Part shown: piece after piece, positions 1 to 64,000 of the stretch
Layout of the letters: every line of letters begins with the position of its first letter
Position numbering within the stretch: position 1 is the stretch's first letter
NCBI GenBank assembly: GCA_963693015.1
Contig: OY843748.1
Coordinates: forward strand, 3,651,059 to 3,715,058
Direction: 5' to 3'
DNA length: 64,000 nucleotides
DNA from: a bacterium
GTDB lineage: Bacteria; JAAXHH01
The notes under the pieces: model-generated
Database searches by the model: none
What the model saw: the letters and a program-made list of their open reading frames with translations, nothing else
Told to the model about the DNA's origin: nothing
Program-made: the position numbers and the translations under genes

Positions 1-624
1 CGGTACTTCGGCGAACCCGTACCCCACGTCAGGCCGCAGCCGGACCGGCCCATCGAAGAGATCTTCGTCATCTCGAACGTGACCGAGGACGGCAAGCCCA
101 TCGGCGCCCTCGGCAGCGAGGAAATCCCCTTCCATTCCGATTTGTCCTACCTGCCTGAGCCGGGCACCATTTCGTTGCTTTACGCCATCGAAATCCCGGA
201 GCGGGGCGGAGAGACGATGTGGGCGAATGGTTACGCGGCCTATGAAGCGTTGGATCCCGAAGCGCGGTCCCGCGTAGACGGGCTTCACGCCGTCCATCGC
301 CATCCCATCGACGCGTTGAACACGCCGGAACCCACGATGCACCCGGTCGTGCGCACCCACCCGGAGACCGGACGCAAGGTAATCTACGTGAGCCCCCACC
401 TGACGAGCCACATCGCGGATATGGAGCGTGAGGAAGGCCGGGCCCTGCTCGACGCACTGATCGCCCACGCCACCCATTCGCGTTTTGTCTGGAAACACCG
501 GTGGCAAGTCGGCGACCTGGTCATGTGGGACAACCGCTGCACCATGCACCGCCGGACGCCCTTCGACGATCGGCAGCGGCGGGTCATGTGGCGCACGCAG
601 GTGTTCGGCGCGGGTGCCAGATAG
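1..624 (+). CDS. TauD/TfdA-family Fe(II)/2-oxoglutarate-dependent dioxygenase (5' partial, runs off window start)
   Basis: Frame 1 is open from base 1 (the ORF track starts at an internal GTG at 79). The FHSD and DLVMWDNRCTMHRR motifs are typical of taurine-dioxygenase-like enzymes. Confidence 0.75.
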   Translation, partial: RYFGEPVPHVRPQPDRPIEEIFVISNVTEDGKPIGALGSEEIPFHSDLSYLPEPGTISLLYAIEIPERGGETMWANGYAAYEALDPEARSRVDGLHAVHRHPIDALNTPEPTMHPVVRTHPETGRKVIYVSPHLTSHIADMEREEGRALLDALIAHATHSRFVWKHRWQVGDLVMWDNRCTMHRRTPFDDRQRRVMWRTQVFGAGAR

Positions 625-675
625 CATGCGCGGATCCCGTATCCGGCCGGGGCTTGGCCGGAGAGGCGGCCGGGA

Positions 676-1593
676 TCAGTCGGTATCCGGATTCAACTCC
701 ATCGCTTCGAATCCGAACCGGTCGTCCCCCTCGCTGAAAATCCTGCCGGAAGATTCGTTGGCATCATGGTCGAGCACGATGATCCAACCCTCGTCGGCCG
801 CCTGCCTCAGCAAACGCATCTTGGCTACCATGGTGTCGTAGGGGAACAGGTCGTAGGCCATGTTGTAGGGGGCGCGCAGGTGGGTCGTCATGGGCAGGAT
901 ATCGCCTGAGTAGACCGCCCGGGTATCGCCGGACGCCACCTTCACCAGGTGGTGGCAGCGGGTATGGCCGCCGGTCACCTCCACACTGATCCCCTCCTCG
1001 ACCTCCACGTCACCTTCCACCAGGTCAAGCACGCCGTGGTCCATCAGAGGCCGGTAGTTCTCCGGGCGGTAGGTGGTCTTCATGGTGCCGTAATCGTTCA
1101 GCGCGTCCTCCCATTCGCCTTTCTGAACCACGTACCGGGCATTGGGAAAGGCGGGCACGACCCTGCCCTCGTCGTCCGTCCGGGTCGCGCCGCCCGCGTG
1201 ATCGAAATGGAGGTGGCTCAGGATGACCAGATCGACGTCTTCCGCGGATACGCCCCGGGCCGATAGCGACCCCCGGATGGTGGACCCCGACATGCCGTAG
1301 ATACCCCGGTCCCGTTCGGTCATCTTGTCGCCATAGCCCGTGTCGACCAGGATGAGGCGGCCGTCCTTTCGGATGAGCAGGCAGTTGGTGTCGTTGGTGA
1401 TCCGATTCAGGTCGTCGGGAGGACAGAGCTTCTGCCAGAGCGGCTTCGGAACGATGCCGAACATGCTCCCGCCGTCCAGTTTGAATACGCCGCCGCTGAC
1501 GACGGACAGTTCCACTTTGCACTCCTTTTTGACGCGCCCGGTTGCCGGTTGACCTGACCCACACAGTATAGTAGCGGGCCCGGCAATTGTCAT
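676..1593 (-). CDS. MBL-fold metallo-hydrolase (cytoplasmic)
   Basis: HLHFDHAGG (HxHxDH) metal-binding motif. I prefer the ATG at 1593 (MTIAGP...) over the GTG at 1995, because the first 134 aa of the track ORF are Arg/Gly-rich and non-protein-like and overlap the adjacent gene. Confidence 0.75.
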   Translation of the reverse strand: MTIAGPATILCGSGQPATGRVKKECKVELSVVSGGVFKLDGGSMFGIVPKPLWQKLCPPDDLNRITNDTNCLLIRKDGRLILVDTGYGDKMTERDRGIYGMSGSTIRGSLSARGVSAEDVDLVILSHLHFDHAGGATRTDDEGRVVPAFPNARYVVQKGEWEDALNDYGTMKTTYRPENYRPLMDHGVLDLVEGDVEVEEGISVEVTGGHTRCHHLVKVASGDTRAVYSGDILPMTTHLRAPYNMAYDLFPYDTMVAKMRLLRQAADEGWIIVLDHDANESSGRIFSEGDDRFGFEAMELNPDTD

Positions 1594-1683
1594 GGCAAAT
1601 GTGTATAGAGGTTGTCCGTCAGGCCGGATTTTGCTTTCTTGGATCAAAGGCGGGTAAACGCAAGAAACGTTCGGATGCTGAAC

Positions 1684-2724
1684 ATGTCCCTGTACGACCA
1701 CATCGCCGCCGCGCCCAAGGCGGAACTGCACGTGCACCTGGAAGGGGCCATCCAGCCGTCGACGCTGCTGATGCTGGCGAAGAGGCACCGCGTCGACCTG
1801 CCGGCCGACACCGAGGAGGGTTTGCGTAACTGGTACCGGTTCAGGGACTTCCACCATTTCATCGAGGTATACGTTGGCATCACGAGGTGCCTGCGCACCG
1901 TCGAGGATTTCGAGCTGATCGTGTACGAATTCGGCGCCGACATGGCCCGCCAGAACGTCCGATACGCCGAAGTGACCTTCTCGCCGAGCACCCACCTGTG
2001 GCTGAACGGGGTGGACCAGGACGTCTGGTTCACGGGACTCACGGAAGGACGGCGCCGGGCGAAGGAATCATTTGGCTGCGATATCAACTGGATTTTCGAC
2101 CTGGTGCGCAACGACTACCCCGAGCTGGGAAGGTTCGACTATACGACCGGTGTAGCCATCGAGGGGATGGACGACGGGGTGGTCGCCCTTGGCCTGGGCG
2201 GCATGGAGGAAGGATACCCGCCCGCGCCGTTCGCGCCGTGGTTCGACCGGGCGCGGGCGGCGGGACTGCACAGCGCCCCCCACGCGGGGGAGCACGCCGG
2301 ACCGGAGAGTATCCGGGGCGCGATTGAAGACCTCGGCGCCGAGCGCATCGGGCACGGGGTACGGGCCATAGAGGATCCGAAACTGGTCGATTACCTGGCC
2401 GAACACGTCATACCGCTCGAAATCAGTCCCACGAGCAACATCTGCCTGGGGCTTTATCCCGATGCGGCGTCCCATCCCCTGAAAGGACTCCACGAGGCGG
2501 GCGTAACCGTCACCGTGAATTCGGACGACCCTCCCCTGTTCAATACCACGCTTACCGACGAACTGGCGCTGCTCGTTGACCCCTGCGGTTTTTCCAGGGA
2601 AACCGTCGACGAGATCCTGCTGAACGGCGTGCGCTTCAGCTTCCTGCCCGATGAGCAGAAGCACCGCATGGAAGCGGATTTTCTGGATGAAATGCGCGCG
2701 TTGCGGGACGCGGCCGAAAACTGA
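1684..2724 (+). CDS. add: adenosine/adenine deaminase family protein
   Basis: AELHVHLEGA near the N-terminus and SDDPP near the C-terminus are ADA zinc-site motifs. An alternative start is ATG 1675; the ORF-track start at 1612 is probably too far upstream. Confidence 0.8.
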   Translation: MSLYDHIAAAPKAELHVHLEGAIQPSTLLMLAKRHRVDLPADTEEGLRNWYRFRDFHHFIEVYVGITRCLRTVEDFELIVYEFGADMARQNVRYAEVTFSPSTHLWLNGVDQDVWFTGLTEGRRRAKESFGCDINWIFDLVRNDYPELGRFDYTTGVAIEGMDDGVVALGLGGMEEGYPPAPFAPWFDRARAAGLHSAPHAGEHAGPESIRGAIEDLGAERIGHGVRAIEDPKLVDYLAEHVIPLEISPTSNICLGLYPDAASHPLKGLHEAGVTVTVNSDDPPLFNTTLTDELALLVDPCGFSRETVDEILLNGVRFSFLPDEQKHRMEADFLDEMRALRDAAEN

Positions 2725-2745
2725 TTTGACCCGCAATCCGGACGC

Positions 2746-2822
2746 CGTCAGACCAGGTGGCACGCCGCGCCGTCAGACCAGGTGGCACGCCGCGCCGTCA
2801 GACCAGGTGGCACGCCGCGCCG

Positions 2823-2845
<23 letters not shown>
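2746..2845. repeat. perfect 25-bp direct tandem repeat x4 (cgtcagaccaggtggcacgccgcgc)
   Basis: Seen directly in the sequence: three identical copies and a fourth with one mismatch. It lies in the convergent gap between add (stop 2724) and the ABC ATPase gene, whose stop (2823) sits inside the last copy. Confidence 0.9.
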
Positions 2846-3827
<982 letters not shown>

Positions 3828-3872
3828 GCGTCTCCACTCCGCTCCGCCATCTCCTCCTCGTACCGTCGGCCG

Positions 3873-4859
3873 TCAGGCCATCTCCTCCCGCATGATCCGC
3901 TGCCATTCCCCGCATCGTACCACGTGGCGGCTTTCCACGTCCTGCAACGCCTGCGGCCGGCCGCAGGCTTCCGCCGCGAAATCGCAGCGCGGCGCGAAGC
4001 GGCATCCGGCCGGGAAGTCCACCGGGTCCGGCACCGCGCCCTCTATGGTCGAAAGTTCCTCCGTCGCCGAACTCATGGTCGGTACGGAGGCGAGCAAGCC
4101 GCGGGTATAGGGATGGCGGGGGCTTCCGAAGAGCGTCTTCACGTCGGCCTGCTCCACGACCTGCCCCGCGTACATGACCAGTACCTCGTGGGCCATCTCG
4201 GCCACGATGCCCAGATCGTGGGTAATCAGGATCAGACCCATGCCCAGTTCTTCCTGCAGGCGCCGCAGTACGTCGAGGATCTGCGCCTGTATGGTGACGT
4301 CCAGCGCCGTCGTGGGCTCGTCGGCGATCAGCAGCTTCGGATCGCAGGAGATGGCCATGGCGATCATCGCGCGCTGGCGCATGCCGCCGCTGAGTTCGTG
4401 GGGATAGCTTCCGGCCCGTTCTTCCGGCAGCGGGATGTCCACGAGGTCCAGCAGGTCCACGGCCCGTCGCCAGGCGTCCTTCCGGTCCGCGCCCCGGTGC
4501 AGCCGGATCGCCTCGGCGATCTGTTCGCCGACGGTGAACACCGGGTTGAGGGACGTCATGGGTTCCTGGAAGATCATGGCGATGTCGTTTCCCCGTATGC
4601 CGCGGATACGTCGGGGCGAGAGCTGCAGCAGGTTCCTGTCCTCGAAAAGGATCTCGCCTCCGGCGATGCGCCCGGGGGGCCGCGGAATCAATCCCAGGAT
4701 GGAGTAAGCGGTCATGCTCTTGCCGCAACCGGATTCGCCCACGATGCCGAGGGTCTTGCCGGCTTCCACCTCGAAGCTGACGCCGTCGACGGCCCGCACC
4801 ACGCCGTCCTCGGTATCGAAGTACGTCTTCAGGTCGTTTACACGCAGGATCGCGTTCAA
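3873..4859 (-). CDS. oligopeptide/dipeptide ABC transporter ATP-binding protein (OppD/DppD-like)
   Basis: [10 protein letters not shown] Walker A and LSGGMRQR signature. There is a C-terminal CxxC-containing tail. Confidence 0.85.
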
Positions 4860-4869
4860 ATCTGACCTC

Positions 4870-6000
4870 TCATGCGTTGCCGCGTTGCCTCGGGTCGAGG
4901 GCGTCGCGCAGTCCGTCTCCCAGCAGGTTGTACAGGGTCACCGTGATAAAGATAGCGAATCCGGGCACGATCACAAGCCACCATGCGGCGATGTTGCTTC
5001 GCGCGCCGGCCAGCAGCGATCCCCAGGTGATGACCTCGGCGGGCACGCCGATGCCGAGAAAACTCAATCCGGATTCGGCCAGGATGGCGCCCGCCACGCC
5101 GAAAGCCGCGGGGATCAGCACGGGCGCGATGGCATTGGGCAGGATGTGCGCCGCCATGATGCGCAGGTTCGAACAGCCGAGGGCCCGGGCGGCCGCGATG
5201 TAGTCGAAGGCCCGGACCTGGAGGAACTGGGACCGGGTCAGCCGGGCGATGCCGACCCACCCGGTGAACCCGATGATGATCATGATCCAGAAGAGGCTCG
5301 GCGGGAAGAAGGCCGCCGCGGTGATGATCAGGAAGAAGGGCGGGATGGCGGCCCAGAGTTCGAACACGCGGGACAGGATCAGGTCGGTCCATCCGCCCAG
5401 GTACCCCGCCAGCGCGCCGAGCCCCACGCCGATGAGCAGGGAGATGCCCACCGACACCAGTCCGATGGTCAGCGAGTACCGCGTGCCGTGAATGAGACCG
5501 GCCAGCACGTCGCGCCCGAGCCGGTCCGTCCCGAAGAGATGAGCGCCTCCCGGCCGCTCGTACCGGTCGCCGAGCCGGATCTCGTCCGGCGCGTAGGGGA
5601 TGAGGGGAAACACCGCGTCGCTGTATGCGTACCGCTTGAAATTCTTCCGCGTGCGCAACTCTTCCGGCCAGTCCATCAACCCGGTGTAGACCCCGTACTG
5701 GCGAAAGGCGGGGAAATAGGTTTCTCCCTCGTAGACCATGTAATACGGCTTGTTTCCGGCGATCAGGTCCGCGGAAAGCGCGAGGACGGCCATGGCCGCG
5801 AGGACGTAGAGACTGTACAGCGCCGGCCGGTTCTTGCGGAACTCCTTGCGCGTGAGCCGCCAGAAGCTTTCGCCGCCCTCGTTCGTTACCGTGTAGGCCG
5901 GCGTGCCGTTCGCTGCGTTCGATTCCTTTTTGGTGACCGCGTCCAGTGAAGACCCGGCCCCGGTCGATCCACCTTGTTGCGTATCTCTGGATGAAACCAC
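4870..6000 (-). CDS. ABC transporter permease (OppC/DppC-like) with N-terminal extension
   Basis: Multi-TM BPD-transporter permease pattern with a conserved EAA-like loop. It directly follows the upstream permease with a 10-bp gap. Confidence 0.8.
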
Positions 6001-6010
6001 GTTTCCTGTC

Positions 6011-7312
6011 CTAACCCTGCAACTGGTCGAAGGTGATCCGCGGATCGACCACCTTGAGCAGGACGTCCGCGACCAGGATCCCCAGGAGCGAAAGCAGGGA
6101 GCCGATGGTGAAAATCGCCATGACCATGGGATAGTCCCGGTTCAGCACGGATTCGAATCCGAGCAGCCCCATCCCGGGTATGGTGAAAATCGTTTCGATG
6201 AATACGGACCCCGCGATCATGGCCGGCAGCAGCCCGGCGGAGGTGGTCACGATCGGGATCAGGGAGTTCCGGTACACGTGCCGCAGGATGACCACCTTTT
6301 CCGACAACCCCTTGGCCCGGGCGGTCCGCACGTAGTCCTGGCGCAGGTTCTCCAGCATGCTGGTCCGCATGAAGCGGGATATGGTCGCGAAGCTGATGTA
6401 GGCGGAGGCCAGCACGGGCAGGAACATGTGGTACGCGTGGTCCGTGAGGATCCGCCAGGTGCTCCAGTCGCTGGAGGCGTCCAGCGATTGTATGCCCGAG
6501 GCCGGGAACCAGTAGAAGAACTCCCGGTTGCACAGGAATATGATCAGCAGCATGCCCACCCAGAAGGAAGGCATGGACCAGAGGACGAAGGTGCCGGTCG
6601 TGAGCATCCGGTCCGTCAGGGAGTTCTGCTTGACCGCGAGCCAGACGCCGAGCGGCAGGCCGACCAGGTAGGCGATGACGATCGCGATGATATTGATCTC
6701 GAGGGTGACGGGCAACCGCTCCATGATCCGGCCGATGACGGGCTGGTTGTCCTTGAAGGAACGGCCGAAATCCAGCGTGACGAAACGGTGTCCCGCGACG
6801 ATGAAGAGTTCGATCCCCGCGCCCCGGTAAGCATAGTTGCCCTCGGCGCTGAAGGTCCTCCCTTCCCAGAACGAGGACCGTTCCAGTTCGCTCGCCTCCT
6901 CCGGCGCGAATCCGCCCACAAGGGCAAGGAACCGGTCTTTCTGTTCCCCCCGGTCCAGCGCCGTCAACGCCCTGCGTTCCGACGCTTCGAGGCGATCCAG
7001 CAACCCGTCCGCCCGCAAAGCGTTTCGGTCGAAGGCGCTTAAGGGTTCGATTTTCAGGAACAGCGCCGCGACCCAGTTGAAGTACTGCACGTGGACCGGC
7101 CGGTCCAGTCCAAGCTGCCTGCGCAGTTCTTCCCGGGTTTTCTCGATATCCTGCTGCCGGTCGGAAGCCAGCCCCTCGCCGCCGGCCACGCCGCCCAGGA
7201 ACAGGTCCACGGGGTCGCCGGGGGCGAGATGCATGATGAAGAAGGAAATCACCGTGATCCCAACGAGCGTGGGGACCATGAGCAGCGAGCGTTGAAGAAT
7301 GTAACCGAGCAT
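6011..7312 (-). CDS. ABC transporter permease (OppB/DppB-like) with about 110-aa periplasmic loop insertion
   Basis: N-terminal MLGYILQRSLLMVPTLVGITVISFFIMHLAPGDP is the canonical OppB/DppB start. A hydrophilic insertion follows TM1. Confidence 0.8.
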   Translation of the reverse strand: MLGYILQRSLLMVPTLVGITVISFFIMHLAPGDPVDLFLGGVAGGEGLASDRQQDIEKTREELRRQLGLDRPVHVQYFNWVAALFLKIEPLSAFDRNALRADGLLDRLEASERRALTALDRGEQKDRFLALVGGFAPEEASELERSSFWEGRTFSAEGNYAYRGAGIELFIVAGHRFVTLDFGRSFKDNQPVIGRIMERLPVTLEINIIAIVIAYLVGLPLGVWLAVKQNSLTDRMLTTGTFVLWSMPSFWVGMLLIIFLCNREFFYWFPASGIQSLDASSDWSTWRILTDHAYHMFLPVLASAYISFATISRFMRTSMLENLRQDYVRTARAKGLSEKVVILRHVYRNSLIPIVTTSAGLLPAMIAGSVFIETIFTIPGMGLLGFESVLNRDYPMVMAIFTIGSLLSLLGILVADVLLKVVDPRITFDQLQG

Positions 7313-7390
7313 AGCGAAGATTGATCCCGCGCAGGATCGCGGCCGGTCTTTCGGTCCGTCAACCGCGGGGCCGGTTCCTGGTACGGCCGG

Positions 7391-9250
7391 TCACTGGTAC
7401 AGCCGGTCGGCGGGCTCGACCCACCACTCCTGCGTCACGGCGCCGGCCGGATACCAGTTGACGCCGTGGTAGCGCCGGCTGTACGCGCTGGCGACGCGCG
7501 ACTTCCAGAGAAAGGTATAGGGCTGTTCCTCGTGGAGGATTTCCTGGAAGCGGCGGTACATTTCGATCCGCTTGTCCACGTCGAATTCCTTCCGGTAGGC
7601 CGTCAGGATCGCATCCGATTCATCGTTCCTGAAACTGATGAAATTGGATCCGTTCCCCGCGATCTGGGACGAGTGCCAGATCTGGTAGGCGTCGGGCGGA
7701 AAGCGCAGGCCCGTTCCGCCGGTCCAGCCGAGGGTGACGGCCGCGAAGTCCTTGTTCTTCACCCGCTCCAGGAAGATCGACCAGTCCAGTTCACGGACCT
7801 GGCAGTCGATGCCGACGTCCTCGAGCGCGCTCTGAAGCGTAAGGGCGATGTCCTTGCGAAGCTGATTGCCCGAGTTCACGAGAAACTCGAACCGGAACGG
7901 CGTGGAAGCGCCATCGATTTCCTTGTCGAGCATCCCGTCGTTGTCGGAATCCGTCCATCCCGCTTCATTCAGAAGCGCCAGGGCCCGTTCCGGGTCGTAG
8001 GCATAGGGTTGCAGATCGTGATTGTACTCGGGGCGGAACTTGTGTATGGGACTCTCGACTGTTTCCGCGAGTCCGAAGAGCAGGTTGCGCACCATGCCGT
8101 CACGGTCGGTGAAGTGGGTCATCGCCTGCCGGACGCGCCGGTCCCGGAATATGGGATGGTCGTTGTTCCATCCGATGTACGTGTAGCCTCCCGCGTACTG
8201 GATGCCCTTCATGAACCGCTCGACGAACCCGGGCGACCAGCTCTTCTCTTTGAACTCCAGCGGTTTCATGCCATGGATGTCCAGGTTGCCGTTGGTCAGT
8301 TCGATGAACGCGGCGTCCAGGTTGTTGATGATCTTGAAGACGACCTTGTCCACGTTTCCCGTCGCGGGCAGTCTATCCACGTCCCGGCCCCAGTAACGGT
8401 CATTACGGCTGAGCACGACCTTCTGTCCCGTGACCACGTCGTTCTCCCAGTCCGCCACGAAATACGGTCCGGAGCCAAGCATCTTCCGGTTGAAATCCTG
8501 GTTGAAGCGGTCGCCGAAGAGCCGCACCCGGTCCGCGTGTTCACCGCCTTCCCAACTGCCGTCTATCAGGCTGGTGATCGGCACCGGGTCCAGCAGCCCG
8601 TCCGGGTCGTAGAAGTGCCTGGGCAGGATATCGAAACTGCCCAGAAAGAGGTCGTTCAGGATATACGGTTCCCGGCAGACGAAACTGATCTCGTATTCCC
8701 CGAGTTTCCTGACGTCCATGATCGCGGAATAGTAGTTTCTCAGGTGCGGCGCCCGTACCGTGGGCGTCTGGATGACCTTCATGCTGAAGAGCACGTCGTC
8801 CGCGGTGAGGGGAACGTCGTCGGCGAATCGAACGTTCCGGCGCAGGGTAAAGGTATAGGTGAGATGATCGTCGGAGATGATGGGATAGTCTGCTGCGATA
8901 AAACCGCGCTGAGTATACGGTGGATCGTATTCCGGTTCCAGCAGAGACTCGAAGACGTAGGTGTGGACCTGGGTCGCGCCCTGGTCGCTCGAAGTGTAGG
9001 GATTGAAGTTCTCCGGGTCGGACAGCGCGTGGCGCACCATCCAGTCGCCGAATACCGGCTCATCCGTCCCGTCGTACTTGAGCGGTGCCTTATCCGTCCC
9101 GTCCAGCACGACGGTATCCTTTGACTCCGACAGGATCGTCTGAACCTTGTTCCAGGGATCTTCTGGCGTTTCGCCGCCGCCGCAGGCAAGCTGGGCGGCA
9201 AACAGGACCAGTGCGGTGGTCCTCGTTACGGAACAGATGGTCTTTCGCAT
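7391..9250 (-). CDS. ABC transporter substrate-binding lipoprotein, family 5 (peptide/nickel/opine type)
   Basis: Lipoprotein signal ...LFAAQLACGGG. At 619 aa it fits the SBP_bac_5 family, and it is the first gene of the permease/ATPase operon. Confidence 0.85.
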   Translation of the reverse strand: MRKTICSVTRTTALVLFAAQLACGGGETPEDPWNKVQTILSESKDTVVLDGTDKAPLKYDGTDEPVFGDWMVRHALSDPENFNPYTSSDQGATQVHTYVFESLLEPEYDPPYTQRGFIAADYPIISDDHLTYTFTLRRNVRFADDVPLTADDVLFSMKVIQTPTVRAPHLRNYYSAIMDVRKLGEYEISFVCREPYILNDLFLGSFDILPRHFYDPDGLLDPVPITSLIDGSWEGGEHADRVRLFGDRFNQDFNRKMLGSGPYFVADWENDVVTGQKVVLSRNDRYWGRDVDRLPATGNVDKVVFKIINNLDAAFIELTNGNLDIHGMKPLEFKEKSWSPGFVERFMKGIQYAGGYTYIGWNNDHPIFRDRRVRQAMTHFTDRDGMVRNLLFGLAETVESPIHKFRPEYNHDLQPYAYDPERALALLNEAGWTDSDNDGMLDKEIDGASTPFRFEFLVNSGNQLRKDIALTLQSALEDVGIDCQVRELDWSIFLERVKNKDFAAVTLGWTGGTGLRFPPDAYQIWHSSQIAGNGSNFISFRNDESDAILTAYRKEFDVDKRIEMYRRFQEILHEEQPYTFLWKSRVASAYSRRYHGVNWYPAGAVTQEWWVEPADRLYQ

Positions 9251-9298
9251 GACGTAGATCCTCCATCGCGCCGTCTGGCGCGCAATCCTTCGGTCCGC

Positions 9299-9400
9299 GT
9301 GGCCGCCTGGTTCGCCTGGCCCGCCTGGTCCGCCCGGCCCGCGTGGCCGCCTGGTCCGCCTGGCCCGGCCGGGCGGTCAGGTCGGCGGTCAGGTCGGCGT
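9299..9400. repeat. GC-rich short tandem repeats (cgcctggyccgc x about 6; ggtcaggtcggc x2) in intergenic gap
   Basis: Seen directly between the SBP start (9250) and the ADH stop (9400). Confidence 0.6.
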
Positions 9401-10389
9401 TACCTGCCCAGGCCCTTTTCCTCGAAATCGATGATGATCTTGATGCACTCGCCCTTGCGCTTCGTGGCCATTTCGAAGCCTTCCTGTACCCGGGCGAAGG
9501 GCAACTTGTGGGAGATCATCGGCGCCAGGTTCACACGCCCTTCACCAATGGTCCGCATGGCGCTCCTGAAATCGGTTTGTATATCCGGTCCCACGGAAGT
9601 CGTCAGCTGCAGGTTCTTGCGGAACAGGTCCAGCATGTCGACCGTGAATCGCGCAGTCTTGGGCACGCCGAAGTCGATGAATCGGGCTTTGTGCCGGGCC
9701 AGCTTCACGCACAGGTTGAACGTCTCCTCCACGCCGACGACCTCGATCACCACGTCGGCCATCCGGCCCTCCGTGATCTCGGCCACTGCCTCGGACGGAT
9801 CGGTGTGCCGCGTGTTCACGGTGTGGGTCGCGCCCATTTCCCGGGCCGCGGCGAGGCGGTTGTCATACTGGTCGATACCGATGATCAGCGCGGCGCCGAG
9901 GTTCCGCATCATGGTGGTGAACAGCAGTCCCATCGGGCCCTGGCCGACCACGGCGACCTCGGCGTCGAAGAAGTGGCCCAGTTTCCGCAGACAGCAGATC
10001 ACGGTGCCGAGGGGCTGAGCCATCAACAGCTGCTCCTGGGGCAGGCCCGGCGGCAAGGGGGTCACGGACGCGCCGAGACCGAGAAAATACTCGGCCATGG
10101 CGCTCGAACCGGAGGGCAGGACCATGGCGAGATCACCTTCCCTGCATCCGTCCGCCCACGATTTTTCGATGATCCCGATACTCTCGTGCAGGGACACGCC
10201 AGGGGCCGCGGGATAGTTTGCCGGGCCCGTGAACAGCGGATGGTCGCTGCCGCAGATGGCGGCGTTCACGGTTCGTACGAGCACGAGGTCTTTGAGCCCC
10301 TCCGGATTGGTTTTTTCCAGCGCGAGGTCCGGCCGTTCCGCCTCCACGATTTCAATTTGCTCCTGCGCGACCACTTGTCCCGCTTTCAT
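9400..10389 (-). CDS. Zn-dependent alcohol dehydrogenase (medium-chain dehydrogenase/reductase; threonine/sorbitol dehydrogenase-like)
   Basis: AAICGSD motif and GxGxxG Rossmann motif (VVGQGPMG). The start is assigned to the ATG at 10389 (MKAGQVV...), preceded by AAGGA. The upstream 46 aa of the track ORF are Arg/Pro-rich. Confidence 0.75.
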   Translation of the reverse strand: MKAGQVVAQEQIEIVEAERPDLALEKTNPEGLKDLVLVRTVNAAICGSDHPLFTGPANYPAAPGVSLHESIGIIEKSWADGCREGDLAMVLPSGSSAMAEYFLGLGASVTPLPPGLPQEQLLMAQPLGTVICCLRKLGHFFDAEVAVVGQGPMGLLFTTMMRNLGAALIIGIDQYDNRLAAAREMGATHTVNTRHTDPSEAVAEITEGRMADVVIEVVGVEETFNLCVKLARHKARFIDFGVPKTARFTVDMLDLFRKNLQLTTSVGPDIQTDFRSAMRTIGEGRVNLAPMISHKLPFARVQEGFEMATKRKGECIKIIIDFEEKGLGR

Positions 10390-10630
10390 CTGAATTCCTT
10401 TCTGGCGGCTGATGCAATAACCCTGGCAGGCTATCTGTTTGACGGCAAACGGTGCGCCTCGATCCACAAAAACCAGCCTGTATGGGCGTACCGGACCGGG
10501 CGCGCCCGGTCGAATCCCTCGACTCAAAGACCGGACGCATCTTCCTGAGGGACCGGACGCATCTTCCTGAATGTATCCAAGCCGCGGGTATTGTCAAACC
10601 GAAATGGTCGTGGCCGCGCGGGGTTTTCCG

Positions 10631-12370
10631 CTATCGCCCGCCATCGCCGATATAGATGTCGAAATACCCGGTGTTGTTGCCCCAGAAGGGGTATTCGCTG
10701 TCCCGGTCCTTTTTGATGCCTTTGAGCCAGGGTTTTCGCAGGGCGGCCTTCTTGCCGTAATAGAGAAACACGGCGCCCACGTCCTCGGAGAGGACCCGCT
10801 GCGCCTGGTCGTACAGGCGAAACCGCCGGTCGCCGTCCATCTCCGACGCCGCCTCGTCGACCAGGCGGTCGAATTCCGCGTTTCGCCAAGGATGGCGGCT
10901 GTATCCGGCCGGCTGGGACCGCCAGACCATGGCGAGCATGTTGTTCGGATCGGGATAGTCGTAATGATACTGAATCAGGCTGAAGGGGATCTTTCGCTGG
11001 TACTGGGCGGTCCGGTAGGAGATGCTCTCGACCACGCGTATCGACATGTCGATCCCCAGGTGGGTCTTGAGCATTTCCTGAATGGCCTGGCCGACCTGCT
11101 GCCGGGCGACGTTGTTGACCCACATCTCTATCCGCGGGAATCCCCGTCCATCCGGATATCCCGCTTCGCGCAGGCGCTGTTTGGCCAGTTCTGGATCGAA
11201 TCGCTGGATGTCCCGGTACTTGCCGCCCGCGTAGCCCGGAAATCCCGGCGGAAGCATGGACCAGGCCGGCATGCCCATGCCCTGGAGCAATACCCGGCAT
11301 ATGACCTCCCGGTCGATCGCGTGGCTGATCGCCTGCCGCACCTTCAGGTTGTCGAAGGGCGGATAGTCTGCATTGAAGAAGAGAAAATGGGTCATGAAAT
11401 CCTTGCTGATATGCAACTCCCCGGAGAGTCGCGGATGGCGTCTGATGCGCGGAAGATCGATGGGGGAAACGTCCTGCTGGTCGATCTCGTCGTTCTCATA
11501 GGCCAGCGTGCCGCCGGCCATCATGCGGGTATCCACGAACTTGCCGATGATCCGTTCCACGTATCCCTTGTGGGGACCGTTGTAATTCGGGTCCAGGACG
11601 AATTCGAAGCGGGAACCGTGATCCCAGGACGCCAGCTTGAATGTCGAATTCGTCACGAACCGGCCGGGTTCGGACCAGCCCGGACCGTACTTCTCCACCT
11701 GCCAGCGGGGCACGGGCACGGACGTGGGGAAGGAGGCGATATAGGGGAGGTAGGGACAGGGCAGCGCGGTCCGGATGACCAGCGTGTGGTCGTCGACGGC
11801 CCGCACGCCGACGGAATCCGCGTCCCGGGTCAATCCCTGGTTGAAGGCCTTCGCCCCTTCGATTTCGTAGTAAAAGGAGGCGTTCCTGTTCGCGCTGGCC
11901 GGGTCCACCATCCGCCTGAAGGCATATTCGAAATCATGGGCGGTGACGGGTCTGCCGTCGCTCCACCTCGCGCCCCTGCGCAGGTGGAAGGTCCAGCGCG
12001 TGCCGTCGGGAGACACCTCCCATCGATCGGCCGCCGCCGGCATGAGTTCATTGTTGTGGTCCAGCCGGGTGAGGCCCTCGAAGGAAAACACCGCGCCGGT
12101 CGCTTCGTAGACGGCGATCCCGATGTCGAGCGTGGTCGGCTCCGGAAGGTGAAAGGAATACACCTGCTCGGCGAGGGGCGCCGCATCCGGGGGCATGGCC
12201 TTGCCGACCGTATTGACGGGTTGCGCGGCAGGCCCGGAATGGGCGGAGTAATCCTGCGCGACTTGAAGGACGGGCGGCGCGGCAGGCCCGGAATGGGCGG
12301 AGTAATCCTGAGCGACTTGAAGGACCGGCAGGAAGAGCAGGAGAAAACACAGCAGGAGGCCGGGATTCAT
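10631..12370 (-). CDS. ABC transporter substrate-binding protein, family 5 (second paralogue)
   Basis: Signal peptide MNPGLLLCFLLLFLPVL and SBP_bac_5-like length and composition. It contains an internal 18-aa tandem duplication. Confidence 0.8.
   Translation of the reverse strand: MNPGLLLCFLLLFLPVLQVAQDYSAHSGPAAPPVLQVAQDYSAHSGPAAQPVNTVGKAMPPDAAPLAEQVYSFHLPEPTTLDIGIAVYEATGAVFSFEGLTRLDHNNELMPAAADRWEVSPDGTRWTFHLRRGARWSDGRPVTAHDFEYAFRRMVDPASANRNASFYYEIEGAKAFNQGLTRDADSVGVRAVDDHTLVIRTALPCPYLPYIASFPTSVPVPRWQVEKYGPGWSEPGRFVTNSTFKLASWDHGSRFEFVLDPNYNGPHKGYVERIIGKFVDTRMMAGGTLAYENDEIDQQDVSPIDLPRIRRHPRLSGELHISKDFMTHFLFFNADYPPFDNLKVRQAISHAIDREVICRVLLQGMGMPAWSMLPPGFPGYAGGKYRDIQRFDPELAKQRLREAGYPDGRGFPRIEMWVNNVARQQVGQAIQEMLKTHLGIDMSIRVVESISYRTAQYQRKIPFSLIQYHYDYPDPNNMLAMVWRSQPAGYSRHPWRNAEFDRLVDEAASEMDGDRRFRLYDQAQRVLSEDVGAVFLYYGKKAALRKPWLKGIKKDRDSEYPFWGNNTGYFDIYIGDGGR
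12225..12332. repeat. 54-bp in-frame tandem duplication (PVLQVAQDYSAHSGPAAx x2) near the N-terminus of the SBP
   Basis: Seen directly: two near-identical 54-nt copies on the plus strand. Confidence 0.85.
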
Positions 12371-12430
12371 GCGTACCTCCCCGGGGTTGTGCGGTCCTGA
12401 ACCGCTGTCCCGGTCCTCTCCATGCTCACG

Positions 12431-13627
12431 CTAACCGGCAAAGATCGCGCGGTTCGAGATGCCCGAGCGATAGGACGCCTGTTGAATGCCGCCGATGAAT
12501 TGCGCGGTGCGGCCCGCCGGCGCCGAGCCTTCGTACCAGGCGCTGAAGGACGCGTTGAATTCCTGTATCCAGGCCCTGTTCGCCTCTGAATCGTCGCCGG
12601 CGACCACGTAGGCGTTGTTGAAGATGCCGTCTTCCTTGAGTCCGTTTCCGCCCGCCGCCTTGATGCGCGCGTCCAGCGTGGAAAGCTGGCGGCCCGCGTC
12701 GTCGCCGCCCACGGCGCTGGCCATGACCTCGGTCACGCCGCCGTACTGGATGGCGGTCCACGTGCTGAAGCCGTCCTCGATCTCGCCGGACCGCGCGATG
12801 CGCACGTCGCCGGAGACCACCCGGGGCTGGGGCTCCACGATGCCGTCCAGGTTCGGGATGCGGGAAACCGGGTAGATCAAACCGGCGGGCCGGTCGTCGC
12901 CGTAGTAGTCCTCGAAGACCCGCCGGACCGTATCGATCCTCTCCCAGGTCTTTTCGGGCGCGTCGTCGACGGCGACCAGGATTTCCATCCACACCGTCTG
13001 CTTCCTGAAATCGACGCCGGCTTCGGCGAAGGGCTTTTCGTAGTGCTCGTCGAGCACGAAGGCCGTTTCCTCCGCCAGGTCGGACCCCAGGGACGTGATG
13101 ACCTCGCCGTTGCGGGTGTGCATGACCGAGGCGCCGCTCGGCTGGTGGTCCTGCCAGTATCCGTAGTCGATCACGCCGTCGCCGATAGAGACGTGCTCGC
13201 CGGCCACCGCCTTGATCTGGACCTCGAAGAGCGCCACGGGGTCCGGGAAGCCTTCAGGGTGGGTAAACCGCGCCATGCGGTTGGAACGAAGCGGGCCGCC
13301 GGTCACCGCGTCGATCATCGGGGCGTAAATGGCGTTGTACTCGTCCTTCATCCTGTCGCAGACGTCCCGGCCGCCGGATGGCGTGGTCCACAGCACGTCC
13401 GTCTTGTAAACGTCCGACCAGTCGACCCCGCAGATCCTGAGGTTCTTGTTCAGGTTCTCTATGGTGCCGAACCACTCGGAACCCATGTCATTCGGGTATT
13501 GCGTGCCGACGTTCCCACTCGGCTCAATCAGCCGGAAGACCTGGTTGCGGTCGTCCTTGACGAGCACTTCCGTGGGATTGGAAAAAATGGCGATGGGATT
13601 ATGCCTGACGATGCTGACCTGTGCCAT
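12431..13627 (-). CDS. hypothetical protein with RidA/YjgF-like C-terminal domain
   Basis: C-terminal ARIKAAGGNGLKEDGIFNNAYVVAGDDSEANRAWIQEFNASF...AGRTAQFIGG resembles the RidA family. The ATG start at M46 of the track ORF (MAQVSIV...) is preferred; the track ORF begins at a TTG. Confidence 0.4.
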   Translation of the reverse strand: MAQVSIVRHNPIAIFSNPTEVLVKDDRNQVFRLIEPSGNVGTQYPNDMGSEWFGTIENLNKNLRICGVDWSDVYKTDVLWTTPSGGRDVCDRMKDEYNAIYAPMIDAVTGGPLRSNRMARFTHPEGFPDPVALFEVQIKAVAGEHVSIGDGVIDYGYWQDHQPSGASVMHTRNGEVITSLGSDLAEETAFVLDEHYEKPFAEAGVDFRKQTVWMEILVAVDDAPEKTWERIDTVRRVFEDYYGDDRPAGLIYPVSRIPNLDGIVEPQPRVVSGDVRIARSGEIEDGFSTWTAIQYGGVTEVMASAVGGDDAGRQLSTLDARIKAAGGNGLKEDGIFNNAYVVAGDDSEANRAWIQEFNASFSAWYEGSAPAGRTAQFIGGIQQASYRSGISNRAIFAG

Positions 13628-13833
13628 GCGGTGATGTCCTTTCAGATCGGTACGGTATTGAATGATCTCAGCGTGAATACTGCGGATGACCGCGAACCGG
13701 AAGTCCTCCGGTACGTTTCCCGCAAATCCCGACACGGTCGAAAAGGGACTGCGGATTCTCAATCAATTCAAGCCATGGAAATTAAACTGTCGAGCCGGTA
13801 AAAACAAGCGGGAAATGGATTCGACGCTATCCC

Positions 13834-15069
13834 CTATCCCTGGCAGAACCTTGCGAAAACCGCTACGTGCTCCCGGGCGATATCCTCGTCATCCGGAAGA
13901 CCCGTAATGTTGAGTCTGCATCGCCCCGGCGTAAAGACCGGATACAGGTGGGCGTCGTAGATCGCCGCCCGGGCCTCGTCACCGACGCGGGGATTGCGGA
14001 ACAGGCCGGCGTAGCCGTTCGTGAACAGTTCGGCGAGCGGCGTCCCGGCTGATCTGTCCTTCCACGACGTCTCCGCCGCGGCCACGCGCCGCAGGATATC
14101 CGCGTGTTCGCGTTCCAGACGCGCAAGGTCGTGGACCAGCGCCGATACGAAGGCCCGCGTAACGGGATGTTCGAAGGACGAACCCCGGGCGCGCGTCACC
14201 GTGTTGGCCAGTGCCGCGACCTCTTCGGCGCGGGACGCGTCGGGACAGTGCACCAGGAGCATACCGCAGGGGCGGAGGGCGAAGGTGCCGAAGGACTTGG
14301 TGGGGCTGACGGATACCCAGAAAGGCACGTCGTTTTCGATGAAGGGCCGGATCTGGTCGTCGTAACTCATGGCCATGATCCTGTCGTACCCGCGGGAATC
14401 GAGGAGACGGGCGTACTCGAACCCCGAGTAGGCCCGGTCGAGGAGCACGGGGCGGCCCTTCGCGGCCTCGGCCCGTGTGCGCATGGTCTCCCGGGACTGG
14501 ACGCGGCCCGTCGTGTTCATGGGCCCTGCCTGGTAGACCCGCAGGAGGTCCGCCGCGTTCATCGCGTCGCCGATGGGGAACTCCCGGCACGAGATCCTGC
14601 TCATCCGCGCAATCGCCTTGTACGCGGGCCAGGAAAGCTCCTCCACGCCGATCGCCCGCAGGCCGGGGTACAGCTGCAGGGCCATCTCGACCGCCGTCTT
14701 TACCGCACCGGTGCCGGCGTCCGAGGGGGTCAGCAGCGAGAAGCGGTCCCAGTGTTCCTCCGGGATGCGCTGCCAGCGCAGCACGGCCTCCTTCAACGGA
14801 GCGGCAAGGGAAGCGGTGCTCATGTATTCGCCGAGCAGGCTGTTGCCGATTTCGGCCCTGGCCTGATCGAGCAGGGTCTCGGAGGTCGGCCACGCTTTGC
14901 CCATCCCGTCCACGACGATGCCGATACCGTAGTTGTACCCGTCGGGGTCCTGGTCGCATACGATCTTCGCGATCTGGTTGGCGTCCTTGCCCTGGGCGCT
15001 CAAGGTCTCCGCAGCGCGCTGGACGACGGTACCGAAAGACGATTTCATACTCGCTCCGTTTTTGCTCAA
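13834..15069 (-). CDS. PLP-dependent aminotransferase class I/II-like protein
   Basis: SVSPTKSFGTFALRPCG resembles the SxSKxFG PLP-lysine motif of aspartate/aromatic aminotransferases. Confidence 0.5.
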   Translation of the reverse strand: MSKNGASMKSSFGTVVQRAAETLSAQGKDANQIAKIVCDQDPDGYNYGIGIVVDGMGKAWPTSETLLDQARAEIGNSLLGEYMSTASLAAPLKEAVLRWQRIPEEHWDRFSLLTPSDAGTGAVKTAVEMALQLYPGLRAIGVEELSWPAYKAIARMSRISCREFPIGDAMNAADLLRVYQAGPMNTTGRVQSRETMRTRAEAAKGRPVLLDRAYSGFEYARLLDSRGYDRIMAMSYDDQIRPFIENDVPFWVSVSPTKSFGTFALRPCGMLLVHCPDASRAEEVAALANTVTRARGSSFEHPVTRAFVSALVHDLARLEREHADILRRVAAAETSWKDRSAGTPLAELFTNGYAGLFRNPRVGDEARAAIYDAHLYPVFTPGRCRLNITGLPDDEDIAREHVAVFARFCQG

Positions 15070-15109
15070 AGATAATCCGTTTGCAGTAAGGAGGGCGCTT
15101 ACAAGGCGC

Positions 15110-15853
15110 TTACGACAGGTATACGAAAACGAACAGCACGGGCCAGATGAGCACGACGAATCCCCAGAACATCCCGCCCATGGTCAACCCGTCGTGTGCT
15201 TCGCGGGTATAGGCTCCCCTGCCGAACCTGCGCAACACGTAGAGCAGCCCCAGGACGGCGATGAAGACGTGCAGTGCGTGCATCCCGATCATCACGTAGA
15301 AAACCGCGCCGTAGATGTTCCGGGTGACCGTCAGTCCGAAATCGATCAGCCGGACCCATTCCACGCCCTGCACCACCAGGAACAGGATGCCGAGCAGCGT
15401 GGCCGCGGCCAGTAGACGACCGGACGACCGCACCCGTCCACTTCGCATGGCCCGCCACGCGCCGAACATGGCGGCGCCGCTGCCCAGCAGGACCAGGGTG
15501 TTGAAGAAGGACGCCATCACGGGAAGCCTGGGCTGGTCCGATGGCGGCCATTCCGGGTATCCGGCCCGCACCACGGCGAACGTGACGATCAGCGTGAGGA
15601 AAAGGACGGCTTCGCTGGCGATGAACATCAGCATGCCCAGCACGTTGGCTCCAGCACCGGGCGGCTTGACGGCGGATGATCCGGGTGGTTCGTCGCCGCC
15701 ACCTCCCCGGCCGGCCCCGTTGCCATTTCCCCTGCCGCGGTCATCCAGACCGGCATTCCCGCCGCTGAAGCCGGGGAGCCGGGTCCACTCCCGTTCCCGC
15801 ACTTCAGGCGCGAGCACGTCCGTCCCGGCGCCCGGCCCCGTTACCACAGACAT
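15110..15853 (-). CDS. heme-copper oxidase subunit III family protein (CoxC/NorE-like), orphan
   Basis: Multi-TM protein with the HALHVxxG motif and subunit-III-like topology. The start is set at M9 (ATG 15853). No subunit I/II genes are nearby. Confidence 0.65.
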   Translation of the reverse strand: MSVVTGPGAGTDVLAPEVREREWTRLPGFSGGNAGLDDRGRGNGNGAGRGGGGDEPPGSSAVKPPGAGANVLGMLMFIASEAVLFLTLIVTFAVVRAGYPEWPPSDQPRLPVMASFFNTLVLLGSGAAMFGAWRAMRSGRVRSSGRLLAAATLLGILFLVVQGVEWVRLIDFGLTVTRNIYGAVFYVMIGMHALHVFIAVLGLLYVLRRFGRGAYTREAHDGLTMGGMFWGFVVLIWPVLFVFVYLS

Positions 15854-15884
15854 CCTTGCAACTCCTGTCGGCCCCACGCTCTAT

Positions 15885-16727
15885 TCACCCTAATCGGTAG
15901 AATGCGCTGGCGTTGTCGTGAAACAGCTTGCGGCGCTCGTCGTCGGATATGTCCTTCACCGCGTCAACGAGGGTGTCGAACCATGCCCTGTACGTGGCCG
16001 CGAGCGTGCAAACGGGCCAGTCGCTGCCGTACATCACCCGGTCGAAGCCGAATATATCGAGCAGGTGATCGATGTAGGGCTTCAGGTCGTCCCTGGTCCA
16101 GTCTGCCTTCGCCCGGGTGACCAGCCCTGATATCTTGCAGACCGTATTGGGAAATCCGGCCAACTGATTCATGTAGTCCGCCCATGGCGCGAATCCATCG
16201 CCCGCGACGTCGGGTCCTCCGCAGTGGTTGATGGCATGGGTGACATCGGGCGTCGCGCGCACCAGGGTCACCGCGGCGTCGAGCTGGGTGACGTTGGCGC
16301 ACAATTCGAAGGTGTATCCGTACCGGGGCAGGGATCGGACCCCTTCGATCAGGGACGGCCAACTGTAGAACTCCGGATCTTCGTGGTGCCAGGCCATGCG
16401 CCGGATGCCGACCACCATGGGATAGTCCGCGGCCAGCCTGTCCAGCGTCTCCTCCCGTTCATCCGATTCCAGCGGCGCCGTGGCGACGATCGCGCCGATC
16501 ATGCCGTCCTCGGCGGCGATGCGCACGAGCCGGTCCACCTCGGCCACCTCCGCGCCTGGCGCGGGATCCGCTTCTATGTGGACGGACTTTGTGATTTCGA
16601 TGCCGTCGATAGCCGCCCGGTAGTCTTCCGGTCCGTAACGCTGACGCAGGGCGTCGAAGCCCTCCAGCCAGGGATAGCTCAGCTCAGACGTATCCCAGAG
16701 ATGCTGATGACCATCGATGATCTGCAA
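15885..16727 (-). CDS. amidohydrolase-2 family metal-dependent hydrolase (LigI/2-pyrone-4,6-dicarboxylate lactonase-like)
   Basis: N-terminal MQIIDGHQHLWD (HxH) and TIM-barrel amidohydrolase_2 signatures. Confidence 0.75.
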   Translation of the reverse strand: MQIIDGHQHLWDTSELSYPWLEGFDALRQRYGPEDYRAAIDGIEITKSVHIEADPAPGAEVAEVDRLVRIAAEDGMIGAIVATAPLESDEREETLDRLAADYPMVVGIRRMAWHHEDPEFYSWPSLIEGVRSLPRYGYTFELCANVTQLDAAVTLVRATPDVTHAINHCGGPDVAGDGFAPWADYMNQLAGFPNTVCKISGLVTRAKADWTRDDLKPYIDHLLDIFGFDRVMYGSDWPVCTLAATYRAWFDTLVDAVKDISDDERRKLFHDNASAFYRLG

Positions 16728-16900
16728 TGAACACCTCCTGTCGTGCCCGTATGCTACCGCGCGTCAAGTGCGTGTCAAGCGAAGCCGCCGGTTTGACGTG
16801 GCCGATGCGAGCCGCTCCGACGCGTGCTGTTTCGGTGCGCGGTCACGCGTCTCATGCCGGTGCGCTGTCACGCGTCTTATGCCGGTCGTTGCCACGCGCT

Positions 16901-17791
16901 TTATTCCGGTGTGCTGTAACTGTTGTAGATCGTCTCGATCCATCGCGCTTCCGGGACGAAGTCGTTCGCGTATCCGTCCCATTGCTCCGGCAGGCCCGCC
17001 GCTTTGATTTCGTCGAGCGCTTTTTCTTCCGCCATCATCGCGCGGACGACCTCCGTTGTCGCAACGAGCATGTCGTGGTAAGCCTCCAAAGCCGCCCGGT
17101 CTCCCAGGGCGCCGTGGCCGGGAATCACGCGGGTATCCGGTCCGATCATCTCCAGAACGTGCCCGATGTTCCGGATCAGCCCGGCGACGCTGCCGCCGCT
17201 GCCCAGGTCCACGAAGGGGAAACGGCCGTTGAAGAAGGTATCCCCCATGTGCGCCACGTCCGATCCGGTGAAATGGATGACGCTGTCGTTATCGGTATGG
17301 CCTTCGGGCATATGCACCAGCCTGATCTCTTCCCCGTTGAAATGGACCGATACCTCCTCGTCGAAGGTGATCACCGGCCACCCTTCCTCCACCATGGCGG
17401 GGATGGAGCGATCGCCCCGCTGCTGCGGCGTTGACACCCGCTTGCGGACGTTGGCGTGGGCGACGATGGTCGCCTCTAGGCCGAAGATGGGGTTGCCGCC
17501 CACGTGGTCGCCGTGGAAATGGGTATTGAGGACGAACTTGAGCGGGCCGGCATGCAGGCCGCGCAGGGCCGACTTGATCTTGTCGGCCAGCGGCGCGTAC
17601 TGGTCGTCGACGATCAGTATGCCGTCATCGCCGACCGAGACCCCGATATTGCCTCCACTGCCCGTCAGCATGTAGATATTGCCGACGACGGGATGGGCTT
17701 CTACGACGACCTCGTCCCAGTGCTGCTGCGCATACGCCGCGCCGTTAGCCAGGAACGTGGCCGCGGCCATATATGCAAACAGACGTTTCAT
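16901..17791 (-). CDS. secreted MBL-fold metallo-hydrolase, subclass B3 beta-lactamase-like
   Basis: Signal peptide MKRLFAYMAAATFLANGAAYAQ. HFHGDH = the HxHxDH motif of B3 MBLs. At 296 aa the size is typical. Confidence 0.65.
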   Translation of the reverse strand: MKRLFAYMAAATFLANGAAYAQQHWDEVVVEAHPVVGNIYMLTGSGGNIGVSVGDDGILIVDDQYAPLADKIKSALRGLHAGPLKFVLNTHFHGDHVGGNPIFGLEATIVAHANVRKRVSTPQQRGDRSIPAMVEEGWPVITFDEEVSVHFNGEEIRLVHMPEGHTDNDSVIHFTGSDVAHMGDTFFNGRFPFVDLGSGGSVAGLIRNIGHVLEMIGPDTRVIPGHGALGDRAALEAYHDMLVATTEVVRAMMAEEKALDEIKAAGLPEQWDGYANDFVPEARWIETIYNSYSTPE

Positions 17792-17945
17792 GGATTTCCT
17801 CCGGAATCACACGTCCCAAATCATCGTTTTCACGTCCCAAATCATCCAGAACCTGCATATACATCCGGCTCTCTCGCGACCTGATTGCTCGCATACCGAG
17901 TATACGTACAATTCGTGGGACTGTCATGGGTATTCTGAAGCTTCG

Positions 17946-18251
17946 TCAACCGGAACGGCTATAGAACGCTTCCGCCGTCTTGCAGGTGAGGAACAGGTTG
18001 CCGAGGAACAGCAATATGAGGACGTACATGGGCCATCCCGGCGCGAACCACCAGGCCAGGCCGCAGAAGATCGTACCGAGCAACGTGCCGGGAAACACCA
18101 TCTTGTTGTACGCGACCTTGAGCAGTACGAGGACGCACAGCCCGGCGAATCCCTTCAGTATCAAACCGACCGGCGTACCGGGCAATTCGAGCAACAGGAC
18201 GACGAAAACGCAGATGAAAGCCTGCAGAACGATGGGCAGCGTACGGTTCAT
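17946..18251 (-). CDS. small integral membrane protein (3 TM), unknown function
   Basis: Hydrophobic 101-aa ORF with plausible TM segments. Confidence 0.4.
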   Translation of the reverse strand: MNRTLPIVLQAFICVFVVLLLELPGTPVGLILKGFAGLCVLVLLKVAYNKMVFPGTLLGTIFCGLAWWFAPGWPMYVLILLFLGNLFLTCKTAEAFYSRSG

Positions 18252-18454
18252 GGGGAATCACCGAACCTTCGGCTGGCAGCATCCGGCAAGGTCCACCCGC
18301 GGCCCGAAATGCCTTGTGGACCCGGAGAACCCTGTAGGCCCGCCGGGCCGCCGGGACCCCGTTCTCGCTGGCATGAAACTGCAAAAGTAGTCGCCGTCGG
18401 CAAGACCGCTCCAAGCGTCACTCGAATTTCCTCAGTTCGTCCCGGTACACCTGG

Positions 18455-19660
18455 TTACGGCAGCCACGTTTCCCCGTTCCAGTTTTTAGGGAAGGCCTGG
18501 TACTCCGCATACCCATCGGACCGCGCGCCGACTTCGGCGGTATCGGTATCGTTCAACCCGTCGACGGTAACGGTAGCATCCAGGCTCGCCAGAAAGTCCA
18601 GCAGGTCCCACGCAACCGCGATGTTTATACCGAAGTTATCGAGCGTGTCCACGGACGCCAGGAACTCTTCTTCCTCTTCTTCCTCCTCTTCGCCTTCCCC
18701 CTCCTCTTCGCCTTCTCCCTCGCCCTCACCTTCTCCCTCGCCCTCACCCTCGTCTTCCCCTTCGCCTCCACCCTCACCTTCTTCCTCCTCATCTTCATCA
18801 CTGGGCGGTGGTAAGGGAATGATCTGATTGATCCCCGCGTGGTTTATTGCAATGATGAATCCCTGGTGATCGAAGACCGGACTCCCGCTTGTTCCGCCGC
18901 GGGTCGCGAGGCTATAGTGGACTAACTGGCCGGTGTTTATGGGAAAATTGATGAAGGATTCGTTGTATAACGGCCTGAGCGCGCTGATCGTCCCTTCTTT
19001 GAAGCTGGCCAGGGGAAGAATGGCGTCGAAAATTGGAGGAAGACCCGGAAAACCGAGCGTTCCCACCGGCTGCCCGATACGCAGGTCGTCGGTGTGTTCC
19101 CTGGGCAGAAAAGACGGCGTGGCATGGGTGATCGTACCGTTGATCTCTATCAGCGCGATGTCCGCGGACATCGGTGTGCCATCGTATTCCGGATGGAAGA
19201 TGTATGGCGCCCACAGATAAGTTTCGTCACCGCCAAGCAGCGTGCCGGTACGCGCGACGACCGGGACCGGATTCAACTCCGCGACTTCGGGATCTTCGGT
19301 GAACTCCAGGGCGGCCTCCACCACGTGGGCGTTCGTCCATAACTTGTCGGTGAAGTAAGCGCTGAACGCGGTCCCGACGTGTTGAAAACCCGTATCCGTA
19401 ATCACGCCGACGATGTAGATGGACTCGTACAGATTTCCCGTCTCGATGACATCAGCCCAGTTCAGCGTCTCGCCGGGGTCGCCCTGATCGCCCTGCTCTC
19501 CCTGAGGTCCCTGAGGTCCCTGGACCCCTTGATCACCTTGAGCACCCTGGACGCCCTGTGCGCCCTGGACACCCTGATCTCCTCGAGGACCCAGAGGACC
19601 ATGATCACCTTTGCAGGCAACCAGTACGCATGCGATCGCCAGTACAGTTGATAGACGCAC
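18455..19660 (-). CDS. lipoprotein with N-terminal collagen-like Gly-X-Y repeats and trypsin-like (S1) serine peptidase domain; poly(Glu-Gly) insert
   Basis: Lipobox [20 protein letters not shown]... gives 15 Gly-X-Y triplets. The His motif TNAHVV and the Ser motif GGTSGSPVF (GxSGSP) are S1B/V8-like. A roughly 45-aa EEEGEGEGE tract is present. Confidence 0.7.
18670..18805. repeat. poly(Glu/Gly) coding low-complexity tract (ctc/ttc/ccc repeats on plus strand)
   Basis: Seen directly. It produces the spurious Ser/Pro-rich plus-strand ORF 17679..18827. Confidence 0.8.
19480..19615. repeat. collagen-like GXY coding repeat (low complexity)
   Basis: Runs of cctgg/ccctg codons on the plus strand, corresponding to Gly-X-Y on the minus strand. 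Confidence 0.7.
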
Positions 19661-19899
19661 CGAATCTACCTTTCACCTGGAGGTTGCCGTACTGCCCATA
19701 AATTCGGAAATTACTTAAATACTGATATTGCCGGATATTACATCCATATCTGTATATTGCATAGGTTTAAATTCGGTCTCACGGATATTCTGTTAGACAC
19801 GTACCATGTGCTGGAGATAGATTATCCCGAACCTCATGCTTCTTCAGGATCATGAAAGCACTCGCTCCAAGCGGCGAATTGCGCCCATGGCGGATAGAT

Positions 19900-21030
19900 A
19901 TGGCCCTTCACGAGGAACGCCCTATGCCTCCGGAGTATTACCCCACCTACGACAGTGTAAGCGTTCGGCCCTTGATCAACTGCAAGGGTACCCTGACCAT
20001 GTACAGCGGTTCGGTCATGCTGCCCGAAGTCAGACAGGCCATGGCCGAAGCGTCCAAAAAGTATGTGCATATCGAAGAACTGATCGACGGGGTCGGCCGG
20101 CGTATCGGGGAGATCATGAAGACGGAATTCGGCCTCGTGACCAATGGATGCGCCGCGGCGCTTTGCCAGGTGACCGCCGCCTGCGTGGCAGGGACGGATC
20201 CGGTTCGTATCGCCCGGTTGCCCGATACCACGGACATGAAGAACGAAGTCATCACGCTCAAGACCCACCGGCACGCCTACGACCACGCCATCCGTATGAC
20301 CGGCATAACGCTTGTCGAAGTGGAAGACGATCCTGATGCCTTTCGGTCTGCCTTAAACGAGCGGACGGCGATGGTCGCGATCTTCGGCGACCGGGCGGGC
20401 GACGGCGTGATGACCGTCCGGGAAATCGCCTCCATCGCCCACGGACACGGCGTTCCCGTGTTCGTCGACGCGGCCGCCGAACGGCCGGACGTACCGAACC
20501 CGTACCTGGCCGACGGCGTGGACGCGGTGGCCTACAGCGGGGGCAAGTGCCTGCGCGGACCCCAGGCCTCCGGGCTGGTCCTGGGCCGGCGGGACCTGCT
20601 GTGGGCCGCCTTCATGAACGGCGCCCCGCACCATTCCATCGCTCGGCCCATGAAGGCCGGCAAGGAGGAAATCATGGGCCTCCTGGCCGCGGTGGAGCAG
20701 TGGGGGGTGAGAGACCACGAAGCGGAATGGAAGGCGTGGGAAGGATATCTTCAGACGGTAATCGACGCCGTTGCGCCCCTTCCATCCATACGGACGACGA
20801 TCCGTCAACCGGGCCGGTCCAACGTGGCGCCGGTTTTGCACATAGACTGGGAGACCTCGGAAATCGGCATCCATCCGGACGAAGTCGTGCAACAGTTGTC
20901 CGAAGGCGAGCCCCGGGTCGAAATGGGCGGGGGCGGCGGCCTGTCCGTCATGCCCTATATGATGGAACCCGGCGAGGATGCCCTGGTGGCCGCCCGGCTC
21001 AGGGAGATCCTGGAACCGCGGGTACGGTGA
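19900..21030 (+). CDS. SelA-like PLP-dependent enzyme (L-seryl-tRNA(Sec) selenium transferase / DgaE family)
   Basis: YSGGKCLRGPQASGLVLGRRDLL resembles the SelA/DgaE PLP-lysine region. The ATG at 19900 is preferred over the upstream start at 19852. Confidence 0.6.
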   Translation: MALHEERPMPPEYYPTYDSVSVRPLINCKGTLTMYSGSVMLPEVRQAMAEASKKYVHIEELIDGVGRRIGEIMKTEFGLVTNGCAAALCQVTAACVAGTDPVRIARLPDTTDMKNEVITLKTHRHAYDHAIRMTGITLVEVEDDPDAFRSALNERTAMVAIFGDRAGDGVMTVREIASIAHGHGVPVFVDAAAERPDVPNPYLADGVDAVAYSGGKCLRGPQASGLVLGRRDLLWAAFMNGAPHHSIARPMKAGKEEIMGLLAAVEQWGVRDHEAEWKAWEGYLQTVIDAVAPLPSIRTTIRQPGRSNVAPVLHIDWETSEIGIHPDEVVQQLSEGEPRVEMGGGGGLSVMPYMMEPGEDALVAARLREILEPRVR

Positions 21031-21084
21031 ACGGGGGAAGGACGCCATGAAATCAGAAAGACGCCATGAAATCAGAAGGATGCC

Positions 21085-21399
21085 ATGAAAGTAATCGTTG
21101 ATCTGTGCGTGGTGCCCATCGGGGTCGGCGTATCGGTATCCGAATACGTAACGGCCTGTGAAAGGGTGCTGAAGAAGGCGGGACTCAAGACCTTCATGCA
21201 TGCCTACGGCACCAATATCGAAGGCGAATGGGAGGAAGTATTCGCCGCCGTGAGACAGTGTCACGAGACCGTGCACGAAATGGGCGCGCCGCGGATTTCC
21301 ACGACCATCCGCCTGGGTACGCGGACCGACCGCGCGCAGACCATGGAAGAGAAGATCGAAAGCGTCGAGCAGAAGTTGAAAGACGAAACGTCTTCCTGA
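21085..21399 (+). CDS. MTH1187/YkoF-family protein (DUF77, thiamine-binding-like)
   Basis: 104 aa. N-terminal MKVIVDLCVVPIGVG...SEYV matches the family signature. Confidence 0.7.
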   Translation: MKVIVDLCVVPIGVGVSVSEYVTACERVLKKAGLKTFMHAYGTNIEGEWEEVFAAVRQCHETVHEMGAPRISTTIRLGTRTDRAQTMEEKIESVEQKLKDETSS

Positions 21400-21406
21400 T
21401 GCGGCC

Positions 21407-22570
21407 ATGAAGATCACCGACGTCCGAACGTTTCTCATGAACGCCTCGCCGCCGGGAAAAGCCTCCTGGCGCCACTGGCTCTTCGTCAAGGTGTATACAG
21501 ATGAAGGTCTATACGGCGTAGGCGAATGCTGGGGCTGGCCGCGCGTCGTCGAAACGGCCATACACGACCTCAAATCCCTCGTCATCGGCGAGGATCCCTT
21601 CCACGTCGAGCGTCTCTGGCACAAGATGTTCGCGGCGGTCATGGGACACGGCATGACGGGCGTGGTCGGCAGCGGAGCCCTGACCGGCATCGAGATGGCC
21701 CTCTGGGACATCAAGGGGAAGGCCCTCGGCACGCCCGTGTGGAACCTGCTGGGCGGCAAGATGCGGGACCGCATCCGTCTCTACGGCCACGCCTTCGACA
21801 TGGACCGGGCCCACGATCTGGTCGAGCGTGGGTTTACCGGCCTCAAGTTGTTCGGCTGGAACGACTGCGTTTCGCGGGTCGAGGCGCTGCGAGATGCGTT
21901 CGGCCCGGACGTCGACCTGATGGTGGACGCGGGCGGGGGGCCGTGGCAGACGCCGGGAGACGCCATCGCGCTGGGGAAGCGCCTGGAGCCTTGTGCCCTG
22001 CTGTTCTATGAAGATCCGGTATCTTCCCTGGACGTCGAGGCGGTCGCAAAAGTGTCGGACGCCGTGAACGTCCCTATCGCCATCGGGGAAAGCCATCCCG
22101 GCGTTTACTCCCTGGCGCCCTTGATCCAACGGGGAATCATCGACGTGGCACAGCCCGATACGGGCCGCTTCGGCGGGTTGCTGCAGATGAAGAAACTCGC
22201 GGCCATCGCCGAGGCCCACTCCGTCATGGTGGCTCCCCACGACGGCTCGCTGGGTCCCGTGGCGGAAATGGCGGCCGTGCACCTGCTGGCCGCGATTCCC
22301 AATTTCCTCATCCAGGAGCACCTGGCCAACGACGTCCCCCAGCGGTACGAAGTCATGACCGGCCAGCCCGTGATCGAGGAGGGACACATCGTCGTCCCGG
22401 ATACGCCGGGCCTGGGCGTGGATATCGACGAGGGCGTTATCGCGCGCTACCCGCCCCACCCGAATAGCATGCCGGTGGACGACAACGCCTCCGAATACGA
22501 CTTTCAGTACGTCGCCGCCCACGGGAAACGGGCGCGCTGGCTGGAGGGGAGCGGGAAGGGTTGGAATTAG
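21407..22570 (+). CDS. enolase-superfamily dehydratase (mandelate racemase/muconate-lactonizing enzyme family; galactonate/mannonate dehydratase-like)
   Basis: MKITDVRTF start, typical of MR/MLE N-terminal domains, with conserved metal-ligand D/E pattern in the C-terminal barrel. Confidence 0.8.
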   Translation: MKITDVRTFLMNASPPGKASWRHWLFVKVYTDEGLYGVGECWGWPRVVETAIHDLKSLVIGEDPFHVERLWHKMFAAVMGHGMTGVVGSGALTGIEMALWDIKGKALGTPVWNLLGGKMRDRIRLYGHAFDMDRAHDLVERGFTGLKLFGWNDCVSRVEALRDAFGPDVDLMVDAGGGPWQTPGDAIALGKRLEPCALLFYEDPVSSLDVEAVAKVSDAVNVPIAIGESHPGVYSLAPLIQRGIIDVAQPDTGRFGGLLQMKKLAAIAEAHSVMVAPHDGSLGPVAEMAAVHLLAAIPNFLIQEHLANDVPQRYEVMTGQPVIEEGHIVVPDTPGLGVDIDEGVIARYPPHPNSMPVDDNASEYDFQYVAAHGKRARWLEGSGKGWN

Positions 22571-22654
22571 TCCGGGACCGCCGCCGGCTCCGGCTCGTAC
22601 CCGCCGCCGGCCCAGGTGCGCTGCCGCCCAGACGCGCACCCGCCGGGAATGCAG

Positions 22655-23620
22655 CTAGTTCCCGACGGCCTCGCTGATGTGTCCGAACAGCCGTCGAATA
22701 CGTTTTACGTGCATTTCGGGGAGGGGCCCCTTGGCGATGCTGTGGATGTTCTGTTCGATCTTGTCCAGGGTAACGGCGCTGCACACGGCGGTGGTCACCC
22801 CTTCCGTGTACACGACGAATCGATAGGCCGCTTCGACCAGCGTCTCGATATCGGGATCCTCGAGCAGGAAGTCGTAGGGCGCCCTGGGATCGATGGATTC
22901 ATCCAGTAGTTCCTGACGCTGAAGTTCTTCGATCGTCTCCTTGAGGCGCGACGGATCCTTGAAGATGTTCCGTACCGAGAAGATGTTCATGACCCCCACG
23001 TCGTGCGCCCGACAGTACGGGAAGACCGTATGGTGAGCAGACTGGTTGAGCATGCTGTAGGCGATCATGATGACGTCCAGCTGCCCGGTCGGCAGCGCCG
23101 CCCGCAACCATGCATGGGCGCCGTCGGACAACGCGGTCTCGCTGGATCCGAGGAAACGGATCTTGCCCTGCCGGCACAGCCGTTCCAGGATGGGAAACTG
23201 CTCGTTGATCATATAGTCGAAATCGGCCGTCTCGGTCGCGGCGATCAGCGCCACGTCGATCGCGTCGACTCCCAGGCGGCGCAGGCTGGTCTCGATGGAA
23301 TCCGTGATGTGCCCGGGCGTCATCAGGATCGGCCCGCGCTCCTCGTCGAGCTGCGAGAGCACGACCCGCGTGGCAACGTGGTATCGGTCGCGGGGGATAC
23401 TTCGAAAGGCGCGCCCGAGTATCGCCTCGGCTTCAAGGTAGCCCGGAGACGTATCGAAGAGGTTGATGCCCAGATCCAGGACCCCGTGCACGAGTCGGTG
23501 CATCTCCGGCTCGGTCAACGGGGGATCGCTGGTCTGACCCAGCCGGTTGTAGCCGCCGGAGCCCATGCTCAGCGTCGATACGTTCAAGCCCGTACGGCCC
23601 AGGGGACGGTAGGAAACCAT
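22655..23620 (-). CDS. aldo/keto reductase
   Basis: LGRTGLNVSTLSMGSGGY...DTSPGY are AKR N-terminal signatures. Confidence 0.8.
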   Translation of the reverse strand: MVSYRPLGRTGLNVSTLSMGSGGYNRLGQTSDPPLTEPEMHRLVHGVLDLGINLFDTSPGYLEAEAILGRAFRSIPRDRYHVATRVVLSQLDEERGPILMTPGHITDSIETSLRRLGVDAIDVALIAATETADFDYMINEQFPILERLCRQGKIRFLGSSETALSDGAHAWLRAALPTGQLDVIMIAYSMLNQSAHHTVFPYCRAHDVGVMNIFSVRNIFKDPSRLKETIEELQRQELLDESIDPRAPYDFLLEDPDIETLVEAAYRFVVYTEGVTTAVCSAVTLDKIEQNIHSIAKGPLPEMHVKRIRRLFGHISEAVGN

Positions 23621-23751
23621 GTCAACTCCCGCTCATGTCGAATGGGGTGAGATTCGCCTTTACAAAAGGGTTGGTTTTGACTATCGATCTTGCATCATAT
23701 CCCAACGTCGGAAACCACGTTATGGAGTCACATTAAGCGGAAGGAACGGGC

Positions 23752-24582
23752 ATGTCAACCGTCGAAGACCTCGTGAAGCGGATCAAGATCGAAGGCTGGT
23801 GCGTTGCGGACGGCGTAATACCCCCTGACGAGGTGGCGAAGGTCCGCGAGAGCCTGATCGCCACGGCGGACGAAAGGCCCGAGGACCTGACGAACGGCCG
23901 CCATTGCGTTCGGGGCATCATCGCCTGCGACCCGACGATCGCCCCCTACCTTTCCGACGACCGGATCATGGGCGTCACCGAGGCGTTCTTCGGCCAGCAC
24001 GTCCGCATTTCCATGACCACGGGCGTCATCCTCCACCCCGGATATCCCCGGACGGACGACCCGGGCGGAGGCCTTCACGCAGACTGGCCCTTCGGACAGG
24101 GCTACGACTATCGCATCCCGGCGCCCTATCCCGACGCGCCGCTGCTGCTGACCAGCCTCTGGATGCTTACGCCCTTTACCAGGGAGAACGGCGGTACGGT
24201 ACTGGTGCCCGGAAGCCACAAGGCGGGCAACAATCCGACGGGCGACGGCAGCCTCGTGCGGGGGGCGAGCCACCCATCTGAGATTCAGGCCGAAGGAAAG
24301 CCGGGAAGCGTGCTCATCTTCGACAGCCGGACCTGGCATATAAACGGACACAACAACAGCGACGAGACCCGCATGGCCGTAATCGCACGGTACGCGGCGT
24401 GGTGGTTCAACCTCAACCCGCTGATTCCCGGTCTTTCGGACTTCGAACGCGATGCGGCCAACCGGGGATTCCGGCCTGACGACGTCGTGCCGCTGACCCC
24501 GGAGCAGTACGAGGCGCTGCCGGAACGGACGAAACCGCTGTTCCATCATATCGTCCTGGGACAGCAGGTCCTGCCCTCGTGA
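23752..24582 (+). CDS. phytanoyl-CoA dioxygenase (PhyH) family Fe(II)/2OG oxygenase
   Basis: HADW..D and H...R facial-triad spacing, PhyH-like length, and an RBS AAGGAA upstream. Confidence 0.7.
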   Translation: MSTVEDLVKRIKIEGWCVADGVIPPDEVAKVRESLIATADERPEDLTNGRHCVRGIIACDPTIAPYLSDDRIMGVTEAFFGQHVRISMTTGVILHPGYPRTDDPGGGLHADWPFGQGYDYRIPAPYPDAPLLLTSLWMLTPFTRENGGTVLVPGSHKAGNNPTGDGSLVRGASHPSEIQAEGKPGSVLIFDSRTWHINGHNNSDETRMAVIARYAAWWFNLNPLIPGLSDFERDAANRGFRPDDVVPLTPEQYEALPERTKPLFHHIVLGQQVLPS

Positions 24583-24664
24583 TCACGTTCGGCCCCTGCG
24601 ATTTCAGCATCCCGGTTGTCCATGCGGGGATGAAATTTGAAGTGGATGGAACCAGGTACGACAA

Positions 24665-26128
24665 ATGACCGGTAGCAACCGCCCCAACGTGGTCCTCATC
24701 TGCGCCGACCAGCTTCGCGGCGACACCCTGGGCATCGCGGGCCACCCCGTGGTCCACACGCCCGGTATCGACGCGCTGGCCCATACCGGACACTACTTTC
24801 CCCGTGCCGTCTCCGAAGTGCCATCATGCGTCGGCGCCCGCCGGACCCTCTTCAGCGGTCAGTGGCCGATCACCCACGGCATGGTCGGATTCGACGACAT
24901 GGCGCCCTGGGACGAACCGGACACGCTCTGCCGGGTATTCCAGCGCAACGGCTACAAGACCTACTGCATCGGGAAGAGGCACGTCTACCCCCAGGACGCA
25001 CCCTGCGGCTTCGACCGTATCGTCGCCCACGAGGAAGGCCGGTTCCTGTCGCCCGGATACAGGGATGATTACATCGACTGGCTGGCGGAGCAGGGATGGG
25101 GCGATTTCGGCCTGTTCAACGCGGGCGTGACCAACAACGGGTACACGGCCCGTCCCTGTGTCTTCCCCGAAGAGTTCCACGTGACCACCTGGACGGCCAC
25201 GCAGGCCATCCGCGTCATGGATGAGCACGCGCGGGATCACGGCCATGACACGCCCTTCTTCCTGTTCGTATCCTTCAGCAAGCCCCATCCGCCCTGGGAC
25301 CCGCCGGCGTTCTTCTACGAGCGATACGCCGACGACCCCGATCTGCCCGACCCGGTCATCGGCGATCCGTCCCGTTACGTGGGTGGACGCACGCCCTTCG
25401 TCAAGGCCCACGGCCCCTTCCCGGAAGCCGAGTATCTCCCCCTGTCCCGCAAGAACGTCCGGCGGGCCCGGGCGGGATATTACGGCTGCATCGATCACGT
25501 GGACACACAGATCACGCGGTTCACCTATCACATGTGGCGCATGCTCCAGCTGCGCAATCTGGTCTTCGCCTTCGTCGGCGACCACGGCGACATGATGGGC
25601 GACCACCATTACTGGGCGAAGTCCTACGGGTACGAGGGTTCGATCCGCGTGCCCTTCGTCCTGAACTTCCCCGCGCAGATGGATCTCCCCGCGGGCCGCC
25701 GGTACCCCGAAACGACCGTGGGCCTGGCCGACCTGATGCCCACGCTGCTCGACGTGTGCGGCCTGCCCGCGCCCGGCCGCATGGACGGCCGTTCGCTCAT
25801 GCCGCTCGTGCGGGGCGAGACGGACCGGCTGGACCGGGAGCGTCTGCACGCCGAGCACCTCGAATTCGGCCATTACCTGGTAAACCACAGGGAGAAGTTC
25901 ATCTGGCACTACCGTACCGGGCAGTTCGAATACTACGATCTCCAGGAAGATCCGCTCGAGTGCCGGAACCTGTACAGCGATGATCATCCGAGGGCTCGAG
26001 GCCTTCGGGACCAACTGCGGGACCGCATCGTGGAGCAGGGCCGGGAGAAGGACTTCATGCGCGACGGGAAACTGAACAACGAAGTCGCGCAAAGCCACAC
26101 GCACGAGCTCCCGCCCTACGCCGTGTAG
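24665..26128 (+). CDS. sulfatase-family hydrolase (alkaline-phosphatase superfamily)
   Basis: VVLICADQLRGD N-terminal sulfatase motif. The expected C/S-x-P/A-x-R FGly box is here CVGAR, a non-canonical third position. Confidence 0.7.
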   Translation: MTGSNRPNVVLICADQLRGDTLGIAGHPVVHTPGIDALAHTGHYFPRAVSEVPSCVGARRTLFSGQWPITHGMVGFDDMAPWDEPDTLCRVFQRNGYKTYCIGKRHVYPQDAPCGFDRIVAHEEGRFLSPGYRDDYIDWLAEQGWGDFGLFNAGVTNNGYTARPCVFPEEFHVTTWTATQAIRVMDEHARDHGHDTPFFLFVSFSKPHPPWDPPAFFYERYADDPDLPDPVIGDPSRYVGGRTPFVKAHGPFPEAEYLPLSRKNVRRARAGYYGCIDHVDTQITRFTYHMWRMLQLRNLVFAFVGDHGDMMGDHHYWAKSYGYEGSIRVPFVLNFPAQMDLPAGRRYPETTVGLADLMPTLLDVCGLPAPGRMDGRSLMPLVRGETDRLDRERLHAEHLEFGHYLVNHREKFIWHYRTGQFEYYDLQEDPLECRNLYSDDHPRARGLRDQLRDRIVEQGREKDFMRDGKLNNEVAQSHTHELPPYAV

Positions 26129-26288
26129 GTCTGGAGACGCCGCGTTGCGGCGATCGCGTAACGCCCCGCCGATGTCGCGTCGAATCGACCGGGTGCCGCG
26201 CCGTAAACGCCGCGCCGTAAACGTCGCGTTGATCCGGCCGGACCATGCGGGACTTCAGACACCCGATGAACCGGTGGCGAGGTACAGG

Positions 26289-27281
26289 ATGGAAAAGCCG
26301 TTCGAGACCACCTATGACCGCAAAGGGCTGCGGCCCCGATTTCCCGAATCGGTTCCGCCCGAAAAGATCCGCGACAAGCTGCTGGAGCTCTTCGGCATGG
26401 CGGACATCCCCGGGCAGGTCGACTTCTCCGTGGGCGATTCACGGGTGGAAGACGCCATCCGGCTCACCCATCTTACCTACGCCAATTCCCACGGGGAGAC
26501 GGTCCCGGCCATCCTGATCGAACCCCTGGACGATCCGGCCGAATACCTGCCGGGCGTGGTCTGCGTGCCGGGAACGGGCGGATCGGCCGAGCGCATGGCC
26601 CTCGGACGGTTCTACAAGGACGGCCCGAATGAGCCGCCGCTCTACGGCTGGGCACGGGAACTGGCGCGGCGGGGCTACGTCGCCCTGGCCATATCGCCCA
26701 AGGGTTGCCACGGCCGGGGTACGAACGAGGTGTCCTGGTACATCGAACTCAAGCACCTGCTGGCCTACGGCATTTCGCAGATGGGGCTCCTCGTGGAGGA
26801 AGCGCTCAGGGGCGTCCGCGTGCTCGAAGTGCAGGACCGGATCGGGAACAACAAGGTGGGGCTGACCGGCATGTCCCTGGGGGGCAACGCGACGTGGTAC
26901 GCCATGGCCTGCGCTCCGTGGCTGGCGACAGGCGTGCCCATCTGCGGCGGCGTCGGACAACTGGAGAGCGTCATACGGGGAGGCGACCTGTACCGGCACA
27001 GCGCCTACTTCTACGTGCCCCACCTGCTCCGTTACTTCGACCATCCCGAAATCGTCGCGAACTGCATTGCGCCACGGCCCTTCATGATGGTGGCGCCCAC
27101 GTCCGACGAGGACATGCCGAAGTCCGGTGTCGACGAACTCATTCGCGTGGTGGCGCCGGTTTACCGAGACGCCGGTGCGAGCGATCATTTCCGCGTATAC
27201 CAGCCCGATGGCAACCACGTCTTCCGGTTCGAGTACTTCGAATGGATGGTGGACTGGTTCGACCAACATCTCAAGGGATAA
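26289..27281 (+). CDS. alpha/beta-hydrolase (dienelactone hydrolase / acetyl-xylan-esterase-like)
   Basis: GMSLGG nucleophile elbow. The start is set at the ATG at 26289 (MEKPF...) rather than the Arg-rich upstream extension. Confidence 0.6.
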   Translation: MEKPFETTYDRKGLRPRFPESVPPEKIRDKLLELFGMADIPGQVDFSVGDSRVEDAIRLTHLTYANSHGETVPAILIEPLDDPAEYLPGVVCVPGTGGSAERMALGRFYKDGPNEPPLYGWARELARRGYVALAISPKGCHGRGTNEVSWYIELKHLLAYGISQMGLLVEEALRGVRVLEVQDRIGNNKVGLTGMSLGGNATWYAMACAPWLATGVPICGGVGQLESVIRGGDLYRHSAYFYVPHLLRYFDHPEIVANCIAPRPFMMVAPTSDEDMPKSGVDELIRVVAPVYRDAGASDHFRVYQPDGNHVFRFEYFEWMVDWFDQHLKG

Positions 27282-27320
27282 TGCCCTTGACGGTCGTCGA
27301 AAACCGGCCTTACTTTAACC

Positions 27321-28565
27321 GTGTTCCCAGCAACATCATCCACGCAGGGTAAACCCGTGAGCGAATCCGCCAGGGACACAAGAGGATCGATTGAATCCTC
27401 CGGCAAGGCCGAATCTCCCGGTCCGCCTGGACAGCCCGGTCCGCCTGGACAGCCCGAAATCGTCGGTCCGGACCCCGCCGCGCTGACCGACGAGGAAGTG
27501 CTGACCGAGGGGCCGCAGTACAACGCGCCGCTCCCGAAGAAGCGCGTGAAGTGGTACCGATGCCGCTTGACCCGTGCGCAGTTGGCCAGCCTGAACAGAC
27601 GCAGCGATTTTCTCGGATTCGTCCAGACCCTGGGCTATCTCGCCGTACTCGCCGCGGGGGCCGGTATCGCCATCTACTCTTCCCTTAACTGGCCCTGGTA
27701 CGTAACCCTCCTGCTGGTGTTCGTCAACGGGCATTTCTGGCATTTCCTGGTAAACGGGTTTCACGAACTGGTCCACGATTCCGTCTTCAGGACCCGCTGG
27801 CTCAACCGGTTCTTCCTCCGCGTCTATTCCTTCCTGGGGTGGCATAGCCATCACCACTTCTGGGCAAGCCATACCGAACATCATAAGTATACGCTCCATC
27901 ATCCCGACGACCAGGAGGTGGTCCTGCCCGCGAAGTTCGACCTGCGTAACATGTGGAAGTGGTCGATCGTCAACTACCGCTATCCCTACGACCTGGTAAA
28001 AGGCAAACTGGCAGCTTTCGCTGGGAAGATCCCGAACGACCGATGGACGCAGGAGCTCTTTCCGGAAAGCGATCCGGAGCGGCGCCGCGCCTACACCAAC
28101 TGGGAACGGATCATGTTCACCGGGCACGTGCTGATCGCGGGCGTATCGCTGGCATACGGCCTCTGGGTCGTTCCCCTGGTCATCACCTTTCCGAAGATGT
28201 TCGGCTCATGGCTTCAGTTCCTGTGCAATGCCACGCAGCACGTGGGCCTGCAGGACGAGGTTCCCGACTACAGACTGTGCTGCAGGACGTTCTATATCAA
28301 CCCCGTCCTGCAGTTCCTGTACTGGCACATGAACTACCATACCGAGCACCACATGTACGCCGCGGTGCCTTGCTACAGGCTGGGCCGCCTGCACCGGCTC
28401 ATCAAACACGAGATGCCCTACTGCACCAGCGGCCTGTGGGAGACCTGGAAGCAGATCATCCGGATCATGGACCGCCAGCAAGTGGAACCCGACTACCAGT
28501 TCGTCGCCGAACTCCCGGCGCCCGCCGTGGCCGCGGAACGGAAGACGGTCCCGGTCGCTAATTAG
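27321..28565 (+). CDS. membrane fatty-acid desaturase/hydroxylase family protein (di-iron, His-box)
   Basis: His boxes HELVHD, HTEHHKYTLHHPDD and HTEHHMY. The start codon is uncertain (GTG at 27321 or 27357). Confidence 0.7.
   Translation: MFPATSSTQGKPVSESARDTRGSIESSGKAESPGPPGQPGPPGQPEIVGPDPAALTDEEVLTEGPQYNAPLPKKRVKWYRCRLTRAQLASLNRRSDFLGFVQTLGYLAVLAAGAGIAIYSSLNWPWYVTLLLVFVNGHFWHFLVNGFHELVHDSVFRTRWLNRFFLRVYSFLGWHSHHHFWASHTEHHKYTLHHPDDQEVVLPAKFDLRNMWKWSIVNYRYPYDLVKGKLAAFAGKIPNDRWTQELFPESDPERRRAYTNWERIMFTGHVLIAGVSLAYGLWVVPLVITFPKMFGSWLQFLCNATQHVGLQDEVPDYRLCCRTFYINPVLQFLYWHMNYHTEHHMYAAVPCYRLGRLHRLIKHEMPYCTSGLWETWKQIIRIMDRQQVEPDYQFVAELPAPAVAAERKTVPVAN
27417..27452. repeat. 18-bp x2 tandem repeat encoding PGPPGQ-PGPPGQ in the desaturase N-terminus
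   Basis: Seen directly. Confidence 0.8.
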
Positions 28566-28617
28566 TCCGGCGGCCCGTTCGCCGCAATGAATCCTCCGCG
28601 CACCGTCAGGAATTTTC

Positions 28618-29745
28618 ATGAAAATCACCGGCATCAGGCTCTTCGTCCTGGAAGATCCCGCCCAGCCGCAGTATTACCATGAACTCAGGCAGGTTCCGGG
28701 CCTGAGACGCACGCAATACACCCACGGCAGCACGCAGCATCCGAAGGGCGGCAACCTGCGCCAGCACTTCATCCGGGTGGAGACCGACGAAGGCGTCGAG
28801 GGCACGTGCACGACCACCATGGACCGGGAGCAGGTGGAGATCCTGCGCGCGCAGGTGCTGGGCAGGAATCCGCTGAACCGCGAAGAACTGTTCCAGCTGC
28901 TGCACAAGGGCACGCGCTGGCTGTACCAGAGGCCGGGATGGTTCGGCGACTTCGACAACTGCCTCTGGGACATCGCGGGCAAGAAGGCCGGCCTGCCCGT
29001 CTACGCCCTGATCGGCCGGGTACGTGCCCGCTTTCCCGTGTACCTGACCGGGGGCGATTCCGATATCGAGACCTACCTGCGGATGATCGAGGAGGGCGGG
29101 GAGTACGGGGTAGATGCCTACAAGTTCCACACCTACAAGGGCGGAAAGGCGGACATCCCCATCTTCCGGGAGGTCCGAAGGATCGTCGGCCCCGATTACC
29201 TGCTCCTGAACGACCCGGTCTGTTCCTACACGCTCCGGGAAGCCATCGAGGTGGGGCGGGTCATGGAGGAATTGGATTTCATCTGGCTGGAAGAACCGAT
29301 GCACGAACAGAAAGAGCACCAGTACCGGGTACTGTGCGAGGAGCTGACCATACCGGTAATGGGGAACGAAACGCTGATGCACGACCTGGGGATTTCGACC
29401 CAGCGGCTGATATCCGGGGCGACCGACCTGCTGCGCGCCAACGCCCGTTTCGGGACCACGCAGGTGCTCAAGATGGCCCATTTCGCCGAGATGTACGACA
29501 CCAACGTCGAACTGAACGCCGAAGGCGGCCTCTTCGGCCTCGTCCACGCCCATCTCGGATGCTGTATCGACAATACGAGCTTCTACGAGACCGGCGGCAA
29601 CGGCTTCATAGACACGGCCAGCACCTGGGGGATGGTCAACAAGCCCCTCGTCGAGGACGGTCACATCGTACCGCCCGGCGGTCCCGGCTGGGGCGCGGAG
29701 TGGGACCTGGACCGGTTCGAGGCCATGACCGTGGCCGAGTATTGA
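28618..29745 (+). CDS. enolase-superfamily dehydratase (MR/MLE family), second paralogue
   Basis: MKITGIRLFVL N-terminus and MR/MLE fold signatures. Confidence 0.8.
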   Translation: MKITGIRLFVLEDPAQPQYYHELRQVPGLRRTQYTHGSTQHPKGGNLRQHFIRVETDEGVEGTCTTTMDREQVEILRAQVLGRNPLNREELFQLLHKGTRWLYQRPGWFGDFDNCLWDIAGKKAGLPVYALIGRVRARFPVYLTGGDSDIETYLRMIEEGGEYGVDAYKFHTYKGGKADIPIFREVRRIVGPDYLLLNDPVCSYTLREAIEVGRVMEELDFIWLEEPMHEQKEHQYRVLCEELTIPVMGNETLMHDLGISTQRLISGATDLLRANARFGTTQVLKMAHFAEMYDTNVELNAEGGLFGLVHAHLGCCIDNTSFYETGGNGFIDTASTWGMVNKPLVEDGHIVPPGGPGWGAEWDLDRFEAMTVAEY

Positions 29746-29816
29746 AGTCCGGCCTGCGCCATCCACTTGAATCCCTGGCCGACCTCCCGCTTGAATCCTG
29801 GCCTGCGCCTCCCGCG

Positions 29817-30290
29817 TTACACTTCCAGGTACTTGATCTCGCCGCGTATATACTTTGCAGATACCTGAAGGCGTGCGACCGTGACGGGCAGGCTGAAGCG
29901 GCGGGGGCCCGCGCTCCCGGGGTTGAGGTGCCACACTCCGCCGCCGCGCCTTTCCCATACCGGACGGTGGGAATGGCCGAAAACGATCACGTCGATGCCG
30001 GCGGCGACCGGGTCCACGTCTAAATCTTCCATATCGTGCACGACGTAGATCGACCGGCCTCCGGCTTCCAGCAGTTCGGTCATCGACAGCCGCGCCGCCC
30101 ACGGCTCATAGTCCGTATTGCCCCGGACCGCCGTTACCGGCGCGATCTCCGCCAGCGCTTCCAGGATATCCTCGCCGCCCACGTCCCCGCCGTGAATGAT
30201 CCCCTCCACCCCGGCCAGCGCGGCCGCGGCCTCCGGCCGCAACAGGCCGTGGGTATCCGAAATCACACCGATCTCGACGGGTTGGCTCAT
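29817..30290 (-). CDS. metallophosphoesterase, YfcE/MJ0936 family
   Basis: GVISDTHG ... GGDVGG ... GHSH motifs. Confidence 0.8.
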   Translation of the reverse strand: MSQPVEIGVISDTHGLLRPEAAAALAGVEGIIHGGDVGGEDILEALAEIAPVTAVRGNTDYEPWAARLSMTELLEAGGRSIYVVHDMEDLDVDPVAAGIDVIVFGHSHRPVWERRGGGVWHLNPGSAGPRRFSLPVTVARLQVSAKYIRGEIKYLEV

Positions 30291-30339
30291 AGGTCCCCGG
30301 GTTAACGTACGGTTCCACCAGGATTGCCCGGCAGGATCG

Positions 30340-30792
30340 CTAGGACTGTTCTTTCTCTGTCCCCGGCATCAGGCTGTACTTGCCCGGTCCGGTAAACCAC
30401 AGGGCCACGTACACGGCCAGCAGTTCCATGGCGTGGGATGCGCCGCTGAAACCGGAACCCGGATTATCTTCGGGCAGCGTCAGGTGACGCAGCATGGCCA
30501 GGAGCATGGTAATCGCGAGCAGCGTCGTCGCGGGCCGGAAGAACGCGCCGAGGATCACCAGGATCGAGCAGACGAATTCCGCGAACCCGGCCATGAAGCC
30601 CCAGAACGCGGGGAGGAAGCTGATGCCGACCAGTTCCATGTTGCCGCCGATGGCGGCCCAGCGTTCGGGATTGGAGATCTTGCCCCAGCCGTGAAAGGCC
30701 GCCATGCTGAAGCCGATCACGATGCGGATGATGAGCAGACCGAGGTCGGTCATGCCGAGGTTTTTCGTGAGAAAGCACATGAGTCTGTTCAT
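30340..30792 (-). CDS. DoxX-family membrane protein
   Basis: LLIIRIVIGFSMAAFHGWGK and four TM helices. Confidence 0.7.
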   Translation of the reverse strand: MNRLMCFLTKNLGMTDLGLLIIRIVIGFSMAAFHGWGKISNPERWAAIGGNMELVGISFLPAFWGFMAGFAEFVCSILVILGAFFRPATTLLAITMLLAMLRHLTLPEDNPGSGFSGASHAMELLAVYVALWFTGPGKYSLMPGTEKEQS

Positions 30793-30887
30793 GTAGTTGT
30801 CCTCCCGGATCGGGTGAATTACCGTTCAACTGATTGTAATGGACACACGGGAACATGCACTGTTACACGAGACTGACGGACCCACCG

Positions 30888-31886
30888 TCACGTCCAGGTC
30901 ACCTCCCGCGCTTCGCCGCCGGGGCCGGCCTGCAGAATCGTATCCGCGACGGCGATGGCCTTGATCGCCTCGGTGCCCGGCGAAAGACACGTGACGTCTC
31001 CGCGCACGCAGGAGAGAAAATGCTCCGCCTGGTACGTGTACATGTCAGGTTCGGCCTTCGACTTGATCAGCGTCTGCTCACCCTCCCGGTCGGTGAAACA
31101 GCAGTACTGGTGGGGTTCCGCGTCTTCCGGTTCGGGCAAGTCTCCCGTCCCGAATTGAATAAAGCCCTTCGGTCCGACGATATCATGGAGGCCGTTGCCC
31201 CTTGCCGACCAGCTCCAGGACATGAGCAGCTGGCTGCCATTCCCGTACCGGACGACGGCGGAGCAGGTATCGAGCGCGGAAACCGCCGGATCGAGGTTGA
31301 TCGAGCTGGACAGGACGCGCTCGGGATCTCCGAAGAGGAAATTGGCGAAGTCGTAATTGTGCACGGCGCCGTCCATGAGCGGACCACCGCCGAGACTGTG
31401 GTCCATGAACCACCGGCCGGGGCCGAAACCGGCCATGGCGTTGCGCCAGAGCACGGGCGACCCCAGCTTGCCGGACGCGACATAGGCGCCCCAGGACTTC
31501 CAGTAAGGGTCGAAACGGCGGCAGTGGGCGACCATGAGTACGGTGTTGTTGCGGTCCGCTTCTTCGATCATGCGCCGGCATTCGTCCACCGTGCGGGCCA
31601 TGGGTTTCTCCACCAGCACGGGAATGCCCGCGGCCAGGGCGGTCAACGCCGCGGCGCAGTGGAGGCCCGTGGGGACCGCGATCACGACGGCGTCGACTTC
31701 CCCGCTGTTCACGATGGCTTCGGCGGAGTCGTAAACCCTGGTGCCGGGATAGGTACTCGCGAACTGCTCCCGCATCTCAGGCGACGGGTCGGCGCCCGCG
31801 ACCAGCTTGCAGCCTTCGACGCTGTTGAAGGTCCTGGCCTGATGCGACCCCATGCCGCCGACTCCAATGGAACCCACTCGGATCAT
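30888..31886 (-). CDS. Gfo/Idh/MocA-family NAD(P)-dependent oxidoreductase
   Basis: IRVGSIGVGGMG Rossmann start and the EKP motif (VLVEKPMA). Confidence 0.85.
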   Translation of the reverse strand: MIRVGSIGVGGMGSHQARTFNSVEGCKLVAGADPSPEMREQFASTYPGTRVYDSAEAIVNSGEVDAVVIAVPTGLHCAAALTALAAGIPVLVEKPMARTVDECRRMIEEADRNNTVLMVAHCRRFDPYWKSWGAYVASGKLGSPVLWRNAMAGFGPGRWFMDHSLGGGPLMDGAVHNYDFANFLFGDPERVLSSSINLDPAVSALDTCSAVVRYGNGSQLLMSWSWSARGNGLHDIVGPKGFIQFGTGDLPEPEDAEPHQYCCFTDREGEQTLIKSKAEPDMYTYQAEHFLSCVRGDVTCLSPGTEAIKAIAVADTILQAGPGGEAREVTWT

Positions 31887-32326
31887 GATCCGTCCTTTCG
31901 TGAAATGCCTGGAGGACTACCTGCGCGCTTGCGCTTGCCGCCGATCCGGATTCCACGGCGCAGGCCGTGATCGCCGGCAGGGCGTTTTTGTCGTGGTTGT
32001 AACATTGACGGGGAACTGCTTGTCCAAAACAGTAGATGAATTAACTTGCACTTTGTCAAGTTTTCATGCTTTCAAGTGCTCACGAAAAAGTGAATCATGC
32101 GCTGTTGTTCGCACCAGATTCACCCCCGAACAACAGGAGAGCAAGCCATGTCCAACGAACTGGAGATCCAGGAAGCGAACCTGGCCAAGCAAGAACTGTC
32201 AGACGACGAACGGTTGCAGTTCGACGTGCAGTTCGGTACCCGGCGGAAAGACCCGACCGTTGCCCTCGCGGCCAGGCAGCGCTGCGGTCCGCCTTTTCGC
32301 GAACCGGTTTCGAACCGAATGGCTGC

Positions 32327-32707
32327 CTACCAGGTTGCCGACGCCTTGGGATCCGGTCCGTACCGGTTTTCGCCCCTGGTTCCGTCCAGGATCAGGAACA
32401 CAAGGAGGACGATAACGCCCACGATTGGGATAAACGCGATCAGAACCCACCATCCGCTGCGGTCGGTGTCGTGCAGGCGCCGCACCGCAACGGCCAAACT
32501 GGGTAGGAATAACGCGATGCCGAGAAGCAGGGCCAATACCCCTATTTCGGCTTCTCCCGGTCTCCAGATCGATCCCAGCACCAAGTCGATCACTCCGGAG
32601 ATCAAGTACAAAACTAAGTAGAACAAAGCGAAGCACCAGTACTCCTTCCTCCTCGCCCTTCCGCTAAAAACCGCGTATTTCCTCAGAACTTCCACAAACC
32701 AGTGCAT
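32327..32707 (-). CDS. DUF805 (YhaH-like) inner-membrane protein
   Basis: RARRKEYW ... RRLHDTDRSGWW ... NRYGPDP are signature DUF805 motifs. Confidence 0.8.
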   Translation of the reverse strand: MHWFVEVLRKYAVFSGRARRKEYWCFALFYLVLYLISGVIDLVLGSIWRPGEAEIGVLALLLGIALFLPSLAVAVRRLHDTDRSGWWVLIAFIPIVGVIVLLVFLILDGTRGENRYGPDPKASATW

Positions 32708-32731
32708 GATGCCTCCTTGTTTATCCGAAGT

Positions 32732-33862
32732 TCACTGCCACAAGGGCTCCCCGTCTTCCATCTGCGACGCGAGAAACGCCTCGTTCAATTCCACGCCCAG
32801 CCCCGGCGCTTCCGTCAGGACCACGTGACCGTCCTGGATGACCGACTCCCCGGTTGCCAGTACGTCGTCCCAGGTCGGATCGTCGAAGCGGTGGTACTCC
32901 AGGACCAGAAAATTCGGCACGCTCGCGCAGACGTGGGCGTCCCCCACCGTGCTCAGCGCGCTGGAGTTGTTGTGCGGCGCGAAGGGCACGTAGTACATCT
33001 CGGCCATGTTGGCGATCTTGCGGCACTCCGACAGGCCGCCGCATTTCGAGATGTCCGGCATGATGACGTCGGCGGCCTGCTGCTGAAGCAGGTCCCGGAA
33101 TCCGTGGCGCAGATAGAGGTTCTCGCCGACGCAGATCGGCGTGCCCGTGGCATGGGTGATCTTCGCCAGGGCATCGATGTTCTCCGGCGGAACCGGTTCC
33201 TCGAGCCACAGGAGGTTCAGTGGTTCGAACTCCTGGGCCATTTTCATCCCGGCCGTCGCGTCGTACCGGCCGTGCAGGTCGATGGCCAGGTCGAGGGACG
33301 GACCGATCCCCTCCCGGATCGCGAAGGCTTCGTCCACCAGGGACCTGAGTTCGTCGGGCGTCACCGACCAGTTCCACGGGTCCAGCTTGTGGGGATTCTC
33401 CGCGTCGTCGAGGTCGAACTTGATCGCCGTGAATCCCCGCTCTCTCACCTCGGCCGCCCGCTCGTCGTAATCGGAATGGGCGCTGTCCACGTACAGCCGG
33501 ACCCGGTCCCGGAACTTGCCGCCAAGCAGTCGGTAGACCGGGAGCCCCTGCGCCTTGCCGGCGAGGTCCCAGAGGGCGACCTCGATGCCGGTAAGGGCCG
33601 AAATGGCCGTGCCTCCCGCGCCGCCCATGAAGATGTACCTTCGACGGATGAGTTCGAAACAGGCGTCCACGTCGCGGGGGTCCATGCCGATGATCATCTT
33701 CGCCATGTGCCGGGTCGACTCCCGCCATCCGCCGTCGACGTGACTGGCTTCCCCGGTGCCGTAAACCCCTTCGTCCGTGTATACGCGGACGTAATGGTAC
33801 CGGTAGGTGGTATTTCCGGATTTCACGGGAACGTCAGCGGTCTTTATGTCGGTGATCTTCAT
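32732..33862 (-). CDS. enolase-superfamily dehydratase (MR/MLE family), third paralogue
   Basis: MKITDIKTADVPV N-terminus and ...LWLEEP... barrel motifs. Confidence 0.8.
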   Translation of the reverse strand: MKITDIKTADVPVKSGNTTYRYHYVRVYTDEGVYGTGEASHVDGGWRESTRHMAKMIIGMDPRDVDACFELIRRRYIFMGGAGGTAISALTGIEVALWDLAGKAQGLPVYRLLGGKFRDRVRLYVDSAHSDYDERAAEVRERGFTAIKFDLDDAENPHKLDPWNWSVTPDELRSLVDEAFAIREGIGPSLDLAIDLHGRYDATAGMKMAQEFEPLNLLWLEEPVPPENIDALAKITHATGTPICVGENLYLRHGFRDLLQQQAADVIMPDISKCGGLSECRKIANMAEMYYVPFAPHNNSSALSTVGDAHVCASVPNFLVLEYHRFDDPTWDDVLATGESVIQDGHVVLTEAPGLGVELNEAFLASQMEDGEPLWQ

Positions 33863-34021
33863 TCGGGCTCCTGTCTGGTTTCGAATCGATCGCGGTTACG
33901 TTTCACTATACGCGGTTGCGATATCCTGCGCGGCTGCGATATCCTGCTCCCGTTGCGATACCCTGCGCGGTTGCGCGTCCGCGGCGACGAGCCCGCTGCT
34001 TCCGGCTTCCCGCGTCCCTGC

Positions 34022-36142
34022 TCAGTCACCAATCCGGACCGCCTTCAGGCGGTTATTGTAGTGATCGCTGACGAGCAGCACGTCATCCCCGTAAAAGCAA
34101 AGGCCGTGGGGTTCGTTCAGCGGCGCCTCCCGCGCATCCACCGGCTGGTCGCGGTCGCCGTAATCGCCGCTGCCGACGACCGTTTCCAGCCGGCCGTCTT
34201 CAGCGATGCGCCGCACCCGGTTGTTGCCCGAATCGGAAAAGTACAGGCGGCCCCTTTCGTCCAGGGCGAGGCCCCGGGGGGTGGAAATCGCGGCCTGCGA
34301 GGCCCTTGCACCGTCCGGGGAGCAGCCCTCTTCTCCGGTCCCGGCCACGGTGGTGATCAGCCCGTTGTCGCCGTCCACCCGGCGGATGACGTGATAGCGA
34401 TCGTCCGCGAAGTAGAGGTGGCCCGAACCGTCGACCCGAATGGCCGTGGGCGAGCCGATCCGCGCCTGGGTCGCCGGCCCTCCGTCGCCCGAATAACCCG
34501 GCAGTCCGATGCCGGCGACCGTGTCGATGATGCCGGTCTCCGCGTCGATCTTCCGGATGCGCCCGCATCCTGCGTCTCCGATATACACGTCGTCGCCAGG
34601 TCCGTGGGCGACCGAGAGGACGTGCATCAGGCACGCGCTCAGCGCCGGCCCCCCGTCGCCCTTGTCCCACTGGAAGGCCGCGCCCGCTATGTTATGGATG
34701 ACGCCCCGGCCGTCCACCCGCCGCACGTGACCGTGCCGCGTATCGGCGATGACCACCCGCCCGGCGCGGTCCACGGACACGTCGTGGGGGTTGCCCAGGT
34801 GGGCGTCGACGGCCGGCCCGCCGTCGCCGCCGTATGCCCGGGCGCCGGAACCGGCGATCGTGCCGATCAGGCCGGTATCGGGATCGATCGCCCGTATGCG
34901 CTGGTTCCACACGTCGGCGATAAGGATCGTGCCGTCGGGGCCGACCGACAATCCACCGGGTCCGTTCAGGAACCCCGCCTCGGCGGTCTCGCCGTCGTGC
35001 ACGCTCGTCCCGCCGAGGACCGTGGTAACGATCCCCGTACCGCCGTCGCATCGCCGGAGCCTGCCGGAGCAGTCGCCCCAGAACACCGTGCCGTCCGGGT
35101 CGGCGCAGATCCCCGCCTCCACGGAATTGCACCGCGTGACGACGCCGGGCAGTCCTTCCTCGCCGAAACCGGGCTCGCCCGTGCCGACCAGCGTCTGCAC
35201 GATGCCCGTTTCCCGCACCACCTTGCGCACCCGGAAGCCGTACTTCTCGCCGACGTAGAGATTGTCGCGGGCGTCCAGGCAGATGGCGTCCGGCATGAGC
35301 GTGCTCGCCTCGACGGCCGGCCCGCCGTCGCCGTTGGAGGCGCGCTGCCCGTTGCCCAACACCGTGTCGATGATTCCGGTCCGCATGTCGATCCTGCGGA
35401 CGCGGTCGTTGGAATTGTCGCACACGTACAGGTCGCCCCGCGAATCGAAGGCCAGGTGCTCCGGGTGGTAGAATCCCGCGTCGCGGGCCGGCCCGCCGTC
35501 GCCGTGGTAGCCGCCCAGGCTCAGTCCCCGGCCCGAGTACGGCCGGCTGGCCCCCCGCTCGGAGGGATAGTGCCGGGCGTGATGGCCGAAGACGGTCTCG
35601 ACGATCCCGGTCTTTGCGTCGATGCGCCGGATGTTGTTGGTCCACTCGCTGGAAAGGTACACGTCGCCGTCCCGGTCCACGGCCACGCCGCAGGTGCAGT
35701 CCAACTCCGCGTCGAGCGCCGGTCCGCCGTCGCCGCCCCGGCCGACGCGTCCGTTCCCGGCCACGCGGGTGACGACGCCGGTCTCGTAGTCGATGCGGCG
35801 GATGGTGAAGTTGCCCAGATCGGAAAGGTACAGGTTGCCGTGCCGGTCCTGGTACAGATCATGGGGGTGGCGGAACCTTGCTTCGGCGGCCGGCCCGCCG
35901 TCGCCCGAGTCGCCCGCGATCCCGTCGCCGGCAAAGGCGTGGAGGATCCCATCGCGATCGATCCGCCAGATGCGATGCCACTGGTAGTCGATCACGACCA
36001 GGTCGCCGTCGGGCCGGCGCACCACGCCCATGGGCCACCCGGCGTCGGCCTCCCGCGCGGGGATCCCATCGCGCTGGCCCACGCCGGCAATCACCAGGGC
36101 TTCTCCGAAGGGCAGGCTATTCAGTTTTTCGATGATGCGCAT
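34022..36142 (-). CDS. NHL-repeat protein (about 12 repeats, tandem six-bladed beta-propellers)
   Basis: Recurrent ...G.GxRxxxGDGGPAxxAxLxxPxGVAVDxxGNLYIAD... units about 55 aa apart. Confidence 0.7.
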   Translation of the reverse strand: MRIIEKLNSLPFGEALVIAGVGQRDGIPAREADAGWPMGVVRRPDGDLVVIDYQWHRIWRIDRDGILHAFAGDGIAGDSGDGGPAAEARFRHPHDLYQDRHGNLYLSDLGNFTIRRIDYETGVVTRVAGNGRVGRGGDGGPALDAELDCTCGVAVDRDGDVYLSSEWTNNIRRIDAKTGIVETVFGHHARHYPSERGASRPYSGRGLSLGGYHGDGGPARDAGFYHPEHLAFDSRGDLYVCDNSNDRVRRIDMRTGIIDTVLGNGQRASNGDGGPAVEASTLMPDAICLDARDNLYVGEKYGFRVRKVVRETGIVQTLVGTGEPGFGEEGLPGVVTRCNSVEAGICADPDGTVFWGDCSGRLRRCDGGTGIVTTVLGGTSVHDGETAEAGFLNGPGGLSVGPDGTILIADVWNQRIRAIDPDTGLIGTIAGSGARAYGGDGGPAVDAHLGNPHDVSVDRAGRVVIADTRHGHVRRVDGRGVIHNIAGAAFQWDKGDGGPALSACLMHVLSVAHGPGDDVYIGDAGCGRIRKIDAETGIIDTVAGIGLPGYSGDGGPATQARIGSPTAIRVDGSGHLYFADDRYHVIRRVDGDNGLITTVAGTGEEGCSPDGARASQAAISTPRGLALDERGRLYFSDSGNNRVRRIAEDGRLETVVGSGDYGDRDQPVDAREAPLNEPHGLCFYGDDVLLVSDHYNNRLKAVRIGD

Positions 36143-36411
36143 GCGTGAAGGGAGTACTCCGGCGCTTGACCTGCGTACCTGAGCGGCGGACGAGAGAGAG
36201 CCGCCGATCGCGTATACTCGTCCCGCGTATACGCATCCCGGGCAAATGAACGTGTAAGACGACGGTGTCGGCAGGCGGCCGACGAGTAGAGATGGTACAG
36301 GTTCCCCCCATGGTTTGCAACCGTTAAATGCAATTTGACAGCCGCTTCCCGACCGGTTAACATACCTCGCCGCACGGACGGTTTCGTACGCTCCCCAATG
36401 TCCCCGATCCG

Positions 36412-37650
36412 ATGGAGAAGGCCTTCCTCATGAACTACAACTTCGATCAGCGTATCAATCGCAACGGAACCAATTCGTACAAGTGGGATTACGTGAAACG
36501 GGACGGGGCCGTCGTTCCGTGGGACGAGACCGACGCCAGGCGCCACGAGAAACCCGTGCTTCCGCTCTGGGTGGCGGACATGGACTTTCCGTGCCCGCGG
36601 CCGGTGGTCGACGCGGTGACCGAAATCGCCCGCATGGGCGTTTACGGATACGCCTTCCCGCCGCCCTCCTATTACGATTCCGTGGTGCGGTGGATGAAGC
36701 GGCGCCACGGCTGGACCGTCGATCCCGACACCATCTGCTTCACCCCCGGCATCGTACCCGCCCTGCACATGCTGGTTTCGGCCTATACGAAGCCGGGCGA
36801 CAGGGTGCTGGTCCAGCCCCCGGTGTACTACCCCTTCTTCAACGCCATCGAGAACCTGCAGACGCGCCCGGCGCTGAATCCGCTGCGCTATGAGAACGGC
36901 CGGTACTACATGGATTTCGACGACCTGGAAGCCCAATGCGCCGATCCCGAGGTGAAACTGGCCATCCTGTGCAGCCCGCACAACCCCGTCGGCCGGGTCT
37001 GGTCAGCCGATGAACTGCGCCGTTTCGGCCGGATCTGCATGGACAACGACGTGCTGGTCGTCTCCGATGAAATCCACTGCGACCTGATCCTCGGGGACCA
37101 CACCTTTACGGCCTACGCCACGCTGGGGCCGGAATACGAGGAACGGTCGATCATCTGCACCTCCCCCAGCAAGACCTTCAACCTCGCCGCGCTGCAGGCG
37201 TCGAACATGATGATCCCGGACGCCGATTTGCGGGAGACCTTTCAGCATACCGTCCGCAGCGCCGGCATCTTCACGCTGAACCCCTTCGGCATCGCCGCCG
37301 TCGAAGCCGCCTACGATCACGGCGAGGAATGGCTGGAGCAGTTGCTGGCCTACCTGGAGGGGAATTTCCGGTTTCTCGAGTCCTTCTTCCGCGAGCGCCT
37401 GCCCCGGATAAAGGTCATCGAAACCGAGGGCACCTATCTCGTCTGGGTGGATTTCACGAGCCTGGGCCTGGACAAGGACGCCCTCCAGCGCCTGATGATG
37501 GAGGAGGCGCGCGTCTTCCTCGACGAGGGGTACATCTTCGGCGCGGAGGGCGAGGGCTTCGAGCGGATCAACATCGCCTGCCCCCGGTCGGTCCTCGCCG
37601 AGGCGCTGGAGCGGATCGAGAGGGCGGTGAATGGGCTGAATTCTACATAA
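36412..37650 (+). CDS. MalY/PatB-type PLP-dependent C-S lyase (cystathionine beta-lyase family)
   Basis: NRNGTNSYKWD start motif, SPSKTFNLAALQ PLP-lysine region, and the C-terminal CPRSVLEEALERI typical of PatB/MalY. Confidence 0.8.
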   Translation: MEKAFLMNYNFDQRINRNGTNSYKWDYVKRDGAVVPWDETDARRHEKPVLPLWVADMDFPCPRPVVDAVTEIARMGVYGYAFPPPSYYDSVVRWMKRRHGWTVDPDTICFTPGIVPALHMLVSAYTKPGDRVLVQPPVYYPFFNAIENLQTRPALNPLRYENGRYYMDFDDLEAQCADPEVKLAILCSPHNPVGRVWSADELRRFGRICMDNDVLVVSDEIHCDLILGDHTFTAYATLGPEYEERSIICTSPSKTFNLAALQASNMMIPDADLRETFQHTVRSAGIFTLNPFGIAAVEAAYDHGEEWLEQLLAYLEGNFRFLESFFRERLPRIKVIETEGTYLVWVDFTSLGLDKDALQRLMMEEARVFLDEGYIFGAEGEGFERINIACPRSVLAEALERIERAVNGLNST

Positions 37651-37835
37651 ATGTCCTCTGATGGCCGCCTGAACACCAAGTTGAAGTTCACGTGAGATAA
37701 TACATACCTGATAAACGACGCATTGACATCAAGTAAATCGATACCCAACCGACATGGTAGCAATCCGGCCTACTCCAACCTCTACCGTTTCTATTACTTA
37801 CACCACTTCCATCTGAACCACAGCAGGTAGTCGAA

Positions 37836-40800
37836 ATGCCGAATCACCCATTTAAGTTCAGCAACATACGCCAATGGCGCGGGTCACAGGATCAAGCGTT
37901 CGAGGAACTGTGTTATCAACTACGTGATCCAACGCCTGATAACGCCGAATTGGTCAAGACAGGGAATCCGGACGGTGGTCTGGAGTGGTATGTCACTCTG
38001 AGTAATGGAGTACAGTGGGGATGGCAGGCGAAGTTCATATTCAAAATTGACATGCTTCTTCAACACATGAAGAAATCGCTTGAGACTGTTGTTCAAAAGC
38101 GACCGAAGTGTCGTAGACTGACTTTCTGTATTCCCTTTGATCTCCCAGACGCTCCAGGAGTTAACGAGCGCAAATCAGCCAGGCAGAAATACAAGGATGC
38201 GAAGGAGCGGTGGCGTGAACGAATCCCAGGCGCTGATCGAGTCCGGATTGAACTGTGGTCGGAGGGTGATCTTTTACAGCGACTTGTCCGTAATCCGGCA
38301 CATCGAGGTATTTCATGGTTCTTCTGGGATGAAGAGGTGTTTTCCCCCGAGTGGTGTAAGCAACGCCATTTGAAGGCTGTCAATTCAGCTGGACCGCGCT
38401 ATAGTCCTGAATTGCACATTGATCTACCAGTATCATTTGCGTTTGAGGGTCTTGCACAAACCGAAGACTTTTGGGAAAGATACCGCGCTCGTCGAAATGC
38501 CGTGCTAACTGCCACAGATGATATCAACGTTTCGGGTTACACGGGTATTGGCGTCACGGGAGAGTTAAGGACACTTGTTCAATGTCTTAAAGAGTGGAGA
38601 TTCAAGGTCCCGGAAAGGGTGGGGCTACCGACACGGCTGGACCGGAATTTGTTGGTGGATCTGACGATCACCTGTCTCAAATCCGCCAATGACGCATTTC
38701 CGCAAGATCGCCCTCGTCCAAAACGAAGCGCGGCAACAAAGAAACAAATCCACAACAACGAACGCCGTAATCGACTGAAGCGTTATCTCCACGATTTGCT
38801 CGCTGCCCTGCAAGACTTTGACGATCTGTTACTGAGTAACGCGGCGAAGGCAGCAGACGCCGGATTGATACTTCTTTCGGGGGAGGCTGGACAGGGAAAG
38901 ACACATCTTTATTGTGACGTCAGCAGACGTGCGATCGAAAATGATCAACCAGCCATTCTGATCTTCGGCGGACGCATGTCCGGAAGGCACGTTTGGTCGG
39001 AAGTCGCCGAGCAGCTTGGTCTTGAGCAAGTCGGCTCGGAGTACTTACTAGGTGCGATGCAGGCGGCAGCCGAAGCCTCGAATTCACCGTTTTTGTTGTT
39101 AATCGATGCATTGAACGAGGCCGCTGATCCACACGCTTGGCGAGAGGAACTTCCCGCGCTACTTTCCGAAGTTGATCAGAATCCATGGATTTCGGTTGGT
39201 ATTTCAGTAAGGTCGTCCTACCGTCGGATTGTGCTCCCAGATTCGGGACTTACCGACGTTGCTGAAATCGAACACACTGGATTCAGGGAGCGCGAGATAG
39301 AGGCATCAGAGGTGTTTTTCAGCGCCTTCGAACTTGAGCTGCCGAGAACCCCGAGACTCGAACCTGAGTTTACGAATCCACTGTTTCTAAAGCTCTACTG
39401 TGAAAGTCTGAAAGGTCTGGGTCTAAGCGCTCCACAGGTCGGCGGGGCGCACATGAGTGAGGTTTTCGATTGGTATCTGGAGTGTAAGGAAAGCCAAATT
39501 GTGTCCCGGTTAAAACTCGATCCGGCATCCAGACCTGTAAAGGCTGCGATCAACGCATTTAGCGAAGCGCTTGCGAAAGATAACCGCGACTATCTCGCAC
39601 GCGACCGGTGCGAACAGATAATCAATGGAATCGCTCCCCAACTGTACGAATGGCCAAATACGTTATTCGGGCAATTGCTAAGCGAGGACGTACTAACCAA
39701 AGATGTAACCTGGAAAGGTGAGGAAGCGGTTCGATTTACGTATCAGCGTTTTTCCGACTATAGGGTAGTTTCTACACTCCTAAAGCCATATAACCGTGAT
39801 CAGATTCGTTTAAGGCAAGCATTAAAACCTAGAAATCGCTTAAGAAATCGGGTTTTGAAGGTGCCGCCAGGATGGATCGAGGCGTTGTCCGTACAACTAC
39901 CCGAGCGGTTTAATATCGAACTGTTGGATGCTGCCCGCTGGCACCTCAGATCGTACACTCGTTACCAATGGGATGAAGCGTTCGTACAGAGCATCTCTGT
40001 GCGTCGCCCTTCTGCCGTAACAGAAAGAACTCGTGAAGTGCTCAGTCAAGTACACCGACGCTCTGGACTCAATGAACTCGTGCTCGAAACGGTTCTGACG
40101 GTAGCGCCACAGCCGGAACACCTTCTGAATGCGAAAGCGTTACACAGATGGCTTAAGAGACTGCCAATGCCAACGCGTGACGTGGTTTGGAGTATACCTA
40201 CTTACTTCGAATTTAACCGTGGCGGGGCGCTTGACCGCCTGATTCGTTGGTCGGCCCGGGGACCATACCCGGATTGTCCGGACGAGGCGGTTGAATTGGC
40301 CGCGATTCCTTTGATCTGGACCTTCACGTCGCCAAACCGACGAATGCGGGACTACGTTACCAAATGCCTTTCGTCGCTTCTTTCTGAACGGTTGTCAGTA
40401 CTCCCAGCGCTAATACGGAAATTCGATGGCTGTAACGATCCCTATGTCGTCGAAAGACTTGCCGTGGTCTCTCATGGTGCCGTTCTGAGCGGAGGCATCT
40501 GTAATCCCCAAGCGGCCGTTTCTATAGCTGTAGGACTGAAGAAAGTCGCGTTTGCTGAAGACCAGATCCCCAACATTATCACCAGAGATGCAGTACGAGG
40601 TGTTTACGAATGGTGCATACAACACGGTCTGATTGACGACGCCCAGTATACCTCCGTACAGCCGCCCTATGGATCCGCGCCTCCCAAGACTCCACGTACC
40701 AAGGAACAGCTTGAACGTCAGTACGATCAACAGAGGTATGTAGGTGTGACAGCGAGGTGGCCGTACTCACGGGTTTTCAACTCAGTCTTTTCAGATGACT

Positions 40801-42125
40801 TCAGTTGTTATGTAATCGATTCCAAACTCCGGAATTTCAGTCATGTGTCACTGTCATCTGTAAGGCGAAATCATGGAATAGAAGAGTGGTATCCAGTGAT
40901 GCAGGCCAAGTGCTGGGTATTTGAACGCGTGCTTTCTCTCGGATGGAAGCCTGAGTTGTTCAGCGATTTCGATCGCGATTACGTTGGACATCAGGCAGGA
41001 CGTAGCGAGCACAAAATAGAGCGTTTTGGCAAGAAGTACCAGTGGATGGCTCTCCAGGAGTTGATCGCGCGGGTTGCGGACAACTTTCAAATGACAGAAA
41101 ATATCGACTATCAGGGACCGTGGCAGTTCTTCAGCCGAGACGTCGATCCCACGCTACCCCCTCCCTCTCTTGAACGTATTGAGGATGACAGTTTCAGGTT
41201 GCATTCAACCTTTTCCCCGACCAAAGCGGACCTGTGGTCTCCGCCCGGACCGAGTTATCGTCATAACGACCCGGTGGCAGGAGAAGATTGGGGGACGAAC
41301 ACTGATGATGTACCCGGATTTGAAACACTGATTAGAAATAAGGACGAAGACGGAATCCATTGGGTGGTCTTGCACGCGCACTACAACTGGGATGAAGAAA
41401 TCCCTGAGGGCAAGCACTGGTGGAGCCAGCGTCACCGTAGTTTCTGGTCTCACATTTACAGTTGGCTCGTCCATCCTGCTGATCAGCCAAAGCTTACCCG
41501 GAATCTAAATAGACATTCGTTAAAGGGACGATGGATGCCCGTAGGGCTTGAGCACGCTGACGCAGCATATCTCGGTGAATTGCCATGGGCCAAAGCGGCA
41601 AACTCGCATTCTACAACATCAGATAGGATAAGATGGCCGCATCACCCGATTCAACTCAAACATGACGTCCACCCAACCTGGATCGAGTACCTTTGGGAAG
41701 GTAACGTTCTTGACTGTTCAATAAATGATGGCGTTCACGCTTGGCTACCTACGCCTATCCTATGCACCCAAGCCAAACTCAGATGGCGACCTGGTACTCG
41801 TGAGTGGGTAACGCCTAACGGTACTACAGTGGTCCAGCACTGCGAACGCGAGCGTCACATGGTGTTGTTAGTACGTGAGTCCTGGTTGAAGAGGACAATT
41901 CGACAGACTGGTCATTCTATCGTTTTTGGCTGGCTCGGCGAAAAAAAACTGCTTGAGGCTGGATTTTCTACCGGATTGGTAGGTGATTGGACAGAGATAA
42001 ACGGAATTGCTACGCTGGTAGAAAACCAATGGGATTTTGGGAAACCACGACTGGAAAGACATATAGTCAATCGTCAGGTGGATTCATACGATACCATACA
42101 ACCGGCAGATCATACTTCTGCTTGA
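37836..42125 (+). CDS. STAND-class P-loop NTPase (NACHT-like) with N-terminal PD-(D/E)xK-like domain; candidate antiviral STAND (Avs/bNACHT-like) protein
   Basis: Walker A GEAGQGKTHL (about aa 340) and NACHT-type Walker B LLLIDALNEA (hhhhDxhxE). N-terminal GNPDGGLEWYV...QAKF is consistent with a PD-x(n)-E-x(n)-QxK nuclease core. A roughly 900-aa C-terminal helical region follows. The gene sits in a low-GC insertion. Confidence 0.65.
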   Translation: MPNHPFKFSNIRQWRGSQDQAFEELCYQLRDPTPDNAELVKTGNPDGGLEWYVTLSNGVQWGWQAKFIFKIDMLLQHMKKSLETVVQKRPKCRRLTFCIPFDLPDAPGVNERKSARQKYKDAKERWRERIPGADRVRIELWSEGDLLQRLVRNPAHRGISWFFWDEEVFSPEWCKQRHLKAVNSAGPRYSPELHIDLPVSFAFEGLAQTEDFWERYRARRNAVLTATDDINVSGYTGIGVTGELRTLVQCLKEWRFKVPERVGLPTRLDRNLLVDLTITCLKSANDAFPQDRPRPKRSAATKKQIHNNERRNRLKRYLHDLLAALQDFDDLLLSNAAKAADAGLILLSGEAGQGKTHLYCDVSRRAIENDQPAILIFGGRMSGRHVWSEVAEQLGLEQVGSEYLLGAMQAAAEASNSPFLLLIDALNEAADPHAWREELPALLSEVDQNPWISVGISVRSSYRRIVLPDSGLTDVAEIEHTGFREREIEASEVFFSAFELELPRTPRLEPEFTNPLFLKLYCESLKGLGLSAPQVGGAHMSEVFDWYLECKESQIVSRLKLDPASRPVKAAINAFSEALAKDNRDYLARDRCEQIINGIAPQLYEWPNTLFGQLLSEDVLTKDVTWKGEEAVRFTYQRFSDYRVVSTLLKPYNRDQIRLRQALKPRNRLRNRVLKVPPGWIEALSVQLPERFNIELLDAARWHLRSYTRYQWDEAFVQSISVRRPSAVTERTREVLSQVHRRSGLNELVLETVLTVAPQPEHLLNAKALHRWLKRLPMPTRDVVWSIPTYFEFNRGGALDRLIRWSARGPYPDCPDEAVELAAIPLIWTFTSPNRRMRDYVTKCLSSLLSERLSVLPALIRKFDGCNDPYVVERLAVVSHGAVLSGGICNPQAAVSIAVGLKKVAFAEDQIPNIITRDAVRGVYEWCIQHGLIDDAQYTSVQPPYGSAPPKTPRTKEQLERQYDQQRYVGVTARWPYSRVFNSVFSDDFSCYVIDSKLRNFSHVSLSSVRRNHGIEEWYPVMQAKCWVFERVLSLGWKPELFSDFDRDYVGHQAGRSEHKIERFGKKYQWMALQELIARVADNFQMTENIDYQGPWQFFSRDVDPTLPPPSLERIEDDSFRLHSTFSPTKADLWSPPGPSYRHNDPVAGEDWGTNTDDVPGFETLIRNKDEDGIHWVVLHAHYNWDEEIPEGKHWWSQRHRSFWSHIYSWLVHPADQPKLTRNLNRHSLKGRWMPVGLEHADAAYLGELPWAKAANSHSTTSDRIRWPHHPIQLKHDVHPTWIEYLWEGNVLDCSINDGVHAWLPTPILCTQAKLRWRPGTREWVTPNGTTVVQHCERERHMVLLVRESWLKRTIRQTGHSIVFGWLGEKKLLEAGFSTGLVGDWTEINGIATLVENQWDFGKPRLERHIVNRQVDSYDTIQPADHTSA

Positions 42126-42291
42126 TTGTAAGGGAAAGCAACCGAGAGACTTAGTTCGCTATAAATGATGAAATTGACTTCGAGAATACAATCTCCTCTT
42201 CGACTGAAGAACATAAGACAAAGAAGAAATGCTCCAGCGCAATCTCAGACTTTTTAAAGTACTATCGGGTCTAAAGTAAAGGGGCAGTCCG

Positions 42292-43470
42292 ATGCCATTC
42301 ATAGAACGCCTTCGCTTAGGCGGCCTGCTGTCTTTTCCTCCGGACATGGAGTTCTTCGACTTACGCCCTCTGAACGTCCTGATTGGTCCGAACGCGTCGG
42401 GGAAATCCAACTTCATAGAGGCGCTGGAACTGCTACGGGCCTTGCCTGTGGACTTCGCCGCCGCGATCCGGGACGGCGGCGGTGCGGAAGAGTGGTTGTG
42501 GAAAGGCGATCATCCACCCGCCCCCGCGGCAATAGAAGTGGAAACCGGTCCCGGCATGGAAACCGGTCGACATTTAGAGTATCGTCTGTCGTTCACCGCA
42601 GCGGGCCAGCGGGTCCGGATCCTCGACGAGGCCATCGAAGAGGCGCCTGCACAACAGGCATCCGAGCCGTACTTCCACTACACGTTTCAACAAGGACGCC
42701 CGGTAATCAATGTTCGAACGCCCGGTGGACAAGTATCCGAGAGACAGGTAAAGTGGGATAATCCTTCGCTGGATCAATCCGTTCTTGCACAAAGAAAAGA
42801 CGCTTATCGTTATCCGGAACTTTACTGGCTTGGTTTGCGATTCCAATCGATCCAGACGTTCCGGGAATGGACGTTTGGTCGTTACGGCTCGCTCCGACGG
42901 CCGCAACGAGCCGATCTCCCGGAGAACCGGCTACTTCCCGATTCTGGTAATCTTCCGTTGGTCCTCAACCACATTGAGCATACGACCGGCGTGGTCTTCA
43001 ATGAACATCTGAAACGGTTCTTCCCCCGATTCGAGCGGATGTCCACGTCGATCTCGGGGGGCACCGTGCATTTCTACCTGCACGAATCCGGCTTCGGCAC
43101 GCCGATCCCCGCAACGCGGCTGTCCGACGGCACCATCAGATTCATCGCGCTGCTGGCCACTCTGCTTACCCCGACGCCTCCATCGCTGGTATGCATCGAG
43201 GAACCCGAACTCGGACTGCATCCCGACGCAGTGGCGCTGCTCGCCGACCTGCTGGTTGAAGCCTCCGACCGGATGCAACTCGTGATCACTACGCATTCCG
43301 ATGCCCTGGTGTCGGCGCTGACCAATCAACCAGAGGCCATCGTCGCCTGTGAACGCCCCGGGGCCGCCACCGAGTTGCGCCGCCTCGACGCGGAACGCCT
43401 GGCCGGTTGGCTTGAGAAGTATCAACTAGGCGACCTGTGGCGCATGGGCGAGATCGGGGCAAACCCTTGA
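42292..43470 (+). CDS. AAA_21/ABC-type ATPase (OLD/PtuA/AriA-like defence ATPase family)
   Basis: Walker A LIGPNASGKSNFIEAL, Walker B LVCIEEPELGLHP, and a split ABC ATPase with a long insertion. Confidence 0.75.
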   Translation: MPFIERLRLGGLLSFPPDMEFFDLRPLNVLIGPNASGKSNFIEALELLRALPVDFAAAIRDGGGAEEWLWKGDHPPAPAAIEVETGPGMETGRHLEYRLSFTAAGQRVRILDEAIEEAPAQQASEPYFHYTFQQGRPVINVRTPGGQVSERQVKWDNPSLDQSVLAQRKDAYRYPELYWLGLRFQSIQTFREWTFGRYGSLRRPQRADLPENRLLPDSGNLPLVLNHIEHTTGVVFNEHLKRFFPRFERMSTSISGGTVHFYLHESGFGTPIPATRLSDGTIRFIALLATLLTPTPPSLVCIEEPELGLHPDAVALLADLLVEASDRMQLVITTHSDALVSALTNQPEAIVACERPGAATELRRLDAERLAGWLEKYQLGDLWRMGEIGANP

Positions 43471-44105
43471 GGAGGAGTGTCAGCATCTATCTTGAAGGCG
43501 GAGGCGATACTTCTGGTACGAGGGCGGCGCTCCGCCATGGAATGGATACGTTCCTTCAGCCGCTGAAGCAAGCGGCCAGGGACAAGGCGCTACGTTGGAA
43601 ACTGGTCGCCTGCGGTACGCGCAGGGAAGCTTACAAAGGGTTTCGAAACGCTATACACGATCTTGAAAGAGATGAGGTCGTCGTCTTACTGGTGGACGCG
43701 GAAGGACCGGTAAACCGGTCGGCGTCCGAACACCTGCGAAACCGCGATGGTTGGGATTTCAGCCTTGCTTCAGACTACGGGGTTCAACCTGACGACGTGG
43801 TACATCTTATGGTGGAGACGATGGAAACCTGGATCGTGGCGGATCCGCACACGTTAGGCGTTTACTACGGCCAGGGATTCAGGACAAATGCACTACCCAA
43901 AGCGCAGAACCTTGAAACCGTTACCAGGATTGATGTCGCGCACAGTTTGAAGGAGGCGACAAGGCAGACCCGGAAAGGATCATATCACAAGATCAAACAC
44001 GCGAGCGACCTTTTGCGGCGGATCGACGTGGAAAAAGTAAAGCGACGCTGTCGTCACTGCCGGTTGCTGTTCGAGAGACTCGGGCCACTGGTCGACGCGG
44101 CCTGA
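43437..44105 (+). CDS. DUF4276-family protein (partner of AAA_21 ATPases)
   Basis: SIYLEGGGD near the N-terminus matches the family (i-hVEG..D signature). The more likely start is the TTG at 43467, overlapping the ATPase stop (TTGA), which suggests translational coupling. Confidence 0.6.
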   Translation: MAHGRDRGKPLRRSVSIYLEGGGDTSGTRAALRHGMDTFLQPLKQAARDKALRWKLVACGTRREAYKGFRNAIHDLERDEVVVLLVDAEGPVNRSASEHLRNRDGWDFSLASDYGVQPDDVVHLMVETMETWIVADPHTLGVYYGQGFRTNALPKAQNLETVTRIDVAHSLKEATRQTRKGSYHKIKHASDLLRRIDVEKVKRRCRHCRLLFERLGPLVDAA

Positions 44106-44372
44106 AATCCTGGATCAGGGGGCTTTGGTACCGTCAGCAGGTCGGCGCGGGCCAAGTCCAAAGTGAACGTGTTCCGAAGTCGTTTTCTCCTGCATCCTGT
44201 CGCCCGCCTCATGTTTGCTTCCACTTCGGATCGTGCAGCCCCCGTTGTCACACGGTGTCACACAACCGGGAAGGTCGGATGGATGGGCGGAAACCCCCGT
44301 TTCCGTCACTTTGATGACGATCAGGCACTGGCTCATGATCCTTGCCCCTTCGCAATCTGCTGAAAACGTTAC

Positions 44373-44399
44373 TTGACCATCCGCGATTTCATCTATAAT
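44373..44399 (+). promoter_or_regulatory. sigma70-like promoter candidate (TTGACC - 15 nt - TATAAT) upstream of the halogenase/RiPP operon
   Basis: Perfect -10 hexamer 37 nt upstream of ATG 44436. The RBS AAAGGA is 8 nt before the start. The spacer is short (15 nt). Confidence 0.4.
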
Positions 44400-44435
44400 T
44401 AGAAAAACTGACCGATACCTGCGAAAGGACGTGGG

Positions 44436-45716
44436 ATGATACGGCCGGGCGCTGAATCGTTGCGGAAGATCGCGGTCATCGGACAGGGAACCGCGGGCTC
44501 CCTGGCGGCCGCCAGTGTAACGCGTCTTCTCTCCGACGACGACCACGAACTGCATCACATCTACGACTCGCGCATTCCGGTCATCGGCGTGGGCGAAGGC
44601 AGTTGGCCGAGTCTGGTACAGGAACTGCACCAGCTGACGAATCTGCCCCACGCAACCGTCCAGCGGCGCTTGAACGGAACCCGCAAGTACGGCGTCGCAT
44701 TCGAGGGATGGGGGTGCCGCAGCCGGGATTTCACCCACTACTTCACGCCGCAACAGGTATCCTATGCCTACCATTTGTCCGCCGACGTGCTGGCGGAGCT
44801 GTTGCGCGAAAGCACGCGCGCGCGCCACGTCGACGCGAACGTGCGCGACATCAAAACCCTGGAGGACGGCGCGCAAGTCGAGTTCGACGGCCGGGCGCCG
44901 GAACGCTACGACCTGGTCTTCGATGCGCGCGGATTCCCGAAAGAACTCCATCCCGACCGGCACATCGACATTTCCTTCATTCCCACCAATACGGCCGTCA
45001 TCCGGCGCTGCCCGGCCGTCATCGCGGAAGAGCGGGACGGGCCGGTCGTGAAGCATACCTACACCCGTGCCGTTGCACGTCCCCACGGCTGGATATTCGT
45101 CATTCCGCTGACGGTGCACACCTCCTACGGGTACATCTTCAACCGCGATATATCCAGCCTCGAAGAAGTCGAATCGGACTTCGACGCCTTCCTTGAAGCC
45201 GATGGCGTGCCGGAATTCGAGCAGCGCGCCGTCATTCCGTTTCCCAACTTCATCCATCGCCGGATCTACGATGGCGCCGTGGCCCGCGTTGGCAACGCGG
45301 CGGCCTTCATGGAGCCCCTGGAGGCCACGGCGATCGTATCTGCCCAGCTGCAAATCGGGATGGTGTTGCAGACGCGTCTGAACCGGCCGGCAGAGCATCT
45401 CGCGCCCGACGCGCCGGTGGTCAACCGGTTTCTCGTCGACAACATGCTCTGCTACGGCCTGTTCGTCGGCTGGCACTATTGCCGTGGCTCCAGGTACGAC
45501 ACCACGTTCTGGCGTCACGCCCGAAACGACGTGTGGCCCCGTCACCGCGACGCGGCAGCGCCCGAGGCGGTGGATTGCGCCGCACTCGGCAAATTCGATG
45601 GGATGTTCGAGCTACTGAATCAACCGGTCATCGACAAATCGGATTGGGACCGGATGTGCGCGGTACCGCTTACCAGCTACGCCCAGGTGTCCCAGGGGCT
45701 GGGCTGCCAAAAGTGA
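44436..45716 (+). CDS. flavin-dependent halogenase (tryptophan-halogenase family, PF04820-like)
   Basis: N-terminal KIAVIGQGTAGSLAA (GxGxxG) and the GWIFVIPL motif (the WxWxIP signature of FADH2-dependent halogenases). Size is about 426 aa. Confidence 0.8.
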   Translation: MIRPGAESLRKIAVIGQGTAGSLAAASVTRLLSDDDHELHHIYDSRIPVIGVGEGSWPSLVQELHQLTNLPHATVQRRLNGTRKYGVAFEGWGCRSRDFTHYFTPQQVSYAYHLSADVLAELLRESTRARHVDANVRDIKTLEDGAQVEFDGRAPERYDLVFDARGFPKELHPDRHIDISFIPTNTAVIRRCPAVIAEERDGPVVKHTYTRAVARPHGWIFVIPLTVHTSYGYIFNRDISSLEEVESDFDAFLEADGVPEFEQRAVIPFPNFIHRRIYDGAVARVGNAAAFMEPLEATAIVSAQLQIGMVLQTRLNRPAEHLAPDAPVVNRFLVDNMLCYGLFVGWHYCRGSRYDTTFWRHARNDVWPRHRDAAAPEAVDCAALGKFDGMFELLNQPVIDKSDWDRMCAVPLTSYAQVSQGLGCQK

Positions 45717-45809
45717 CATTACTTGATTCGGGATGCGTATAACTTCATATTATATATCTAAATAAAGTAGTTTTGACTTGCTCGACAACCGGGAGGCATT
45801 GCTACAGTC

Positions 45810-46514
45810 GTGTTCAACAATCCATTAAACTCATTCCATGATACCGTTGCCGAAGCGAAGGAAGAGCGGGAACAGCTCGACCGGTTGCTGACGATTTCCA
45901 CGCCGCGGGAGCGTCTGCTCGTCGTCGCGATCGCGGTTGTGCTGTGCGTCACGCTGGCATGGCTTTTCTATGGCAGCGTAGCGCATAGTATTGCGGTGGA
46001 CGGCGTACTGTCCGCATCCGGGCTAGTCGAAGCCCCGTCCGGTCAAGTCGAAGTCCCGGCCGAGCGGGGCGAAAACGGGTCCGTTCAAGTCGAAGCCCCT
46101 GCCGGGCAAGGCGAAAAATCGACCGTTCAAGTCGAAGCCCCTGCCGGGCAAGGCGAAAAATCGACCGTTCAAGTCGAAGCCCCGGCCGAAGGCAGCCGGT
46201 CCGTGCAGGCCCTCGCCTGGATCGACGGCGGTATCGCGCCGCAGATCGAAGCCGGGATGCCGGTGGTGATCGAGCCGGATCCGGCAGATGGAGAACCCGG
46301 CGCGCTGGGCGGAACGGTCCGGGCGATCTCCGCCGTGCCCTTTGCCGGGGCGCTGGCGGCCTTCGAATCCGGGGCGCCGGCGTCCGTGCACCGTATCGAT
46401 ATCGCCCTCGAAGAGAGTCTTGATCCGGATTCCCTTGCGGGCAGGAAATGCCGGATCGTCATCGAGCTGGGCAGGCAATCTCCGATCACGCTGTTTCGAA
46501 TGAGGCGGCCATAG
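45810..46514 (+). CDS. HlyD-like membrane-fusion/secretion protein, unusually short (NHLM bacteriocin-system type)
   Basis: Cytoplasmic N-terminus, a single TM (LLVVAIAVVLCVTLAWLFYG) and a C-terminal beta-rich region. The coiled-coil region is replaced by VQVEAPAGQGEKST repeats. Start is a GTG. Confidence 0.55.
   Translation: MFNNPLNSFHDTVAEAKEEREQLDRLLTISTPRERLLVVAIAVVLCVTLAWLFYGSVAHSIAVDGVLSASGLVEAPSGQVEVPAERGENGSVQVEAPAGQGEKSTVQVEAPAGQGEKSTVQVEAPAEGSRSVQALAWIDGGIAPQIEAGMPVVIEPDPADGEPGALGGTVRAISAVPFAGALAAFESGAPASVHRIDIALEESLDPDSLAGRKCRIVIELGRQSPITLFRMRRP
46039..46206. repeat. 42-bp tandem repeat x4 (two perfect copies) encoding (S)VQVEAPAGQGEKST
   Basis: Seen directly. Perfect copies are 46081-46122 and 46123-46164. 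Confidence 0.85.
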
Positions 46515-46588
46515 GATGTCGAAGCGCATATCCACGGCCAGGCGTCGAAGCGCCAGGTCCTCCAGAACTCGAATGAGGCAACCATAGG

Positions 46589-48802
46589 ATGTCGACGAGC
46601 ACCTCCAGGGGAGCCAGAGGCAAGGCCTCCTCGGATAAATCAGACCAGCGGGTAACCACGCCGATTCTGTTGCAGATGCACGCTTCAGAATGCGGCGCCG
46701 CCTGTCTGGGCATCGTACTGGCCCACTTCGGGAGATGGGTACCGCTTACCGAACTGCGCGAGAAATGCGAGGTGAGCCGGGACGGCAGCAGCGCCGCAAG
46801 CATCCTGCGTGCCTCCAGGCACTATGGGCTCGAATGCAACGGGCTCAGCGTACGCGTCGATCAACTGCACATGCTGCCGTTGCCCCTGATCCTGTTCTGG
46901 CAGTTCAGCCATTTCGTCGTCCTCGAGGGATTCGATGGCCGTAACTTCTACCTCAACGACCCTGCCACGGGACGCCGCCGCCTTTCCGCCGAAGAGTTCG
47001 AGTCGGGCTACAGCGGCATAGCGCTTCGCTTCAAGCGCGGCAAAGACTTCGAGTCCGGTGGCGAGCAGCCCGACTTGTTCCGGCAACTGGGCGCCTTGCT
47101 CGCCGGATCGTGGAGATCGCTTGCCGGGGTGTTTGCCTGCGGACTCATGTTGACGTTGCTGACGCTGATCATTCCCGCGTCGATCGGTGCCTTCGTCGAC
47201 GACGTCATGGAAACGCAAGGGGCCTGGGGCGGTTTGGTGACCGCCCTGCTTGGCGGCGGCGCCCTGGTATACGTCCTTTCCCTGCTCAAGAACCGGTTCC
47301 TCAAGCGGCTCGCGGTCAGGGTGTCGGTGACCGGCTACAGCCGCGGGATGTCGCGGCTGCTGCGGTTGCCGGTGGAGTTTTTCGAACACAGGCTGACGGG
47401 CGATCTGACCGACCGGGTCTCGTCCACCGACCGGATCGCGAAGAACCTGGCGGACCAGTTCCTGGTGCTCATCATCGACGTGGCCATGAGCCTGGTGTTC
47501 CTCGCGGCGATGTTCGCCTTCGACGTCCTGCTCACGCTGATCGTGCTTTTGCTGGCGCTGCTGCACGGTCTGCTGGCCCACTTCCTCAACGCCCTTCGGG
47601 CCGTTCGAAGTCAGGCGATGCGGCGCGAGCAGGGACTGCTGATCGGCCTCGGCATGCAGATGCTGAGTCACGCCGACAATCTGCGCATGACGGGCGCGGA
47701 CGATCGGTTTTTCTCGCGCTGGAGCGGTCAACAGGCCCGCGAACTGCGCGCGCGCCAGCTCTATGCCGAACTGGGCGCCGTCAATACCTCGCTTCCGGGC
47801 CTGGTCGACGCCCTGCGCAGCGCGGCGATACTCGCCATCGGCGGCAGCATGGTCCTGAACGGAGCCATGACCCTGGGGACGCTGGTCGCCTTCTACATCC
47901 TGGCGGAGATGTTCCTGACGCCCGTCGAGCGCTTCCTGGCCTTCGCCGAAAACCGCCAGGCGCTCGAAACCGATCTGCAACGACTCGAGGACGTCTCCAG
48001 GACCGATGAAGATCCCGTTTTCAGCCGCAGAAGCCAGGAGTCGGAATCGGTCCCCACGTTCAACGGCCGGCTCCAACTCGCGGGCCAGCTCGAACTGCGG
48101 AACGTCACCTTCGGTTTCAACAGGAGCCGGCCGCCCCTGATAAAGGACTTCAACCTCGTGATCAAGCCGGGACAGCGGGTCGCCGTGGTCGGTCCCAGCG
48201 GTTCCGGCAAGTCGACGCTGGCGCGGCTGGTTTCGGGGGTCTATCAGCCCTGGTCGGGCGAAATCCTGTTCGACGAGGGCCATCTGCGGGATCAGATCCC
48301 GGAGGAAGTGCTGCGGCAGTCCATATCCATGGTGGATCAGGAGGTCGTGCTCTTCTCCGCGTCCCTGCGCGACAATATCACGCTGTGGAACCCGGCCGTT
48401 CCGGATGAAGTCCTCTTCGCCGCGACGCGGGACGCCCGGATCCACGACGAAATCCTGGTCAGACCGCAGGGATACGCGTCCCTCGTCGAAGAAGGCGGGG
48501 CGAATTTCAGCGGCGGCCAGCGGCAACGGCTGGAAATCGCCCGCGCGCTGGTGGGGAACCCGACGGTGCTCATTCTGGACGAGGCCACCAGCGCCCTCGA
48601 TGCCGCGACGGAGGAATACGTCGACGATGCCCTGCGGCGTCGCGGCGTCACCTGCCTGATCGTGGCGCACCGGCTGAGCACCGTGCGGGACTGCGATGAG
48701 ATCATCGTGCTCGACAAAGGCGCCACCGTGCAACGCGGCACGCACGACGAGTTGATCGCGGATCGGAACGGCGCCTACTACAACCTGGTCAGATCGAACT
48801 GA
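46589..48802 (+). CDS. peptidase-C39 domain ABC exporter (double-glycine leader-cleaving bacteriocin/RiPP transporter)
   Basis: N-terminal QMHASECGAACLGIVL (C39 catalytic Cys) and HFVVLEGFDG (His). Six TM helices, Walker A GPSGSGKST and signature LSGGQRQRLEIARAL. Confidence 0.85.
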   Translation: MSTSTSRGARGKASSDKSDQRVTTPILLQMHASECGAACLGIVLAHFGRWVPLTELREKCEVSRDGSSAASILRASRHYGLECNGLSVRVDQLHMLPLPLILFWQFSHFVVLEGFDGRNFYLNDPATGRRRLSAEEFESGYSGIALRFKRGKDFESGGEQPDLFRQLGALLAGSWRSLAGVFACGLMLTLLTLIIPASIGAFVDDVMETQGAWGGLVTALLGGGALVYVLSLLKNRFLKRLAVRVSVTGYSRGMSRLLRLPVEFFEHRLTGDLTDRVSSTDRIAKNLADQFLVLIIDVAMSLVFLAAMFAFDVLLTLIVLLLALLHGLLAHFLNALRAVRSQAMRREQGLLIGLGMQMLSHADNLRMTGADDRFFSRWSGQQARELRARQLYAELGAVNTSLPGLVDALRSAAILAIGGSMVLNGAMTLGTLVAFYILAEMFLTPVERFLAFAENRQALETDLQRLEDVSRTDEDPVFSRRSQESESVPTFNGRLQLAGQLELRNVTFGFNRSRPPLIKDFNLVIKPGQRVAVVGPSGSGKSTLARLVSGVYQPWSGEILFDEGHLRDQIPEEVLRQSISMVDQEVVLFSASLRDNITLWNPAVPDEVLFAATRDARIHDEILVRPQGYASLVEEGGANFSGGQRQRLEIARALVGNPTVLILDEATSALDAATEEYVDDALRRRGVTCLIVAHRLSTVRDCDEIIVLDKGATVQRGTHDELIADRNGAYYNLVRSN

Positions 48803-48830
48803 CGCGGCAAACGGAGCCGGAATACAGACC

Positions 48831-51797
48831 ATGCCGGAATACACGTCCATAGCCGAACTCGCCGCCCGCTTCGGCGAGTCCGTGCCCTGCGCGGGCAACC
48901 TGCCGGTCGAACTCGTCGACCCGGAGAGCGTCTGGTTCATCGATCAGGGCGCCGTCAATCTGTTCCTGGTCGAATTCAGGGACGGGGTGGAACAGGCCGC
49001 GCCCCAGCATCTGCTGCGCCGGGAATCGGGCTGGTTGCTGCCGGGTGTCGCGCCGGACCGGGGGGACAGCGACGAAGACACCACGCTCAGCATCATCGCC
49101 AAGGGACTGCCGGGCACCCTGCTGAAACGTCTGCCGGCCGCCTTGCTGTCCCGGGTACGTCCGTCGGAACTGGCGGAACAGACCGATACCTGGCTGACCG
49201 CCATTACCGAGACGCTGGCGCGTTACGCGATTCCCCTTCCCCGGCCGGATGCGCTGGCCGAACCCGGCCTGACGCAGACCCTGGCCCCGTGTACGCTATC
49301 CGTACGGCGCGGCGTGGCATGGGTTACCGAACCGCCGTCCGGCGCAAGCCTGTACATGGGTATCGTAGACTACGCGGACAGTGCGGGAGCGAGCGGCCCC
49401 CATGGTCCGGGCGGTCCGCACGGCCCGCACGACGCGGTCGTTCCGCTGACGCGGACGAGCTGGCTCACCTTGACCGACGAGGCGACGCTGACAGGCCAAT
49501 CCACTGAAACGCTGGCGGAGCAAGGCGTGCTGCTGCCCGCCCTCGCCGCTTTTCACGCGGTTGCCTTCACCCTGGAACGCCTGAACCGCCGACTGGTCGT
49601 GGTCGACGCCGTCAATCTCGAACGCGCGCAGATCGCCAGCCGCCGCACGGCCGAGAAAACCGCCCGGCAGCGGCTCTACAATATCTATGACCGTCCGTCC
49701 GGCCGGGATGCCGGCATTGAGGACACGGCACTGACGGATGCCCTGAAGCTCGTCGGCCGCCATGAAGGCATCGATTTCAAGATTCCGGCGCCGTCGGGCC
49801 AGGCCGATGCTCGGGTCGGCCTCGTCGACGTTCTTGAAGCGTCGGGCGTGCGGGCCCGGCGCGTGCGATTCAAAGACGAGGGCAGCTGGTGGCGCGGCGA
49901 CAGCGGAGCGATGCTGGCGTTCCGCGCCGGGGACGGCCAGCCCGTGGCGCTGCTGCCGGGCATGTTCGGACGGTACCGGGAAGTCGACCCGGTCACCAAG
50001 CGGAGCGTCCGGGTTACGGCGGCCCGCCTGGACGGCGCGGGCAAACTGGCGGATGAAGCCTGGACGTTCTATCGGCCCTTGCCGCCGGGGGACGTGAAAC
50101 CGGCGGATCTGCTGAGAATCGCCCTGCACGGCGCGGCTCCGGATCACGTACGGCTGGTCATGGCCGGGCTTCCGGGCGGCCTGATCAAACTGCTGCCGGC
50201 GATCGCCCTCGGGTTCGTTGCCCATCAGGTATCGGCGGGCGGCAGCGCGGGAACGCTCTATGCCGTCGCCGTGGCGGTGGCGGCCTTCGGCCTGCTCGGC
50301 GCATTGCTGCACCTGCTTCAGAGCACGGCGATGATGCGGCTCGAAGGGCGCTCCGGCTCCCGGGTCGAAGCGGCCTTCTGGGACCGTCTCATGCGCCTTC
50401 CCTCAAGCACGCTGCACCGACATCCGGCCGGCGATCTGGCGATGACGGGCATGACGTTCCAGCATCTTCGCGACGGCCTGCAGGGCGTCGTCGCCAACGG
50501 CTTTCTGTCGATCATCTTCCTCCTTCCGGTTTTTGGCGTCATCTTCTTCTACGATGCCGCCCTCGGTGTCATCACCCTCGCCTTCAGCCTGGTTTCGCTG
50601 CTGGTCACCGTCGTACTGGGGTTGCGCCAGATTTCGCCTTACGGGTGGATGATTACCGCGTCGCGTCGCGTGGCCGGCCGGCTGTTCCAGATCGTGGGCG
50701 GCATCTCCAAGCTGCGCATGGATAACGCGGAAGGGTCGGCTTACGCCATCTGGGCGAAGCACTATCGCGAGCAGAAGCGCGCGGAGATCGAACTCGGGGC
50801 GCTGGAAGGCCATTCGCGGGCCCTTGGCGCCGCCCTTCCCTTTCTTGCCGGCGGGGTGCTGCTTTACGCGGTGGCATCGGGGGGAGACCGGAACGTTCCG
50901 GTCGGCGATTTTCTCGTCGTCTACATCGTCTTCATCGTCTTCCAGTCCGCCATCGCCCGGCTCGGCGAGTCCTTCGGCGCCATTGCCGCGATGCTGCCGT
51001 CCTTCCAACAGATGCGCCCGATGCTCTCGGCGGTTCCTGAAACCGGGACCGAGGGCGAGCCGGTCGAATATCTGGGCGGCGACATATTGTTCGACCGCGT
51101 TTCCTTCCGCTACGATCCCGATGGTCCGTTGATACTCGACGACGTCACAATTCGCGCCCATCCCGGCGAATTCGTCGCCATTGCCGGTGAATCCGGCGCC
51201 GGCAAGAGCACCCTGTTCCGGCTCGCCCTCGGTATCGACTGGCCGACCGCCGGCGCGGTGTATTACGACGGACGCGACCTGCGGCACCTGAATCTGAAGC
51301 AGGTGCGCCGCAAGATCGGCGCGGTGCCGCAATCCATCGGCCTTCATCCTCAGGATCTGTGGGACAATCTGGTCAGCCACCACGATGCCGTGACGACCGA
51401 GGAAGTCTGGGCGGCGGCCCGGACCGCCGAAGTCGAAGCCCAGATCAAGGACATGCCCATGGGCATGATGACCATGGTGGGCGCCAGCGGGTCCGTCCTG
51501 TCGGGCGGCGAGAGCCAGCGCATCGCAATCGCCCGCTCGGTGATCGGCAACCCGCGAATCATGCTGTTCGACGAGGCGACGAACTGGCTGGACAACGAAA
51601 ACCAGTCCAGGGTCATGGGGAACATCGCCGGCCTGACTTCCACCCGCCTCGTCATCGCCCACCGCCTGTCCACGCTGGAACAGGCCGACCGCATCTACGT
51701 GCTGCAGGCCGGGCGAGTCGTGCAAAGCGGTTCCTTTACGGAACTTATGGAGGCCGACGGGGTATTCAAAGAGCTGATCAGAAGGCAGATCGCCTGA
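48831..51797 (+). CDS. NHLM-type bacteriocin ABC exporter, ATP-binding/permease protein with long N-terminal domain
   Basis: About 480-aa N-terminal non-transporter region, then 6 TM, Walker A GESGAGKST and signature LSGGESQRIAIARS. Its pairing with a C39-ABC and an HlyD matches the TIGR03794/03796/03797 trio architecture. Confidence 0.7.
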   Translation: MPEYTSIAELAARFGESVPCAGNLPVELVDPESVWFIDQGAVNLFLVEFRDGVEQAAPQHLLRRESGWLLPGVAPDRGDSDEDTTLSIIAKGLPGTLLKRLPAALLSRVRPSELAEQTDTWLTAITETLARYAIPLPRPDALAEPGLTQTLAPCTLSVRRGVAWVTEPPSGASLYMGIVDYADSAGASGPHGPGGPHGPHDAVVPLTRTSWLTLTDEATLTGQSTETLAEQGVLLPALAAFHAVAFTLERLNRRLVVVDAVNLERAQIASRRTAEKTARQRLYNIYDRPSGRDAGIEDTALTDALKLVGRHEGIDFKIPAPSGQADARVGLVDVLEASGVRARRVRFKDEGSWWRGDSGAMLAFRAGDGQPVALLPGMFGRYREVDPVTKRSVRVTAARLDGAGKLADEAWTFYRPLPPGDVKPADLLRIALHGAAPDHVRLVMAGLPGGLIKLLPAIALGFVAHQVSAGGSAGTLYAVAVAVAAFGLLGALLHLLQSTAMMRLEGRSGSRVEAAFWDRLMRLPSSTLHRHPAGDLAMTGMTFQHLRDGLQGVVANGFLSIIFLLPVFGVIFFYDAALGVITLAFSLVSLLVTVVLGLRQISPYGWMITASRRVAGRLFQIVGGISKLRMDNAEGSAYAIWAKHYREQKRAEIELGALEGHSRALGAALPFLAGGVLLYAVASGGDRNVPVGDFLVVYIVFIVFQSAIARLGESFGAIAAMLPSFQQMRPMLSAVPETGTEGEPVEYLGGDILFDRVSFRYDPDGPLILDDVTIRAHPGEFVAIAGESGAGKSTLFRLALGIDWPTAGAVYYDGRDLRHLNLKQVRRKIGAVPQSIGLHPQDLWDNLVSHHDAVTTEEVWAAARTAEVEAQIKDMPMGMMTMVGASGSVLSGGESQRIAIARSVIGNPRIMLFDEATNWLDNENQSRVMGNIAGLTSTRLVIAHRLSTLEQADRIYVLQAGRVVQSGSFTELMEADGVFKELIRRQIA

Positions 51798-51851
51798 TCC
51801 GATTACGAGGATGACGGCCTGGCGGCAAACGCGCGCCTTCGGCCCGGACCC

Positions 51852-53168
51852 GTGAAAACGGAGTGGAAAACGATGAAGAAGCCCTTTGACGTGACGGGTT
51901 ACCTGCAGTCGCGTGCCGACGACGACCACGACTTCCGGGAACGTCTTCTCGCCAGGCCCAGGGAAACCATCGAAGAGGAATTCGGCGTGACGATGGCCAG
52001 AGACCATGAGATTCACGTCCACGAAGAATCCTATGCTTCGACGCACGTTGTCCTGCCGCCGCGTAGCAAATACACCAAGGCGGAACAGGAAGAAGCGAGA
52101 ACCGGCGCGGCCTCGCTCGAGTTCCTTCGCAAGACGATGTCCGATCCCGCGCCGCCCCTGCGTCCGCCCGCGGGTGAAGGGGAAAGCGTTTCCGGATTCT
52201 CCGGTACCCCCGAGGCGCTTGCAGACGCGGCCAGAGAGCGCATCCGCCGCGGCCTCGTCTTCCTGGAATCCGCCATAGACGAAAGGGGCGCCTGGCACTG
52301 TATCCGATTCAACGTGGGCGACCCGAATATCCCGCGGCATTTCGAAAGACCCGCCTTCATATCGGCTTACTGCGTCCTTGCCCTGGAGTATTGCCGGGAG
52401 GCGCGGGCCCGGTCCATCTGCGCCGCGGCCAGGGCGTATCTTGCCGACACCATCGAATACCCCGGATTCTGGCGCTATTACCGCCATCTGCCCCAGGATC
52501 TCGACAGCACCACGCTTTCTTCGCTTGTGATTGGAACGCACCCCTGGATCCTGCTGGAGCGAAACGTTCCGCGGATACTGGCGAATCGCGACGGGGAAGG
52601 CCGTTTCATGACCTGGGTGCTGACGGAAGACGAACCCGACGTCGTGTCGCGCTTTCGCATCGAAGCCGACCCCGTCGTCAATGCGAACGTCATCGCCTAT
52701 CTCGGCGACCGCCCGGAAACCAGGGAAGCGCAGCGATGGCTGGAAGCGCTGGTAGCCGAAGGCGATCTCGCGGGGTCGTCCAAATGGTATCCCGACGAGG
52801 TGGCCATCTACTATGCGATCGCCCGCGCCATGGGTCGCGCCGAGCCCGCGCTGAGTGGCCTGCGCCCGGTACTCGCGGACCGTGTCCTCGGCTTGCAGGA
52901 CGACAGTGGAGATTTCGGCAACGTCCTTCAGACCGCCCAGGCCGTGTCGGTGCTCCACGAAGTCGGACGCCTTGACCGCATCGACGCGAAACGCCAGGCG
53001 GAAAGACTCTTATGTTCCCAGCGCGAGGACGGCAGCTGGCCGGAACTCCTCGCCTTTGGAGACCAATCGTTGAAGTGGGGCGCAGTAGGACAGATCGGAC
53101 ACGGATCCGAAGCCGTGACCTCTGCGTTCTGTATCGAAGCGCTCGAGCGCCTCGTCACGTACCTGTGA
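51852..53168 (+). CDS. NHLP-type leader domain fused to prenyltransferase/terpene-cyclase-like alpha/alpha-toroid domain
   Basis: Residues 20-70 (DHDFRERLLARPRETIEEEFGVTMARDHEIHVHEESYASTHVVLPP) align position-by-position with the precursor at 59393-59644 and with the NHLP consensus. The C-terminal 350 aa carry QxxDGSW-like repeats (QREDGSWPE, LQDDSGDFGN, NRDGEGRF). Confidence 0.6.
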   Translation: MKTEWKTMKKPFDVTGYLQSRADDDHDFRERLLARPRETIEEEFGVTMARDHEIHVHEESYASTHVVLPPRSKYTKAEQEEARTGAASLEFLRKTMSDPAPPLRPPAGEGESVSGFSGTPEALADAARERIRRGLVFLESAIDERGAWHCIRFNVGDPNIPRHFERPAFISAYCVLALEYCREARARSICAAARAYLADTIEYPGFWRYYRHLPQDLDSTTLSSLVIGTHPWILLERNVPRILANRDGEGRFMTWVLTEDEPDVVSRFRIEADPVVNANVIAYLGDRPETREAQRWLEALVAEGDLAGSSKWYPDEVAIYYAIARAMGRAEPALSGLRPVLADRVLGLQDDSGDFGNVLQTAQAVSVLHEVGRLDRIDAKRQAERLLCSQREDGSWPELLAFGDQSLKWGAVGQIGHGSEAVTSAFCIEALERLVTYL

Positions 53169-53253
53169 ACGTGAATCCTGCCGGTCCGGGAATCCCGCGA
53201 CGAGATAACTTCCCGCGTAGGTGTTCGATTATGCTTACTAAGGAGGTGTTACC

Positions 53254-55653
53254 ATGTCACAGCACAGTTCTGCGGTAATCACCGGCGCCGATCCGGGCAA
53301 CGCCGACGCCACGCGGCAGATCGAACCGTCCATGCTGACGGCCCTCCCCCATTATCTGCCGCTCGGCGTCTTTCCCTTGATCATCCTCGCCGCGCTGAAT
53401 GGCGGCTGGTGGTTGCTGCCGCCCATCGTCTTCATGAGCCTTTCCTGGTCCTTCGACCGGGTATTCGGCCGCGACGGACGCAACATGGATCCGTGGAGCA
53501 CGCCGAAACACCGGCTGATCTGGCACAATCTCCCGGTCTGGACTTGGGCGTTCCTGTGGCCGCCGACGCTCATTTTCGGCGTCTGGCAGATCCTGGTGGC
53601 GGGTCAGTTCGCTCTGTGGGAAAATGCGCTGCTGGCGATCGTACTGACGATGGAAGCCCAGGCCGTATTCGTCGTCGGCCACGAACTGATCCACCGGCGC
53701 ACGTCCTGGGAACGCCGGATCGGCGAATTCCTGCTTTCCTCCTGTTCCTATCCGCAGTATGCCACGGAACACGTGTATATCCATCACGCGCTGGTCGGCA
53801 CGCCCCACGACGTGGGGTCCGCGCCAAAGGGCGAGAGTTTCTGGAAATACATGCCCAAGGAAATCATCAGCAACCTCGTCAATTCCTGGGAAGTCGCAAA
53901 AGATCGCCTTGGGCGCCGCCGCCTGACCATGTGGCATTACAGCAATCCCTTCTGGCGCTACGGCATCGGGGTCGCCTTCTGGTACGGTCTGGTTTTCTGG
54001 ATGGGCGGCATATGGGCCGTTCCGGTCTTTGCCTTCCTCGGCCTTTCCTGCGTCTTTTCCATGAAGATCAGCAATTACTTCCAGCACTACGGCCTGCGGC
54101 GGGTCCGCCTCGAAAACGGCCGCTGGGAGAAGATCATGCCACGGCATTCCTGGAGCGCGGACTGGAAGTTCAGCAACTGGATGCTGTTCAACGCCCAGCG
54201 CCACGCGGATCATCACGCCGTGGCGTCCCGCCAGTATCCCCTGCTCCAGGTCGGCAGCCACGACGAATCGCCGGAACTGCCGGGCACCTACGCCGATATG
54301 ATGAACATCGTCCTGCGGCCCAAATGCTGGTTCGAGAAGATGGACCCGCTGGTAGACCAGTGGCGGAAGCACTTCTACCCGGATATCGAGGACTGGAGTC
54401 CCTACGACAGCCCGCTTGCCGCCGCGCGGCCCGACGCCTTCGACGCGATCGTCGAGATCTTCGGCGCCGCCCCGCGGCTCGCGAAACGGATCGAGCAGAA
54501 CCCGGAACTGCTGGACAACCTGCAGGACCAGGAATTCCTCGATCTCGACCTGCCGAAGGGATTCGGGGAGGATGAAGAGTTCGAAGCGATCGCGCGGCGC
54601 GGACTTGCGAGAGTGTACTGGACGTACGAAATGGGCGTTCGGGAAATGAAGGACCTGATCGTCGAGCTGCCCGTGGTCGATGCCGGGGAAACCGCTGAGA
54701 TCGTGCGGAACTGGTCGAACGACAGGGCGTTCCAGATCGGCATGCACGTGGTGCGGGGCAACCTGTTGCCGGCGGAAGCGGGGACCGCGCTGTCGAATCT
54801 GGCCGAAGCGTCGATTTCGACCGTGCTTGCCTCCGTGGTTGCGGATTTTACCGAGCGGTACGGATCGCAGAGCGTGGGTGACGTCGCCGCGGTCTTCCTG
54901 GGCGACCTGGCCAGCCGCGAGGCATATCCCGGCATTGCGATGGATATGATGTTTGTCCATGACGGCCGGGAGTCCGGCGAGAACGAACGCATGTGCCGGA
55001 GTTTCCGAAAGGCCCTGGCCGACCTGGCGCAGGACAACCTGTTGTTCGCCCCGATCAGCCCCGATCCGGATTCCATTCCCTCGATGCAGCTTTCGGAACT
55101 GGCCGAGGGTGCTGGTGGTTCGACTTCCGGTGAAGTCCCCGTCCTCACCAGGGCGCGGTGCGTGTTCGAGCCTGACGGTTCCGACATGGGCGGCCGCTTC
55201 GACGAGGCGCGCCGTGAAATCCTGGCCGGGAGCGGCGCGAATGAGTCCCTTGTCGCCTGGTCGAGCGAGCAGCCGGAGGACCGCGCCGAGACGAGCGTGT
55301 CCACCTACGCCCGGGTGCGCGGCGGACTGGACGACGTGGAGCGGACCGCGCGATACCTTCAGCTGGTCCATGGCGGAACCCGCCTCGAAGAACCGGCGCC
55401 GACCGCCGCCGCGGTGTTCGAAGCCGCCGGCGACGAGCCGCTGGCGCAGGCGGCGAAACTGTGGCGGGACCTCCAGGGCGCCATGCGCCTGGTCGGCGAG
55501 GACGGATTTGAACTGGAGGAGGCGGGGCCGAAGGTCAGATCGCTTGTCGCGAAGGCCTGCGGGCAGGACGATTTCGATGGGTTGACGGCGGAGGTCGCCG
55601 AAACCGCGTCCCGCGCGGCCGCCCGGATCGAAGCCCTTGTTGCACGCCCATGA
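53254..55653 (+). CDS. AlkB-type integral-membrane di-iron hydroxylase fused to GlnE-like nucleotidyltransferase/helical domain
   Basis: N-terminal 400 aa: HELIHRR, EHVYIHHALVGTPHD, NYFQHYGL and NAQRHADHHAVASRQY, which match AlkB HELGHK / EHNRGHH / NYIEHYGL / LQRHSDHHA. C-terminal 400 aa: NPELLDNLQD ... VAAVFLGDLASREAYPGIAMDMMFVHDG resembles the GlnE adenylyltransferase core (GKLGGRELxxxSDLDLIF), with the second Asp replaced. RBS AAGGAGG upstream. Confidence 0.7.
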   Translation: MSQHSSAVITGADPGNADATRQIEPSMLTALPHYLPLGVFPLIILAALNGGWWLLPPIVFMSLSWSFDRVFGRDGRNMDPWSTPKHRLIWHNLPVWTWAFLWPPTLIFGVWQILVAGQFALWENALLAIVLTMEAQAVFVVGHELIHRRTSWERRIGEFLLSSCSYPQYATEHVYIHHALVGTPHDVGSAPKGESFWKYMPKEIISNLVNSWEVAKDRLGRRRLTMWHYSNPFWRYGIGVAFWYGLVFWMGGIWAVPVFAFLGLSCVFSMKISNYFQHYGLRRVRLENGRWEKIMPRHSWSADWKFSNWMLFNAQRHADHHAVASRQYPLLQVGSHDESPELPGTYADMMNIVLRPKCWFEKMDPLVDQWRKHFYPDIEDWSPYDSPLAAARPDAFDAIVEIFGAAPRLAKRIEQNPELLDNLQDQEFLDLDLPKGFGEDEEFEAIARRGLARVYWTYEMGVREMKDLIVELPVVDAGETAEIVRNWSNDRAFQIGMHVVRGNLLPAEAGTALSNLAEASISTVLASVVADFTERYGSQSVGDVAAVFLGDLASREAYPGIAMDMMFVHDGRESGENERMCRSFRKALADLAQDNLLFAPISPDPDSIPSMQLSELAEGAGGSTSGEVPVLTRARCVFEPDGSDMGGRFDEARREILAGSGANESLVAWSSEQPEDRAETSVSTYARVRGGLDDVERTARYLQLVHGGTRLEEPAPTAAAVFEAAGDEPLAQAAKLWRDLQGAMRLVGEDGFELEEAGPKVRSLVAKACGQDDFDGLTAEVAETASRAAARIEALVARP

Positions 55654-58139
55654 AGGTACCTGCCGGGCAGACGCCGAATCCCCGGATGCCGGGGCAGACG
55701 AAGACGGATTCTCCACGGGGGATATTAACTAGAACGACGCCTGCGGACCGCGGCAGCGTCGAGCTTCCCGCCCTCGCTCCGCACCTGGTCTGCCACGTCA
55801 TCGGCGAGCAGCAGACGCTCCTGGTTTCCGAGTCCTTCGATACGTTGCTGCACGGCGGCCTGTATTGCGACCTGCTTCCGCTTCTCGACGGCCGGCGTCC
55901 ACTGGCCGGGATCGTAGCCGGTCTGGAGGGCCGCCATACGGCCGCCCGTGTCGAAGCGGCCGTTGCTTCGCTCGCCGACAGGGGCTACGTCGTCTCCGCC
56001 GACTACGGCATGGACCGATCCCGGGCGGCCTACTGGTCGTCCCTCGGCGCGTCGCCCCGATGGGCCGAACAACGGCTGTCGGAATCGTCCGTCGCGGTCG
56101 AAGGCGACGACGGCCGGCTGGCATGTCACCTGGAAGCACGCGGCGCCGGTGTGGCGGCAGACGAGCCCGACTCGAGCGGCGCCGGTATGAAGGCAGACGA
56201 GCCCGACTCCAGCGGTGCGGGTGTGGCGGCAGACGAGCCCGACTCCAGCGGCACCGGTATGAAGGCAGATGAGCCCCGGCTCACGGTAATCGTCTGCGAC
56301 GATTATCTCGAACCACGATTCGCAGCGGTGAATCGGCGCCGTCTCGAGAAGAAAGCGCCGTGGACGCTGGTGCGGCCCCGCGGCATGGAGCCGCTGTTTG
56401 GCCCCGTCTTCCGCGCGGACGCAGACGGGCCCTGCTGGGACTGCCTGGCTACCCGGCTGCGCAGCCATAAGGAGGTGCACGATTTCCTGCGCCACGTTGC
56501 CGGCGAGGATGCCGCATTCAAGCCCTTCGCCGCCGAACCCGCGGTGCTGGAAGCGGTCTACGGCCTGATCGCGGCGGAGATCGTCAAATGGCTGGTGCTG
56601 GATGGGGCGGCCCCGATCCACGATCAGGCGATCTCGATGAATGTGGGCGAATTCGCCGTCTCGAAGCATCCGGTCATGCGCCGGCCGCAATGCCCGGCCT
56701 GCGGCGATGAAGCCTTGCATCGTCCGGATCGGCCGCCGGCGCCCCTGCGCCTGAATCCGAGTCCCAAGCCCCATCGCAACAGCGGCGGCGCGCGGGCCGT
56801 GGCGCCGGAAGCCACTCTGGCGAAATACCGCCACCTGGTGAGCCCGGTCAGCGGCGTCGTAACCTGGCTGAAGCGCACGACCAGTGAGCGCGACGCCTGG
56901 CTCCACGTCCACTGGGCCGGAAGCAATCCGGCCATGCGAAGCCGGAGCCTGAGTTCGCTCAGACGCAGCCTCCGCAGCAAGAGCGCCGGCAAGGGCAGCA
57001 CGGGGGAACAGTCCGAGGTCAGCGCCCTCTGCGAGGCGATCGAGCGTTATTCGGGCGCCCGTTGCGGAGACGAAATCCGCATCCGCCGGCGATTCGTCGA
57101 TTTCGCCGAAGAAGACGAGGCCATCCATCCCAACGACGTGCAGCTGTTCAGCGACCATCAGCTGGACAACGCGGAAAGCATCAACGCGGAAGGCCACCCC
57201 TACAACGTCGTCCCGCCGCGCCTCGATCCCGAAGCCGAGCTCGACTGGACCCCCGCGTGGTCGTTCACGCAGGGCCGGCACCGGTATCTGCCGACCTCGA
57301 TGCTCTACGGCACGTCGGCCGAACAGCGCGGAAGTACCGATCTGATCGCCGATTCCAACGGTTGCGCCGCGGGCAACACCCTGGAAGAGGCCATCCTGCA
57401 GGGGTTCTACGAACTGGTCGAGCGCGATGCCTTCGCCATCTGGTGGTACAACGGACTGCGCGTACCCGGAGTCGATCTTGCCAGCTTCGGCGACGAATTC
57501 CTGGCATCTGCCGAGGATTACTACGGCCGCCATGAGCGGGAAGTGTGGATGCTCGACGTGACTTCCGATCTGGGCATTCCGTCCTTCGTCGCCCTCTCGC
57601 GCAGGCCGGACGGGGATACCGAGGATATCATATACGGCGCCGGCGCCCACGCCGACCCGCGCCTGGCGGCCCTGCGCGCGGTCTGTGAGCTGAACCAGTG
57701 CCTTACCTGGTTGCCGCGTCCCGGGGGGAGCGACGGCCCGCCTGGCCGGCCTGACCGGTCTGGCCGACCCATGATCGACGATCCATTTGCCCTTCGCTGG
57801 TGGCAGACGGCTCGAATCGCCGACTGCTCCTGGCTGGTGCCGGAACCGGAGGCGCCGCTCAGGCAAGGCGCCCGGTATCCGGCGATCGAAACCGAGGACA
57901 CGCGCGACGACGTGGAACGATTCAGGGCACTGGTCGAGGCCCGGGGCATGGAGTTCCTGGTGCTGGACCAGACCCGGCCGGATATCGGCATGCCGGTCGT
58001 GCGGGTCATCGTGCCGGGCATGCGCCATTTCTGGGCGCGGTTCGCCCCCGGGCGCCTGTACGACGTGCCCGTCGCCATGGGGCGCCGCGATCGCCCGCTG
58101 GCCGAAGGCGATCTGAATCCCGCACCGGTAATCGCGTAA
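55650..58139 (+). CDS. fused RRE/E1-like docking domain + YcaO cyclodehydratase (thiazole/oxazole-forming, PatD/TruD/SagCD-type)
   Basis: E1-like PLFGPVFRADADGPCWDCLATRLRSH ... CPACG (tetrathiolate Zn site). YcaO: KYRHLVSPVSGVV ... SALCEAIERYSG ... SNGCAAGNTLEEAILQGFYELVERDA, with a Pro-rich C-terminus. The start overlaps the upstream stop (ATGA). Confidence 0.85.
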   Translation: MKVPAGQTPNPRMPGQTKTDSPRGILTRTTPADRGSVELPALAPHLVCHVIGEQQTLLVSESFDTLLHGGLYCDLLPLLDGRRPLAGIVAGLEGRHTAARVEAAVASLADRGYVVSADYGMDRSRAAYWSSLGASPRWAEQRLSESSVAVEGDDGRLACHLEARGAGVAADEPDSSGAGMKADEPDSSGAGVAADEPDSSGTGMKADEPRLTVIVCDDYLEPRFAAVNRRRLEKKAPWTLVRPRGMEPLFGPVFRADADGPCWDCLATRLRSHKEVHDFLRHVAGEDAAFKPFAAEPAVLEAVYGLIAAEIVKWLVLDGAAPIHDQAISMNVGEFAVSKHPVMRRPQCPACGDEALHRPDRPPAPLRLNPSPKPHRNSGGARAVAPEATLAKYRHLVSPVSGVVTWLKRTTSERDAWLHVHWAGSNPAMRSRSLSSLRRSLRSKSAGKGSTGEQSEVSALCEAIERYSGARCGDEIRIRRRFVDFAEEDEAIHPNDVQLFSDHQLDNAESINAEGHPYNVVPPRLDPEAELDWTPAWSFTQGRHRYLPTSMLYGTSAEQRGSTDLIADSNGCAAGNTLEEAILQGFYELVERDAFAIWWYNGLRVPGVDLASFGDEFLASAEDYYGRHEREVWMLDVTSDLGIPSFVALSRRPDGDTEDIIYGAGAHADPRLAALRAVCELNQCLTWLPRPGGSDGPPGRPDRSGRPMIDDPFALRWWQTARIADCSWLVPEPEAPLRQGARYPAIETEDTRDDVERFRALVEARGMEFLVLDQTRPDIGMPVVRVIVPGMRHFWARFAPGRLYDVPVAMGRRDRPLAEGDLNPAPVIA
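56142..56276. repeat. 36-bp tandem repeat x3.75 encoding acidic GAG(V/M)(A/K)ADEPDSS linker between RRE and E1-like domains
   Basis: Seen directly, alternating VAA/MKA variants. Confidence 0.85.
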
Positions 58140-58148
58140 GGAGGCGGA

Positions 58149-59267
58149 ATGAATATCGACGAAGCCGTTCTGCTTACCCAGGATCGTCTCGCCGAAGAGG
58201 GCGGCACGCTGGCGGAATTGCTCGGGCGCTTCAGGAGCCGGGTTTCACCGAGCCTTATCGGGGAGCGGGAATGGACGCTCATACTGGAACGCGCAAAGCA
58301 ACTCCCCATCTCCATGGGCGCCCAGCCCTTCGGCTTTGAATTGCCGCTCCATGACAGCCGGCCCGTGGCGGATTTCGGCGTCTCGCTGGCGAGCGGGAAC
58401 CGGTCAGGCAATTTCTATGAAGCGCGGGCGCGAACGGACGAGACGGACGAGACCGCAAGTGCGGTCGGTCGGCTGTTCGCGGAAATGGAAGCCCGGGACT
58501 CGCCGCTGCGGGAGATCGTGGGACGCAAGCTGATGCTGGAGTATGACATCGGCTCGGCGCACGGGAACAAGGCGTCGCTGCCTGGGTTGTTCCTGCGGCC
58601 CAACGAACGCACCTTGTCCGGTGGCGGAGGCCTTGCGCGTGACGTCGGGATCGTGGTTGACGCCCTGGTTTCCAGCGTCGGCTGGGAAAGGATCGACGCC
58701 GAACGGAAAAACGTCGAGCGGGTCTACCTGGCGCAGCCCGACGACACGCGCATGGATTCCTTCGGCGTATTCCCGTCCCGGGAACGAACGATCCGCCTGG
58801 CGGTCATGGGCTTCAACGGACAGGAGGCCCTCTGTTCTTATCTGGAAGCCACCGACTGGCCGGGGCGTATTTCGGCTGTCGAGTCCGTGATTTCACGCTT
58901 GAAGGAACGGGCGGATATCGTGAGTACGGGTGTGAATATCGACGTGCGGGCAGACGGACTGGGGCCGACGCTCGGCCTTACGCCCATCGTCAAGCAGAGA
59001 TATACGAATGACAGCCGCTACTGGATCGACGGCCAGACCGATTGGGAGCCTATCCTCGAAGCCCTGAGGTATGAGGACTGCGTCGTACCGGAGAAGCTTG
59101 CGGCGCTCGGCGACTGGGCGTCGAAACCGACCACGCTGTTTGGCCGTACCGGCCCCTTCGTCATGTTACGCGGCATACATCACGTAAAGCTGGTCATATC
59201 CGGAAACAGACTGGAGAAGGTCAAGGCCTATCTCTACATGGTGCTTTCCGGAGCGCTCTCGATTTAA
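58149..59267 (+). CDS. hypothetical protein (372 aa), last gene of the RiPP-like operon
   Basis: Protein-like composition, 10-bp gap to the YcaO gene. No motif recognised by eye. Confidence 0.5.
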   Translation: MNIDEAVLLTQDRLAEEGGTLAELLGRFRSRVSPSLIGEREWTLILERAKQLPISMGAQPFGFELPLHDSRPVADFGVSLASGNRSGNFYEARARTDETDETASAVGRLFAEMEARDSPLREIVGRKLMLEYDIGSAHGNKASLPGLFLRPNERTLSGGGGLARDVGIVVDALVSSVGWERIDAERKNVERVYLAQPDDTRMDSFGVFPSRERTIRLAVMGFNGQEALCSYLEATDWPGRISAVESVISRLKERADIVSTGVNIDVRADGLGPTLGLTPIVKQRYTNDSRYWIDGQTDWEPILEALRYEDCVVPEKLAALGDWASKPTTLFGRTGPFVMLRGIHHVKLVISGNRLEKVKAYLYMVLSGALSI

Positions 59268-59298
59268 GCGCTTCAAGCGCAACTTCGGGAACCCGACG

Positions 59299-59337
59299 CA
59301 AAAATCCCCCCGACCAGGTTGATCGGAGGGATTTTTT
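59299..59337. terminator. bidirectional Rho-independent terminator (GC stem flanked by A-tract and T-tract)
   Basis: gcaaaaatcccccc-gaccaggttgatc-ggagggatttttt. It lies between the convergent genes ending at 59267 (+) and 59393 (-). Confidence 0.6.
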
Positions 59338-59392
59338 GACCTGCTCAATCATGCGAACGCCGGGCGTCCGCATGCGAACCGGTGTCTCTGGC

Positions 59393-59644
59393 CTACCAGC
59401 AGCAGCAAAGGCCGGCAGAAACGGCTTCGAGTTGCTCCTCGGTGATATTCGGATCCGGGGGCAACGCGATGTGCACCGTCTGCATATCGCTTTCGTGGAC
59501 CTGGATCGTCATCGATTCAGGCATCGTAATGTCCAACTCCTCGCAAATGACCGACTTCGGATCTGCGATCAATTTCTGCCTGAAATCTGCGTCCAGGGCG
59601 GACTTGTCCACAATCTGCTTCAGCATTTCGTCGCCACTTCTCAT
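59393..59644 (-). CDS. NHLP (nitrile-hydratase leader peptide) family RiPP precursor; predicted core LCCCW
   Basis: MRSGDEMLKQIVDKSALDADFRQKLIADPKSVICEELDITMPESMTIQVHESDMQTVHIALPPDPNITEEQLEAVSAG-LCCCW. The leader matches the NHLP consensus (DxxFRxxLxxDPxxxxxEELxxxxPExxxIxVHExxxxxxHIxLPP ... LExVxAG). Strong RBS AGGGAGG 6 nt upstream, and ATG start. Confidence 0.8.
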   Translation of the reverse strand: MRSGDEMLKQIVDKSALDADFRQKLIADPKSVICEELDITMPESMTIQVHESDMQTVHIALPPDPNITEEQLEAVSAGLCCCW

Positions 59645-59672
59645 GATTCAACCTCCCTTGTCTGGCAACATG

Positions 59673-59690
59673 GCCAAGGCAGCCCTTGGC
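59673..59690. promoter_or_regulatory. inverted repeat GCCAAGG-CAGC-CCTTGGC upstream of the precursor gene
   Basis: Perfect 7-bp arms with a 4-bp spacer, about 30 nt upstream of the precursor start on the minus strand. Candidate operator. Confidence 0.3.
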
Positions 59691-59743
59691 AACAATGACA
59701 AAATAGTACTTAATCAATATATGTCATTTTCGCCGAAAAGTCA

Positions 59744-60400
59744 AGGGATTTAGAGTGATATGCGTATCACGGCCGGTCCTGTTGTCGACGTGGCGCGGCT
59801 TCGACAGTCGTCCCATTCACCCTGTTGAAGGGCGTTCCCGGTTCTTCTTCTTCCTCGACGCGTGGATGACCGAGGCATCCACTACCCTGCCTTTGCGCAC
59901 CGCCAGCCCCGCCTCGGACAGATAGCGCTTCGTCTGCCGGGACAACGCCTGGGCCAGCCCGTGCGCTTCCAGTAAATGGCGGAACTTGCAGATCGTCGTC
60001 TCATCGGGAACGCCGTCTACGTCCACGCCCGCGAAGCGGCGCATCAATTCCACGTCGTAGAGATTGTCCTCCATGGTCGGGTCGCTCAGGCCGTACCATT
60101 GCTGCATGAAGTAGATACGGAGCATCACCTCGGCGCCAATGGGACGCCTGCCGTTGCCGGGCTTCGGATAGTGCTCCAGGATGGGGGCAAGCAGCAGATC
60201 CCAGGGCAATACCGCGTTCATTTCTCCCAGAAAGAGTTCCTTGCGCGTTTTCTTCCCGCGTATGCTCTTCTGATCGGAGGCTATACCGAAAAACTCGTTG
60301 GGTTTCATGACTGAATACGTGACTCAGGATGGTCCGTCGCTCGGGTTGCGTTTACGTCTGCGTTTGTATCGTACGTAAATATAAAGGATTTAGTGTGATC
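59744..60400. mobile_element. IS5-family insertion-sequence remnant flanked by 17-bp imperfect direct repeats
   Basis: agggatttagagtgata (59744-59760) and aaggatttagtgtgatc (60384-60400) bracket a truncated IS5 transposase ORF. Confidence 0.5.
59817..60308 (-). pseudogene. IS5-family transposase, N-terminal 163-aa fragment (DDE domain missing)
   Basis: LPWDLLLAPILEHYPKPGNGRRPIGAEVMLRIYFMQQWYGLSDPTMEDNLYD...TTICKFRHLLEAHGLAQAL closely parallels the IS5 Tnp N-terminus. The ORF stops where the catalytic domain should begin. Confidence 0.7.
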
Positions 60401-60569
60401 AATGTGTGAATAATACGGCTTTTAAGAAGAATATTTCGTGAATTTCTGAGGATCAGGCGCGGACTATGTCCCGGAGCGCCGACAGCAGGCACGTAATCCT
60501 GATCGATCTTCCGCCCGCCCTGCCCGGGTCATGTGGCCGATATTGGAAGGGCGATCTTCGAGAAAGGTC

Positions 60570-62021
60570 TTAGCCAGGGGAGCGCCTCCCCGCCCGACTC
60601 GCCACCGCCCCCACGATCACGTTGAGCGCCAGGCCCAGCACGCCGGCGTGCCAGCCCCAGACCTTGCCCATGCCCGCGAGGGTCAGCCCGGCCGCGAGCA
60701 ACGTGCCCGCGGCCATCCCCGCGGCCGCGCCGGTCGCGTCATAGCGTTTCCACAACACGCCGAGGACGAACAGCGGCGCGGTCTGGATCAGCACCTCCAT
60801 CTTGAGCTCTATGAGTCCCCACAGGGTGAGGTCGGGCGTCAACGCAATGGCGACCAGAATGGCCATGATGGCCCAGGACAGGCGCTTCCCCCACGCGGTG
60901 AGCCGCTCTTCCGGGAGCGATCCCATTCGAAATCGGCCCAGAACGTCCTTGACGAGCAGGGAGGAGAGGCTGAGCAGGACGGAATCGGCCGTCGACATGA
61001 TGGCCGCGACGATGCCGGTGAGGACGAGCACGGTCATGACGTACAGCCAGAGGGATTCCGCCGCCCACACCCTAAGCAGGCGGGGCATGACCTGGTCGGT
61101 GTCGACACCCTCGAGGCCCGATAGCTGGGGGATGGCGAGGATCCCGACCAGGACGACCGCCGATATGGTTACGAGGGGCATGAAGGCCATGAAGGTGAAG
61201 GAACGTTTCAGGCTGCGGGCGCTCCGGGCGGCGAATATGCGTTGGATGGCCTGGGGATAGACGGCGGCGGCAAATCCCACGAGCAGGATCGTGCTGATCC
61301 AGGTTCGGATCGTATCGCCTTGCGGGAGCGCGGCTTTCGCGGGCTGATTGACGATGATCCAGGCCGTTGCTTCGCCGAGGCGGTCGCTGCCCGGCACCAC
61401 GGCGGCCAGCATGCCGAGCAGGCCCACGAAAAGCAGCAGGCCCTGGATGCAGTCGGTCCAGGCCACGGCCTGCATGCCGCCGAGGGTCTCGTAGAACAGG
61501 ATGATGACGGCCAGGACCACCACGCCGGCCCAGAAGGGAATGGCCCCGCCGGACAGGCCGGAGACGATATGGCCCACGGCGAGGAGCTGGGCGAGCAGGT
61601 AGTTGGCAATGGCGACCACGAACAGCACGCCGGCGAAGAAGGTCAGCCCCTTCGATCCGAAACGGTGGGTGATCCAGTCGCCGGGCGTCACGAAGCGCCA
61701 TTGGCGGGACAGGCGATACAGCGCCGGCGCGAAGAGAAGGTAAGCCACCACGATGGCCATCATGAAACCGATGCTCATGATCCAGGCGTAGCCCAGCCGG
61801 TAGGCCTCGCCGGGATAGCCGACGAGCGTGTTGCCGCTGTACTGCGTGGCATAGAGGGTGAAGAAGAGGACCGGCGCGCCCAGGTTCTTGCCCGCCAGGT
61901 AGAAGGAGGACATCGAATTGTCCCGCCGGCGGGCGCGGGCCACGTATCCGAGGACGATCATGAAGACGAGGTACGCGGCCAGGAACAGGAGCGCGCCTGG
62001 GCCGTAGGGCTGTTCCGCCAT
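60570..62021 (-). CDS. sodium:solute symporter (SSS) family transporter
   Basis: 13 TM-like segments, with an N-terminal FYLAGKNLG motif (the SSS 'GR/K' region). Confidence 0.85.
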   Translation of the reverse strand: MAEQPYGPGALLFLAAYLVFMIVLGYVARARRRDNSMSSFYLAGKNLGAPVLFFTLYATQYSGNTLVGYPGEAYRLGYAWIMSIGFMMAIVVAYLLFAPALYRLSRQWRFVTPGDWITHRFGSKGLTFFAGVLFVVAIANYLLAQLLAVGHIVSGLSGGAIPFWAGVVVLAVIILFYETLGGMQAVAWTDCIQGLLLFVGLLGMLAAVVPGSDRLGEATAWIIVNQPAKAALPQGDTIRTWISTILLVGFAAAVYPQAIQRIFAARSARSLKRSFTFMAFMPLVTISAVVLVGILAIPQLSGLEGVDTDQVMPRLLRVWAAESLWLYVMTVLVLTGIVAAIMSTADSVLLSLSSLLVKDVLGRFRMGSLPEERLTAWGKRLSWAIMAILVAIALTPDLTLWGLIELKMEVLIQTAPLFVLGVLWKRYDATGAAAGMAAGTLLAAGLTLAGMGKVWGWHAGVLGLALNVIVGAVASRAGRRSPG

Positions 62022-62132
62022 GATATCCTAACCTCCGGGGCCGCGGGTGCTTGTTTCACCTGCGCGGCCTGAGGCGCACGGGGCGGACGCACGAAGGAAG
62101 GCGTCTGGATCGTGACGCAGGGCGCTCATGGG

Positions 62133-62369
62133 CTAATCGTCCTCCCGCCAGAACCTGTGGATTGCGAAGGCGGTGAAGCACGCGATGGCCAGGCAGACGC
62201 CCAGGCAGATCACGACCCAGTAGGGCACGCCGAACCATATGGGGACCGGTTCGATTTCAGGAAGGTACCAGGGAATCGACAGGGCGAACAGGCCCGTGTA
62301 CACGGCCCATATCCACAGGGGGAATCGGCGACCGGAGATTGGAGGGTTCATGAAGGACCCGTTGTTCAT
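62133..62369 (-). CDS. DUF3311-like small membrane protein (accessory subunit commonly preceding SSS transporters)
   Basis: 78 aa, two TM (WIWAVYTGLFALSIPWY ... VVICLGVCLAIACFTAFAI), immediately upstream of the SSS gene. An alternative start is at 62351. Confidence 0.55.
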   Translation of the reverse strand: MNNGSFMNPPISGRRFPLWIWAVYTGLFALSIPWYLPEIEPVPIWFGVPYWVVICLGVCLAIACFTAFAIHRFWREDD

Positions 62370-63214
62370 ACGCGGACGTATTTGTGCACGAGGTTCTCCA
62401 CGCCTACTTCGCCCACGTAGATATCGCCGTGGCGGTCGACCCAGACGCTGTGGGCGCCGTGGGCCTGATCGACCGGCCCGCCCCTGACGACCCACTGGGC
62501 GATGAGTCTTCCGTCCATGTTCATGATGGTGACCCCGCCGCCCTCGCCCAGGAAGACCGTATCCTCGTCGTCTACGAACAGGCCGCAGGGCGCGGGACGG
62601 CCGGGCCATTCCGCGAGGAAGCTGCCCTCCGAATCGAAGACCTGTATCCGGTTGTTGGTCTCCCGGTCCGCCACCAGCAGCCGTCCGTCGGACGTGGAGA
62701 ATATGTTGTGGGGGAGCGTGAACTTCCCGGGCGCGTCGCCCCGGCCGCCCCAGGTATCGACCAGGTCGCCCGAAGGCGTCATCCGGTGCACGTAACACTG
62801 TCCATAACCGTCGGCGACGTACAGATCGCCGGAAGGCCCTTTGACCGCGCGCGTCGGCATGTTGAAGGGTTTGCCCGGCGCTCCGGTCCGGCCAGGCTCA
62901 CCCAGCGTCTGCAGGAGCGCGCCGTTGGTCGAAAACACCCGGACGGTGTGGTCTCTGCAGTCCGGAATGAAGATCCTGTCCTCGCCGTCGATCCATATCT
63001 CGTGGGGCAGGGCCAGTATGTCGTGACCCCATTCGTTCAACAGGTGGCCGTCCCGGTCGTAGACCACCACGGCGGGATTCGGCTCCCGGTCGACGACGTA
63101 CACGCGGTCCTCCGAATCCACGGCCACGGCCGTGGCGATGCCCAGAGTCCGCTCGGAACCCCATCCGAGCACCTTCTCGTAACAGTAGTCTCCTGATCCC
63201 CAGATCATTTGCAC
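62366..63214 (-). CDS. NHL-repeat six-bladed beta-propeller protein (peptidyl-alpha-hydroxyglycine alpha-amidating lyase-like)
   Basis: Repeated ...G.G.G.F..P.G.A.D.DG.lYVAD..N.RiQvF units in 282 aa. Confidence 0.65.
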   Translation of the reverse strand: MQMIWGSGDYCYEKVLGWGSERTLGIATAVAVDSEDRVYVVDREPNPAVVVYDRDGHLLNEWGHDILALPHEIWIDGEDRIFIPDCRDHTVRVFSTNGALLQTLGEPGRTGAPGKPFNMPTRAVKGPSGDLYVADGYGQCYVHRMTPSGDLVDTWGGRGDAPGKFTLPHNIFSTSDGRLLVADRETNNRIQVFDSEGSFLAEWPGRPAPCGLFVDDEDTVFLGEGGGVTIMNMDGRLIAQWVVRGGPVDQAHGAHSVWVDRHGDIYVGEVGVENLVHKYVRV

Positions 63215-63459
63215 GTCCTCTCAGGAAATGAATGCGGGATTATGCGCTGAGTGCCGGCCCCGACCGGCGAATCCCCGGATGGAACCGATAGGTACAAAGG
63301 TTTTGTCGTGTTCATACCCGAAGTATATACTAAATCCGATCCCGCAACACCGGATATTCGCCGTATCATGAACCGGGTTGCCGGTACGGTCCGGCTTCGG
63401 TATCCCTCACGTCAGCATCATTTGTCCGGTTTCAACTTACAGATGACAGGAGCCATCTC

Positions 63460-64000
63460 ATGGGCGTACTCGACAGTTTTTCCCTACAAGGCCGTATCGC
63501 CGTGGTCACGGGCGGCGCGGGTCCGCAGTTCGGCAGCAGCATCTCCGAAGCCCTGGCCGAAGCGGGGGCGACCGTGGTCGTCGCTTCGAGGGACCTCGAC
63601 AACAACCGGCGGTTCGTCGCCGGACTGAACGAACAGGGTCTCGATGCCCACCCCGAAGCACTCGACATCACGGACACCGACTCGATCAATAGCCTGAAAC
63701 GACGCGTCATGGACCGATTCGGCCGCGCGGACGTCCTGGTCAACAGCGCGGTGGTCGGCCGGGGCGGCGGTTTCGACGAGCAGACCCCCGACTACTGGGC
63801 CGCCAGCGCCCAGGGGAACATGGTGGGTCTCTTCGCCCTGTGCAAGGCCTTCGTGCCGGTCATGGCCGGCCAGGGCGGCGGCAGCGTCATCAACATATCC
63901 AGTATCTACGGCGTCGTGGCCAACGACCCGGGCCTGTACGAGGAGACCGGGATGAAGCAGCCCCCGGACTACACTTTCGTCAAGGGCGGCATGATCAATT
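63460..64000 (+). CDS. short-chain dehydrogenase/reductase (SDR), 3' partial
   Basis: TGGAGPQFGSSISEALAEAGATVVVASR (TGxxxGxG Rossmann motif) and NSAVVG. RBS GACAGGAG upstream. Runs off the window end. Confidence 0.8.
   Translation, partial: MGVLDSFSLQGRIAVVTGGAGPQFGSSISEALAEAGATVVVASRDLDNNRRFVAGLNEQGLDAHPEALDITDTDSINSLKRRVMDRFGRADVLVNSAVVGRGGGFDEQTPDYWAASAQGNMVGLFALCKAFVPVMAGQGGGSVINISSIYGVVANDPGLYEETGMKQPPDYTFVKGGMIN

Follow-up and report, generated by a model that had tools for sequence, protein, structure and literature searches.

The closest described relatives of the gene reported here are the Avs2 proteins of Escherichia coli and Klebsiella pneumoniae. EcAvs2 assembles into a C4 tetramer on the ATPase domain of the terminase (PMC13601566), while KpAvs2, in which an Mrr nuclease is joined to a STAND module and a sensor, degrades DNA (PMC11564622). 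Horizontal transfer of Avs2 has been described as extensive (PMC13601566). Here, we analysed a stretch of 64,000 nucleotides (the window), in which the original prediction had taken a low-GC block at positions 37651-42290 for a recently acquired insertion. The odd base composition of this block is real, yet it is old and stable in this Avs2 lineage and is no proof of a recent arrival.

An Avs2 gene in a variable defence hotspot

The block carries one long open reading frame, of 1429 amino acids, in keeping with the single giant STAND NTPase gene that had been anticipated (Table 1). This gene is Avs2, a typical representative of an established defence family. The PADLOC Avs2 profile PDLC02164 matches the protein with E = 0 (1133 bits), PDLC02162 covers residues 6-1374 as a full-length model match, and EcAvs2 (PDB 9o4e) aligns over residues 169-1374 (E = 1.2e-125); the score against the NCBIfam Avs2 equivalog, 820 bits, lies under its curated cut-off of 1000. 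In a PDB sequence search, the NTPase and the sensor gave no match beyond Avs2. [quoted passage not shown] At the N-terminus, D46, E50, Q64 and K66 are invariant across 58 homologues, and an AF2 model places them on strands 2 and 3 of an alpha-beta-beta-beta-alpha-beta core, with fold matches to Avs4 (8dgf), LlaBIII (4xqk), Cap4 (6vm6/6vm5), EndoMS, SfsA and PaqCI. The N-terminus is a PD-(D/E)xK (Mrr/Cap4-like) domain with predicted nuclease activity, and the C-terminus is terminase-sensor-like. Compared with the closest copy, dN/dS is 0.102/0.54 (~0.19), which indicates purifying selection on the gene.

Table 1. Features of the Avs2 locus, in window coordinates (aa, residues of the Avs2 protein)
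Feature	Position	Strand	Basis
PLP-dependent C-S lyase/aminotransferase gene (MalY-like)	36412..37650	+	Pfam Aminotran_1_2 E = 2.8e-38
Backbone-type intergenic sequence after lyase stop	37651..37677	+	motif CTGATGGCCGCCTGAACACC, resembles post-lyase sequence of empty-site genomes
Relic of last codons and stop of deleted hmaC (DUF499), AAGTTGAAGTTCACGTGA, 18 nt	37678..37695	+	locus alignment
AT-rich Avs2 leader (promoter/5'UTR region)	37696..37835	+	five-locus alignment
Avs2 gene, antiviral STAND NTPase type 2 (AVAST type 2)	37836..42125	+	PADLOC, PDB 9o4e, NCBIfam
PD-(D/E)xK nuclease, approximate	aa 1-160
Helical extension, approximate	aa 170-330
STAND NTPase, approximate	aa 331-700
TPR-like and C-terminal sensor, approximate	aa 701-1429
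Nuclease catalytic motif D46 (in NPDGGLE), E50, Q64-A-K66 (in WGWQAKF)	37971..38033	+	homologue alignment
Walker A motif G349-EAGQGK-T356	38880..38903	+	translation; aligns with GKAGIGKS of EcAvs2
Walker B region F419-LLLIDALNE428	39090..39119	+	translation; aligns with VLVFIDAINE of EcAvs2
Conserved ~100-nt block between Avs2 and HEC-01A	42179..42291	+	89% identical to L001:11374-11492
HEC-01A, ABC-type AAA_21 ATPase	42292..43470	+	PADLOC HEC-01A E = 8.1e-151; Pfam AAA_21 E = 1.3e-38
HEC-01B, DUF4276 protein, HEC-01A partner	43437..44105	+	PADLOC HEC-01B E = 3.6e-66; Pfam DUF4276 E = 7.7e-22
FAD-dependent halogenase gene	44436..45716	+	Pfam Trp_halogenase E = 4.8e-46

The Avs2 cassette sits in a variable defence hotspot downstream of the lyase gene, which is 77-92% identical in 20 related MAG species (L numbers below denote relatives), has a GC3 of 0.87 and serves as a conserved anchor at the left of the hotspot, outside the cassette. 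The host belongs to a lineage of GC-rich, sponge- and coral-associated bacteria labelled Gemmatimonadota or Latescibacterota. The empty sites that the original prediction had proposed to look for exist among the relatives: in nine species (L003, L005, L007, L010-L013, L015 and L047) the halogenase gene, the first gene right of the hotspot and likewise outside the cassette, follows 241-350 nt after the lyase gene, and in at least two (L008 and L018, probably L004 too) an SSF transporter gene comes directly after it. In L001 the lyase gene is followed by HEC-01A, Avs2 being absent. Other cargo in relatives comprises an HmaA helicase, a TIR/ThsB-like protein, a HEC-01A-like ATPase and Fic. Occurrence among the relatives is patchy, and the reading of the block as accessory DNA with a defence gene is supported.

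The HEC-01 pair beside Avs2 is an adjoining candidate defence module of the same hotspot; we take 'HEC' to mean 'Hma-embedded candidate' in the naming of PADLOC-DB. Orthologues of HEC-01A in L001, L009, L054 and L084 are 86-90% identical, while the pair inside the Hma island of L083 shares only 31% and 21% identity with that of the window. The conserved block between Avs2 and HEC-01A closes the Avs2 module on the right and at the same time forms the region upstream of HEC-01: its L001 counterpart precedes HEC-01A without Avs2, and it also lies 3' of Avs2 in L084 and, ahead of a Fic gene, in L083.

The lyase junction and the history of the locus

The lyase stop codon and the Avs2 start are 185 nt apart. 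The first part of this spacer is conserved in L084 and L017 as well, and its motif CTGATGGCCGCCTGAACACC is similar to what follows the lyase gene in empty-site genomes such as L003 (CACTGGCCGCCCGTTCGACC). The hmaC relic comes next: in L081, L083, L085 and L093 the DUF499 ORF ends with the aligned block AAGTTGAAG...TGA (stop at L083:9854), and homology runs unbroken from the hmaC 3' end into the Avs2 leader. In these four genomes hmaC precedes Avs2 with an identical 147-nt spacing, and L094 has the same order with a longer gap; the Hma core genes (HmaA/B/C) were sought in the window and none is present. Three species, that of the window, L084 and L017, carry the relic and the leader after the lyase gene. 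L017 is the most divergent relative, an outgroup by host genes in a poorly resolved host tree of two genes, and its Avs2 has decayed to a pseudogene with an internal deletion and a frameshift. Across five loci (leader, hmaC relic and flanks) the mean column identity is 75% overall, rising to 87% between the window and L084 in an alignment that starts 30 nt before the end of the lyase gene, crosses the spacer and reaches 25 nt into Avs2. The leader is alignable in 5/5 loci regardless of the upstream gene, and it travels with Avs2; the AT-rich upstream region foreseen for the block is this conserved leader. Neither a consensus sigma-70 promoter nor a conserved RNA structure was found in it.

A deletion that took out the Hma genes ahead of Avs2 accounts for the present arrangement better than a 4.6-kb insertion. 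In relatives, Avs2 lies 147 nt 3' of hmaC and closes an Hma (helicase-methylase-ATPase) island, in which AAA_21+DUF4276 pairs are found as well. The window lineage would have lost its Hma genes by deletion, fusing 18 nt of hmaC to the post-lyase sequence, with Avs2 and the HEC-01 pair coming next; we infer this order of deletion events.

The source being an uncultured MAG lineage, a fragment of a lower-GC organism might have been chimerically joined into the contig during assembly or binning. However, the lyase/Avs2 junction was also assembled independently from other samples (L084, Logan SRR26713612; L017, OZ253560.1), the Avs2/HEC-01A junction recurs in L084, and Avs2/SSF and hmaC/Avs2 junctions with host-like genes are found in L081-L083. 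We regard such an artefact as exceedingly improbable.

The Avs2 alleles are old and diverged, and they have been swapped between related genomes by recombination within the hotspot. In L085 and L094, from one sample, hmaC is 94% identical (dS 0.19), against 67% for Avs2 (dS 1.05). The identity of Avs2 is mosaic from domain to domain, and the L017 remnant is nearest to the L083 allele, even though L017 is the host-gene outgroup. As the nearest relatives of the window by lyase sequence (L001, L002 and L047) all lack Avs2, this allele could itself have arrived here recently by recombination.

Base composition of the Avs2 lineage

The GC content of the block, predicted as about 50%, is 50.2% (0.502) against 63.6% in the remaining window (z = -7.8); over all 487 other 4.29-kb windows that lie outside 37651-44400, the mean is 0.636 (sd 0.016, minimum 0.596). 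The background had been put too high, at about 68%: 0.70 is attained only in the 34-36 kb stretch directly upstream. At the left edge, GC is 0.63-0.64 in 400-nt windows to 37599 and drops to 0.48-0.54 across ~37600-42400. On the right the rebound is at first partial (0.555-0.585 at 42200-43199, up to 0.64 at 43000-43599), a second dip follows (0.535-0.58 at 43400-44599), and values of at least 0.62 are sustained only from ~44400. Cumulative skew places the change points at 37627 and 42419. The Avs2 ORF has a GC of 0.508 and a GC3 of 0.501, and the lyase-Avs2 spacer (37651-37835) a GC of 0.459; GC3 in the HEC-01 pair is intermediate (0.66 and 0.62), and 0.80-0.87 in flanking genes. The frequent AT-rich codons and runs noted before were borne out: AT-rich words are 2.6-4.8 times commoner within the block than outside (AAA, 19.0 vs 7.2 per kb; TTA, 9.1 vs 2.2 per kb), and 14.8% of Avs2 codons are host-rare (<3 per 1000 in ten neighbouring host genes), compared with 2.0% in those genes.

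Such a deviation, together with codon usage foreign to the host, could be the un-ameliorated signature of a 4.6-kb single-gene island recently inserted from a low-GC donor, and the patchy occurrence of Avs2, missing from the three species closest by lyase sequence, and the transfer described for the family (PMC13601566) fit this reading. However, the seven diverged copies of the clade all have GC of 0.48-0.52 and GC3 of 0.44-0.51, in genomes whose flanking DNA has a GC of 0.57-0.63 (~0.62-0.63 outside defence islands), although amino acid identity among them is 67-84% and dS, a crude NG86 estimate under strong compositional bias here as throughout, is 0.36-1.2. The window copy differs from the others by dS of 0.54-0.83, similar to flanking host genes (0.31-0.65). 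Moreover, the physically linked hmaC of the relatives is GC-rich (GC3 0.63-0.79 at comparable dS), and Avs2 homologues outside the clade, the nearest included, have a higher GC3, of 0.61-0.65. Synonymous changes on branches within the lineage, polarised by parsimony and equally crude under this bias, are balanced in Avs2, with 113 W-to-S and 120 S-to-W and an implied equilibrium GC3 of 0.51, against 66/387 and 251/4586 and an equilibrium of 0.76 in host genes (binomial p = 5e-16 for the Avs2 balance under host-gene rates). Searches of plasmid, phage and viral collections returned no close homologue, and the flanks of the block, where a search for direct repeats and integrase genes had been proposed, carry neither of these nor a tRNA. 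The junction shared by three species, with a decayed Avs2 in the outgroup, the stable GC3, the balanced changes without drift toward host composition and the GC-rich hmaC thus leave recent acquisition unsupported, and a recent insertion from a low-GC donor is strongly disfavoured; we consider it quite improbable.

The 50% GC would instead be a stationary, gene-specific property of the Avs2 allele pool rather than the fading mark of a low-GC donor. The AT-richness of the cassette is stable, and any reason for it is a matter of inference. Drift to the non-coding level does not alone account for 0.50, since intergenic GC across the window is 0.59 by a crude estimate. It is tempting to speculate that selection actively maintains the AT-richness, either because rare codons limit how much of the dangerous nuclease is translated or through repression of the xenogeneic-silencing type until infection. 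The low equilibrium GC3 and the host-rare codons agree with this idea, as do an S-to-W rate 2.2-fold above that of host genes (p = 1e-12), a clade AT-richer than its outside homologues and than intergenic DNA, and a leader (0.46) and a trailer (0.40) that are AT-richer still. However, a silencer or regulatory element was not identified, the HEC-01 genes are merely intermediate (implied equilibrium GC3 0.43-0.63), the intergenic estimate is crude, and AT-biased mutation is expected to produce the same pattern in a gene that simply evades codon-usage selection or GC-biased gene conversion. Active selection seems to us an unlikely candidate. An Avs2 cassette of leader, gene and short trailer, with a hotspot history, old recombining alleles and a stationary GC, is as a whole probably the right account.

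Comparison with described systems

With classical genomic islands and the amelioration model, reportedly that of Lawrence and Ochman for horizontally acquired DNA, the locus shares atypical composition and codon usage, patchy occurrence and defence cargo. It differs from the islands in that the Avs2 block is devoid of tRNA, integrase and direct repeats, and from the model in that Avs2 has not drifted toward host composition despite a lineage dS of 0.5-1. HEC-01 is a PADLOC candidate two-gene system of an AAA_21 ATPase and a DUF4276 protein, complete in the window. The Hma system consists of the HmaA helicase, the HmaB methylase and the HmaC DUF499 ATPase (PMC8565338, PMC12839542); the window retains only the 18-nt relic, while relatives have Avs2 and the AAA_21+DUF4276 pairs within Hma islands or at their ends.

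Among Avs proteins, SeAvs3 and EcAvs4 (PDB 8DGC, 8DGF) have other sensor families and other targets. EcAvs2 (PDB 9o4e, PMC13601566) and the window protein share homology across the helical extension, the STAND NTPase, the TPR and the C-terminal sensor (aa 169-1374), with both Walker motifs conserved. Of the eight contact residues published for EcAvs2, five are kept in the window protein (D981, R1132, W1266, E1362 and E1444), whereas three are changed (T1128 to H, R1130 to A and E1364 to N). The sensor is far more divergent than the core (96 bits over ~357 residues, against 326 bits over ~845 residues for aa 169-1013), and the N-terminal effectors are unrelated, that of EcAvs2 being uncharacterised and that of the window protein (aa 1-168) a putative PD-(D/E)xK nuclease.

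Homology to EcAvs2 and KpAvs2 suggests a mechanism. A phage protein, for which the ATPase domain of the large terminase is the most likely candidate, would be bound by the C-terminal TPR/CTD sensor; with ATP, the central STAND NTPase would then tetramerise and gather four N-terminal nuclease domains, whose degradation of DNA would abort the infection. KpAvs2 also senses non-terminase proteins (Ksap1/2) and is encoded in an operon with two more genes, one for a radical-SAM-domain protein, none of which occurs at the window locus. By its published description, however, it has the same plan of an Mrr-family endonuclease, a STAND NTPase and a long Avs2-type sensor, and once activated it degrades DNA non-specifically (PMC11564622).

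A low-GC block at a defence hotspot

Base composition along the window, taken in 400-nt sliding windows, is 0.63-0.64 GC up to 37599 and drops to 0.48-0.54 at about 37600-42400, with change points at 37627 and 42419. At 50.2% GC, the block lies far below 487 other 4.29-kb windows outside 37651-44400 (mean 63.6%, sd 1.6, minimum 59.6; z = -7.8). Thus, the sharp low-GC block of the original prediction is real, while its background of about 68% GC was too high, as 70% is reached only at 34-36 kb. The AT-rich words noticed inside the block are indeed enriched there, with trinucleotides of this kind 2.6-4.8 times commoner than outside, and host-rare codons (fewer than 3 per 1000 uses in ten neighbouring genes) make up 14.8% of the codons of Avs2, the AVAST type 2 gene that the block carries, versus 2.0% in those neighbours. 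Also as described, there is one giant gene, the single long ORF of the block (1429 aa), which starts 185 nt past the stop codon of the MalY-like lyase (Aminotran_1_2). Past the block, GC recovers only partially: it is 0.555-0.585 at 42200-43199, reaches 0.63-0.64, falls again to 0.535-0.58 at 43400-44599, and stays at 0.62 or above only from about 44400. Two small dips to 0.55-0.57 occur elsewhere, one in a gene for a trypsin-like peptidase with a collagen-repeat N-terminus and one over small ORFs without a Pfam match.

Coordinates of the features discussed (in the window unless a related locus is named)
Feature	Position	Strand	Remark
Peptidase gene, GC dip	18455-19660	-
Small ORFs, GC dip	31850-32620
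Lyase	36412-37650	+	left anchor of the hotspot
AT-rich block	37651-42290
Variable interval	37.65-60.5 kb
Spacer	37651-37677		resembles post-lyase sequence of empty-site genomes
hmaC relic	37678-37695		AAGTTGAAGTTCACGTGA; last hmaC codons and stop
Avs2	37836-42125	+
Right-edge block	42179-42291		about 100 nt, AT-rich; core TTCGACTGAA
Right-edge block in L001	11374-11492
HEC-01B fragments in L001	12629-12835		aa 1-33 and aa 185-222
Non-coding block	44194-44359		about 165 nt
Its counterpart in L017	11852-12007		after the Avs2 pseudogene
RiPP-like cluster	44436-59700		native GC
83-aa ORF	59393-59644	-	ends ...TEEQLEAVSAGLCCCW
IS5/DUF772 remnant	59817-60308	-	163 aa, truncated
SSF gene and neighbours	60570-63999

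A protein search with the lyase returned 20 orthologous loci (77-92% identity) in MAGs labelled Gemmatimonadota or Latescibacterota, several of whose isolate names (APA, IRC, Plut) we take to suggest a sponge or coral origin. The site past the lyase is a defence hotspot. Relatives with an empty site do exist, since the lyase is followed by the halogenase gene in nine species and by the SSF transporter gene in at least two. The empty site had been expected between the lyase and the DUF4276 pair; the usual one is lyase/halogenase, and absence of Avs2 only is seen in L001 alone.

Gene content of the hotspot in related loci
Arrangement	Loci
Halogenase gene 241-350 nt past the lyase (empty site)	L003, L005, L007, L010-L013, L015, L047
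SSF transporter gene directly past the lyase	L008, L018 (probably L004)
HEC-01A-like ATPase ORF, then SSF	L016
Avs2 remnant, then SSF	L017
HEC-01A without Avs2	L001
984-aa TPR protein, then HEC-01	L009, L054
HmaA SNF2 helicase directly past the lyase, with TIR/ThsB-like protein	L014
HmaA SNF2 helicase after 984-aa TPR ORF and two small ORFs	L006
Fic gene	L001, L083

Because the window reaches the SSF gene with its neighbours only at its far end, the whole interval between them and the lyase is variable relative to the SSF-type species, and this includes the native-GC halogenase/YcaO/ABC cluster. This RiPP-like biosynthetic cluster encodes an FAD halogenase, an HlyD-like protein, two ABC exporters (one with a C39 peptidase domain), an NHase_alpha-like protein of 438 aa, an FA_desaturase/GlnE-like protein, a YcaO cyclodehydratase and a 372-aa protein without an assigned family. 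It is missing wherever SSF follows the lyase (L008, L016, L017, L018 and probably L004), so the cluster is itself accessory. Its 83-aa ORF resembles, by eye, a precursor peptide of the nitrile-hydratase-leader type (NHLP) and is a candidate substrate of the adjacent YcaO and halogenase enzymes.

The window also holds a complete HEC-01, the PADLOC candidate pair of an AAA_21 ATPase and a DUF4276 protein (HEC-01A, E = 8.1e-151; HEC-01B, E = 3.6e-66), with ORFs overlapping by 34 nt. In L001, HEC-01B is reduced to two fragments by an internal deletion, while HEC-01A is intact; the next gene, Fic/SoFic-like, is on the opposite strand. In the window, HEC-01B is separated from the halogenase gene by a non-coding block, occurring there once, that shares 79% identity and long stretches of unchanged sequence with a segment of L017, the most divergent relative; it gave no Rfam match and no excess of predicted RNA structure on either strand.

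Block boundaries and an hmaC relic

Close Avs2 homologues (67-84% aa identity) are found in L081/L082, L083, L084, L085, L093 and L094. In L081, L083, L085 and L093, Avs2 closes an island of the helicase-methylase-ATPase system Hma, its start lying exactly 147 nt past the hmaC (DUF499) stop, and in L094 it also follows hmaC, at a longer distance. Hma islands with methylase and AAA_21 ATPase genes are present in L083, L085 and L094, the first two also carrying a pair of AAA_21 and DUF4276 genes, and in the more distant L090 Avs2 separates hmaB from the remainder of the island. When all the Avs2 upstream regions are aligned, homology begins about 18 nt before the hmaC stop, and in the window this end of hmaC is kept as a relic, after which comes a leader of about 140 nt that is conserved. 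A tblastn search with the DUF499 and DUF1156 proteins of the relatives found no Hma core gene in the window, which retains only this 18-nt relic.

The same lyase/relic/leader junction occurs in L084, with 87% mean column identity over a 249-column alignment comprising the last 30 nt of the lyase, the spacer and the first 25 nt of Avs2. It is present in L017 too, where the leader is fused to Avs2 at about codon 1290 and the remnant is frameshifted, and thus a pseudogene. Independent assemblies show the same junctions, which excludes an assembly chimera. On the right, the window, L084, L083 and L001 have an edge block in common, which adjoins Avs2, HEC-01A or both, irrespective of what lies on its other side. 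This block may be a promoter or terminator region that is shared, or a joint at which modules are exchanged by recombination. The intergenic alignments with empty-site genomes are too diverged for base-level edges, and the boundaries were therefore taken from L084, L017, L001 and the hmaC loci.

The simplest history is not the insertion of a 4.6-kb unit. Instead, a deletion would have taken away the Hma genes from the lyase up to the end of hmaC, leaving behind Avs2 and a HEC-01 pair. The flanking repeats and integrase that the original prediction proposed to look for were not found at the block: direct and inverted repeats are chance-level matches of 12-24 nt, there is no integrase beside it, and no tRNA was detected in the 64 kb. 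The only transposase trace is an IS5-type remnant (DUF772, E = 6.9e-20; local GC dip to 0.54). It lies about 17.7 kb past the Avs2 stop, at the right-hand end of the 23-kb variable interval and immediately ahead of the conserved SSF gene. In addition, we found no sigma-70-like promoter in the leader and no terminator past the Avs2 gene; an Rfam search of 37-45 kb gave no match, and the consensus fold of the leader lacks covariation.

Allele exchange and stationary composition of Avs2

The Avs2 alleles are swapped by recombination within the hotspot, and several comparisons lead to this conclusion. A clear case of sensor-allele replacement beside a conserved neighbour is provided by L085 and L094, two co-occurring Hma islands from one sample (ERZ25069412), whose hmaC proteins are 94% identical (dS 0.19), whereas their Avs2 proteins are only 67% identical (dS 1.05). 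Moreover, Avs2 identity varies from domain to domain in a mosaic manner, the allele most similar to the L017 remnant is that of L083 (84% nt), though L017 is the outgroup by host genes, and the window shares its proposed deletion junction with L084, yet its Avs2 body is nearer to that of L081. Between the window and L081, L083 and L084, Avs2 dS is 0.54, 0.72 and 0.83, respectively, next to 0.35-0.56, 0.31-0.48 and 0.49-0.65 for the flanking host genes.

Low GC is a property of the whole clade, formed by the window Avs2 and its close homologues. Its seven copies have 0.48-0.52 GC and GC3 of 0.44-0.51, in flanking DNA of 0.57-0.63 GC (about 0.62-0.63 in flanks other than defence islands). Synonymous changes at third codon positions were polarised along four terminal branches and pooled; Avs2 gave 113 AT-to-GC (W-to-S) changes at 880 sites and 120 GC-to-AT (S-to-W) changes at 985 sites, with an implied equilibrium GC3 of 0.51. 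The lyase and NHL genes of the same genomes gave 66 at 387 and 251 at 4586 sites, respectively, with an implied equilibrium of 0.76. Thus, W-to-S changes make up 49% of those in Avs2 versus 74% expected at host rates (binomial p = 5e-16). Furthermore, hmaC, only 147 nt upstream of Avs2 in the relatives, has a GC3 of 0.63-0.79 at comparable dS, and Avs2 homologues outside the clade (59-62% identity) have a GC3 of 0.61-0.65, above that of the clade. The uniform GC3, the balanced changes, the host-like hmaC and the GC-richer outer homologues together show that the low GC is gene-specific and stationary, and not the decaying signature of a donor.

These results bear on the recent horizontal acquisition originally proposed, an interpretation that is borne out only in part. 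Atypical composition and codon usage and an empty site in relatives stand as described; recency and the signatures of mobility do not, as the junction is not private to this genome (L084, L017) and Avs2 has not drifted towards host composition. A recent import from a low-GC donor, which would account for the composition of the block, is therefore disfavoured by the shared junction, the stationary composition and the exchange of alleles within a pool of the lineage itself. It is further disfavoured by the lack of a close homologue in plasmid, phage, viral or metagenome collections: tblastn against plasmids and phages gave distant matches only (at most 34% identity), the metagenome scan with Avs2 gave three distant loci (31-36% identity), and the viral scan none; no donor or vehicle emerged from these searches. 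It is possible that Avs2 was recently replaced in the window genome, in which case the source would be the AT-rich allele pool of the same lineage.

What maintains this AT-richness could be an escape from codon-usage selection or from GC-biased gene conversion under AT-biased mutation; another possibility is that AT-richness or rare codons are themselves under selection. Drift to the neutral, non-coding level was rejected as a sufficient cause, since the crude intergenic GC of 0.59 exceeds the Avs2 GC3 of 0.50, which simple drift does not fully explain. We could speculate that selection holds the Avs2 pool at about 50% GC, resisting or reversing amelioration in genomes of 63% GC, because AT-richness and rare codons help to keep the expression of a self-toxic immune sensor low and safe, a proposal that we consider rather unlikely. 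Were this true in general, the low GC of a defence gene would tell of its function and not of the time since transfer. The locus is a concrete and testable case for why immune genes stay AT-rich, and this stable, gene-specific AT-richness is the feature worth following.

The methodological lesson is that a sharp low-GC block with a defence gene can mimic a textbook recent acquisition when the comparative data say otherwise. Here, the cassette and its junction predate the split of several species, and the locus documents the decay of Hma islands into orphan embedded systems. With an old junction, shuffled alleles and a stationary composition beside a host-like gene, low GC should not serve as a clock for defence genes.

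The Avs2 sensor and its predicted nuclease

The STAND NTPase assignment made from the DNA holds. The PADLOC Avs2 profile PDLC02164 matches with E = 0 (1133 bits) and PDLC02162 with E = 4.4e-212 over aa 6-1374 of 1429, and the sole solved relative, EcAvs2 (9o4e), aligns over aa 169-1013 and 1018-1374 (E = 1.2e-125), which includes a homologous TPR/CTD sensor of the Avs2 type. Walker A (GEAGQGKT, aa 349-356) and the Walker B region (FLLLIDALNE, aa 419-428, with LLLID at 420-424) are intact, match their EcAvs2 counterparts in the alignment and hardly vary among 58 homologues. Matches to Pfam are weak (NACHT, E = 3e-4; AAA_22, E = 7e-5), and the NCBIfam equivalog NF041813 scores 820.3 bits over aa 183-1009, under its curated cut-off of 1000 bits, in keeping with the divergence of its sensor end and its different effector. 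Eight EcAvs2 residues have been reported to contact the terminase or the bridging ATP (PMC13601566). Five of them are kept (D981, R1132, W1266, E1362 and E1444) and three are changed (T1128 to H, R1130 to A and E1364 to N), the local alignment around 1126-1133 being uncertain. Purifying selection acts on the gene, as its dN/dS is about 0.19 in comparison with the closest copy.

Residues 1-168 fall outside the alignment with EcAvs2, the effector of which is uncharacterised (PMC13601566), and gave no sequence match in Pfam or PDB. An AF2 model (mean pLDDT 75.6; 80-95 over aa 51-140) has an alpha-beta-beta-beta-alpha-beta core (H18-29, E38-42, E50-54, E60-65, H71-88, E92-98). Residues D46, E50, Q64 and K66 are invariant among homologues, with D46 just ahead of strand 2 and the QxK at the end of strand 3 in the model. 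Fold-search matches, each individually weak, are all to PD-(D/E)xK proteins (Avs4, LlaBIII, Cap4, EndoMS, SfsA and PaqCI). The model thus points to a predicted PD-(D/E)xK nuclease effector of the Mrr/Cap4-like kind. Between it and the ATPase, the model places a helical region (aa 171-329); a helical extension has been described for EcAvs2 (PMC13601566).

Taken as a whole, the gene is an Avs2 with a predicted Mrr/Cap4-like nuclease, of a known family and in a known context, a defence hotspot with Hma-associated genes. As an antiphage sensor it is ordinary and of a well-described kind, to which an uncultured sponge or coral symbiont adds a member and not a mechanism. Indeed, KpAvs2 combines a Mrr-type nuclease with STAND and sensor regions and degrades DNA when triggered (PMC11564622), and the predicted layout of the Avs2 described here is the same.

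Follow-up and report, generated by a model that had tools for sequence, protein, structure and literature searches.

An Avs2-family STAND NTPase with a Mrr-like N-terminal nuclease in a variable bacterial defence hotspot

Introduction

Avs2 is the most widespread family of Avs proteins, and published work identifies Mrr-like nucleases as its commonest effector type. KpAvs2 begins with a Mrr-family nuclease, continues with a helical bundle and a STAND NTPase, and ends in a long sensor of the Avs2 type. It degrades DNA upon infection, and substitution of either the catalytic lysine (K71A) or the Walker A lysine (K337A) abolishes defence (PMC11564622). Its gene shares an operon with those for Avap1, a radical-SAM protein, and for Avap2, the latter being required against some phages, and KpAvs2 also senses proteins other than terminase (PMC11564622). 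EcAvs2 (PDB 9O4E; PMC13601566) defends as a single gene. [quoted passage not shown] Outside Avs2, EcAvs4 (PDB 8DGF) carries a Mrr nuclease domain joined to a sensor of another kind, one that detects the portal protein of phages.

Here we analyse avs2, a gene in a 64,000-nucleotide stretch of bacterial DNA (the window) that the initial annotation had described as a candidate antiviral sensor resembling no Avs type that could be named. We find that the protein follows the KpAvs2 domain order, and our analysis establishes both its family identity and its domain anatomy: it is a hitherto unnamed but ordinary member of the already known Avs2 family.

Results

An intact gene under purifying selection

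The open reading frame is intact, with an ATG start and 1,429 codons for amino acids (Table 1; the coordinates, from the ORF listing and its translation, include the stop codon), and a Shine-Dalgarno-like AGGTAG lies 7 nt 5' of the ATG. Every motif quoted in the initial annotation is found where it was placed: PD at residues 45-46, EWY at 50-52, QAK at 64-66, the Walker A motif GEAGQGKT at 349-356 (nt 38880-38903, with K355) and the Walker B motif LLLIDALNEA at 420-429 (nt 39093-39122, with D424). Because 360 homologues were retrieved at E<=1e-10 and dN/dS is 0.19, avs2 is not a chance ORF. The best 120 of these 360 homologues measure 1117-1538 aa, mostly about 1400 aa, and the only homologue with a source name, a 59%-identical one from a Gemmatimonadota MAG, is recorded simply as 'ATP-binding protein'. 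Purifying selection acts on the gene: dN/dS against two relatives is about 0.19 overall, is lowest in the nuclease domain (0.07-0.11) and rises above that level in the TPR and CTD sensor regions and the helical module (0.17-0.25).

Table 1. Features of the avs2 island (window coordinates)
Feature	Coordinates	Strand	Evidence and remarks
Remnant (19 bp) of the hmaC (DUF499 ATPase) 3' end, left island breakpoint	37677..37695	+	blastn to L002
avs2	37836..42125	+	ORF listing; PADLOC Avs2; PDB 9o4e_A; NCBIfam NF041813; dN/dS 0.19
Predicted Mrr-like PD-(D/E)xK nuclease, residues 1-165	37836..38330	+	Catalytic candidates E23, D46, E50, Q64-A-K66
Avs2-specific helical extension, residues ~166-340	38331..38855	+	AF2 helices; 9o4e alignment start; literature
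STAND NTPase, residues ~341-650	38856..39785	+	Motifs; sub-threshold Pfam; collinear EcAvs2 ATPase; C-terminal boundary approximate
Sensor, TPR-like repeats then C-terminal domain, residues ~651-1429	39786..42122	+	9o4e alignment
HEC-01A AAA_21 ATPase, island neighbour outside Avs2	42292..43470	+	PADLOC PDLC04177 E=8.1e-151; Pfam AAA_21 E=1.3e-38; GC3 0.67
HEC-01B DUF4276 protein, island neighbour outside Avs2	43437..44105	+	PADLOC PDLC04201 E=3.6e-66; Pfam DUF4276 E=7.7e-22; GC3 0.63

Assignment to Avs2

The PADLOC comparison suggested in the initial annotation leaves the type in no doubt. All six Avs2 models match the protein, with E values from 0 down to 5e-142; the top model, PDLC02164, reaches E=0 and 1133 bits, and PDLC02162 spans essentially the full length, residues 6-1374. 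None of the PADLOC models for Avs1, Avs3, Avs4 or Avs5 matches at E<=0.1, and identity with those types was dropped for want of a profile match. A phmmer search of the PDB returned EcAvs2 (9o4e_A, E=1.2e-125) as its sole match, in an alignment that is collinear over window-protein residues 169-1013 and 1018-1374. The NCBIfam Avs2 model NF041813 matches at E=3.5e-246 with 820.3 bits (best stretch 183-1009) against an equivalog cut-off of 1000 bits; the shortfall is a property of this one model's cut-off and not a biological feature. The protein had been read as an antiviral STAND sensor of the Avs kind, and profile, structure and conservation tests all bear this out; the view that it resembles no nameable Avs type is wrong, as it is unambiguously Avs2 and carries that family's commonest type of effector. 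Neither of the two findings that, by the initial annotation, would have refuted this reading was made, namely the lack of any STAND/NACHT profile match or of conserved acidic and lysine residues in the N-terminal domain. The tripartite layout of the family is complete, comprising the effector, the NTPase with intact Walker A and B motifs and the helical insertion, and the TPR and CTD sensor.

A predicted nuclease followed by a helical module

The AF2 model of the N terminus is confident and adopts a restriction-endonuclease core fold (alpha-beta-beta-beta-alpha-beta), in which D46 lies just before beta2 and Q64-x-K66 at the end of beta3. Among 78 sequences with a median identity of 36%, D46, Q64 and K66 are identical throughout, the E50 position is always E or D, and E23 is identical in 77. 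The D...QxK catalytic variant occurs in MspJI-type and Mrr-like enzymes. Since their alignments start at residues 6-7, four of the six PADLOC models for Avs2 share the nuclease effector. A profile of the N terminus finds 2160 cluster representatives, and among the best 150 of these the longer proteins (~1400-1690 aa) bear the nuclease at their N terminus.

In other sequence searches with this region, Pfam gave no family at E<=10 for residues 1-180 or 1-335, and residues 1-170 brought up short gene fragments only in a word-indexed search for homologues. An HMM of the N-terminal alignment run against PDB sequences matched no nuclease, its only match being to EcAvs2 in the helical part. The Foldseek match of the nuclease is weak (E=4.5e-3), and its sequence identity to the EcAvs4 Mrr domain is only 13-16%. 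Because no sequence profile ties the N terminus to Mrr, the assignment rests on fold and motif; the predicted domain is Mrr-like, and membership of Pfam Mrr_cat is not demonstrated. The PD-(D/E)xK effector proposed from the sequence thus holds in its fold and its conserved residues. Its extent of about 330 aa does not, the region being a nuclease of about 165 aa and then a helical module of about 170 aa. K66 and K355 are the putative counterparts of KpAvs2 K71 and K337.

In the AF2 model the helical module comprises helices 171-188, 210-227, 241-257, 270-286 and 302-332. The alignment with 9o4e begins at residue 169, and residues 1-168 do not align to EcAvs2, whose effector is different, uncharacterised and non-enzymatic in appearance. 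The same extension has been described in EcAvs2, and in KpAvs2 it is the bundle that binds Avap2 (PMC11564622). The VcAvs2 system divides protease and MBL nuclease between two proteins; the window protein carries nuclease and sensor in a single chain, and avs2 has no MBL gene in its vicinity.

NTPase and sensor

Over residues 341-488, Pfam NACHT (PF05729) scores 21.1 bits (E=3e-4), under its cut-off of 26.7 bits, and AAA_22 is about level with it at 23.6 bits, also sub-threshold. The Walker B region reads D424-A-L-N-E; the canonical NACHT form is D-[GAS]-h-D-E. A central P-loop NTPase was rightly recognised from its Walker motifs, but the claim that its Walker B is diagnostic of NACHT is not established, and 'STAND NTPase' is the safer label.

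The long C-terminal region, also suspected to be the sensor, aligns with 9o4e residues ~650-1003 and 1094-1449 and is collinear through window residue 1374, EcAvs2 having some 90 extra residues between TPR and CTD. Pfam gave no match at E<=10 for residues 1001-1429. We compared the terminase and bridging-ATP contacts of EcAvs2 (PMC13601566), of which E1462 falls outside the alignment. Five of the eight alignable contacts are identical (EcAvs2=window: D981=D988, R1132=R1056, W1266=W1196, E1362=E1288 and E1444=E1369), and three bridging-ATP or terminase-ATP contacts are altered (T1128 to H1052, R1130 to A1054 and E1364 to N1290). Single contact mutants are tolerated in EcAvs2 (PMC13601566).

A remodelled defence hotspot

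The gene lies in a variable defence hotspot. Its low-GC setting, remarked on from the sequence, is evident: GC is about 0.51 over 38-42 kb and 0.62-0.70 in the flanking DNA, and avs2 has a GC3 of 0.50, compared with 0.80-0.87 in nearby host genes (aminotransferase, halogenase and ABC). The defence-like pair noted next to avs2 is likewise borne out: PADLOC identifies the two genes as HEC-01A and HEC-01B, whose Pfam matches to AAA_21 and DUF4276 both exceed their cut-offs. On the other side, blastn homology to the related locus L002 begins at window position 37677 (L002 position 7836), 19 bp ahead of the hmaC stop; tblastn across the window found no Hma coding sequence elsewhere. Three related loci show how the hotspot is remodelled: Hma is lost, HEC-01 and Fic are swapped, and a RiPP cluster may be present or missing. 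Unlike in the KpAvs2 operon, neither a radical-SAM gene nor an Avap-like one adjoins avs2.

Searches of the window for marks of an island boundary gave no tRNA genes and no Rfam matches, flanking direct or inverted repeats around the island were not convincing, and promoter and terminator matches did not surpass shuffled expectation. A 1148-aa ORF at 32702-36148 (+) was treated as a spurious high-GC ORF; it has no family match, and part of the same stretch is taken up on the opposite strand by an NHL-repeat gene that is well supported.

Four of the seven relatives examined sit inside or directly beside Hma genes. Among these four is the one relative that a scan of genome contigs found, an Acidimicrobiia homologue of 30% identity whose gene immediately follows hmaC on its downstream side. 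The other relatives adjoin a type I RM system, lie among unrelated small genes or, in the case of a 60%-identical one, stand alone among housekeeping genes, between an isc operon and a peptidase gene.

Discussion

Taken together, avs2 very probably encodes a stand-alone AVAST type 2 STAND NTPase with the family-typical Mrr-like PD-(D/E)xK effector. Its mechanism is carried over from the characterised EcAvs2, KpAvs2 and VcAvs2, for the window clade by homology only. In the uninfected cell the protein would be a latent monomer. Upon infection, its TPR and CTD sensor would clamp the phage's large terminase subunit at its ATPase domain, a bridging ATP probably taking part, and the ATP-bound STAND module would drive tetramerisation. 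The tetramer would bring four N-terminal nucleases together, completing active sites from D46, E50, Q64 and K66. By analogy with KpAvs2, the activated nuclease would degrade double-stranded DNA without sequence specificity, and the cell would die or arrest ahead of the release of phage progeny (abortive infection).

An Avs2-family protein could also depart from this scheme in its trigger, responding not, or not only, to terminase but to Ksap-like small proteins, to ATPase-fold proteins such as T4 vs.8 or to a partner on the helical bundle. Ksap1 and Ksap2 activate KpAvs2 in vivo, and KpAvs2 needs the bundle-bound Avap2 (PMC11564622); vs.8 activates EcAvs2 (PMC13601566). In the window protein, the three differing contacts, and a dN/dS that is higher in the sensor and helical module than in the nuclease, would fit such a departure. 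We nevertheless consider it unlikely: all three experimentally studied Avs2 proteins, with three different effectors, recognise terminase, the sensor is collinear with EcAvs2 to residue 1374 with most contacts kept, and no radical-SAM or Avap-like gene stands beside avs2.

The genomic setting raises the question of whether avs2 is autonomous at all or is a functional part of an Hma (helicase-methylase-ATPase) or HEC locus, cooperating here with the HEC-01 pair. The hmaC remnant and HEC-01 genes in the window, and the four of seven relatives in or beside Hma genes, including the Acidimicrobiia homologue, would fit such a dependence. Hma loci, however, are known to carry embedded unrelated defence genes, which is the origin of the PADLOC 'HEC' names. 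Some relatives adjoin a type I RM system, stand alone or lie among unrelated small genes, EcAvs2 works as a single gene, and the GC3 of the HEC-01 genes (0.63-0.67 against 0.50 in avs2) suggests a separate origin, so that we regard a non-autonomous avs2 as very improbable. For the clade more broadly, it is improbable that placement by Hma loci (DUF1156 methylase and DUF499 ATPase) reflects functional coupling and not shared residence in defence islands. Should such coupling exist, the helical bundle might, for instance, serve as a docking site for a component of Hma or HEC, much as it receives Avap2 in KpAvs2, and the clade's sensor, in which three bridging-ATP contacts are altered, might respond to another phage signal. 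We give almost no credence to the idea that this STAND protein is decaying or has no role in defence, be it as a regulator or as an inactive relic that outlasted the Hma locus. Upstream Hma genes have indeed been lost and the NCBIfam score is beneath its cut-off, but every catalytic and Walker residue is kept. The frame of 1,429 codons is also uninterrupted and dN/dS is 0.19, and on these grounds a pseudogene was rejected; DNA-binding and regulatory output domains are absent and the nuclease is the sole output domain, and a regulator was rejected accordingly.

As an environmental-lineage member of the most widespread Avs family, the stand-alone Avs2 described here matters little beyond annotation. 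PADLOC's profiles recognise it clearly, but it misses the NF041813 cut-off, and sequence records may therefore label such proteins 'ATP-binding protein', as happened to the named homologue above. The effector of the solved EcAvs2 differs and is invisible in the cryo-EM density (PMC13601566), and our PDB sequence search brought up no Mrr-type Avs2 structure; a well-behaved Mrr-Avs2 could reveal how the nucleases assemble on the flat Avs2 tetramer.

Family assignment

By every sequence and architecture test that we ran, the 1429-residue product of the avs2 gene classifies as a member of Avs2 (AVAST type 2). All six PADLOC Avs2 models match it, including PDLC02164 (E=0, 1133 bits) and PDLC02162, whose match is full length (residues 6-1374), and none of the models of other Avs types matched in the PADLOC-DB scan. 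NCBIfam NF041813 ('AVAST type 2 anti-phage system protein Avs2') matches too (E=3.5e-246), at 820 bits, below its curated equivalog cut-off of 1000 bits; missing this cut-off may be why the sole named homologue is recorded just as 'ATP-binding protein'. Among all PDB sequences the only match is chain A of 9o4e, the Escherichia coli Avs2 (EcAvs2; E=1.2e-125), in a collinear alignment over residues 169-1013 and 1018-1374. Together, these matches assign both the NTPase and the sensor to Avs2, and they overturn the view in the initial annotation that the sequence is similar to no Avs type that could be named. Its description of the Walker B motif as NACHT-diagnostic is unproven: Pfam returned only AAA_22 and NACHT, both sub-threshold, at residues 341-488, and because the NACHT threshold is not reached, 'STAND NTPase' is the safer term.

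The gene is genuine and under purifying selection. It has a Shine-Dalgarno-like AGGTAG 7 nt before its ATG and 360 homologues at E<=1e-10, with lengths of mostly ~1400 aa among the best 120 of them. Computed with two relatives whose proteins are 77-82% identical, dN/dS (Nei-Gojobori) is 0.18-0.19 for the whole gene and lowest in the N-terminal domain, at 0.07-0.11. Its composition sets it apart: GC is ~0.51 versus 0.62-0.70 around it, in a drop that coincides exactly with the gene and starts directly past the stop codon (37650) of the upstream aminotransferase gene, and GC3 is 0.50 versus 0.80-0.87 in host-like neighbour genes.

A putative Mrr-like effector

Every motif quoted in the initial annotation was found, both in the N-terminal region (PD 45-46, EWY 50-52, QAK 64-66) and in the P-loop NTPase (GEAGQGKT 349-356, LLLIDALNEA 420-429). 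The single 330-aa domain proposed there did not survive AlphaFold2 modelling with homologue alignments, which separates a helical module (~170-335) from a PD-(D/E)xK-type core, upheld at residues 1-165. Modelled alone, the latter is compact (pLDDT 88.7, pTM 0.84), and its predicted elements (H18-28, E38-42, E50-54, E60-65, H71-88, E92-98) follow the alpha-beta-beta-beta-alpha-beta order of a restriction-endonuclease core. For residues 1-168 there is no alignment to EcAvs2 and no match in an HMM search of the PDB with the N-terminal region, and no Pfam model matched that region. We label the putative nuclease 'Mrr-like' by fold and motif only, because it has no Pfam-level Mrr_cat match.

Searched against 1.84 billion proteins, a profile of the N-terminus retrieved 2160 cluster representatives, including 819 with E<=1e-30; in the best 150 of the 2160 the domain is N-terminal in longer proteins (~1400-1690 aa), the remainder being shorter fragments. 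Across 78 N-terminal sequences whose median identity to the window protein is 36%, D46, G48, Q64 and K66 are invariant, E23 is identical in 77, and position 50 holds E in 75 sequences and D in the other 3. Loss of the conserved acidic and lysine residues, which the initial annotation had proposed looking for, does not occur in this alignment. For four PADLOC Avs2 models out of the six, the alignment starts at residues 6-7, and the same effector is therefore common to those models.

Proposed mechanism

A mechanism can be proposed by homology to EcAvs2, Klebsiella pneumoniae Avs2 (KpAvs2) and VcAvs2-trypsin-MBL (VcAvs2). EcAvs2 forms a flat tetramer with bound terminase, the terminase ATPase domain suffices to activate VcAvs2 (bioRxiv 10.64898/2026.08.25.746987), and KpAvs2 degrades DNA upon infection in an abortive-infection mechanism, with defence lost in its nuclease mutant K71A and Walker A mutant K337A (PMC11564622). 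On the basis of these studies, the sensor would most likely bind the ATPase domain of the phage large terminase, the STAND module would then form a tetramer, and the clustered nuclease domains would degrade DNA non-specifically. We thus infer that the window protein works in the manner of KpAvs2, with which it shares the Mrr-bundle-STAND-sensor layout and whose mutated K71 and K337 correspond to K66 and K355. It differs from EcAvs2, whose effector is another, uncharacterised one, and from KpAvs2 in that no radical-SAM or Avap-like accessory genes were found in the window.

EcAvs2 residues that contact terminase or bridging ATP (PMC13601566) were mapped onto the window protein through HMMER alignments. 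Five are identical (D981=D988, R1132=R1056, W1266=W1196, E1362=E1288, E1444=E1369) and three are altered (T1128->H1052, R1130->A1054, E1364->N1290). In EcAvs2 these contacts back one another up, and single mutations among them are tolerated (PMC13601566). The pattern is compatible with the EcAvs2 binding mode, without proving it.

Genomic setting

Features of the avs2 region (window positions)
Feature	Position	Strand	Remarks
NHL/teneurin-repeat beta-propeller gene	34022-36142	-	706 aa; TEN_NHL E=9e-55, strong support
avs2 ORF	37836-42125	+	uninterrupted, ATG start, 1429 codons
HEC-01A AAA_21 ATPase	42292-43470		directly downstream of avs2; E=8e-151
HEC-01B DUF4276 protein	43437-44105		downstream of avs2; E=4e-66
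Trp-halogenase-like gene	44436-45716		RiPP-like cluster
234-aa ORF	45810-46514		RiPP-like cluster; without family match
C39-peptidase ABC exporter	46589-48802		RiPP-like cluster
Second ABC transporter	48831-51797		RiPP-like cluster
Protein with nitrile-hydratase-alpha-like segment	51852-53168		RiPP-like cluster
Fatty-acid-desaturase/GlnE-like (nucleotidyltransferase segment) fusion	53254-55653		RiPP-like cluster
YcaO cyclodehydratase with wHTH	55650-58139		RiPP-like cluster
DUF772 transposase fragment	59817-60308	-	right edge of stretch absent from L003

The PADLOC-named HEC-01A/B pair that adjoins avs2 has intermediate GC3 (0.63-0.67), and HEC-01A/B proteins at least 90% identical to those of the window are present on several other contigs. 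The window contains no tRNA genes or Rfam matches, and no convincing direct or inverted repeats flank the island. Directly right of the defence genes lies what appears to be a RiPP or bacteriocin-type biosynthetic cluster (44436-59267); its GlnE-like fusion is one of two fatty-acid-desaturase-domain genes in the window, the other being at 27321-28565. A 1148-aa ORF at 32702-36148 (+), with no match in Pfam, PADLOC or NCBIfam, overlaps the NHL gene on the opposite strand and is probably an artefact of the 70% GC.

Helicase-methylase-ATPase (Hma) defence genes have been lost next to avs2. The window no longer holds any Hma coding sequence, and all that is kept upstream of avs2 is the last 19 bp of hmaC (DUF499), including its stop codon (window 37677-37695, equal to 7836-7854 of L002, the locus of a 77% identical Avs2); homology to L002 starts 19 bp ahead of that stop codon. 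A deletion or replacement beside the aminotransferase gene has its breakpoint at this remnant. The L002 island runs HmaB (DUF1156), an AAA_21 gene with a 210-aa ORF, an AAA_21/DUF4276 pair, HmaC (DUF499), Avs2 and Fic, and its right flank is that of the window (halogenase, small ORF, C39-ABC exporter, ABC transporter). Because 96 bp left over from the HEC-01A/B junction (79% identity; L002 12621-12713, window 43394-43489) also persist in L002, intergenic between Avs2 and the downstream Fic gene, the Avs2-HEC-01 arrangement is suggested to be ancestral and overwritten there. In L003 (Avs2 82% identical), HmaC precedes Avs2 too; this locus lacks window 42050-60580 (18.5 kb: HEC-01 and the RiPP-like cluster; compared with L003 8701-8748), and its Avs2 lies directly against the gene for the sodium:solute symporter of window 60570-62021.

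A functional link of this Avs2 clade with Hma or HEC genes is the only reading of the window avs2 that offers some novelty. The clade's genes lie inside or adjoining Hma loci in L002, L003, L006 (59% identical, within another Hma locus) and L001 (30% identical, from an Acidimicrobiia MAG, directly downstream of hmaC), and L002 and L006 additionally carry AAA_21 ATPase, Fic and toxin-antitoxin-type genes. Other, more distant relatives come after a type I RM system (L004), stand as a single-gene insertion flanked by an isc operon and a gene for peptidase S49 (L005), or lie among small unknown genes (L007). With settings so varied, avs2 behaves as an autonomous single-gene defence module, often lodged in Hma loci. 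We consider the functional link unlikely. The window protein is an uncharacterised addition to a known family, one that the standard PADLOC Avs2 profiles recognise unambiguously.

Follow-up and report, generated by a model that had tools for sequence, protein, structure and literature searches.

ABC ATPase and TOPRIM proteins act together in several defence systems, among which Burman et al. place MADS3-4 and AbiL. MADS defence requires both mad3 and mad4, and DUF4276 has been published as a member of the TOPRIM superfamily, equal to Mad4. HEC-01, or "Hma-embedded candidate" 01, was found embedded in Hma and described as an ABC ATPase with a TOPRIM protein whose OLD-like metal site is conserved (Payne et al., bioRxiv 10.1101/2024.01.29.577857). 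The representative studied by these authors gave no protection in E. coli against any phage tried. A cold-seep HEC-01 protected E. coli B, which according to its authors lacks these candidate systems, against at least one of T4, T5 and T7, and in environmental metagenomes HEC-01 ranks among the more frequent candidate defence systems that await characterisation (PMC12881386). The phage-resistance record of HEC-01, obtained with representatives other than the one described here, is mixed. The locus presented here is a clean, fresh example of this PADLOC candidate anti-phage system: both the HEC-01A and the HEC-01B profiles are matched over their full length by two adjacent genes on the same strand. 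The pair is not new in kind, because HEC-01 is already catalogued and DUF4276 is already published as a TOPRIM-superfamily domain.

The window, that is the whole 64-kb stretch of DNA analysed, carries the HEC-01A gene at 42292..43470 and the HEC-01B gene at 43467..44105, both on the forward strand. They encode a 392-residue ABC-type (SMC/Rad50/OLD-like) ATPase and a DUF4276 protein of 212 residues, counted from a TTG start, with an OLD-type TOPRIM fold. The sequence AAGGGG (42278..42283, forward strand) lies 8 nt 5' of the HEC-01A ATG and is a likely ribosome-binding site; the sequence shared with relatives begins exactly here. A scan of positions 41900-44500 for sigma-70 promoters and intrinsic terminators found none above shuffled expectation, and none in the 166-bp gap 5' of the ATPase gene. 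The gene next downstream of the pair encodes a Trp halogenase. The RiPP-like appearance of the downstream cluster, pointed out in the earlier note, is borne out by the presence of a C39 exporter, YcaO and the Trp halogenase.

The two genes overlap by 4 nt in the TTGA at 43467..43470 (forward strand), a predicted translational-coupling site where the TTG of HEC-01B (43467-43469) lies over the TGA of HEC-01A (43468-43470). The N-termini of HEC-01B homologues align to this TTG. In the public annotation, HEC-01B (P0001) is 222 residues long and starts at GTG 43437. We rejected this start, since it is missing from the closest relative, whereas an ATG, GTG or TTG occupies the NTGA position in 52 of 81 loci. 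In L010 (the closest relative), L027, L044 and L085, no other start is possible ahead of the conserved first strand. The recurrence of GTG 43437 in other relatives may simply reflect conservation of the ATPase C-terminal region around it, which encodes LGDLWRMGE. Among the remaining junctions, 20 from cyanobacteria overlap by 7 nt (ATG..TAA) and six by 1 nt, such that the genes overlap in at least 78 of the 81. The start over the ATPase stop that the earlier note had favoured is thus the one retained.

The first ORF (42292-43470) matches Pfam AAA_21 (1.3e-38; 134 bits, cut-off 27) and AAA_15 (7.6e-17), and its N-terminus matches SMC_N/RecF-type models. Residues 3-391 of the protein align with positions 4-391 of the 393 in PADLOC profile PDLC04177 (8.1e-151, 500 bits). 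The ABC motif set is complete, with a Walker A motif GPNASGKS (42385-42408; K38), a Q-loop (Q167), an LSGG-like signature LSDGT (43120-43134; S278 and G280), a Walker B motif LVCIEE (43186-43203) ending in the catalytic Glu E304, and an H-loop (43294-43296; H335), all read on the forward strand. These six residues are invariant across 42 aligned ATPase homologues, and E303 of Walker B is kept in at least 90% of them. The conserved C-terminal tail reads W373...LGDLWRMGEIGANP. About 260 residues, much of them β-rich in the AF2 model, separate Walker A from Walker B, in agreement with the long insertion reported from the first reading of the sequence. The AF2 model (pLDDT 82), which was built on a shallow alignment of 69-90% identity, has the SMC head, PtuA, Rad50 and TsOLD as its best Foldseek matches (E 3e-11 to 2e-9). 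Judging from its intact catalytic motifs, HEC-01A is predicted to be a catalytically competent ABC ATPase.

The second ORF (43437/43467-44105) matches Pfam DUF4276 over profile positions 2-191 of 192 (7.7e-22), with a score of 78.9 bits that clears the cut-off of 30.2; the SIYLEGGGD quoted in the earlier note corresponds to residues 6-14. Residues 14-215 of the 222-residue form align with positions 3-196 of 202 in PADLOC profile PDLC04201 (3.6e-66). DUF4276 is its only match in Pfam, and HEC-01B models its only matches in PADLOC; NCBIfam offers no model for the protein. In fold it is closest to the OLD nuclease and its acidic metal site is complete; it displays the TOPRIM fold with the conserved Glu and the DxD-type metal ligands of OLD nucleases. 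The putative ligands are E10 (43494-43496), D77 (43695-43697) and E79 (43701-43703), on the forward strand, and E120, D126, E150, Y173 and K175 are also conserved. All of 48 HEC-01B sequences have E10 and D77, and all are acidic at position 79; position 120 is Glu in 47 and Asp in one, and K175 is kept in 46. E120 and K175 may be the counterparts of E508 and K562 of BpOLD. HEC-01B has an OLD-type TOPRIM fold and intact TOPRIM catalytic residues, and is a putative nuclease.

We retrieved 80 related loci, distributed over many phyla, using the DUF4276 protein alone as query. All 80 carry an ATPase homologue (41-88% identity) directly upstream on the same strand that ends a few bases from the DUF4276 start, nearly always with an overlap of 1-7 nt, and the identities of the two proteins co-vary over the loci (Spearman 0.89). 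The two genes are obligately adjacent and co-evolving. ATPases at 70-80% identity are scattered over unrelated phyla. BrxC lies upstream in 12 of the 80 loci and PglX downstream in seven, and about 15% of the loci are inside BREX systems; others adjoin Hma or type I restriction-modification (RM) genes, and in L006 the start of a type I hsdR overlaps the DUF4276 stop by 4 nt. The pair is therefore not confined to housekeeping contexts, occurring as it does in the interior of BREX, beside Hma-like genes and fused into a type I RM operon. No defence gene is recognisable beside the pair in most of the 80 loci; several loci adjoin housekeeping genes such as mutS and hemE, with mutS downstream in four. 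A tblastn search of plasmid and phage collections with the DUF4276 protein found nothing.

In the window, the pair borders a variable slot of 4.6 kb (37639..42277) that extends from the 3' end of an aminotransferase gene to the HEC-01A ribosome-binding site and is context rather than part of the pair. The slot contains only AT-rich flanks and an Avs2-family STAND NTPase gene (37836..42125, forward strand; 1429 residues), a neighbouring and independent defence gene. The STAND gene matches PADLOC Avs2 profiles PDLC02164 (E=0, 1133 bits) and PDLC02162 (4e-212, residues 6-1374); with 820 bits it stays under the NCBIfam Avs2 equivalog cut-off of 1000. The small defence island that the earlier note had drawn from the STAND gene and the pair thus holds for this genome, not for the family at large, because many related loci sit among ordinary metabolic genes. 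The cargo of the slot differs by genome: Avs2 here, Hma-like genes in a second and a 984-residue TPR protein in a third, L009. In the closest relative, whose locus extends 10 kb upstream, Hma-like DUF1156/DUF499 genes are directly upstream of the pair. To the left and right of the slot, the window and L009 are syntenic (32620-37638 and 42278-54323), and the 20.6 kb of L009 examined contain no Hma-like gene. On the left, homology starts at 42277 for L002 and L010 and at 42278 for L009, L002 being syntenic from 42277 onward. As homology with relatives begins at the ribosome-binding site, the pair lacks its own conserved promoter. A search of positions 37400-44500 gave short chance-level repeats only, and neither the Avs2 slot nor the pair is flanked by an att-like or target-site duplication.

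The dN/dS ratio is 0.12-0.16 for HEC-01A and 0.27-0.28 for HEC-01B, and the genes on either side have the same dS. In this lineage the pair is passed on vertically and evolves under purifying selection. Its base composition is foreign, with a GC3 of 0.62-0.66, compared with 0.50 for the Avs2 gene and 0.80-0.88 for host genes.

We consider it likely that the two genes, coupled in translation, form an anti-phage module of the HEC-01 type listed in PADLOC, which amounts to an OLD-like nuclease split in two; the likeliest class is an OLD/PARIS-like split ATPase-nuclease defence module. Directly supported are family membership, intact ATPase and TOPRIM residues, fold, adjacency, co-evolution, selection, foreign composition and recurrent embedding in BREX, Hma and RM systems. 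The full-length HEC-01A and HEC-01B matches and these recurrent settings favour the anti-phage role proposed from the sequence at the outset. Counting against a defence role are the inactive representative of Payne et al., the many loci without defence neighbours, which are the majority, and the absence of the subfamily from the plasmid and phage collections, in contrast to PARIS. In such a module, HEC-01A probably oligomerises as a head-to-head ATP sandwich, by analogy with SMC, Rad50, OLD, PtuA and AriA heads, and would be both the infection sensor and the keeper of HEC-01B. The latter would be a small metal-dependent TOPRIM nuclease, made at a fixed ratio to HEC-01A by means of the overlapping stop and start, and might be held inactive in complex with the ATPase, as in PARIS and Septu. 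A phage cue, maybe an anti-restriction protein or another phage product, would shift the state of the ATPase and release or activate the nuclease. HEC-01B might then cut DNA, as do OLD and Gabija, or tRNA, as does AriB of PARIS, and this cleavage would stop the infection, perhaps by sacrificing the cell.

We also suggest, tentatively and with more doubt than conviction, that HEC-01 acts as a general 'guard of restriction', with PARIS-like sensing of phage anti-restriction proteins through an unrelated DUF4276 TOPRIM effector. In this lineage the pair forms a stable border, inherited vertically, to a defence hotspot whose slot has taken up new cargo on at least three occasions. The boundary at the ribosome-binding site would let each incoming cargo supply transcription.

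The pair could instead be an accessory or effector of a methylation-based system (Hma, BREX, type I RM or MADS-like), left orphan here after Avs2 replaced Hma-like genes. The first discovery of HEC-01 within Hma, the Hma-like genes upstream of the pair in the closest relative, the 12 of 80 loci between brxC and pglX, the dual requirement for mad3 and mad4 in MADS and the left boundary of homology at the ribosome-binding site, with no conserved promoter, all speak for such a dependence. However, no Hma, BREX or RM gene was found anywhere in the 64-kb window, such neighbours are missing from most of the 80 loci, and purifying selection operates at the dS of neighbouring genes both here and in L009. 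A cloned HEC-01 was also reported to be protective in E. coli B (PMC12881386), in a clone that may hold more than the two genes, and the MAD3 equivalog scores only 86 bits against a cut-off of 420. We therefore regard this dependence as unlikely.

A selfish, toxin-antitoxin-like addiction cassette, in which the nuclease is the toxin and the ATPase the antidote and which persists by post-segregational killing rather than defence, would account for the tight overlap with coupled stoichiometry and for the very diverse contexts of the cassette, and Pfam labels AAA_21 'putative AbiEii toxin, type IV TA'. Addiction modules are concentrated on plasmids and phages, yet the collections searched gave no plasmid or phage match; moreover, no AbiEi-type antitoxin is present, and the ATPase, which is larger, more conserved and intact in its motifs, is more readily seen as a sensor or motor than as a simple antidote. 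We judge this very improbable as the explanation of the pair, noting that addiction and defence are mutually compatible because abortive-infection systems often behave like toxin-antitoxin pairs. We give hardly any credence to a housekeeping repair or recombination pair analogous to RecF and RecR, which combine an SMC-like ABC ATPase with a TOPRIM protein: the domain logic is identical, SMC_N/RecF-type models match the ATPase N-terminus, several loci adjoin repair or metabolic genes (mutS downstream in four) and inheritance in this lineage is vertical, but GC3 is foreign, ATPases 70-80% identical are scattered over unrelated phyla in what the data suggest is a patchy, strain-variable distribution, BREX, Hma and RM operons enclose the pair at some loci, the fold agrees best with the OLD nuclease, the acidic metal site is complete, and the family is catalogued among defence candidates, with one representative positive in a phage assay.

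The HEC-01 module described here leaves the current picture of ABC ATPase and TOPRIM immunity unchanged. Its maintenance under purifying selection with no methylation system nearby argues that the pair works on its own. The locus also provides a map of conserved catalytic residues, K38, E304 and H335 in the ATPase and E10, D77, E79, E120, D126 and K175 in the putative nuclease, for a system whose experimental record is contradictory. Finally, the hotspot offers a natural three-way comparison and flags the unannotated 984-residue TPR protein as a defence candidate.

The pair shares its layout with described HEC-01, the TOPRIM/DUF4276 gene coming after that of the ABC ATPase and on the same strand, and a close relative adjoins Hma-like genes; the pair differs in lying beside Avs2 rather than embedded in Hma. 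Mad3/Mad4 likewise combine an AAA_21-type ATPase with a DUF4276 protein, but the MAD3 equivalog NF047739 reaches 86.1 bits for a cut-off of 420, no mad4 model matches HEC-01B, and the 64-kb window lacks the other mad genes, including mad6-8, which the MADS model requires. The other 47 ORFs of the window gave four weak mad3 and two weak mad8 matches in PADLOC (best E 1e-10), and no recognisable MADS gene set. The window also encodes four ABC_tran proteins, the same number as the weak mad3 matches.

Unlike OLD proteins of class 1 or 2 (P2 Old, BpOLD, TsOLD), the ATPase and nuclease are separate polypeptides here, and only L070 among 81 loci has them fused. There is no Pfam Toprim_OLD match in the pair, no UvrD-like helicase partner, which is the defining trait of class 2, and 43 of 48 HEC-01B sequences have D-x-E where OLD has D-x-D. 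PARIS differs in its partner, as AriB is a DUF4435 protein of about 300 residues (Foldseek target length 305), whereas HEC-01B is a DUF4276 protein of about 210 that no AriB model matches. AriA profile PDLC02980 gives 4.9e-37 for the ATPase, compared with 8e-151 for HEC-01A, AriA is not among the top 50 Foldseek matches of the model, and this DUF4276 subfamily was not found in plasmid and phage collections. With Septu and retron-associated PtuAB the pair shares an ATPase that resembles PtuA (Foldseek E ~1e-10) and the two-gene ATPase and nuclease logic, but PtuB is an HNH nuclease whereas HEC-01B is TOPRIM, and the ATPase reaches 28.6 bits with the NCBIfam PtuA model, whose cut-off is 500. The NCBIfam models for the retron Eco8 effector, PtuA and MAD3 are all far under their cut-offs for this pair. 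We dropped the Septu-like and Gabija-like labels because the partner is of the wrong type, being DUF4276 and neither HNH PtuB nor the UvrD-like helicase GajB. The OLD/PARIS/Septu-like logic first ascribed to the pair stands for OLD and PARIS, as ABC ATPase with TOPRIM; Septu and Gabija fit less well, and the right analogy is a split OLD, PARIS or the Mad3-Mad4 pair of MADS.

The module comprises two plus-strand open reading frames. The first (42292-43470, 392 aa, ATG-initiated) matches the Pfam families AAA_21 (1.3e-38, 134 bits against a cut-off of 27) and, secondly, AAA_15 (7.6e-17). The second ends at 44105, with GTG 43437 or TTG 43467 as possible starts, and matches DUF4276 over profile positions 2-191 of 192 (7.7e-22, 78.9 bits against a cut-off of 30.2). 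At the junction, ...AAC CCT TGA GGA GG..., the TTG (43467-43469) overlaps the TGA stop of the ATPase gene (43468-43470). Related loci were gathered using the DUF4276 alignment alone as query. In all 80 of them an ATPase homologue (41-88% identity) on the same strand ends a few bases from the DUF4276 start. Junction geometry was counted over these loci and the window, 81 in total: 52 have a 4-nt NTGA overlap that contains the start codon, 20, which are cyanobacterial, a 7-nt ATG..TAA overlap, and six a 1-nt overlap. The pairing of an AAA_21-type ATPase with DUF4276 and their TTGA overlap, described in an earlier note from the sequence, are borne out here, and the pairing recurs among the relatives.

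The GTG at 43437 is the start used in the public 222-aa annotation of the partner (P0001). Homologue N-termini line up with the TTG. L010, the closest relative, offers no start codon 5' of the conserved first strand other than the TTG within TTGA, and L027, L044 and L085 offer none other than their NTGA start. The GTG falls within the region coding for the conserved C-terminal LGDLWRMGE of the ATPase, and its recurrence in relatives may be a by-product of the conservation of that tail. A perfect AGGAGG is found at 43471-43476, directly 3' of TTGA, where it forms part of codons R2-R3 of HEC-01B; between it and the conserved first strand there is no start codon of canonical type in frame. A single locus, L070 from an uncultured Planctomycetota contig, carries both parts in one 608-aa ORF (8819-10645), which is either a true OLD-like fusion or the product of an indel in the assembly; its version of the conserved ATPase tail is changed (LGEILAYRRAGRQSVKEVAIYLEGGGD).

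A search of PADLOC-DB assigned both proteins to one candidate system, HEC-01. The ATPase matches HEC-01A (PDLC04177) over its full length at 8.1e-151 and the partner matches HEC-01B (PDLC04201) at 3.6e-66, and the named systems ranked next trail far behind (AriA 5e-37, AbiLi 3e-23, mad3 1e-17, Old 1e-14, GajA 3e-12). NCBIfam holds no model for the partner. The module is a further instance of an already catalogued candidate system.

Among 42 homologues of the ATPase, the invariant residues include K38 (Walker A), Q167 (Q-loop), S278 and G280 (signature LSDGT), E304 (Walker B LVCIEE) and H335 (H-loop), as well as W373, L374, G380, W383, G386 and G389 in the C-terminal tail. In the structural model (pLDDT 82), the segment from Walker A to the signature motif contains a beta-rich insert. 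Foldseek matched the model best to SMC heads, to PtuA of the Septu and retron complexes, to Rad50 and to TsOLD (E values of 3e-11 to 2e-9); AriA is not among the top 50. The identities of the two proteins co-vary across loci (Spearman 0.89), indicating that the genes evolve together, and of 77 loci compared, 72 have the ATPase as the better conserved protein (mean identity 58% versus 50%). Sensors are commonly expected to evolve faster than effectors. Here the reverse is seen: the presumed sensor, the ATPase, is more conserved, with a dN/dS about half that of its nuclease partner.

The partner belongs to a large family of 1754 clusters (50% identity, E <= 0.001). In an alignment of 48 sequences with 35-78% identity to the window protein, E10, G11, R23, G50, L74, D77, W122, D126, E150 and Y173 are invariant. 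Position 79 is always acidic (43 E, 5 D), position 120 is E in 47 sequences and D in one, and K175 is present in 46 of 48. The AlphaFold2 model (mean pLDDT 96.6) alternates strands with helices, with E10 right after strand 1 and D77 right after strand 3. Neither Foldseek nor a sequence-profile search of the PDB gave a significant match, which makes the partner a divergent TOPRIM protein. In BpOLD, E400, D455 and D457 coordinate metal A, residues E404, T506 and E508 take part at metal B, and K562 acts in catalysis. Judging by fold position rather than coordinate superposition, we infer that E10 and D77/E79 take the place of the metal-A ligands; E508 and K562 may have their equivalents in E120, which follows strand 4, and K175.

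Base composition sets this region apart within the window. Third-position GC is 0.66 in HEC-01A, 0.62 in HEC-01B and 0.50 in the upstream 1429-aa gene (37836-42125), compared to 0.80-0.88 in almost all other genes. Only one other sizeable gene has a low third-position GC (0.66). Its 401-aa product, encoded at 18455-19660 on the minus strand, combines a collagen triple-helix repeat with a trypsin-like peptidase domain, and this may be another foreign gene. PADLOC assigns the upstream 1429-aa gene to the Avs2 family (E=0, 1133 bits). The match of this gene to the NCBIfam Avs2 equivalog reaches 820 bits, short of the cut-off of 1000, and spans residues 183-1009 only; the N-terminal effector and C-terminal sensor regions may be divergent. 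The other 47 ORFs of the window gave only a few weak, scattered PADLOC matches, four of them to mad3, the same number as there are ABC_tran proteins, and none to Hma, BREX or RM models. The defence island therefore consists of Avs2 and HEC-01, in agreement with the STAND neighbour and small island proposed earlier. The gene cluster downstream (44436-59267, plus strand) is conserved in the related loci L002 and L009. It comprises a Trp halogenase (44436-45716), an unannotated 234-aa ORF with a threefold VQVEAPAGQGEKST repeat (45810-46514), a C39-peptidase ABC exporter (46589-48802), a second ABC exporter (48831-51797), a 438-aa protein with a weak NHase_alpha (nitrile-hydratase-alpha-like) match (51852-53168), a desaturase fusion (53254-55653) and a wHTH-YcaO protein (55650-58139), all on the plus strand, consistent with the RiPP-like cluster noted previously.

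A slot between the 3' end of an aminotransferase gene and the ribosome-binding site of HEC-01A holds three different cargos in three related genomes. L009, from a Latescibacterota MAG, is collinear with the window on either side: nucleotide alignment pairs window 32620-37638 with L009 97-5125 and window 42278-54323 with L009 8809-20623, at 76-84%, mostly 82-84%, identity. L002/L010 (OY762445.1) is collinear rightwards from window position 42277 at about 85% identity. The slot contains Avs2 in the window (37639-42277), Hma-like genes (DUF1156 methylase, DUF433 and DUF499) with a further AAA_21 ATPase in L002 (1-8810), and a 984-aa minus-strand ORF (5170-8124) in L009 (5126-8808). The 984-aa protein has an acidic low-complexity region and weak TPR matches (best 2.6e-5), and matched no PADLOC defence model or NCBIfam family; its position makes it a candidate uncharacterised defence gene. 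The right breakpoint (42277/42278) lies directly 5' of AAGGGG, the likely ribosome-binding site of HEC-01A, so no promoter belonging to the pair itself is conserved, and a consensus scan detected none. No flanking repeats were found around the slot or the pair, and no integrase or transposase was seen at the slot borders. Against L009 and L002/L010, dS for the pair (0.45-0.56) is equal to that for the flanking aminotransferase and halogenase genes (0.50-0.64). Thus, the pair was already present in the common ancestor. With dN/dS of 0.12-0.16 for HEC-01A and 0.27-0.28 for HEC-01B (0.13-0.16 for neighbouring genes), it is held under purifying selection whether or not Hma adjoins.

Across the 80 related loci, tblastn detected a BrxC-like gene 1-9 kb upstream of the pair in 12 (L014, L015, L018-L020, L022, L023, L028, L032, L037, L059 and L073), ten of which also carry a BrxB-sized 230-aa protein. 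PADLOC scans of up to two nearest ORFs per side found BrxC in eight loci, BrxA in three, BrxB in three and PglX downstream in seven. In the BREX-associated loci, HEC-01 is embedded between brxC and pglX. In L006 a type I hsdR starts 4 nt ahead of the DUF4276 stop, and additional HEC-01-like or PDC-M07 ATPases adjoin the pair in a few loci. The remaining neighbouring genes are mixed, with mutS, hemE and other housekeeping genes among them. Avs2 is absent from all of these loci, and the DUF4276 subfamily had no match in plasmid and phage collections.

The two-gene observation is confirmed and its interpretation as a defence module is supported. What the locus contributes is modest: evidence for autonomous function of the pair, a residue map suited to mutagenesis, a natural comparison of one hotspot across genomes, and the fused variant L070. 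HEC-01, short for Hma-embedded candidate 01, was described as an ABC ATPase with a TOPRIM protein having the BpOLD metal site and gave no protection against the phage panel used there (Payne et al., bioRxiv 10.1101/2024.01.29.577857); an HEC-01 from a cold seep gave E. coli B protection from one or more of T4, T5 and T7 (PMC12881386). One study assigns DUF4276 to the Toprim superfamily and identifies it with Mad4 from the MADS system (PMC12065111), and MADS3-4 and AbiL are counted as ABC ATPase and TOPRIM systems (Burman et al.). HEC-01A differs from MADS in that it scores 86 bits with the NCBIfam MAD3 equivalog, below the cut-off of 420. The best-supported reading is a split OLD/PARIS-like system, in which an oligomeric ABC ATPase would sense a phage cue and control a TOPRIM nuclease made in coupled stoichiometry with it. 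An anti-restriction protein is a reasonable candidate for the trigger, given the repeated placement within restriction, BREX and Hma operons and the known triggers of related systems: PARIS, Gabija and PrrC respond to Ocr and Stp, and OLD to inhibitors of RecBCD. The substrate might be DNA, which OLD and Gabija cut, or tRNA, the target of AriB.

Follow-up and report, generated by a model that had tools for sequence, protein, structure and literature searches.

The window, a stretch of 64,000 nucleotides, contains eight co-directional genes on the plus strand and a convergent 252-bp precursor gene on the minus strand. The genes are spaced by -4 to about 93 nt; 125 nt lie between the last plus-strand gene and the precursor gene beyond it. 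The sequence-only reading had counted nine co-directional genes, one too many, and had given gaps of -4 to 94 bp and a precursor 126 bp downstream, which is nearly what was measured; the open reading frames lie where it had placed them and carry the domains it had named. On its flanks, this copy of the cluster has an inserted defence island and a transposase remnant. When species-representative genomes were scanned, they yielded 255 related loci, the best 80 of which were fetched and compared. All nine genes recur in these best 80 of 255 loci, with a conserved order of toroid / AlkB::GlnE / YcaO / 372-aa / precursor. The arrangement is far beyond chance, since the same genes are found together again in these loci. 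The related loci stem from metagenome-assembled genomes, which represent at least nine groups at phylum or class level, one locus being from record Spongia_Bin9, and the best 80, spread over many phyla, encode toroid proteins with 70-84% identity.

The convergent gene (59393..59644, minus strand) encodes an 83-aa NHLP (proteusin) precursor, an orthologue of SrpE from the srp (sponge-derived RiPP proteusin) biosynthetic gene cluster (BGC). In a profile search with TIGR03793 (NHLP leader) it scored 63.7 bits, above the 50.9-bit cut-off, and it shows 78% identity to the published SrpE, whose LCCCW core and AG boundary it shares. The proposal of a RiPP cluster with an NHLP precursor and a minimal core is borne out by these values. 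The leader ends in PPDPNITEEQLEAVSAG, giving the boundary SAG|LCCCW, and AG is the double-glycine-type leader/core boundary of SrpE (supplement of PMC10286304). LCCCW is the core in 62 of the 63 precursors from the best 80 of 255 loci. The srp precursors have been described as encoded by a 252-bp gene and carrying an ITEEQL motif, and the 252-bp gene as transcribed disproportionately highly (bioRxiv 10.1101/2023.06.09.544420); the window precursor agrees in length and motif. A weakly evidenced promoter-like site, TTGACT-17-TATATT (59716..59744, minus strand), lies about 70 nt upstream of the precursor ATG with 10 of 12 consensus matches, two sites of this type having been found against 0.8 expected. 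Such a promoter would fit the reported high transcription.

Two of the plus-strand genes encode the enzymes whose chemistry is known from srp. The first (44436..45716) is a flavin-dependent peptidyl-Trp halogenase (Trp_halogenase PF04820, E 4.8e-46) that is 79% identical over its full length to the published brominase SrpI (supplement of PMC10286304). It retains K84, Y102 and Y110 at the SrpI positions; in SrpI, Lys84 is catalytic, and Tyr102 and Tyr110 undergo self-bromination (PMC10286304). SrpI brominates the C-terminal Trp, and on chimeric substrates this reaction was reconstituted from SrpI and cofactor-regenerating enzymes alone (PMC10858898, PMC10286304). The second (55650..58139, plus strand) is the SrpC orthologue, which combines a wHTH (RRE-like) domain (PF21084) with E1-like and YcaO domains. 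TIGR03882 matches at 141 bits, above its cut-off, TIGR03604 at 281 bits against a cut-off of 219, and PF02624 at 310 bits. The E1-like (C) and YcaO (D) domains and the three core Cys are features of TOMM or linear azol(in)e systems. Orthology to SrpC rests on these domains and on synteny, which holds in 71 of the best 80 of 255 loci, whereas SrpE and SrpI were compared directly with the published sequences. The linker of the YcaO gene contains a 36-nt tandem repeat (56140-56276).

[quoted passage not shown] Thiazolines rather than thiazoles had been predicted from the absence of an evident azoline dehydrogenase, and the prediction agrees with these published orthologue experiments. Profile searches found no FMN azoline dehydrogenase of the SagB/McbC type among the cluster proteins of the window, and none recurs in the best 80 of 255 related loci. 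The halogenase and the fused E1-like/YcaO cyclodehydratase had likewise been recognised correctly.

Three genes between the halogenase and the toroid gene, all on the plus strand, make up the export system. The short HlyD-like membrane-fusion protein (45810..46514) matches TIGR03794 over its N-terminal 53 aa only, at 37 bits, far under the 156-bit cut-off. It is the least conserved gene of the cluster, with 39-71% identity in 50 of the best 80 of 255 loci, and it contains an in-frame 42-nt tandem repeat (46039-46188); this repeat and that of the YcaO gene are lineage-specific and in frame. The C39-peptidase ABC transporter (46589..48802) lies just above the cut-off of TIGR03796 (857 against 853 bits), matches PF03412 at 3e-34 and has its C39 Cys inside the motif QMHASECGAAC. 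The second NHLP-system ABC transporter (permease/ATPase; 48831..51797) has TIGR03797 as its best match, with 651 bits over residues 299-987, under the cut-off of 709 bits, and carries an N-terminal extension of about 300 aa. Candidates for all three genes of the postulated export trio are present, and only TIGR03796 passes its cut-off. Judging by family membership, the C39 transporter presumably cuts off the leader behind SAG, and the second ABC protein and the short HlyD would take part with it in exporting the product. In 26 of the best 80 of 255 loci, an MMPL/sterol-sensing-domain transporter adjoins the cluster, an observation that was counted towards a lipid-like product.

The region very probably represents the published srp BGC in an ordinary and complete form. 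This assignment is based on the SrpI and SrpE orthologues (79% and 78% identical), the same LCCCW core and the retention of K84, Y102 and Y110. The srp BGC, with its LCCCW precursor, cyclodehydratase and brominase, is carried by marine-sponge bacteria of many phyla and was described by Nguyen et al., JACS 2021 (143:10221), as cited in PMC10858898. It was followed up between 2022 and 2025, with work on SrpI and SrpE (PMC10286304, PMC10858898); other studies dealt with how it is distributed among sponge microbiomes (PMC9426513) and with its very strong expression (bioRxiv 10.1101/2023.06.09.544420). The window and srp share the 83-aa precursor length, the core, the halogenase with its catalytic Lys, the YcaO cyclodehydratase, the NHLP export genes, the ITEEQL variant of the L(x)4L motif and the spread over many bacterial phyla, and there is no difference of substance. 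The letters SrpA (toroid), SrpB (AlkB::GlnE) and SrpD (372-aa protein) probably apply, as assigned from gene order.

The cluster is therefore of an already known kind and represents no new RiPP class. The sequence-only reading had proposed an undescribed class in which YcaO, halogenase, AlkB-like and toroid enzymes would act together on the core LCCCW, and the gene combination is indeed unusual; the accessory genes are without an assigned function in the srp follow-up literature, which speaks of "several genes of unknown function" (PMC11832590). That proposal now has almost no probability left, being already refuted by the publication of the same cluster in 2021 and by the identities to SrpE and SrpI. 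A related system is the mpr BGC of Methylovulum psychrotolerans, which, as far as it is described through PMC10286304, also has a proteusin precursor and azolines made by an RRE-bearing YcaO (MprC). According to the same description, it differs from srp in its FMN azoline oxidase MprD, which gives azoles and for which srp has no gene, and in its ten varied precursors with longer cores.

By predicted fold, the products of the three accessory genes resemble a terpene cyclase, a membrane oxidase and a prenyltransferase. The toroid gene (51852..53168, plus strand; likely start ATG 51873, with public gene calls giving 431 aa) encodes an NHLP-leader-like domain fused to a monodomain alpha/alpha toroid resembling class II terpene cyclases. 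Its N-terminal domain scores 37.6 bits with TIGR03793, under the 50.9-bit cut-off, and is 35% identical to the precursor leader, and the toroid part gives weak SQHop_cyclase matches. The AF2 model (pLDDT 74, mostly 85-95 in the toroid part) shows an alpha/alpha-toroid fold of the beta or gamma domain type. The fusion postulated earlier is confirmed, but the nearest resemblance of the protein is to class II terpene cyclases and not to prenyltransferase beta subunits. Its putative acid motif is an invariant DLDST, which, compared with DxDD, retains the first and middle Asp and has Ser in place of the third. This motif aligns with the canonical form, DVDDT, of a standalone relative (38% identical) that has no NHLP domain and whose gene lies directly upstream of, and overlaps, a prenyltransferase-like gene. 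In another relative, the toroid C-terminus is joined to a prenyltransferase-like protein. Only one QW-like repeat is detectable (QTAQA...QREDGSWPE), aligning with residues 555-593 of squalene-hopene cyclase (SHC). Known monodomain class II terpene cyclases (MstE 6sbb, the "prenylcyclase" 6ij1 and bacterial drimenyl-diphosphate/drimenol synthases) are only 14-22% identical and differ in the third Asp, in having no fused leader-like domain and in the presumed peptide substrate of the window protein, for which the cyclase role is a prediction.

The next gene (53254..55653, plus strand) encodes an AlkB-type membrane di-iron oxidase (FA_desaturase/AlkB PF00487, 1.4e-25; PDB 8f6t AlkB, E 2.6e-45) fused to a GlnE-like domain (PF03710, 5e-6). 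All superfamily motifs (HExxH, EHxxxHH, HYG and RHxxHH) are present, and the His boxes HELxHRR, EHxYxHH, NYxQHYG and QRHxDHH, aligned with 8f6t, are kept in 65 orthologues. In the AlkB-rubredoxin fusion 8f6t, as in other AlkB alkane monooxygenases, the likeness concerns the membrane di-iron domain; the C-terminal partner in the window is GlnE-like instead of rubredoxin, and the context is a RiPP cluster. The fusion and its AlkB part are as previously read, but the GlnE-like nucleotidyltransferase site is degenerate, the first Asp of DxD being lost in most orthologues. The DxD of the motif G-x(9-13)-DxD reads AMD at residues 562-564 in the window, and just 8 of 66 sequences carry D or E at both positions. 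A 44%-identical relative retains the full motif (DLD); it comes from a sister cluster with an RCCC core, which has YcaO, AlkB::GlnE and two prenyltransferase-like genes and is devoid of Trp, halogenase and toroid. A YcaO/toroid/prenyltransferase-like cluster with Cys-free cores has no AlkB::GlnE, and this gene was not found within 10 kb in some srp loci among the best 80 of 255.

The 372-aa protein (58149..59267, plus strand) has no match in Pfam, NCBIfam or PDB sequence searches, nor do 33 orthologues or 10 distant relatives match Pfam or NCBIfam. Its AF2 model (pLDDT 81, pTM 0.84) is a predicted ABBA (aromatic prenyltransferase) barrel, and all 50 Foldseek matches with E up to 1e-3 are ABBA prenyltransferases. 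The earlier suggestion that this protein might be the missing azoline oxidase finds no support in this model. The family comprises 766 clusters at 50% identity and keeps E64, E131, D133, R211, K316, H345, K347 and Y361. Like the ABBA/DMATS prenyltransferases, including the cyanobactin F-type (MpnD, CymD, 6-DMATS, PagF, PatF), it is predicted to form an alpha-beta-beta-alpha barrel of similar size with conserved acidic, basic and Tyr residues on predicted strands; it differs in its 8-14% identity to them, in the lack of a Pfam match in the members tested and in its association with NHLP precursors. Distant relatives adjoin NHLP precursors with the short aromatic cores FYY, RGGNW, FTSVGGPIW, FTTGNNPLW and YSFNEPW, and beside the FYY-core precursor and its exporters, the relative is the only tailoring gene. 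One relative lies on record NGUY21-1_SAMN17524323_METAG. The core of the RCCC cluster has no aromatic residue, so that Trp is not necessarily the prenyl acceptor.

The proposed pathway begins with steps shown for orthologues in the literature: SrpE is bound via its leader and the three Cys of LCCCW are cyclodehydrated by SrpC to thiazolines. The 372-aa protein may be an ABBA-type peptide prenyltransferase that attaches a lipid to the short core, the Trp indole being the simplest site; the NHLP-fused toroid would be a class II terpene cyclase acting on the prenyl chain; and the AlkB-like di-iron enzyme would oxidise the lipid part or desaturate thiazolines to thiazoles. This chain from prenyltransferase to terpene cyclase to AlkB step, drawn from predicted folds and gene neighbourhoods, is proposed tentatively, at somewhat less than an even chance. 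For the prenyltransferase and the cyclase, the assignment is built on AlphaFold models and on sequence identities of 8-22%, and the cluster contains no prenyl-diphosphate synthase. A precedent is the mpp BGC of Moorena producens (MppE, MppM, MppI, MppC; PMC12715784 and, as far as it covers the cluster, PMC11791876), which resembles srp in its long structured leader (Nif11/NHLP type) and leader-dependent Trp brominase. There, MppC is a leader-dependent ABBA Trp geranyltransferase (PMC12715784) acting on the indole, whereas prenylation in srp is only inferred, and the peptide brominase MppI belongs to the same cluster as MppC (PMC12615548). Unlike srp, mpp makes a lanthipeptide by LanM and not a YcaO azoline peptide, and it has no terpene-cyclase-like or AlkB-like gene; MppC is also recognisable as an ABBA prenyltransferase by sequence, which the srp protein is not.

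The accessory proteins may instead leave the peptide chemically unmodified, so that the product is a brominated tri-thiazoline pentapeptide and the toroid, GlnE-like and 372-aa proteins serve as scaffolds, chaperones, immunity factors or regulators. The NHLP-like domain points to binding, for example docking on the precursor's partners, the GlnE-like dyad is degenerate, and the cyclase motif is DLDS, not DxDD. PatF is among the structural matches of the 372-aa protein and shows that an ABBA barrel can lack catalytic activity. The chemistry of SrpC and SrpI was, moreover, obtained without the accessory genes (PMC10858898, PMC10286304). A non-catalytic role is nevertheless rather unlikely: across many phyla the proteins keep 65-87% identity, the His boxes of AlkB do not vary, the 372-aa family retains the eight residues named above, and one of its members is the sole tailoring gene beside an NHLP precursor and exporters.

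Two further alternatives concern single enzymes. The AlkB-like domain could be the missing azoline oxidase, converting thiazolines to thiazoles in place of SagB/McbC, and not act on a lipid tail. This would agree with the lack of an FMN dehydrogenase in the cluster and of a recurrent one in the 80 loci, with PF00487 being a desaturase/hydroxylase superfamily, and with AlkB::GlnE being kept in the RCCC/YcaO cluster but not where cores lack Cys. That correlation comes from two cluster types only, however, and the closest solved relatives are alkane omega-hydroxylases; the RCCC cluster retains two prenyltransferase-like genes, leaving a lipid substrate possible, and the gene is absent from some srp loci, so that this role, too, is judged doubtful. 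It is improbable that the toroid protein is itself cargo of the C39 transporter, cleaved and secreted, with the cyclase acting outside the cytoplasm. Its leader-like domain does align with the precursor (TG|AAS against AG|LCC), with an invariant G78 at the position of the AG cleavage site and a nearly invariant A79. Yet PCATs are unlikely to carry a folded toroid of 320 aa, the L(x)4L motif has another residue in place of its second Leu, and one relative works without any NHLP domain.

The pathway of prenylation, cyclisation and oxidation was set against the srp follow-up literature, in which neither a prenylated srp product nor the word "prenyltransferase" nor a function for the three accessory genes was found; the JACS 2021 original may already propose part of it. 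A prenylated, possibly cyclised srp product is plausible but unproven. In its full form, held with slightly less confidence than the chain of steps, the proposal is that the cryptic srp product is a RiPP-terpenoid hybrid: the 372-aa proteins would be a sequence-orphan clade of ABBA peptide prenyltransferases for NHLP (proteusin) precursors with very short cores, the toroid would cyclise the peptide-bound prenyl chain, and the AlkB-like enzyme would oxidise the result. If true, the still-cryptic natural product would be a lipidated (terpenoid) bromo-tri-thiazol(in)e pentapeptide.

By sequence, the cluster in the window is the srp BGC, a proteusin cluster derived from sponges and first described in 2021 (Nguyen et al., JACS 2021, doi 10.1021/jacs.1c03474). 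Its halogenase (44436-45716, plus strand) is 79% identical to SrpI over the full length, and the published Lys84, Tyr102 and Tyr110 are all in place. The precursor, encoded on the minus strand (59393-59644; 252 bp, MRSGDEMLKQIVDKSALDADFRQKLIADPKSVICEELDITMPESMTIQVHESDMQTVHIALPPDPNITEEQLEAVSAGLCCCW), matches SrpE at 78% identity and has the same core and AG boundary (reference SrpE leader and SrpI sequences from the supplement of PMC10286304). It also shares its gene length, LCCCW core and ITEEQL motif with the 252-bp NHLP precursor gene that was the top-transcribed RiPP gene in a metatranscriptome of four sponges, where RiPP clusters encoding srp-type precursors belonged to the top-transcribed BGCs (bioRxiv 10.1101/2023.06.09.544420). 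The assignment to srp follows from these identities together with the match to the transcribed precursor. In orthologues, SrpC introduces three thiazolines under leader guidance and SrpI brominates the C-terminal Trp (PMC10858898, PMC10286304). Across sponge species, srp is one of the clusters listed as conserved (PMC9426513).

The sequence-only reading had thus observed the gene set correctly, but its claim of an undescribed RiPP class is wrong: this cluster family was published in 2021 and has been widely surveyed, and the window holds an ordinary member of it. Reportedly, SrpI acts as a Trp-6-brominase and has no chlorinase activity; the product is said to be called cryptic in the original JACS 2021 paper. 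The reviews searched on srp give no functions for the srp genes. The letters A for the toroid gene, B for the AlkB::GlnE gene, D for the 372-aa gene and F-H for the export genes are presumably the right ones, since they fit the published C (YcaO), E (precursor) and I (halogenase).

According to the ORF list and translations, eight genes run co-directionally on the plus strand (44436-59267) with intergenic gaps of -4 to about 93 nt. The precursor gene is convergent to them; the co-directional run with its precursor therefore stands as first proposed, whereas the count of nine becomes eight plus the precursor. Profile searches recovered each of the domains claimed for these genes. The halogenase matches Trp_halogenase (PF04820, 4.8e-46), and the precursor scores 63.7 bits against the NHLP leader model, above its cut-off of 50.9. 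All three export genes lie on the plus strand: a short HlyD protein (45810-46514), whose TIGR03794 match is confined to the N-terminal 53 aa; a C39-peptidase ABC transporter (46589-48802; TIGR03796, 857 bits, above cut-off); and a second ABC protein (48831-51797), with TIGR03797 as its best match at 651 bits, below cut-off. They are followed on the same strand by the toroid protein (51852-53168), whose NHLP-like N-terminus is followed by weak squalene-cyclase repeats, the AlkB::GlnE fusion (53254-55653), in which an FA_desaturase/AlkB domain precedes a GlnE match, the YcaO protein (55650-58139), composed of wHTH, E1-like (TIGR03882) and YcaO (TIGR03604, PF02624) domains, and the 372-aa protein (58149-59267), which matches no family. 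In-frame tandem repeats occur in the HlyD gene (46039-46188; 3.6 copies of a 42-nt unit, VQVEAPAGQGEKST) and in the wHTH/E1-like linker of the YcaO gene (56140-56276; 3.8 copies of a 36-nt unit, ADEPDSSGAGMK).

With the toroid protein as query and one genome per species, 255 related loci were found, the best 80 of which are 70-84% identical to it. The host MAGs of these 80 are labelled Latescibacterota, Nitrospirales, Gemmatimonadota, Bryobacterales/Terriglobia, Binatia, Nitrospinota, and Alpha-, Gamma- and Deltaproteobacteria. When all nine window proteins were compared with the 80 loci by tblastn, many loci being cut by contig ends, the 372-aa protein was detected in 72, YcaO in 71, AlkB::GlnE in 65, the two ABC genes in 55-56, and the halogenase and HlyD in 50 each. 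The order toroid, AlkB::GlnE, YcaO, 372-aa and convergent precursor is retained in most of them. The expected co-conservation of the precursor was borne out: 63 precursors were found across the 80 loci, 62 ending in LCCCW and one in LSCCW. In seven Nitrospirales loci (L002, L004, L005, L007, L009, L010 and L016), the halogenase gene lies directly upstream of the toroid gene, and no export trio is present within 10 kb upstream.

The 372-aa protein has no sequence relatives of known function in Pfam, NCBIfam or PDB sequences. Pfam searches with 33 orthologues (E up to 10) and with 10 distant relatives also gave no match, and its close homologues, at least 899, are all named merely "hypothetical protein". 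An AlphaFold model built from 34 sequences (pLDDT 81, pTM 0.84) shows a repeated alpha-beta-beta-alpha pattern, and ABBA prenyltransferases account for all 50 Foldseek matches at E up to 1e-3. This predicted fold speaks against the azoline oxidase role that had been suggested for the protein, and that idea was rejected. In a profile search against 1.84 billion representatives, it falls into a wider family of 766 clusters (E up to 1e-3), across which E64, E131, D133, R211, W237, W299, K316, H345, K347 and Y361 are conserved, a residue mix of the kind expected for a diphosphate-binding barrel.

Five distant family members share 25-29% identity with the window protein, and each of them lies in an NHLP cluster. 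In one distant cluster with the three-residue core FYY, the prenyltransferase-like gene is the sole tailoring gene and adjoins the export trio; another has the core RGGNW and a prenyltransferase-like gene. A further cluster combines three precursors (ending in FTSVGGPIW, FTTGNNPLW and YSFNEPW) with YcaO and a standalone toroid gene bearing a DVDDT motif, and yet another pairs an FAD oxidase with three precursors whose cores contain Trp or Tyr. The FYY-core and three-Trp-ending-precursor clusters correspond to the loci L087/L088 (7535-9089) and L083 (2853-9092). The sister cluster L089 (BPAM22-1_SAMN08953362_METAG-scaffold_1823) has an RCCC core, YcaO, an AlkB::GlnE orthologue, two prenyltransferase-like paralogues of the 372-aa protein, the second sharing 34% identity with the one in the window, and an MPAB_Lcp_cat protein; halogenase and toroid genes are both absent. 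The mpp cluster offers a direct precedent for the prenyltransferase reading: its ABBA enzyme MppC geranylates Trp at C5 in a leader-dependent manner (PMC12715784). The same cluster encodes a brominase, MppI, which acts on a macrocyclic lanthipeptide (PMC12615548).

The first 80 or so residues of the toroid protein share 35% identity with the precursor leader, and this domain also matches nitrile hydratase alpha and the MprE7 NHLP structure. The rest of the protein has a confident predicted model. One QW-like motif aligns with squalene-hopene cyclase; a toroid-domain profile run against PDB sequences recovered this QW-like stretch alone, and yielded no sequence alignment of the DxDD region with solved cyclases. 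The invariant DLDST (D216 and D218 in the 438-aa ORF) lines up with the canonical class II acid motif, DVDDT, of a standalone relative that is 38% identical and whose gene overlaps a prenyltransferase-like gene. In another family member, the gene call joins the toroid C-terminus to a prenyltransferase-like protein. Genes of the cyclase-like and prenyltransferase-like kinds thus co-occur in at least three cluster types.

The N-terminal half of the AlkB::GlnE fusion matches solved AlkB (8f6t, E 2.6e-45) with all four His motifs aligned, and these are conserved in 65 orthologues. The nucleotidyltransferase motif of the GlnE part reads GIAMDM here versus SDLDL, and the two acidic residues are kept in 8 of 66 sequences; DLD is intact in the orthologue of the RCCC sister cluster, which is 44% identical. 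The GlnE-like domain in srp is probably no longer a nucleotidyltransferase.

Family membership suggests that the C39 ABC system would cleave after SAG and export the product. The 372-aa protein may prenylate the peptide, most simply on the indole, the toroid enzyme may cyclise the prenyl chain, and the AlkB domain may oxidise the lipid or the thiazolines; these three steps are drawn wholly from predicted folds. As had been proposed, profile searches found no SagB/McbC-type azoline dehydrogenase among the cluster proteins. All-against-all ORF clustering of the 80 loci revealed no hidden azoline dehydrogenase, flavin reductase or prenyl-diphosphate synthase, and returned shadow ORFs and an MMPL transporter only. 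This MMPL/sterol-sensing-domain RND transporter (about 780 aa) adjoins the cluster in 26 of the 80 loci, the window being without it, which fits a lipid-like product. It is 82-90% identical between loci (e.g., L066:1606-3960, L030:17767-20442 and L043:12962-15304), and in several loci the second ABC gene stands beside it as a fragment only. Against the terpenoid steps, however, the literature consulted here contains no prenylated srp product, and the RCCC cluster lacks an aromatic acceptor. The DLDS acid motif counts against the cyclase step, and the absence of AlkB::GlnE from some loci counts against the AlkB step.

The window flanks comprise an aminotransferase at 35139-37640 and, at 60583-63800, an SSF symporter and an NHL protein. 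Their DNA shares 84-88% identity with the flanks of several loci labelled Gemmatimonadota or Latescibacterota; within that lineage, the cluster therefore occupies a fixed chromosomal site. Directly upstream of the cluster, a low-GC island (37836-44105; 50-56% GC versus about 63%) holds defence genes, encoding an Avs2 protein of 1429 aa (PADLOC PDLC02164, 1133 bits) and a HEC-01A/HEC-01B pair (AAA_21 ATPase and DUF4276). It is an insertion, because the aminotransferase gene abuts the halogenase gene in related genomes. The related locus L037 carries the HEC-01 pair only. A 163-aa DUF772 transposase fragment (59817-60308, minus strand) between the precursor and symporter genes is another small insertion, bordering the cluster, since this gap is about 940 nt in the window versus about 235 nt in the related locus L027. 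Positions 1-36000 hold ordinary metabolic and transport genes, including a metallo-beta-lactamase-fold protein, a peptide/nickel-type ABC permease and binding protein, a sulfatase and aminotransferases, along with several large ORFs without a Pfam match (e.g., 32702-36148; 1148 aa, in a stretch of 70% GC).

The srp clusters are among the most widely distributed RiPP clusters in sponge microbiomes. What is of interest beyond the known cluster class is its unassigned genes and its product. The predicted prenyltransferase-like, class II cyclase-like and intact AlkB assignments supply concrete masses and co-expression sets, and could help reveal the srp product.
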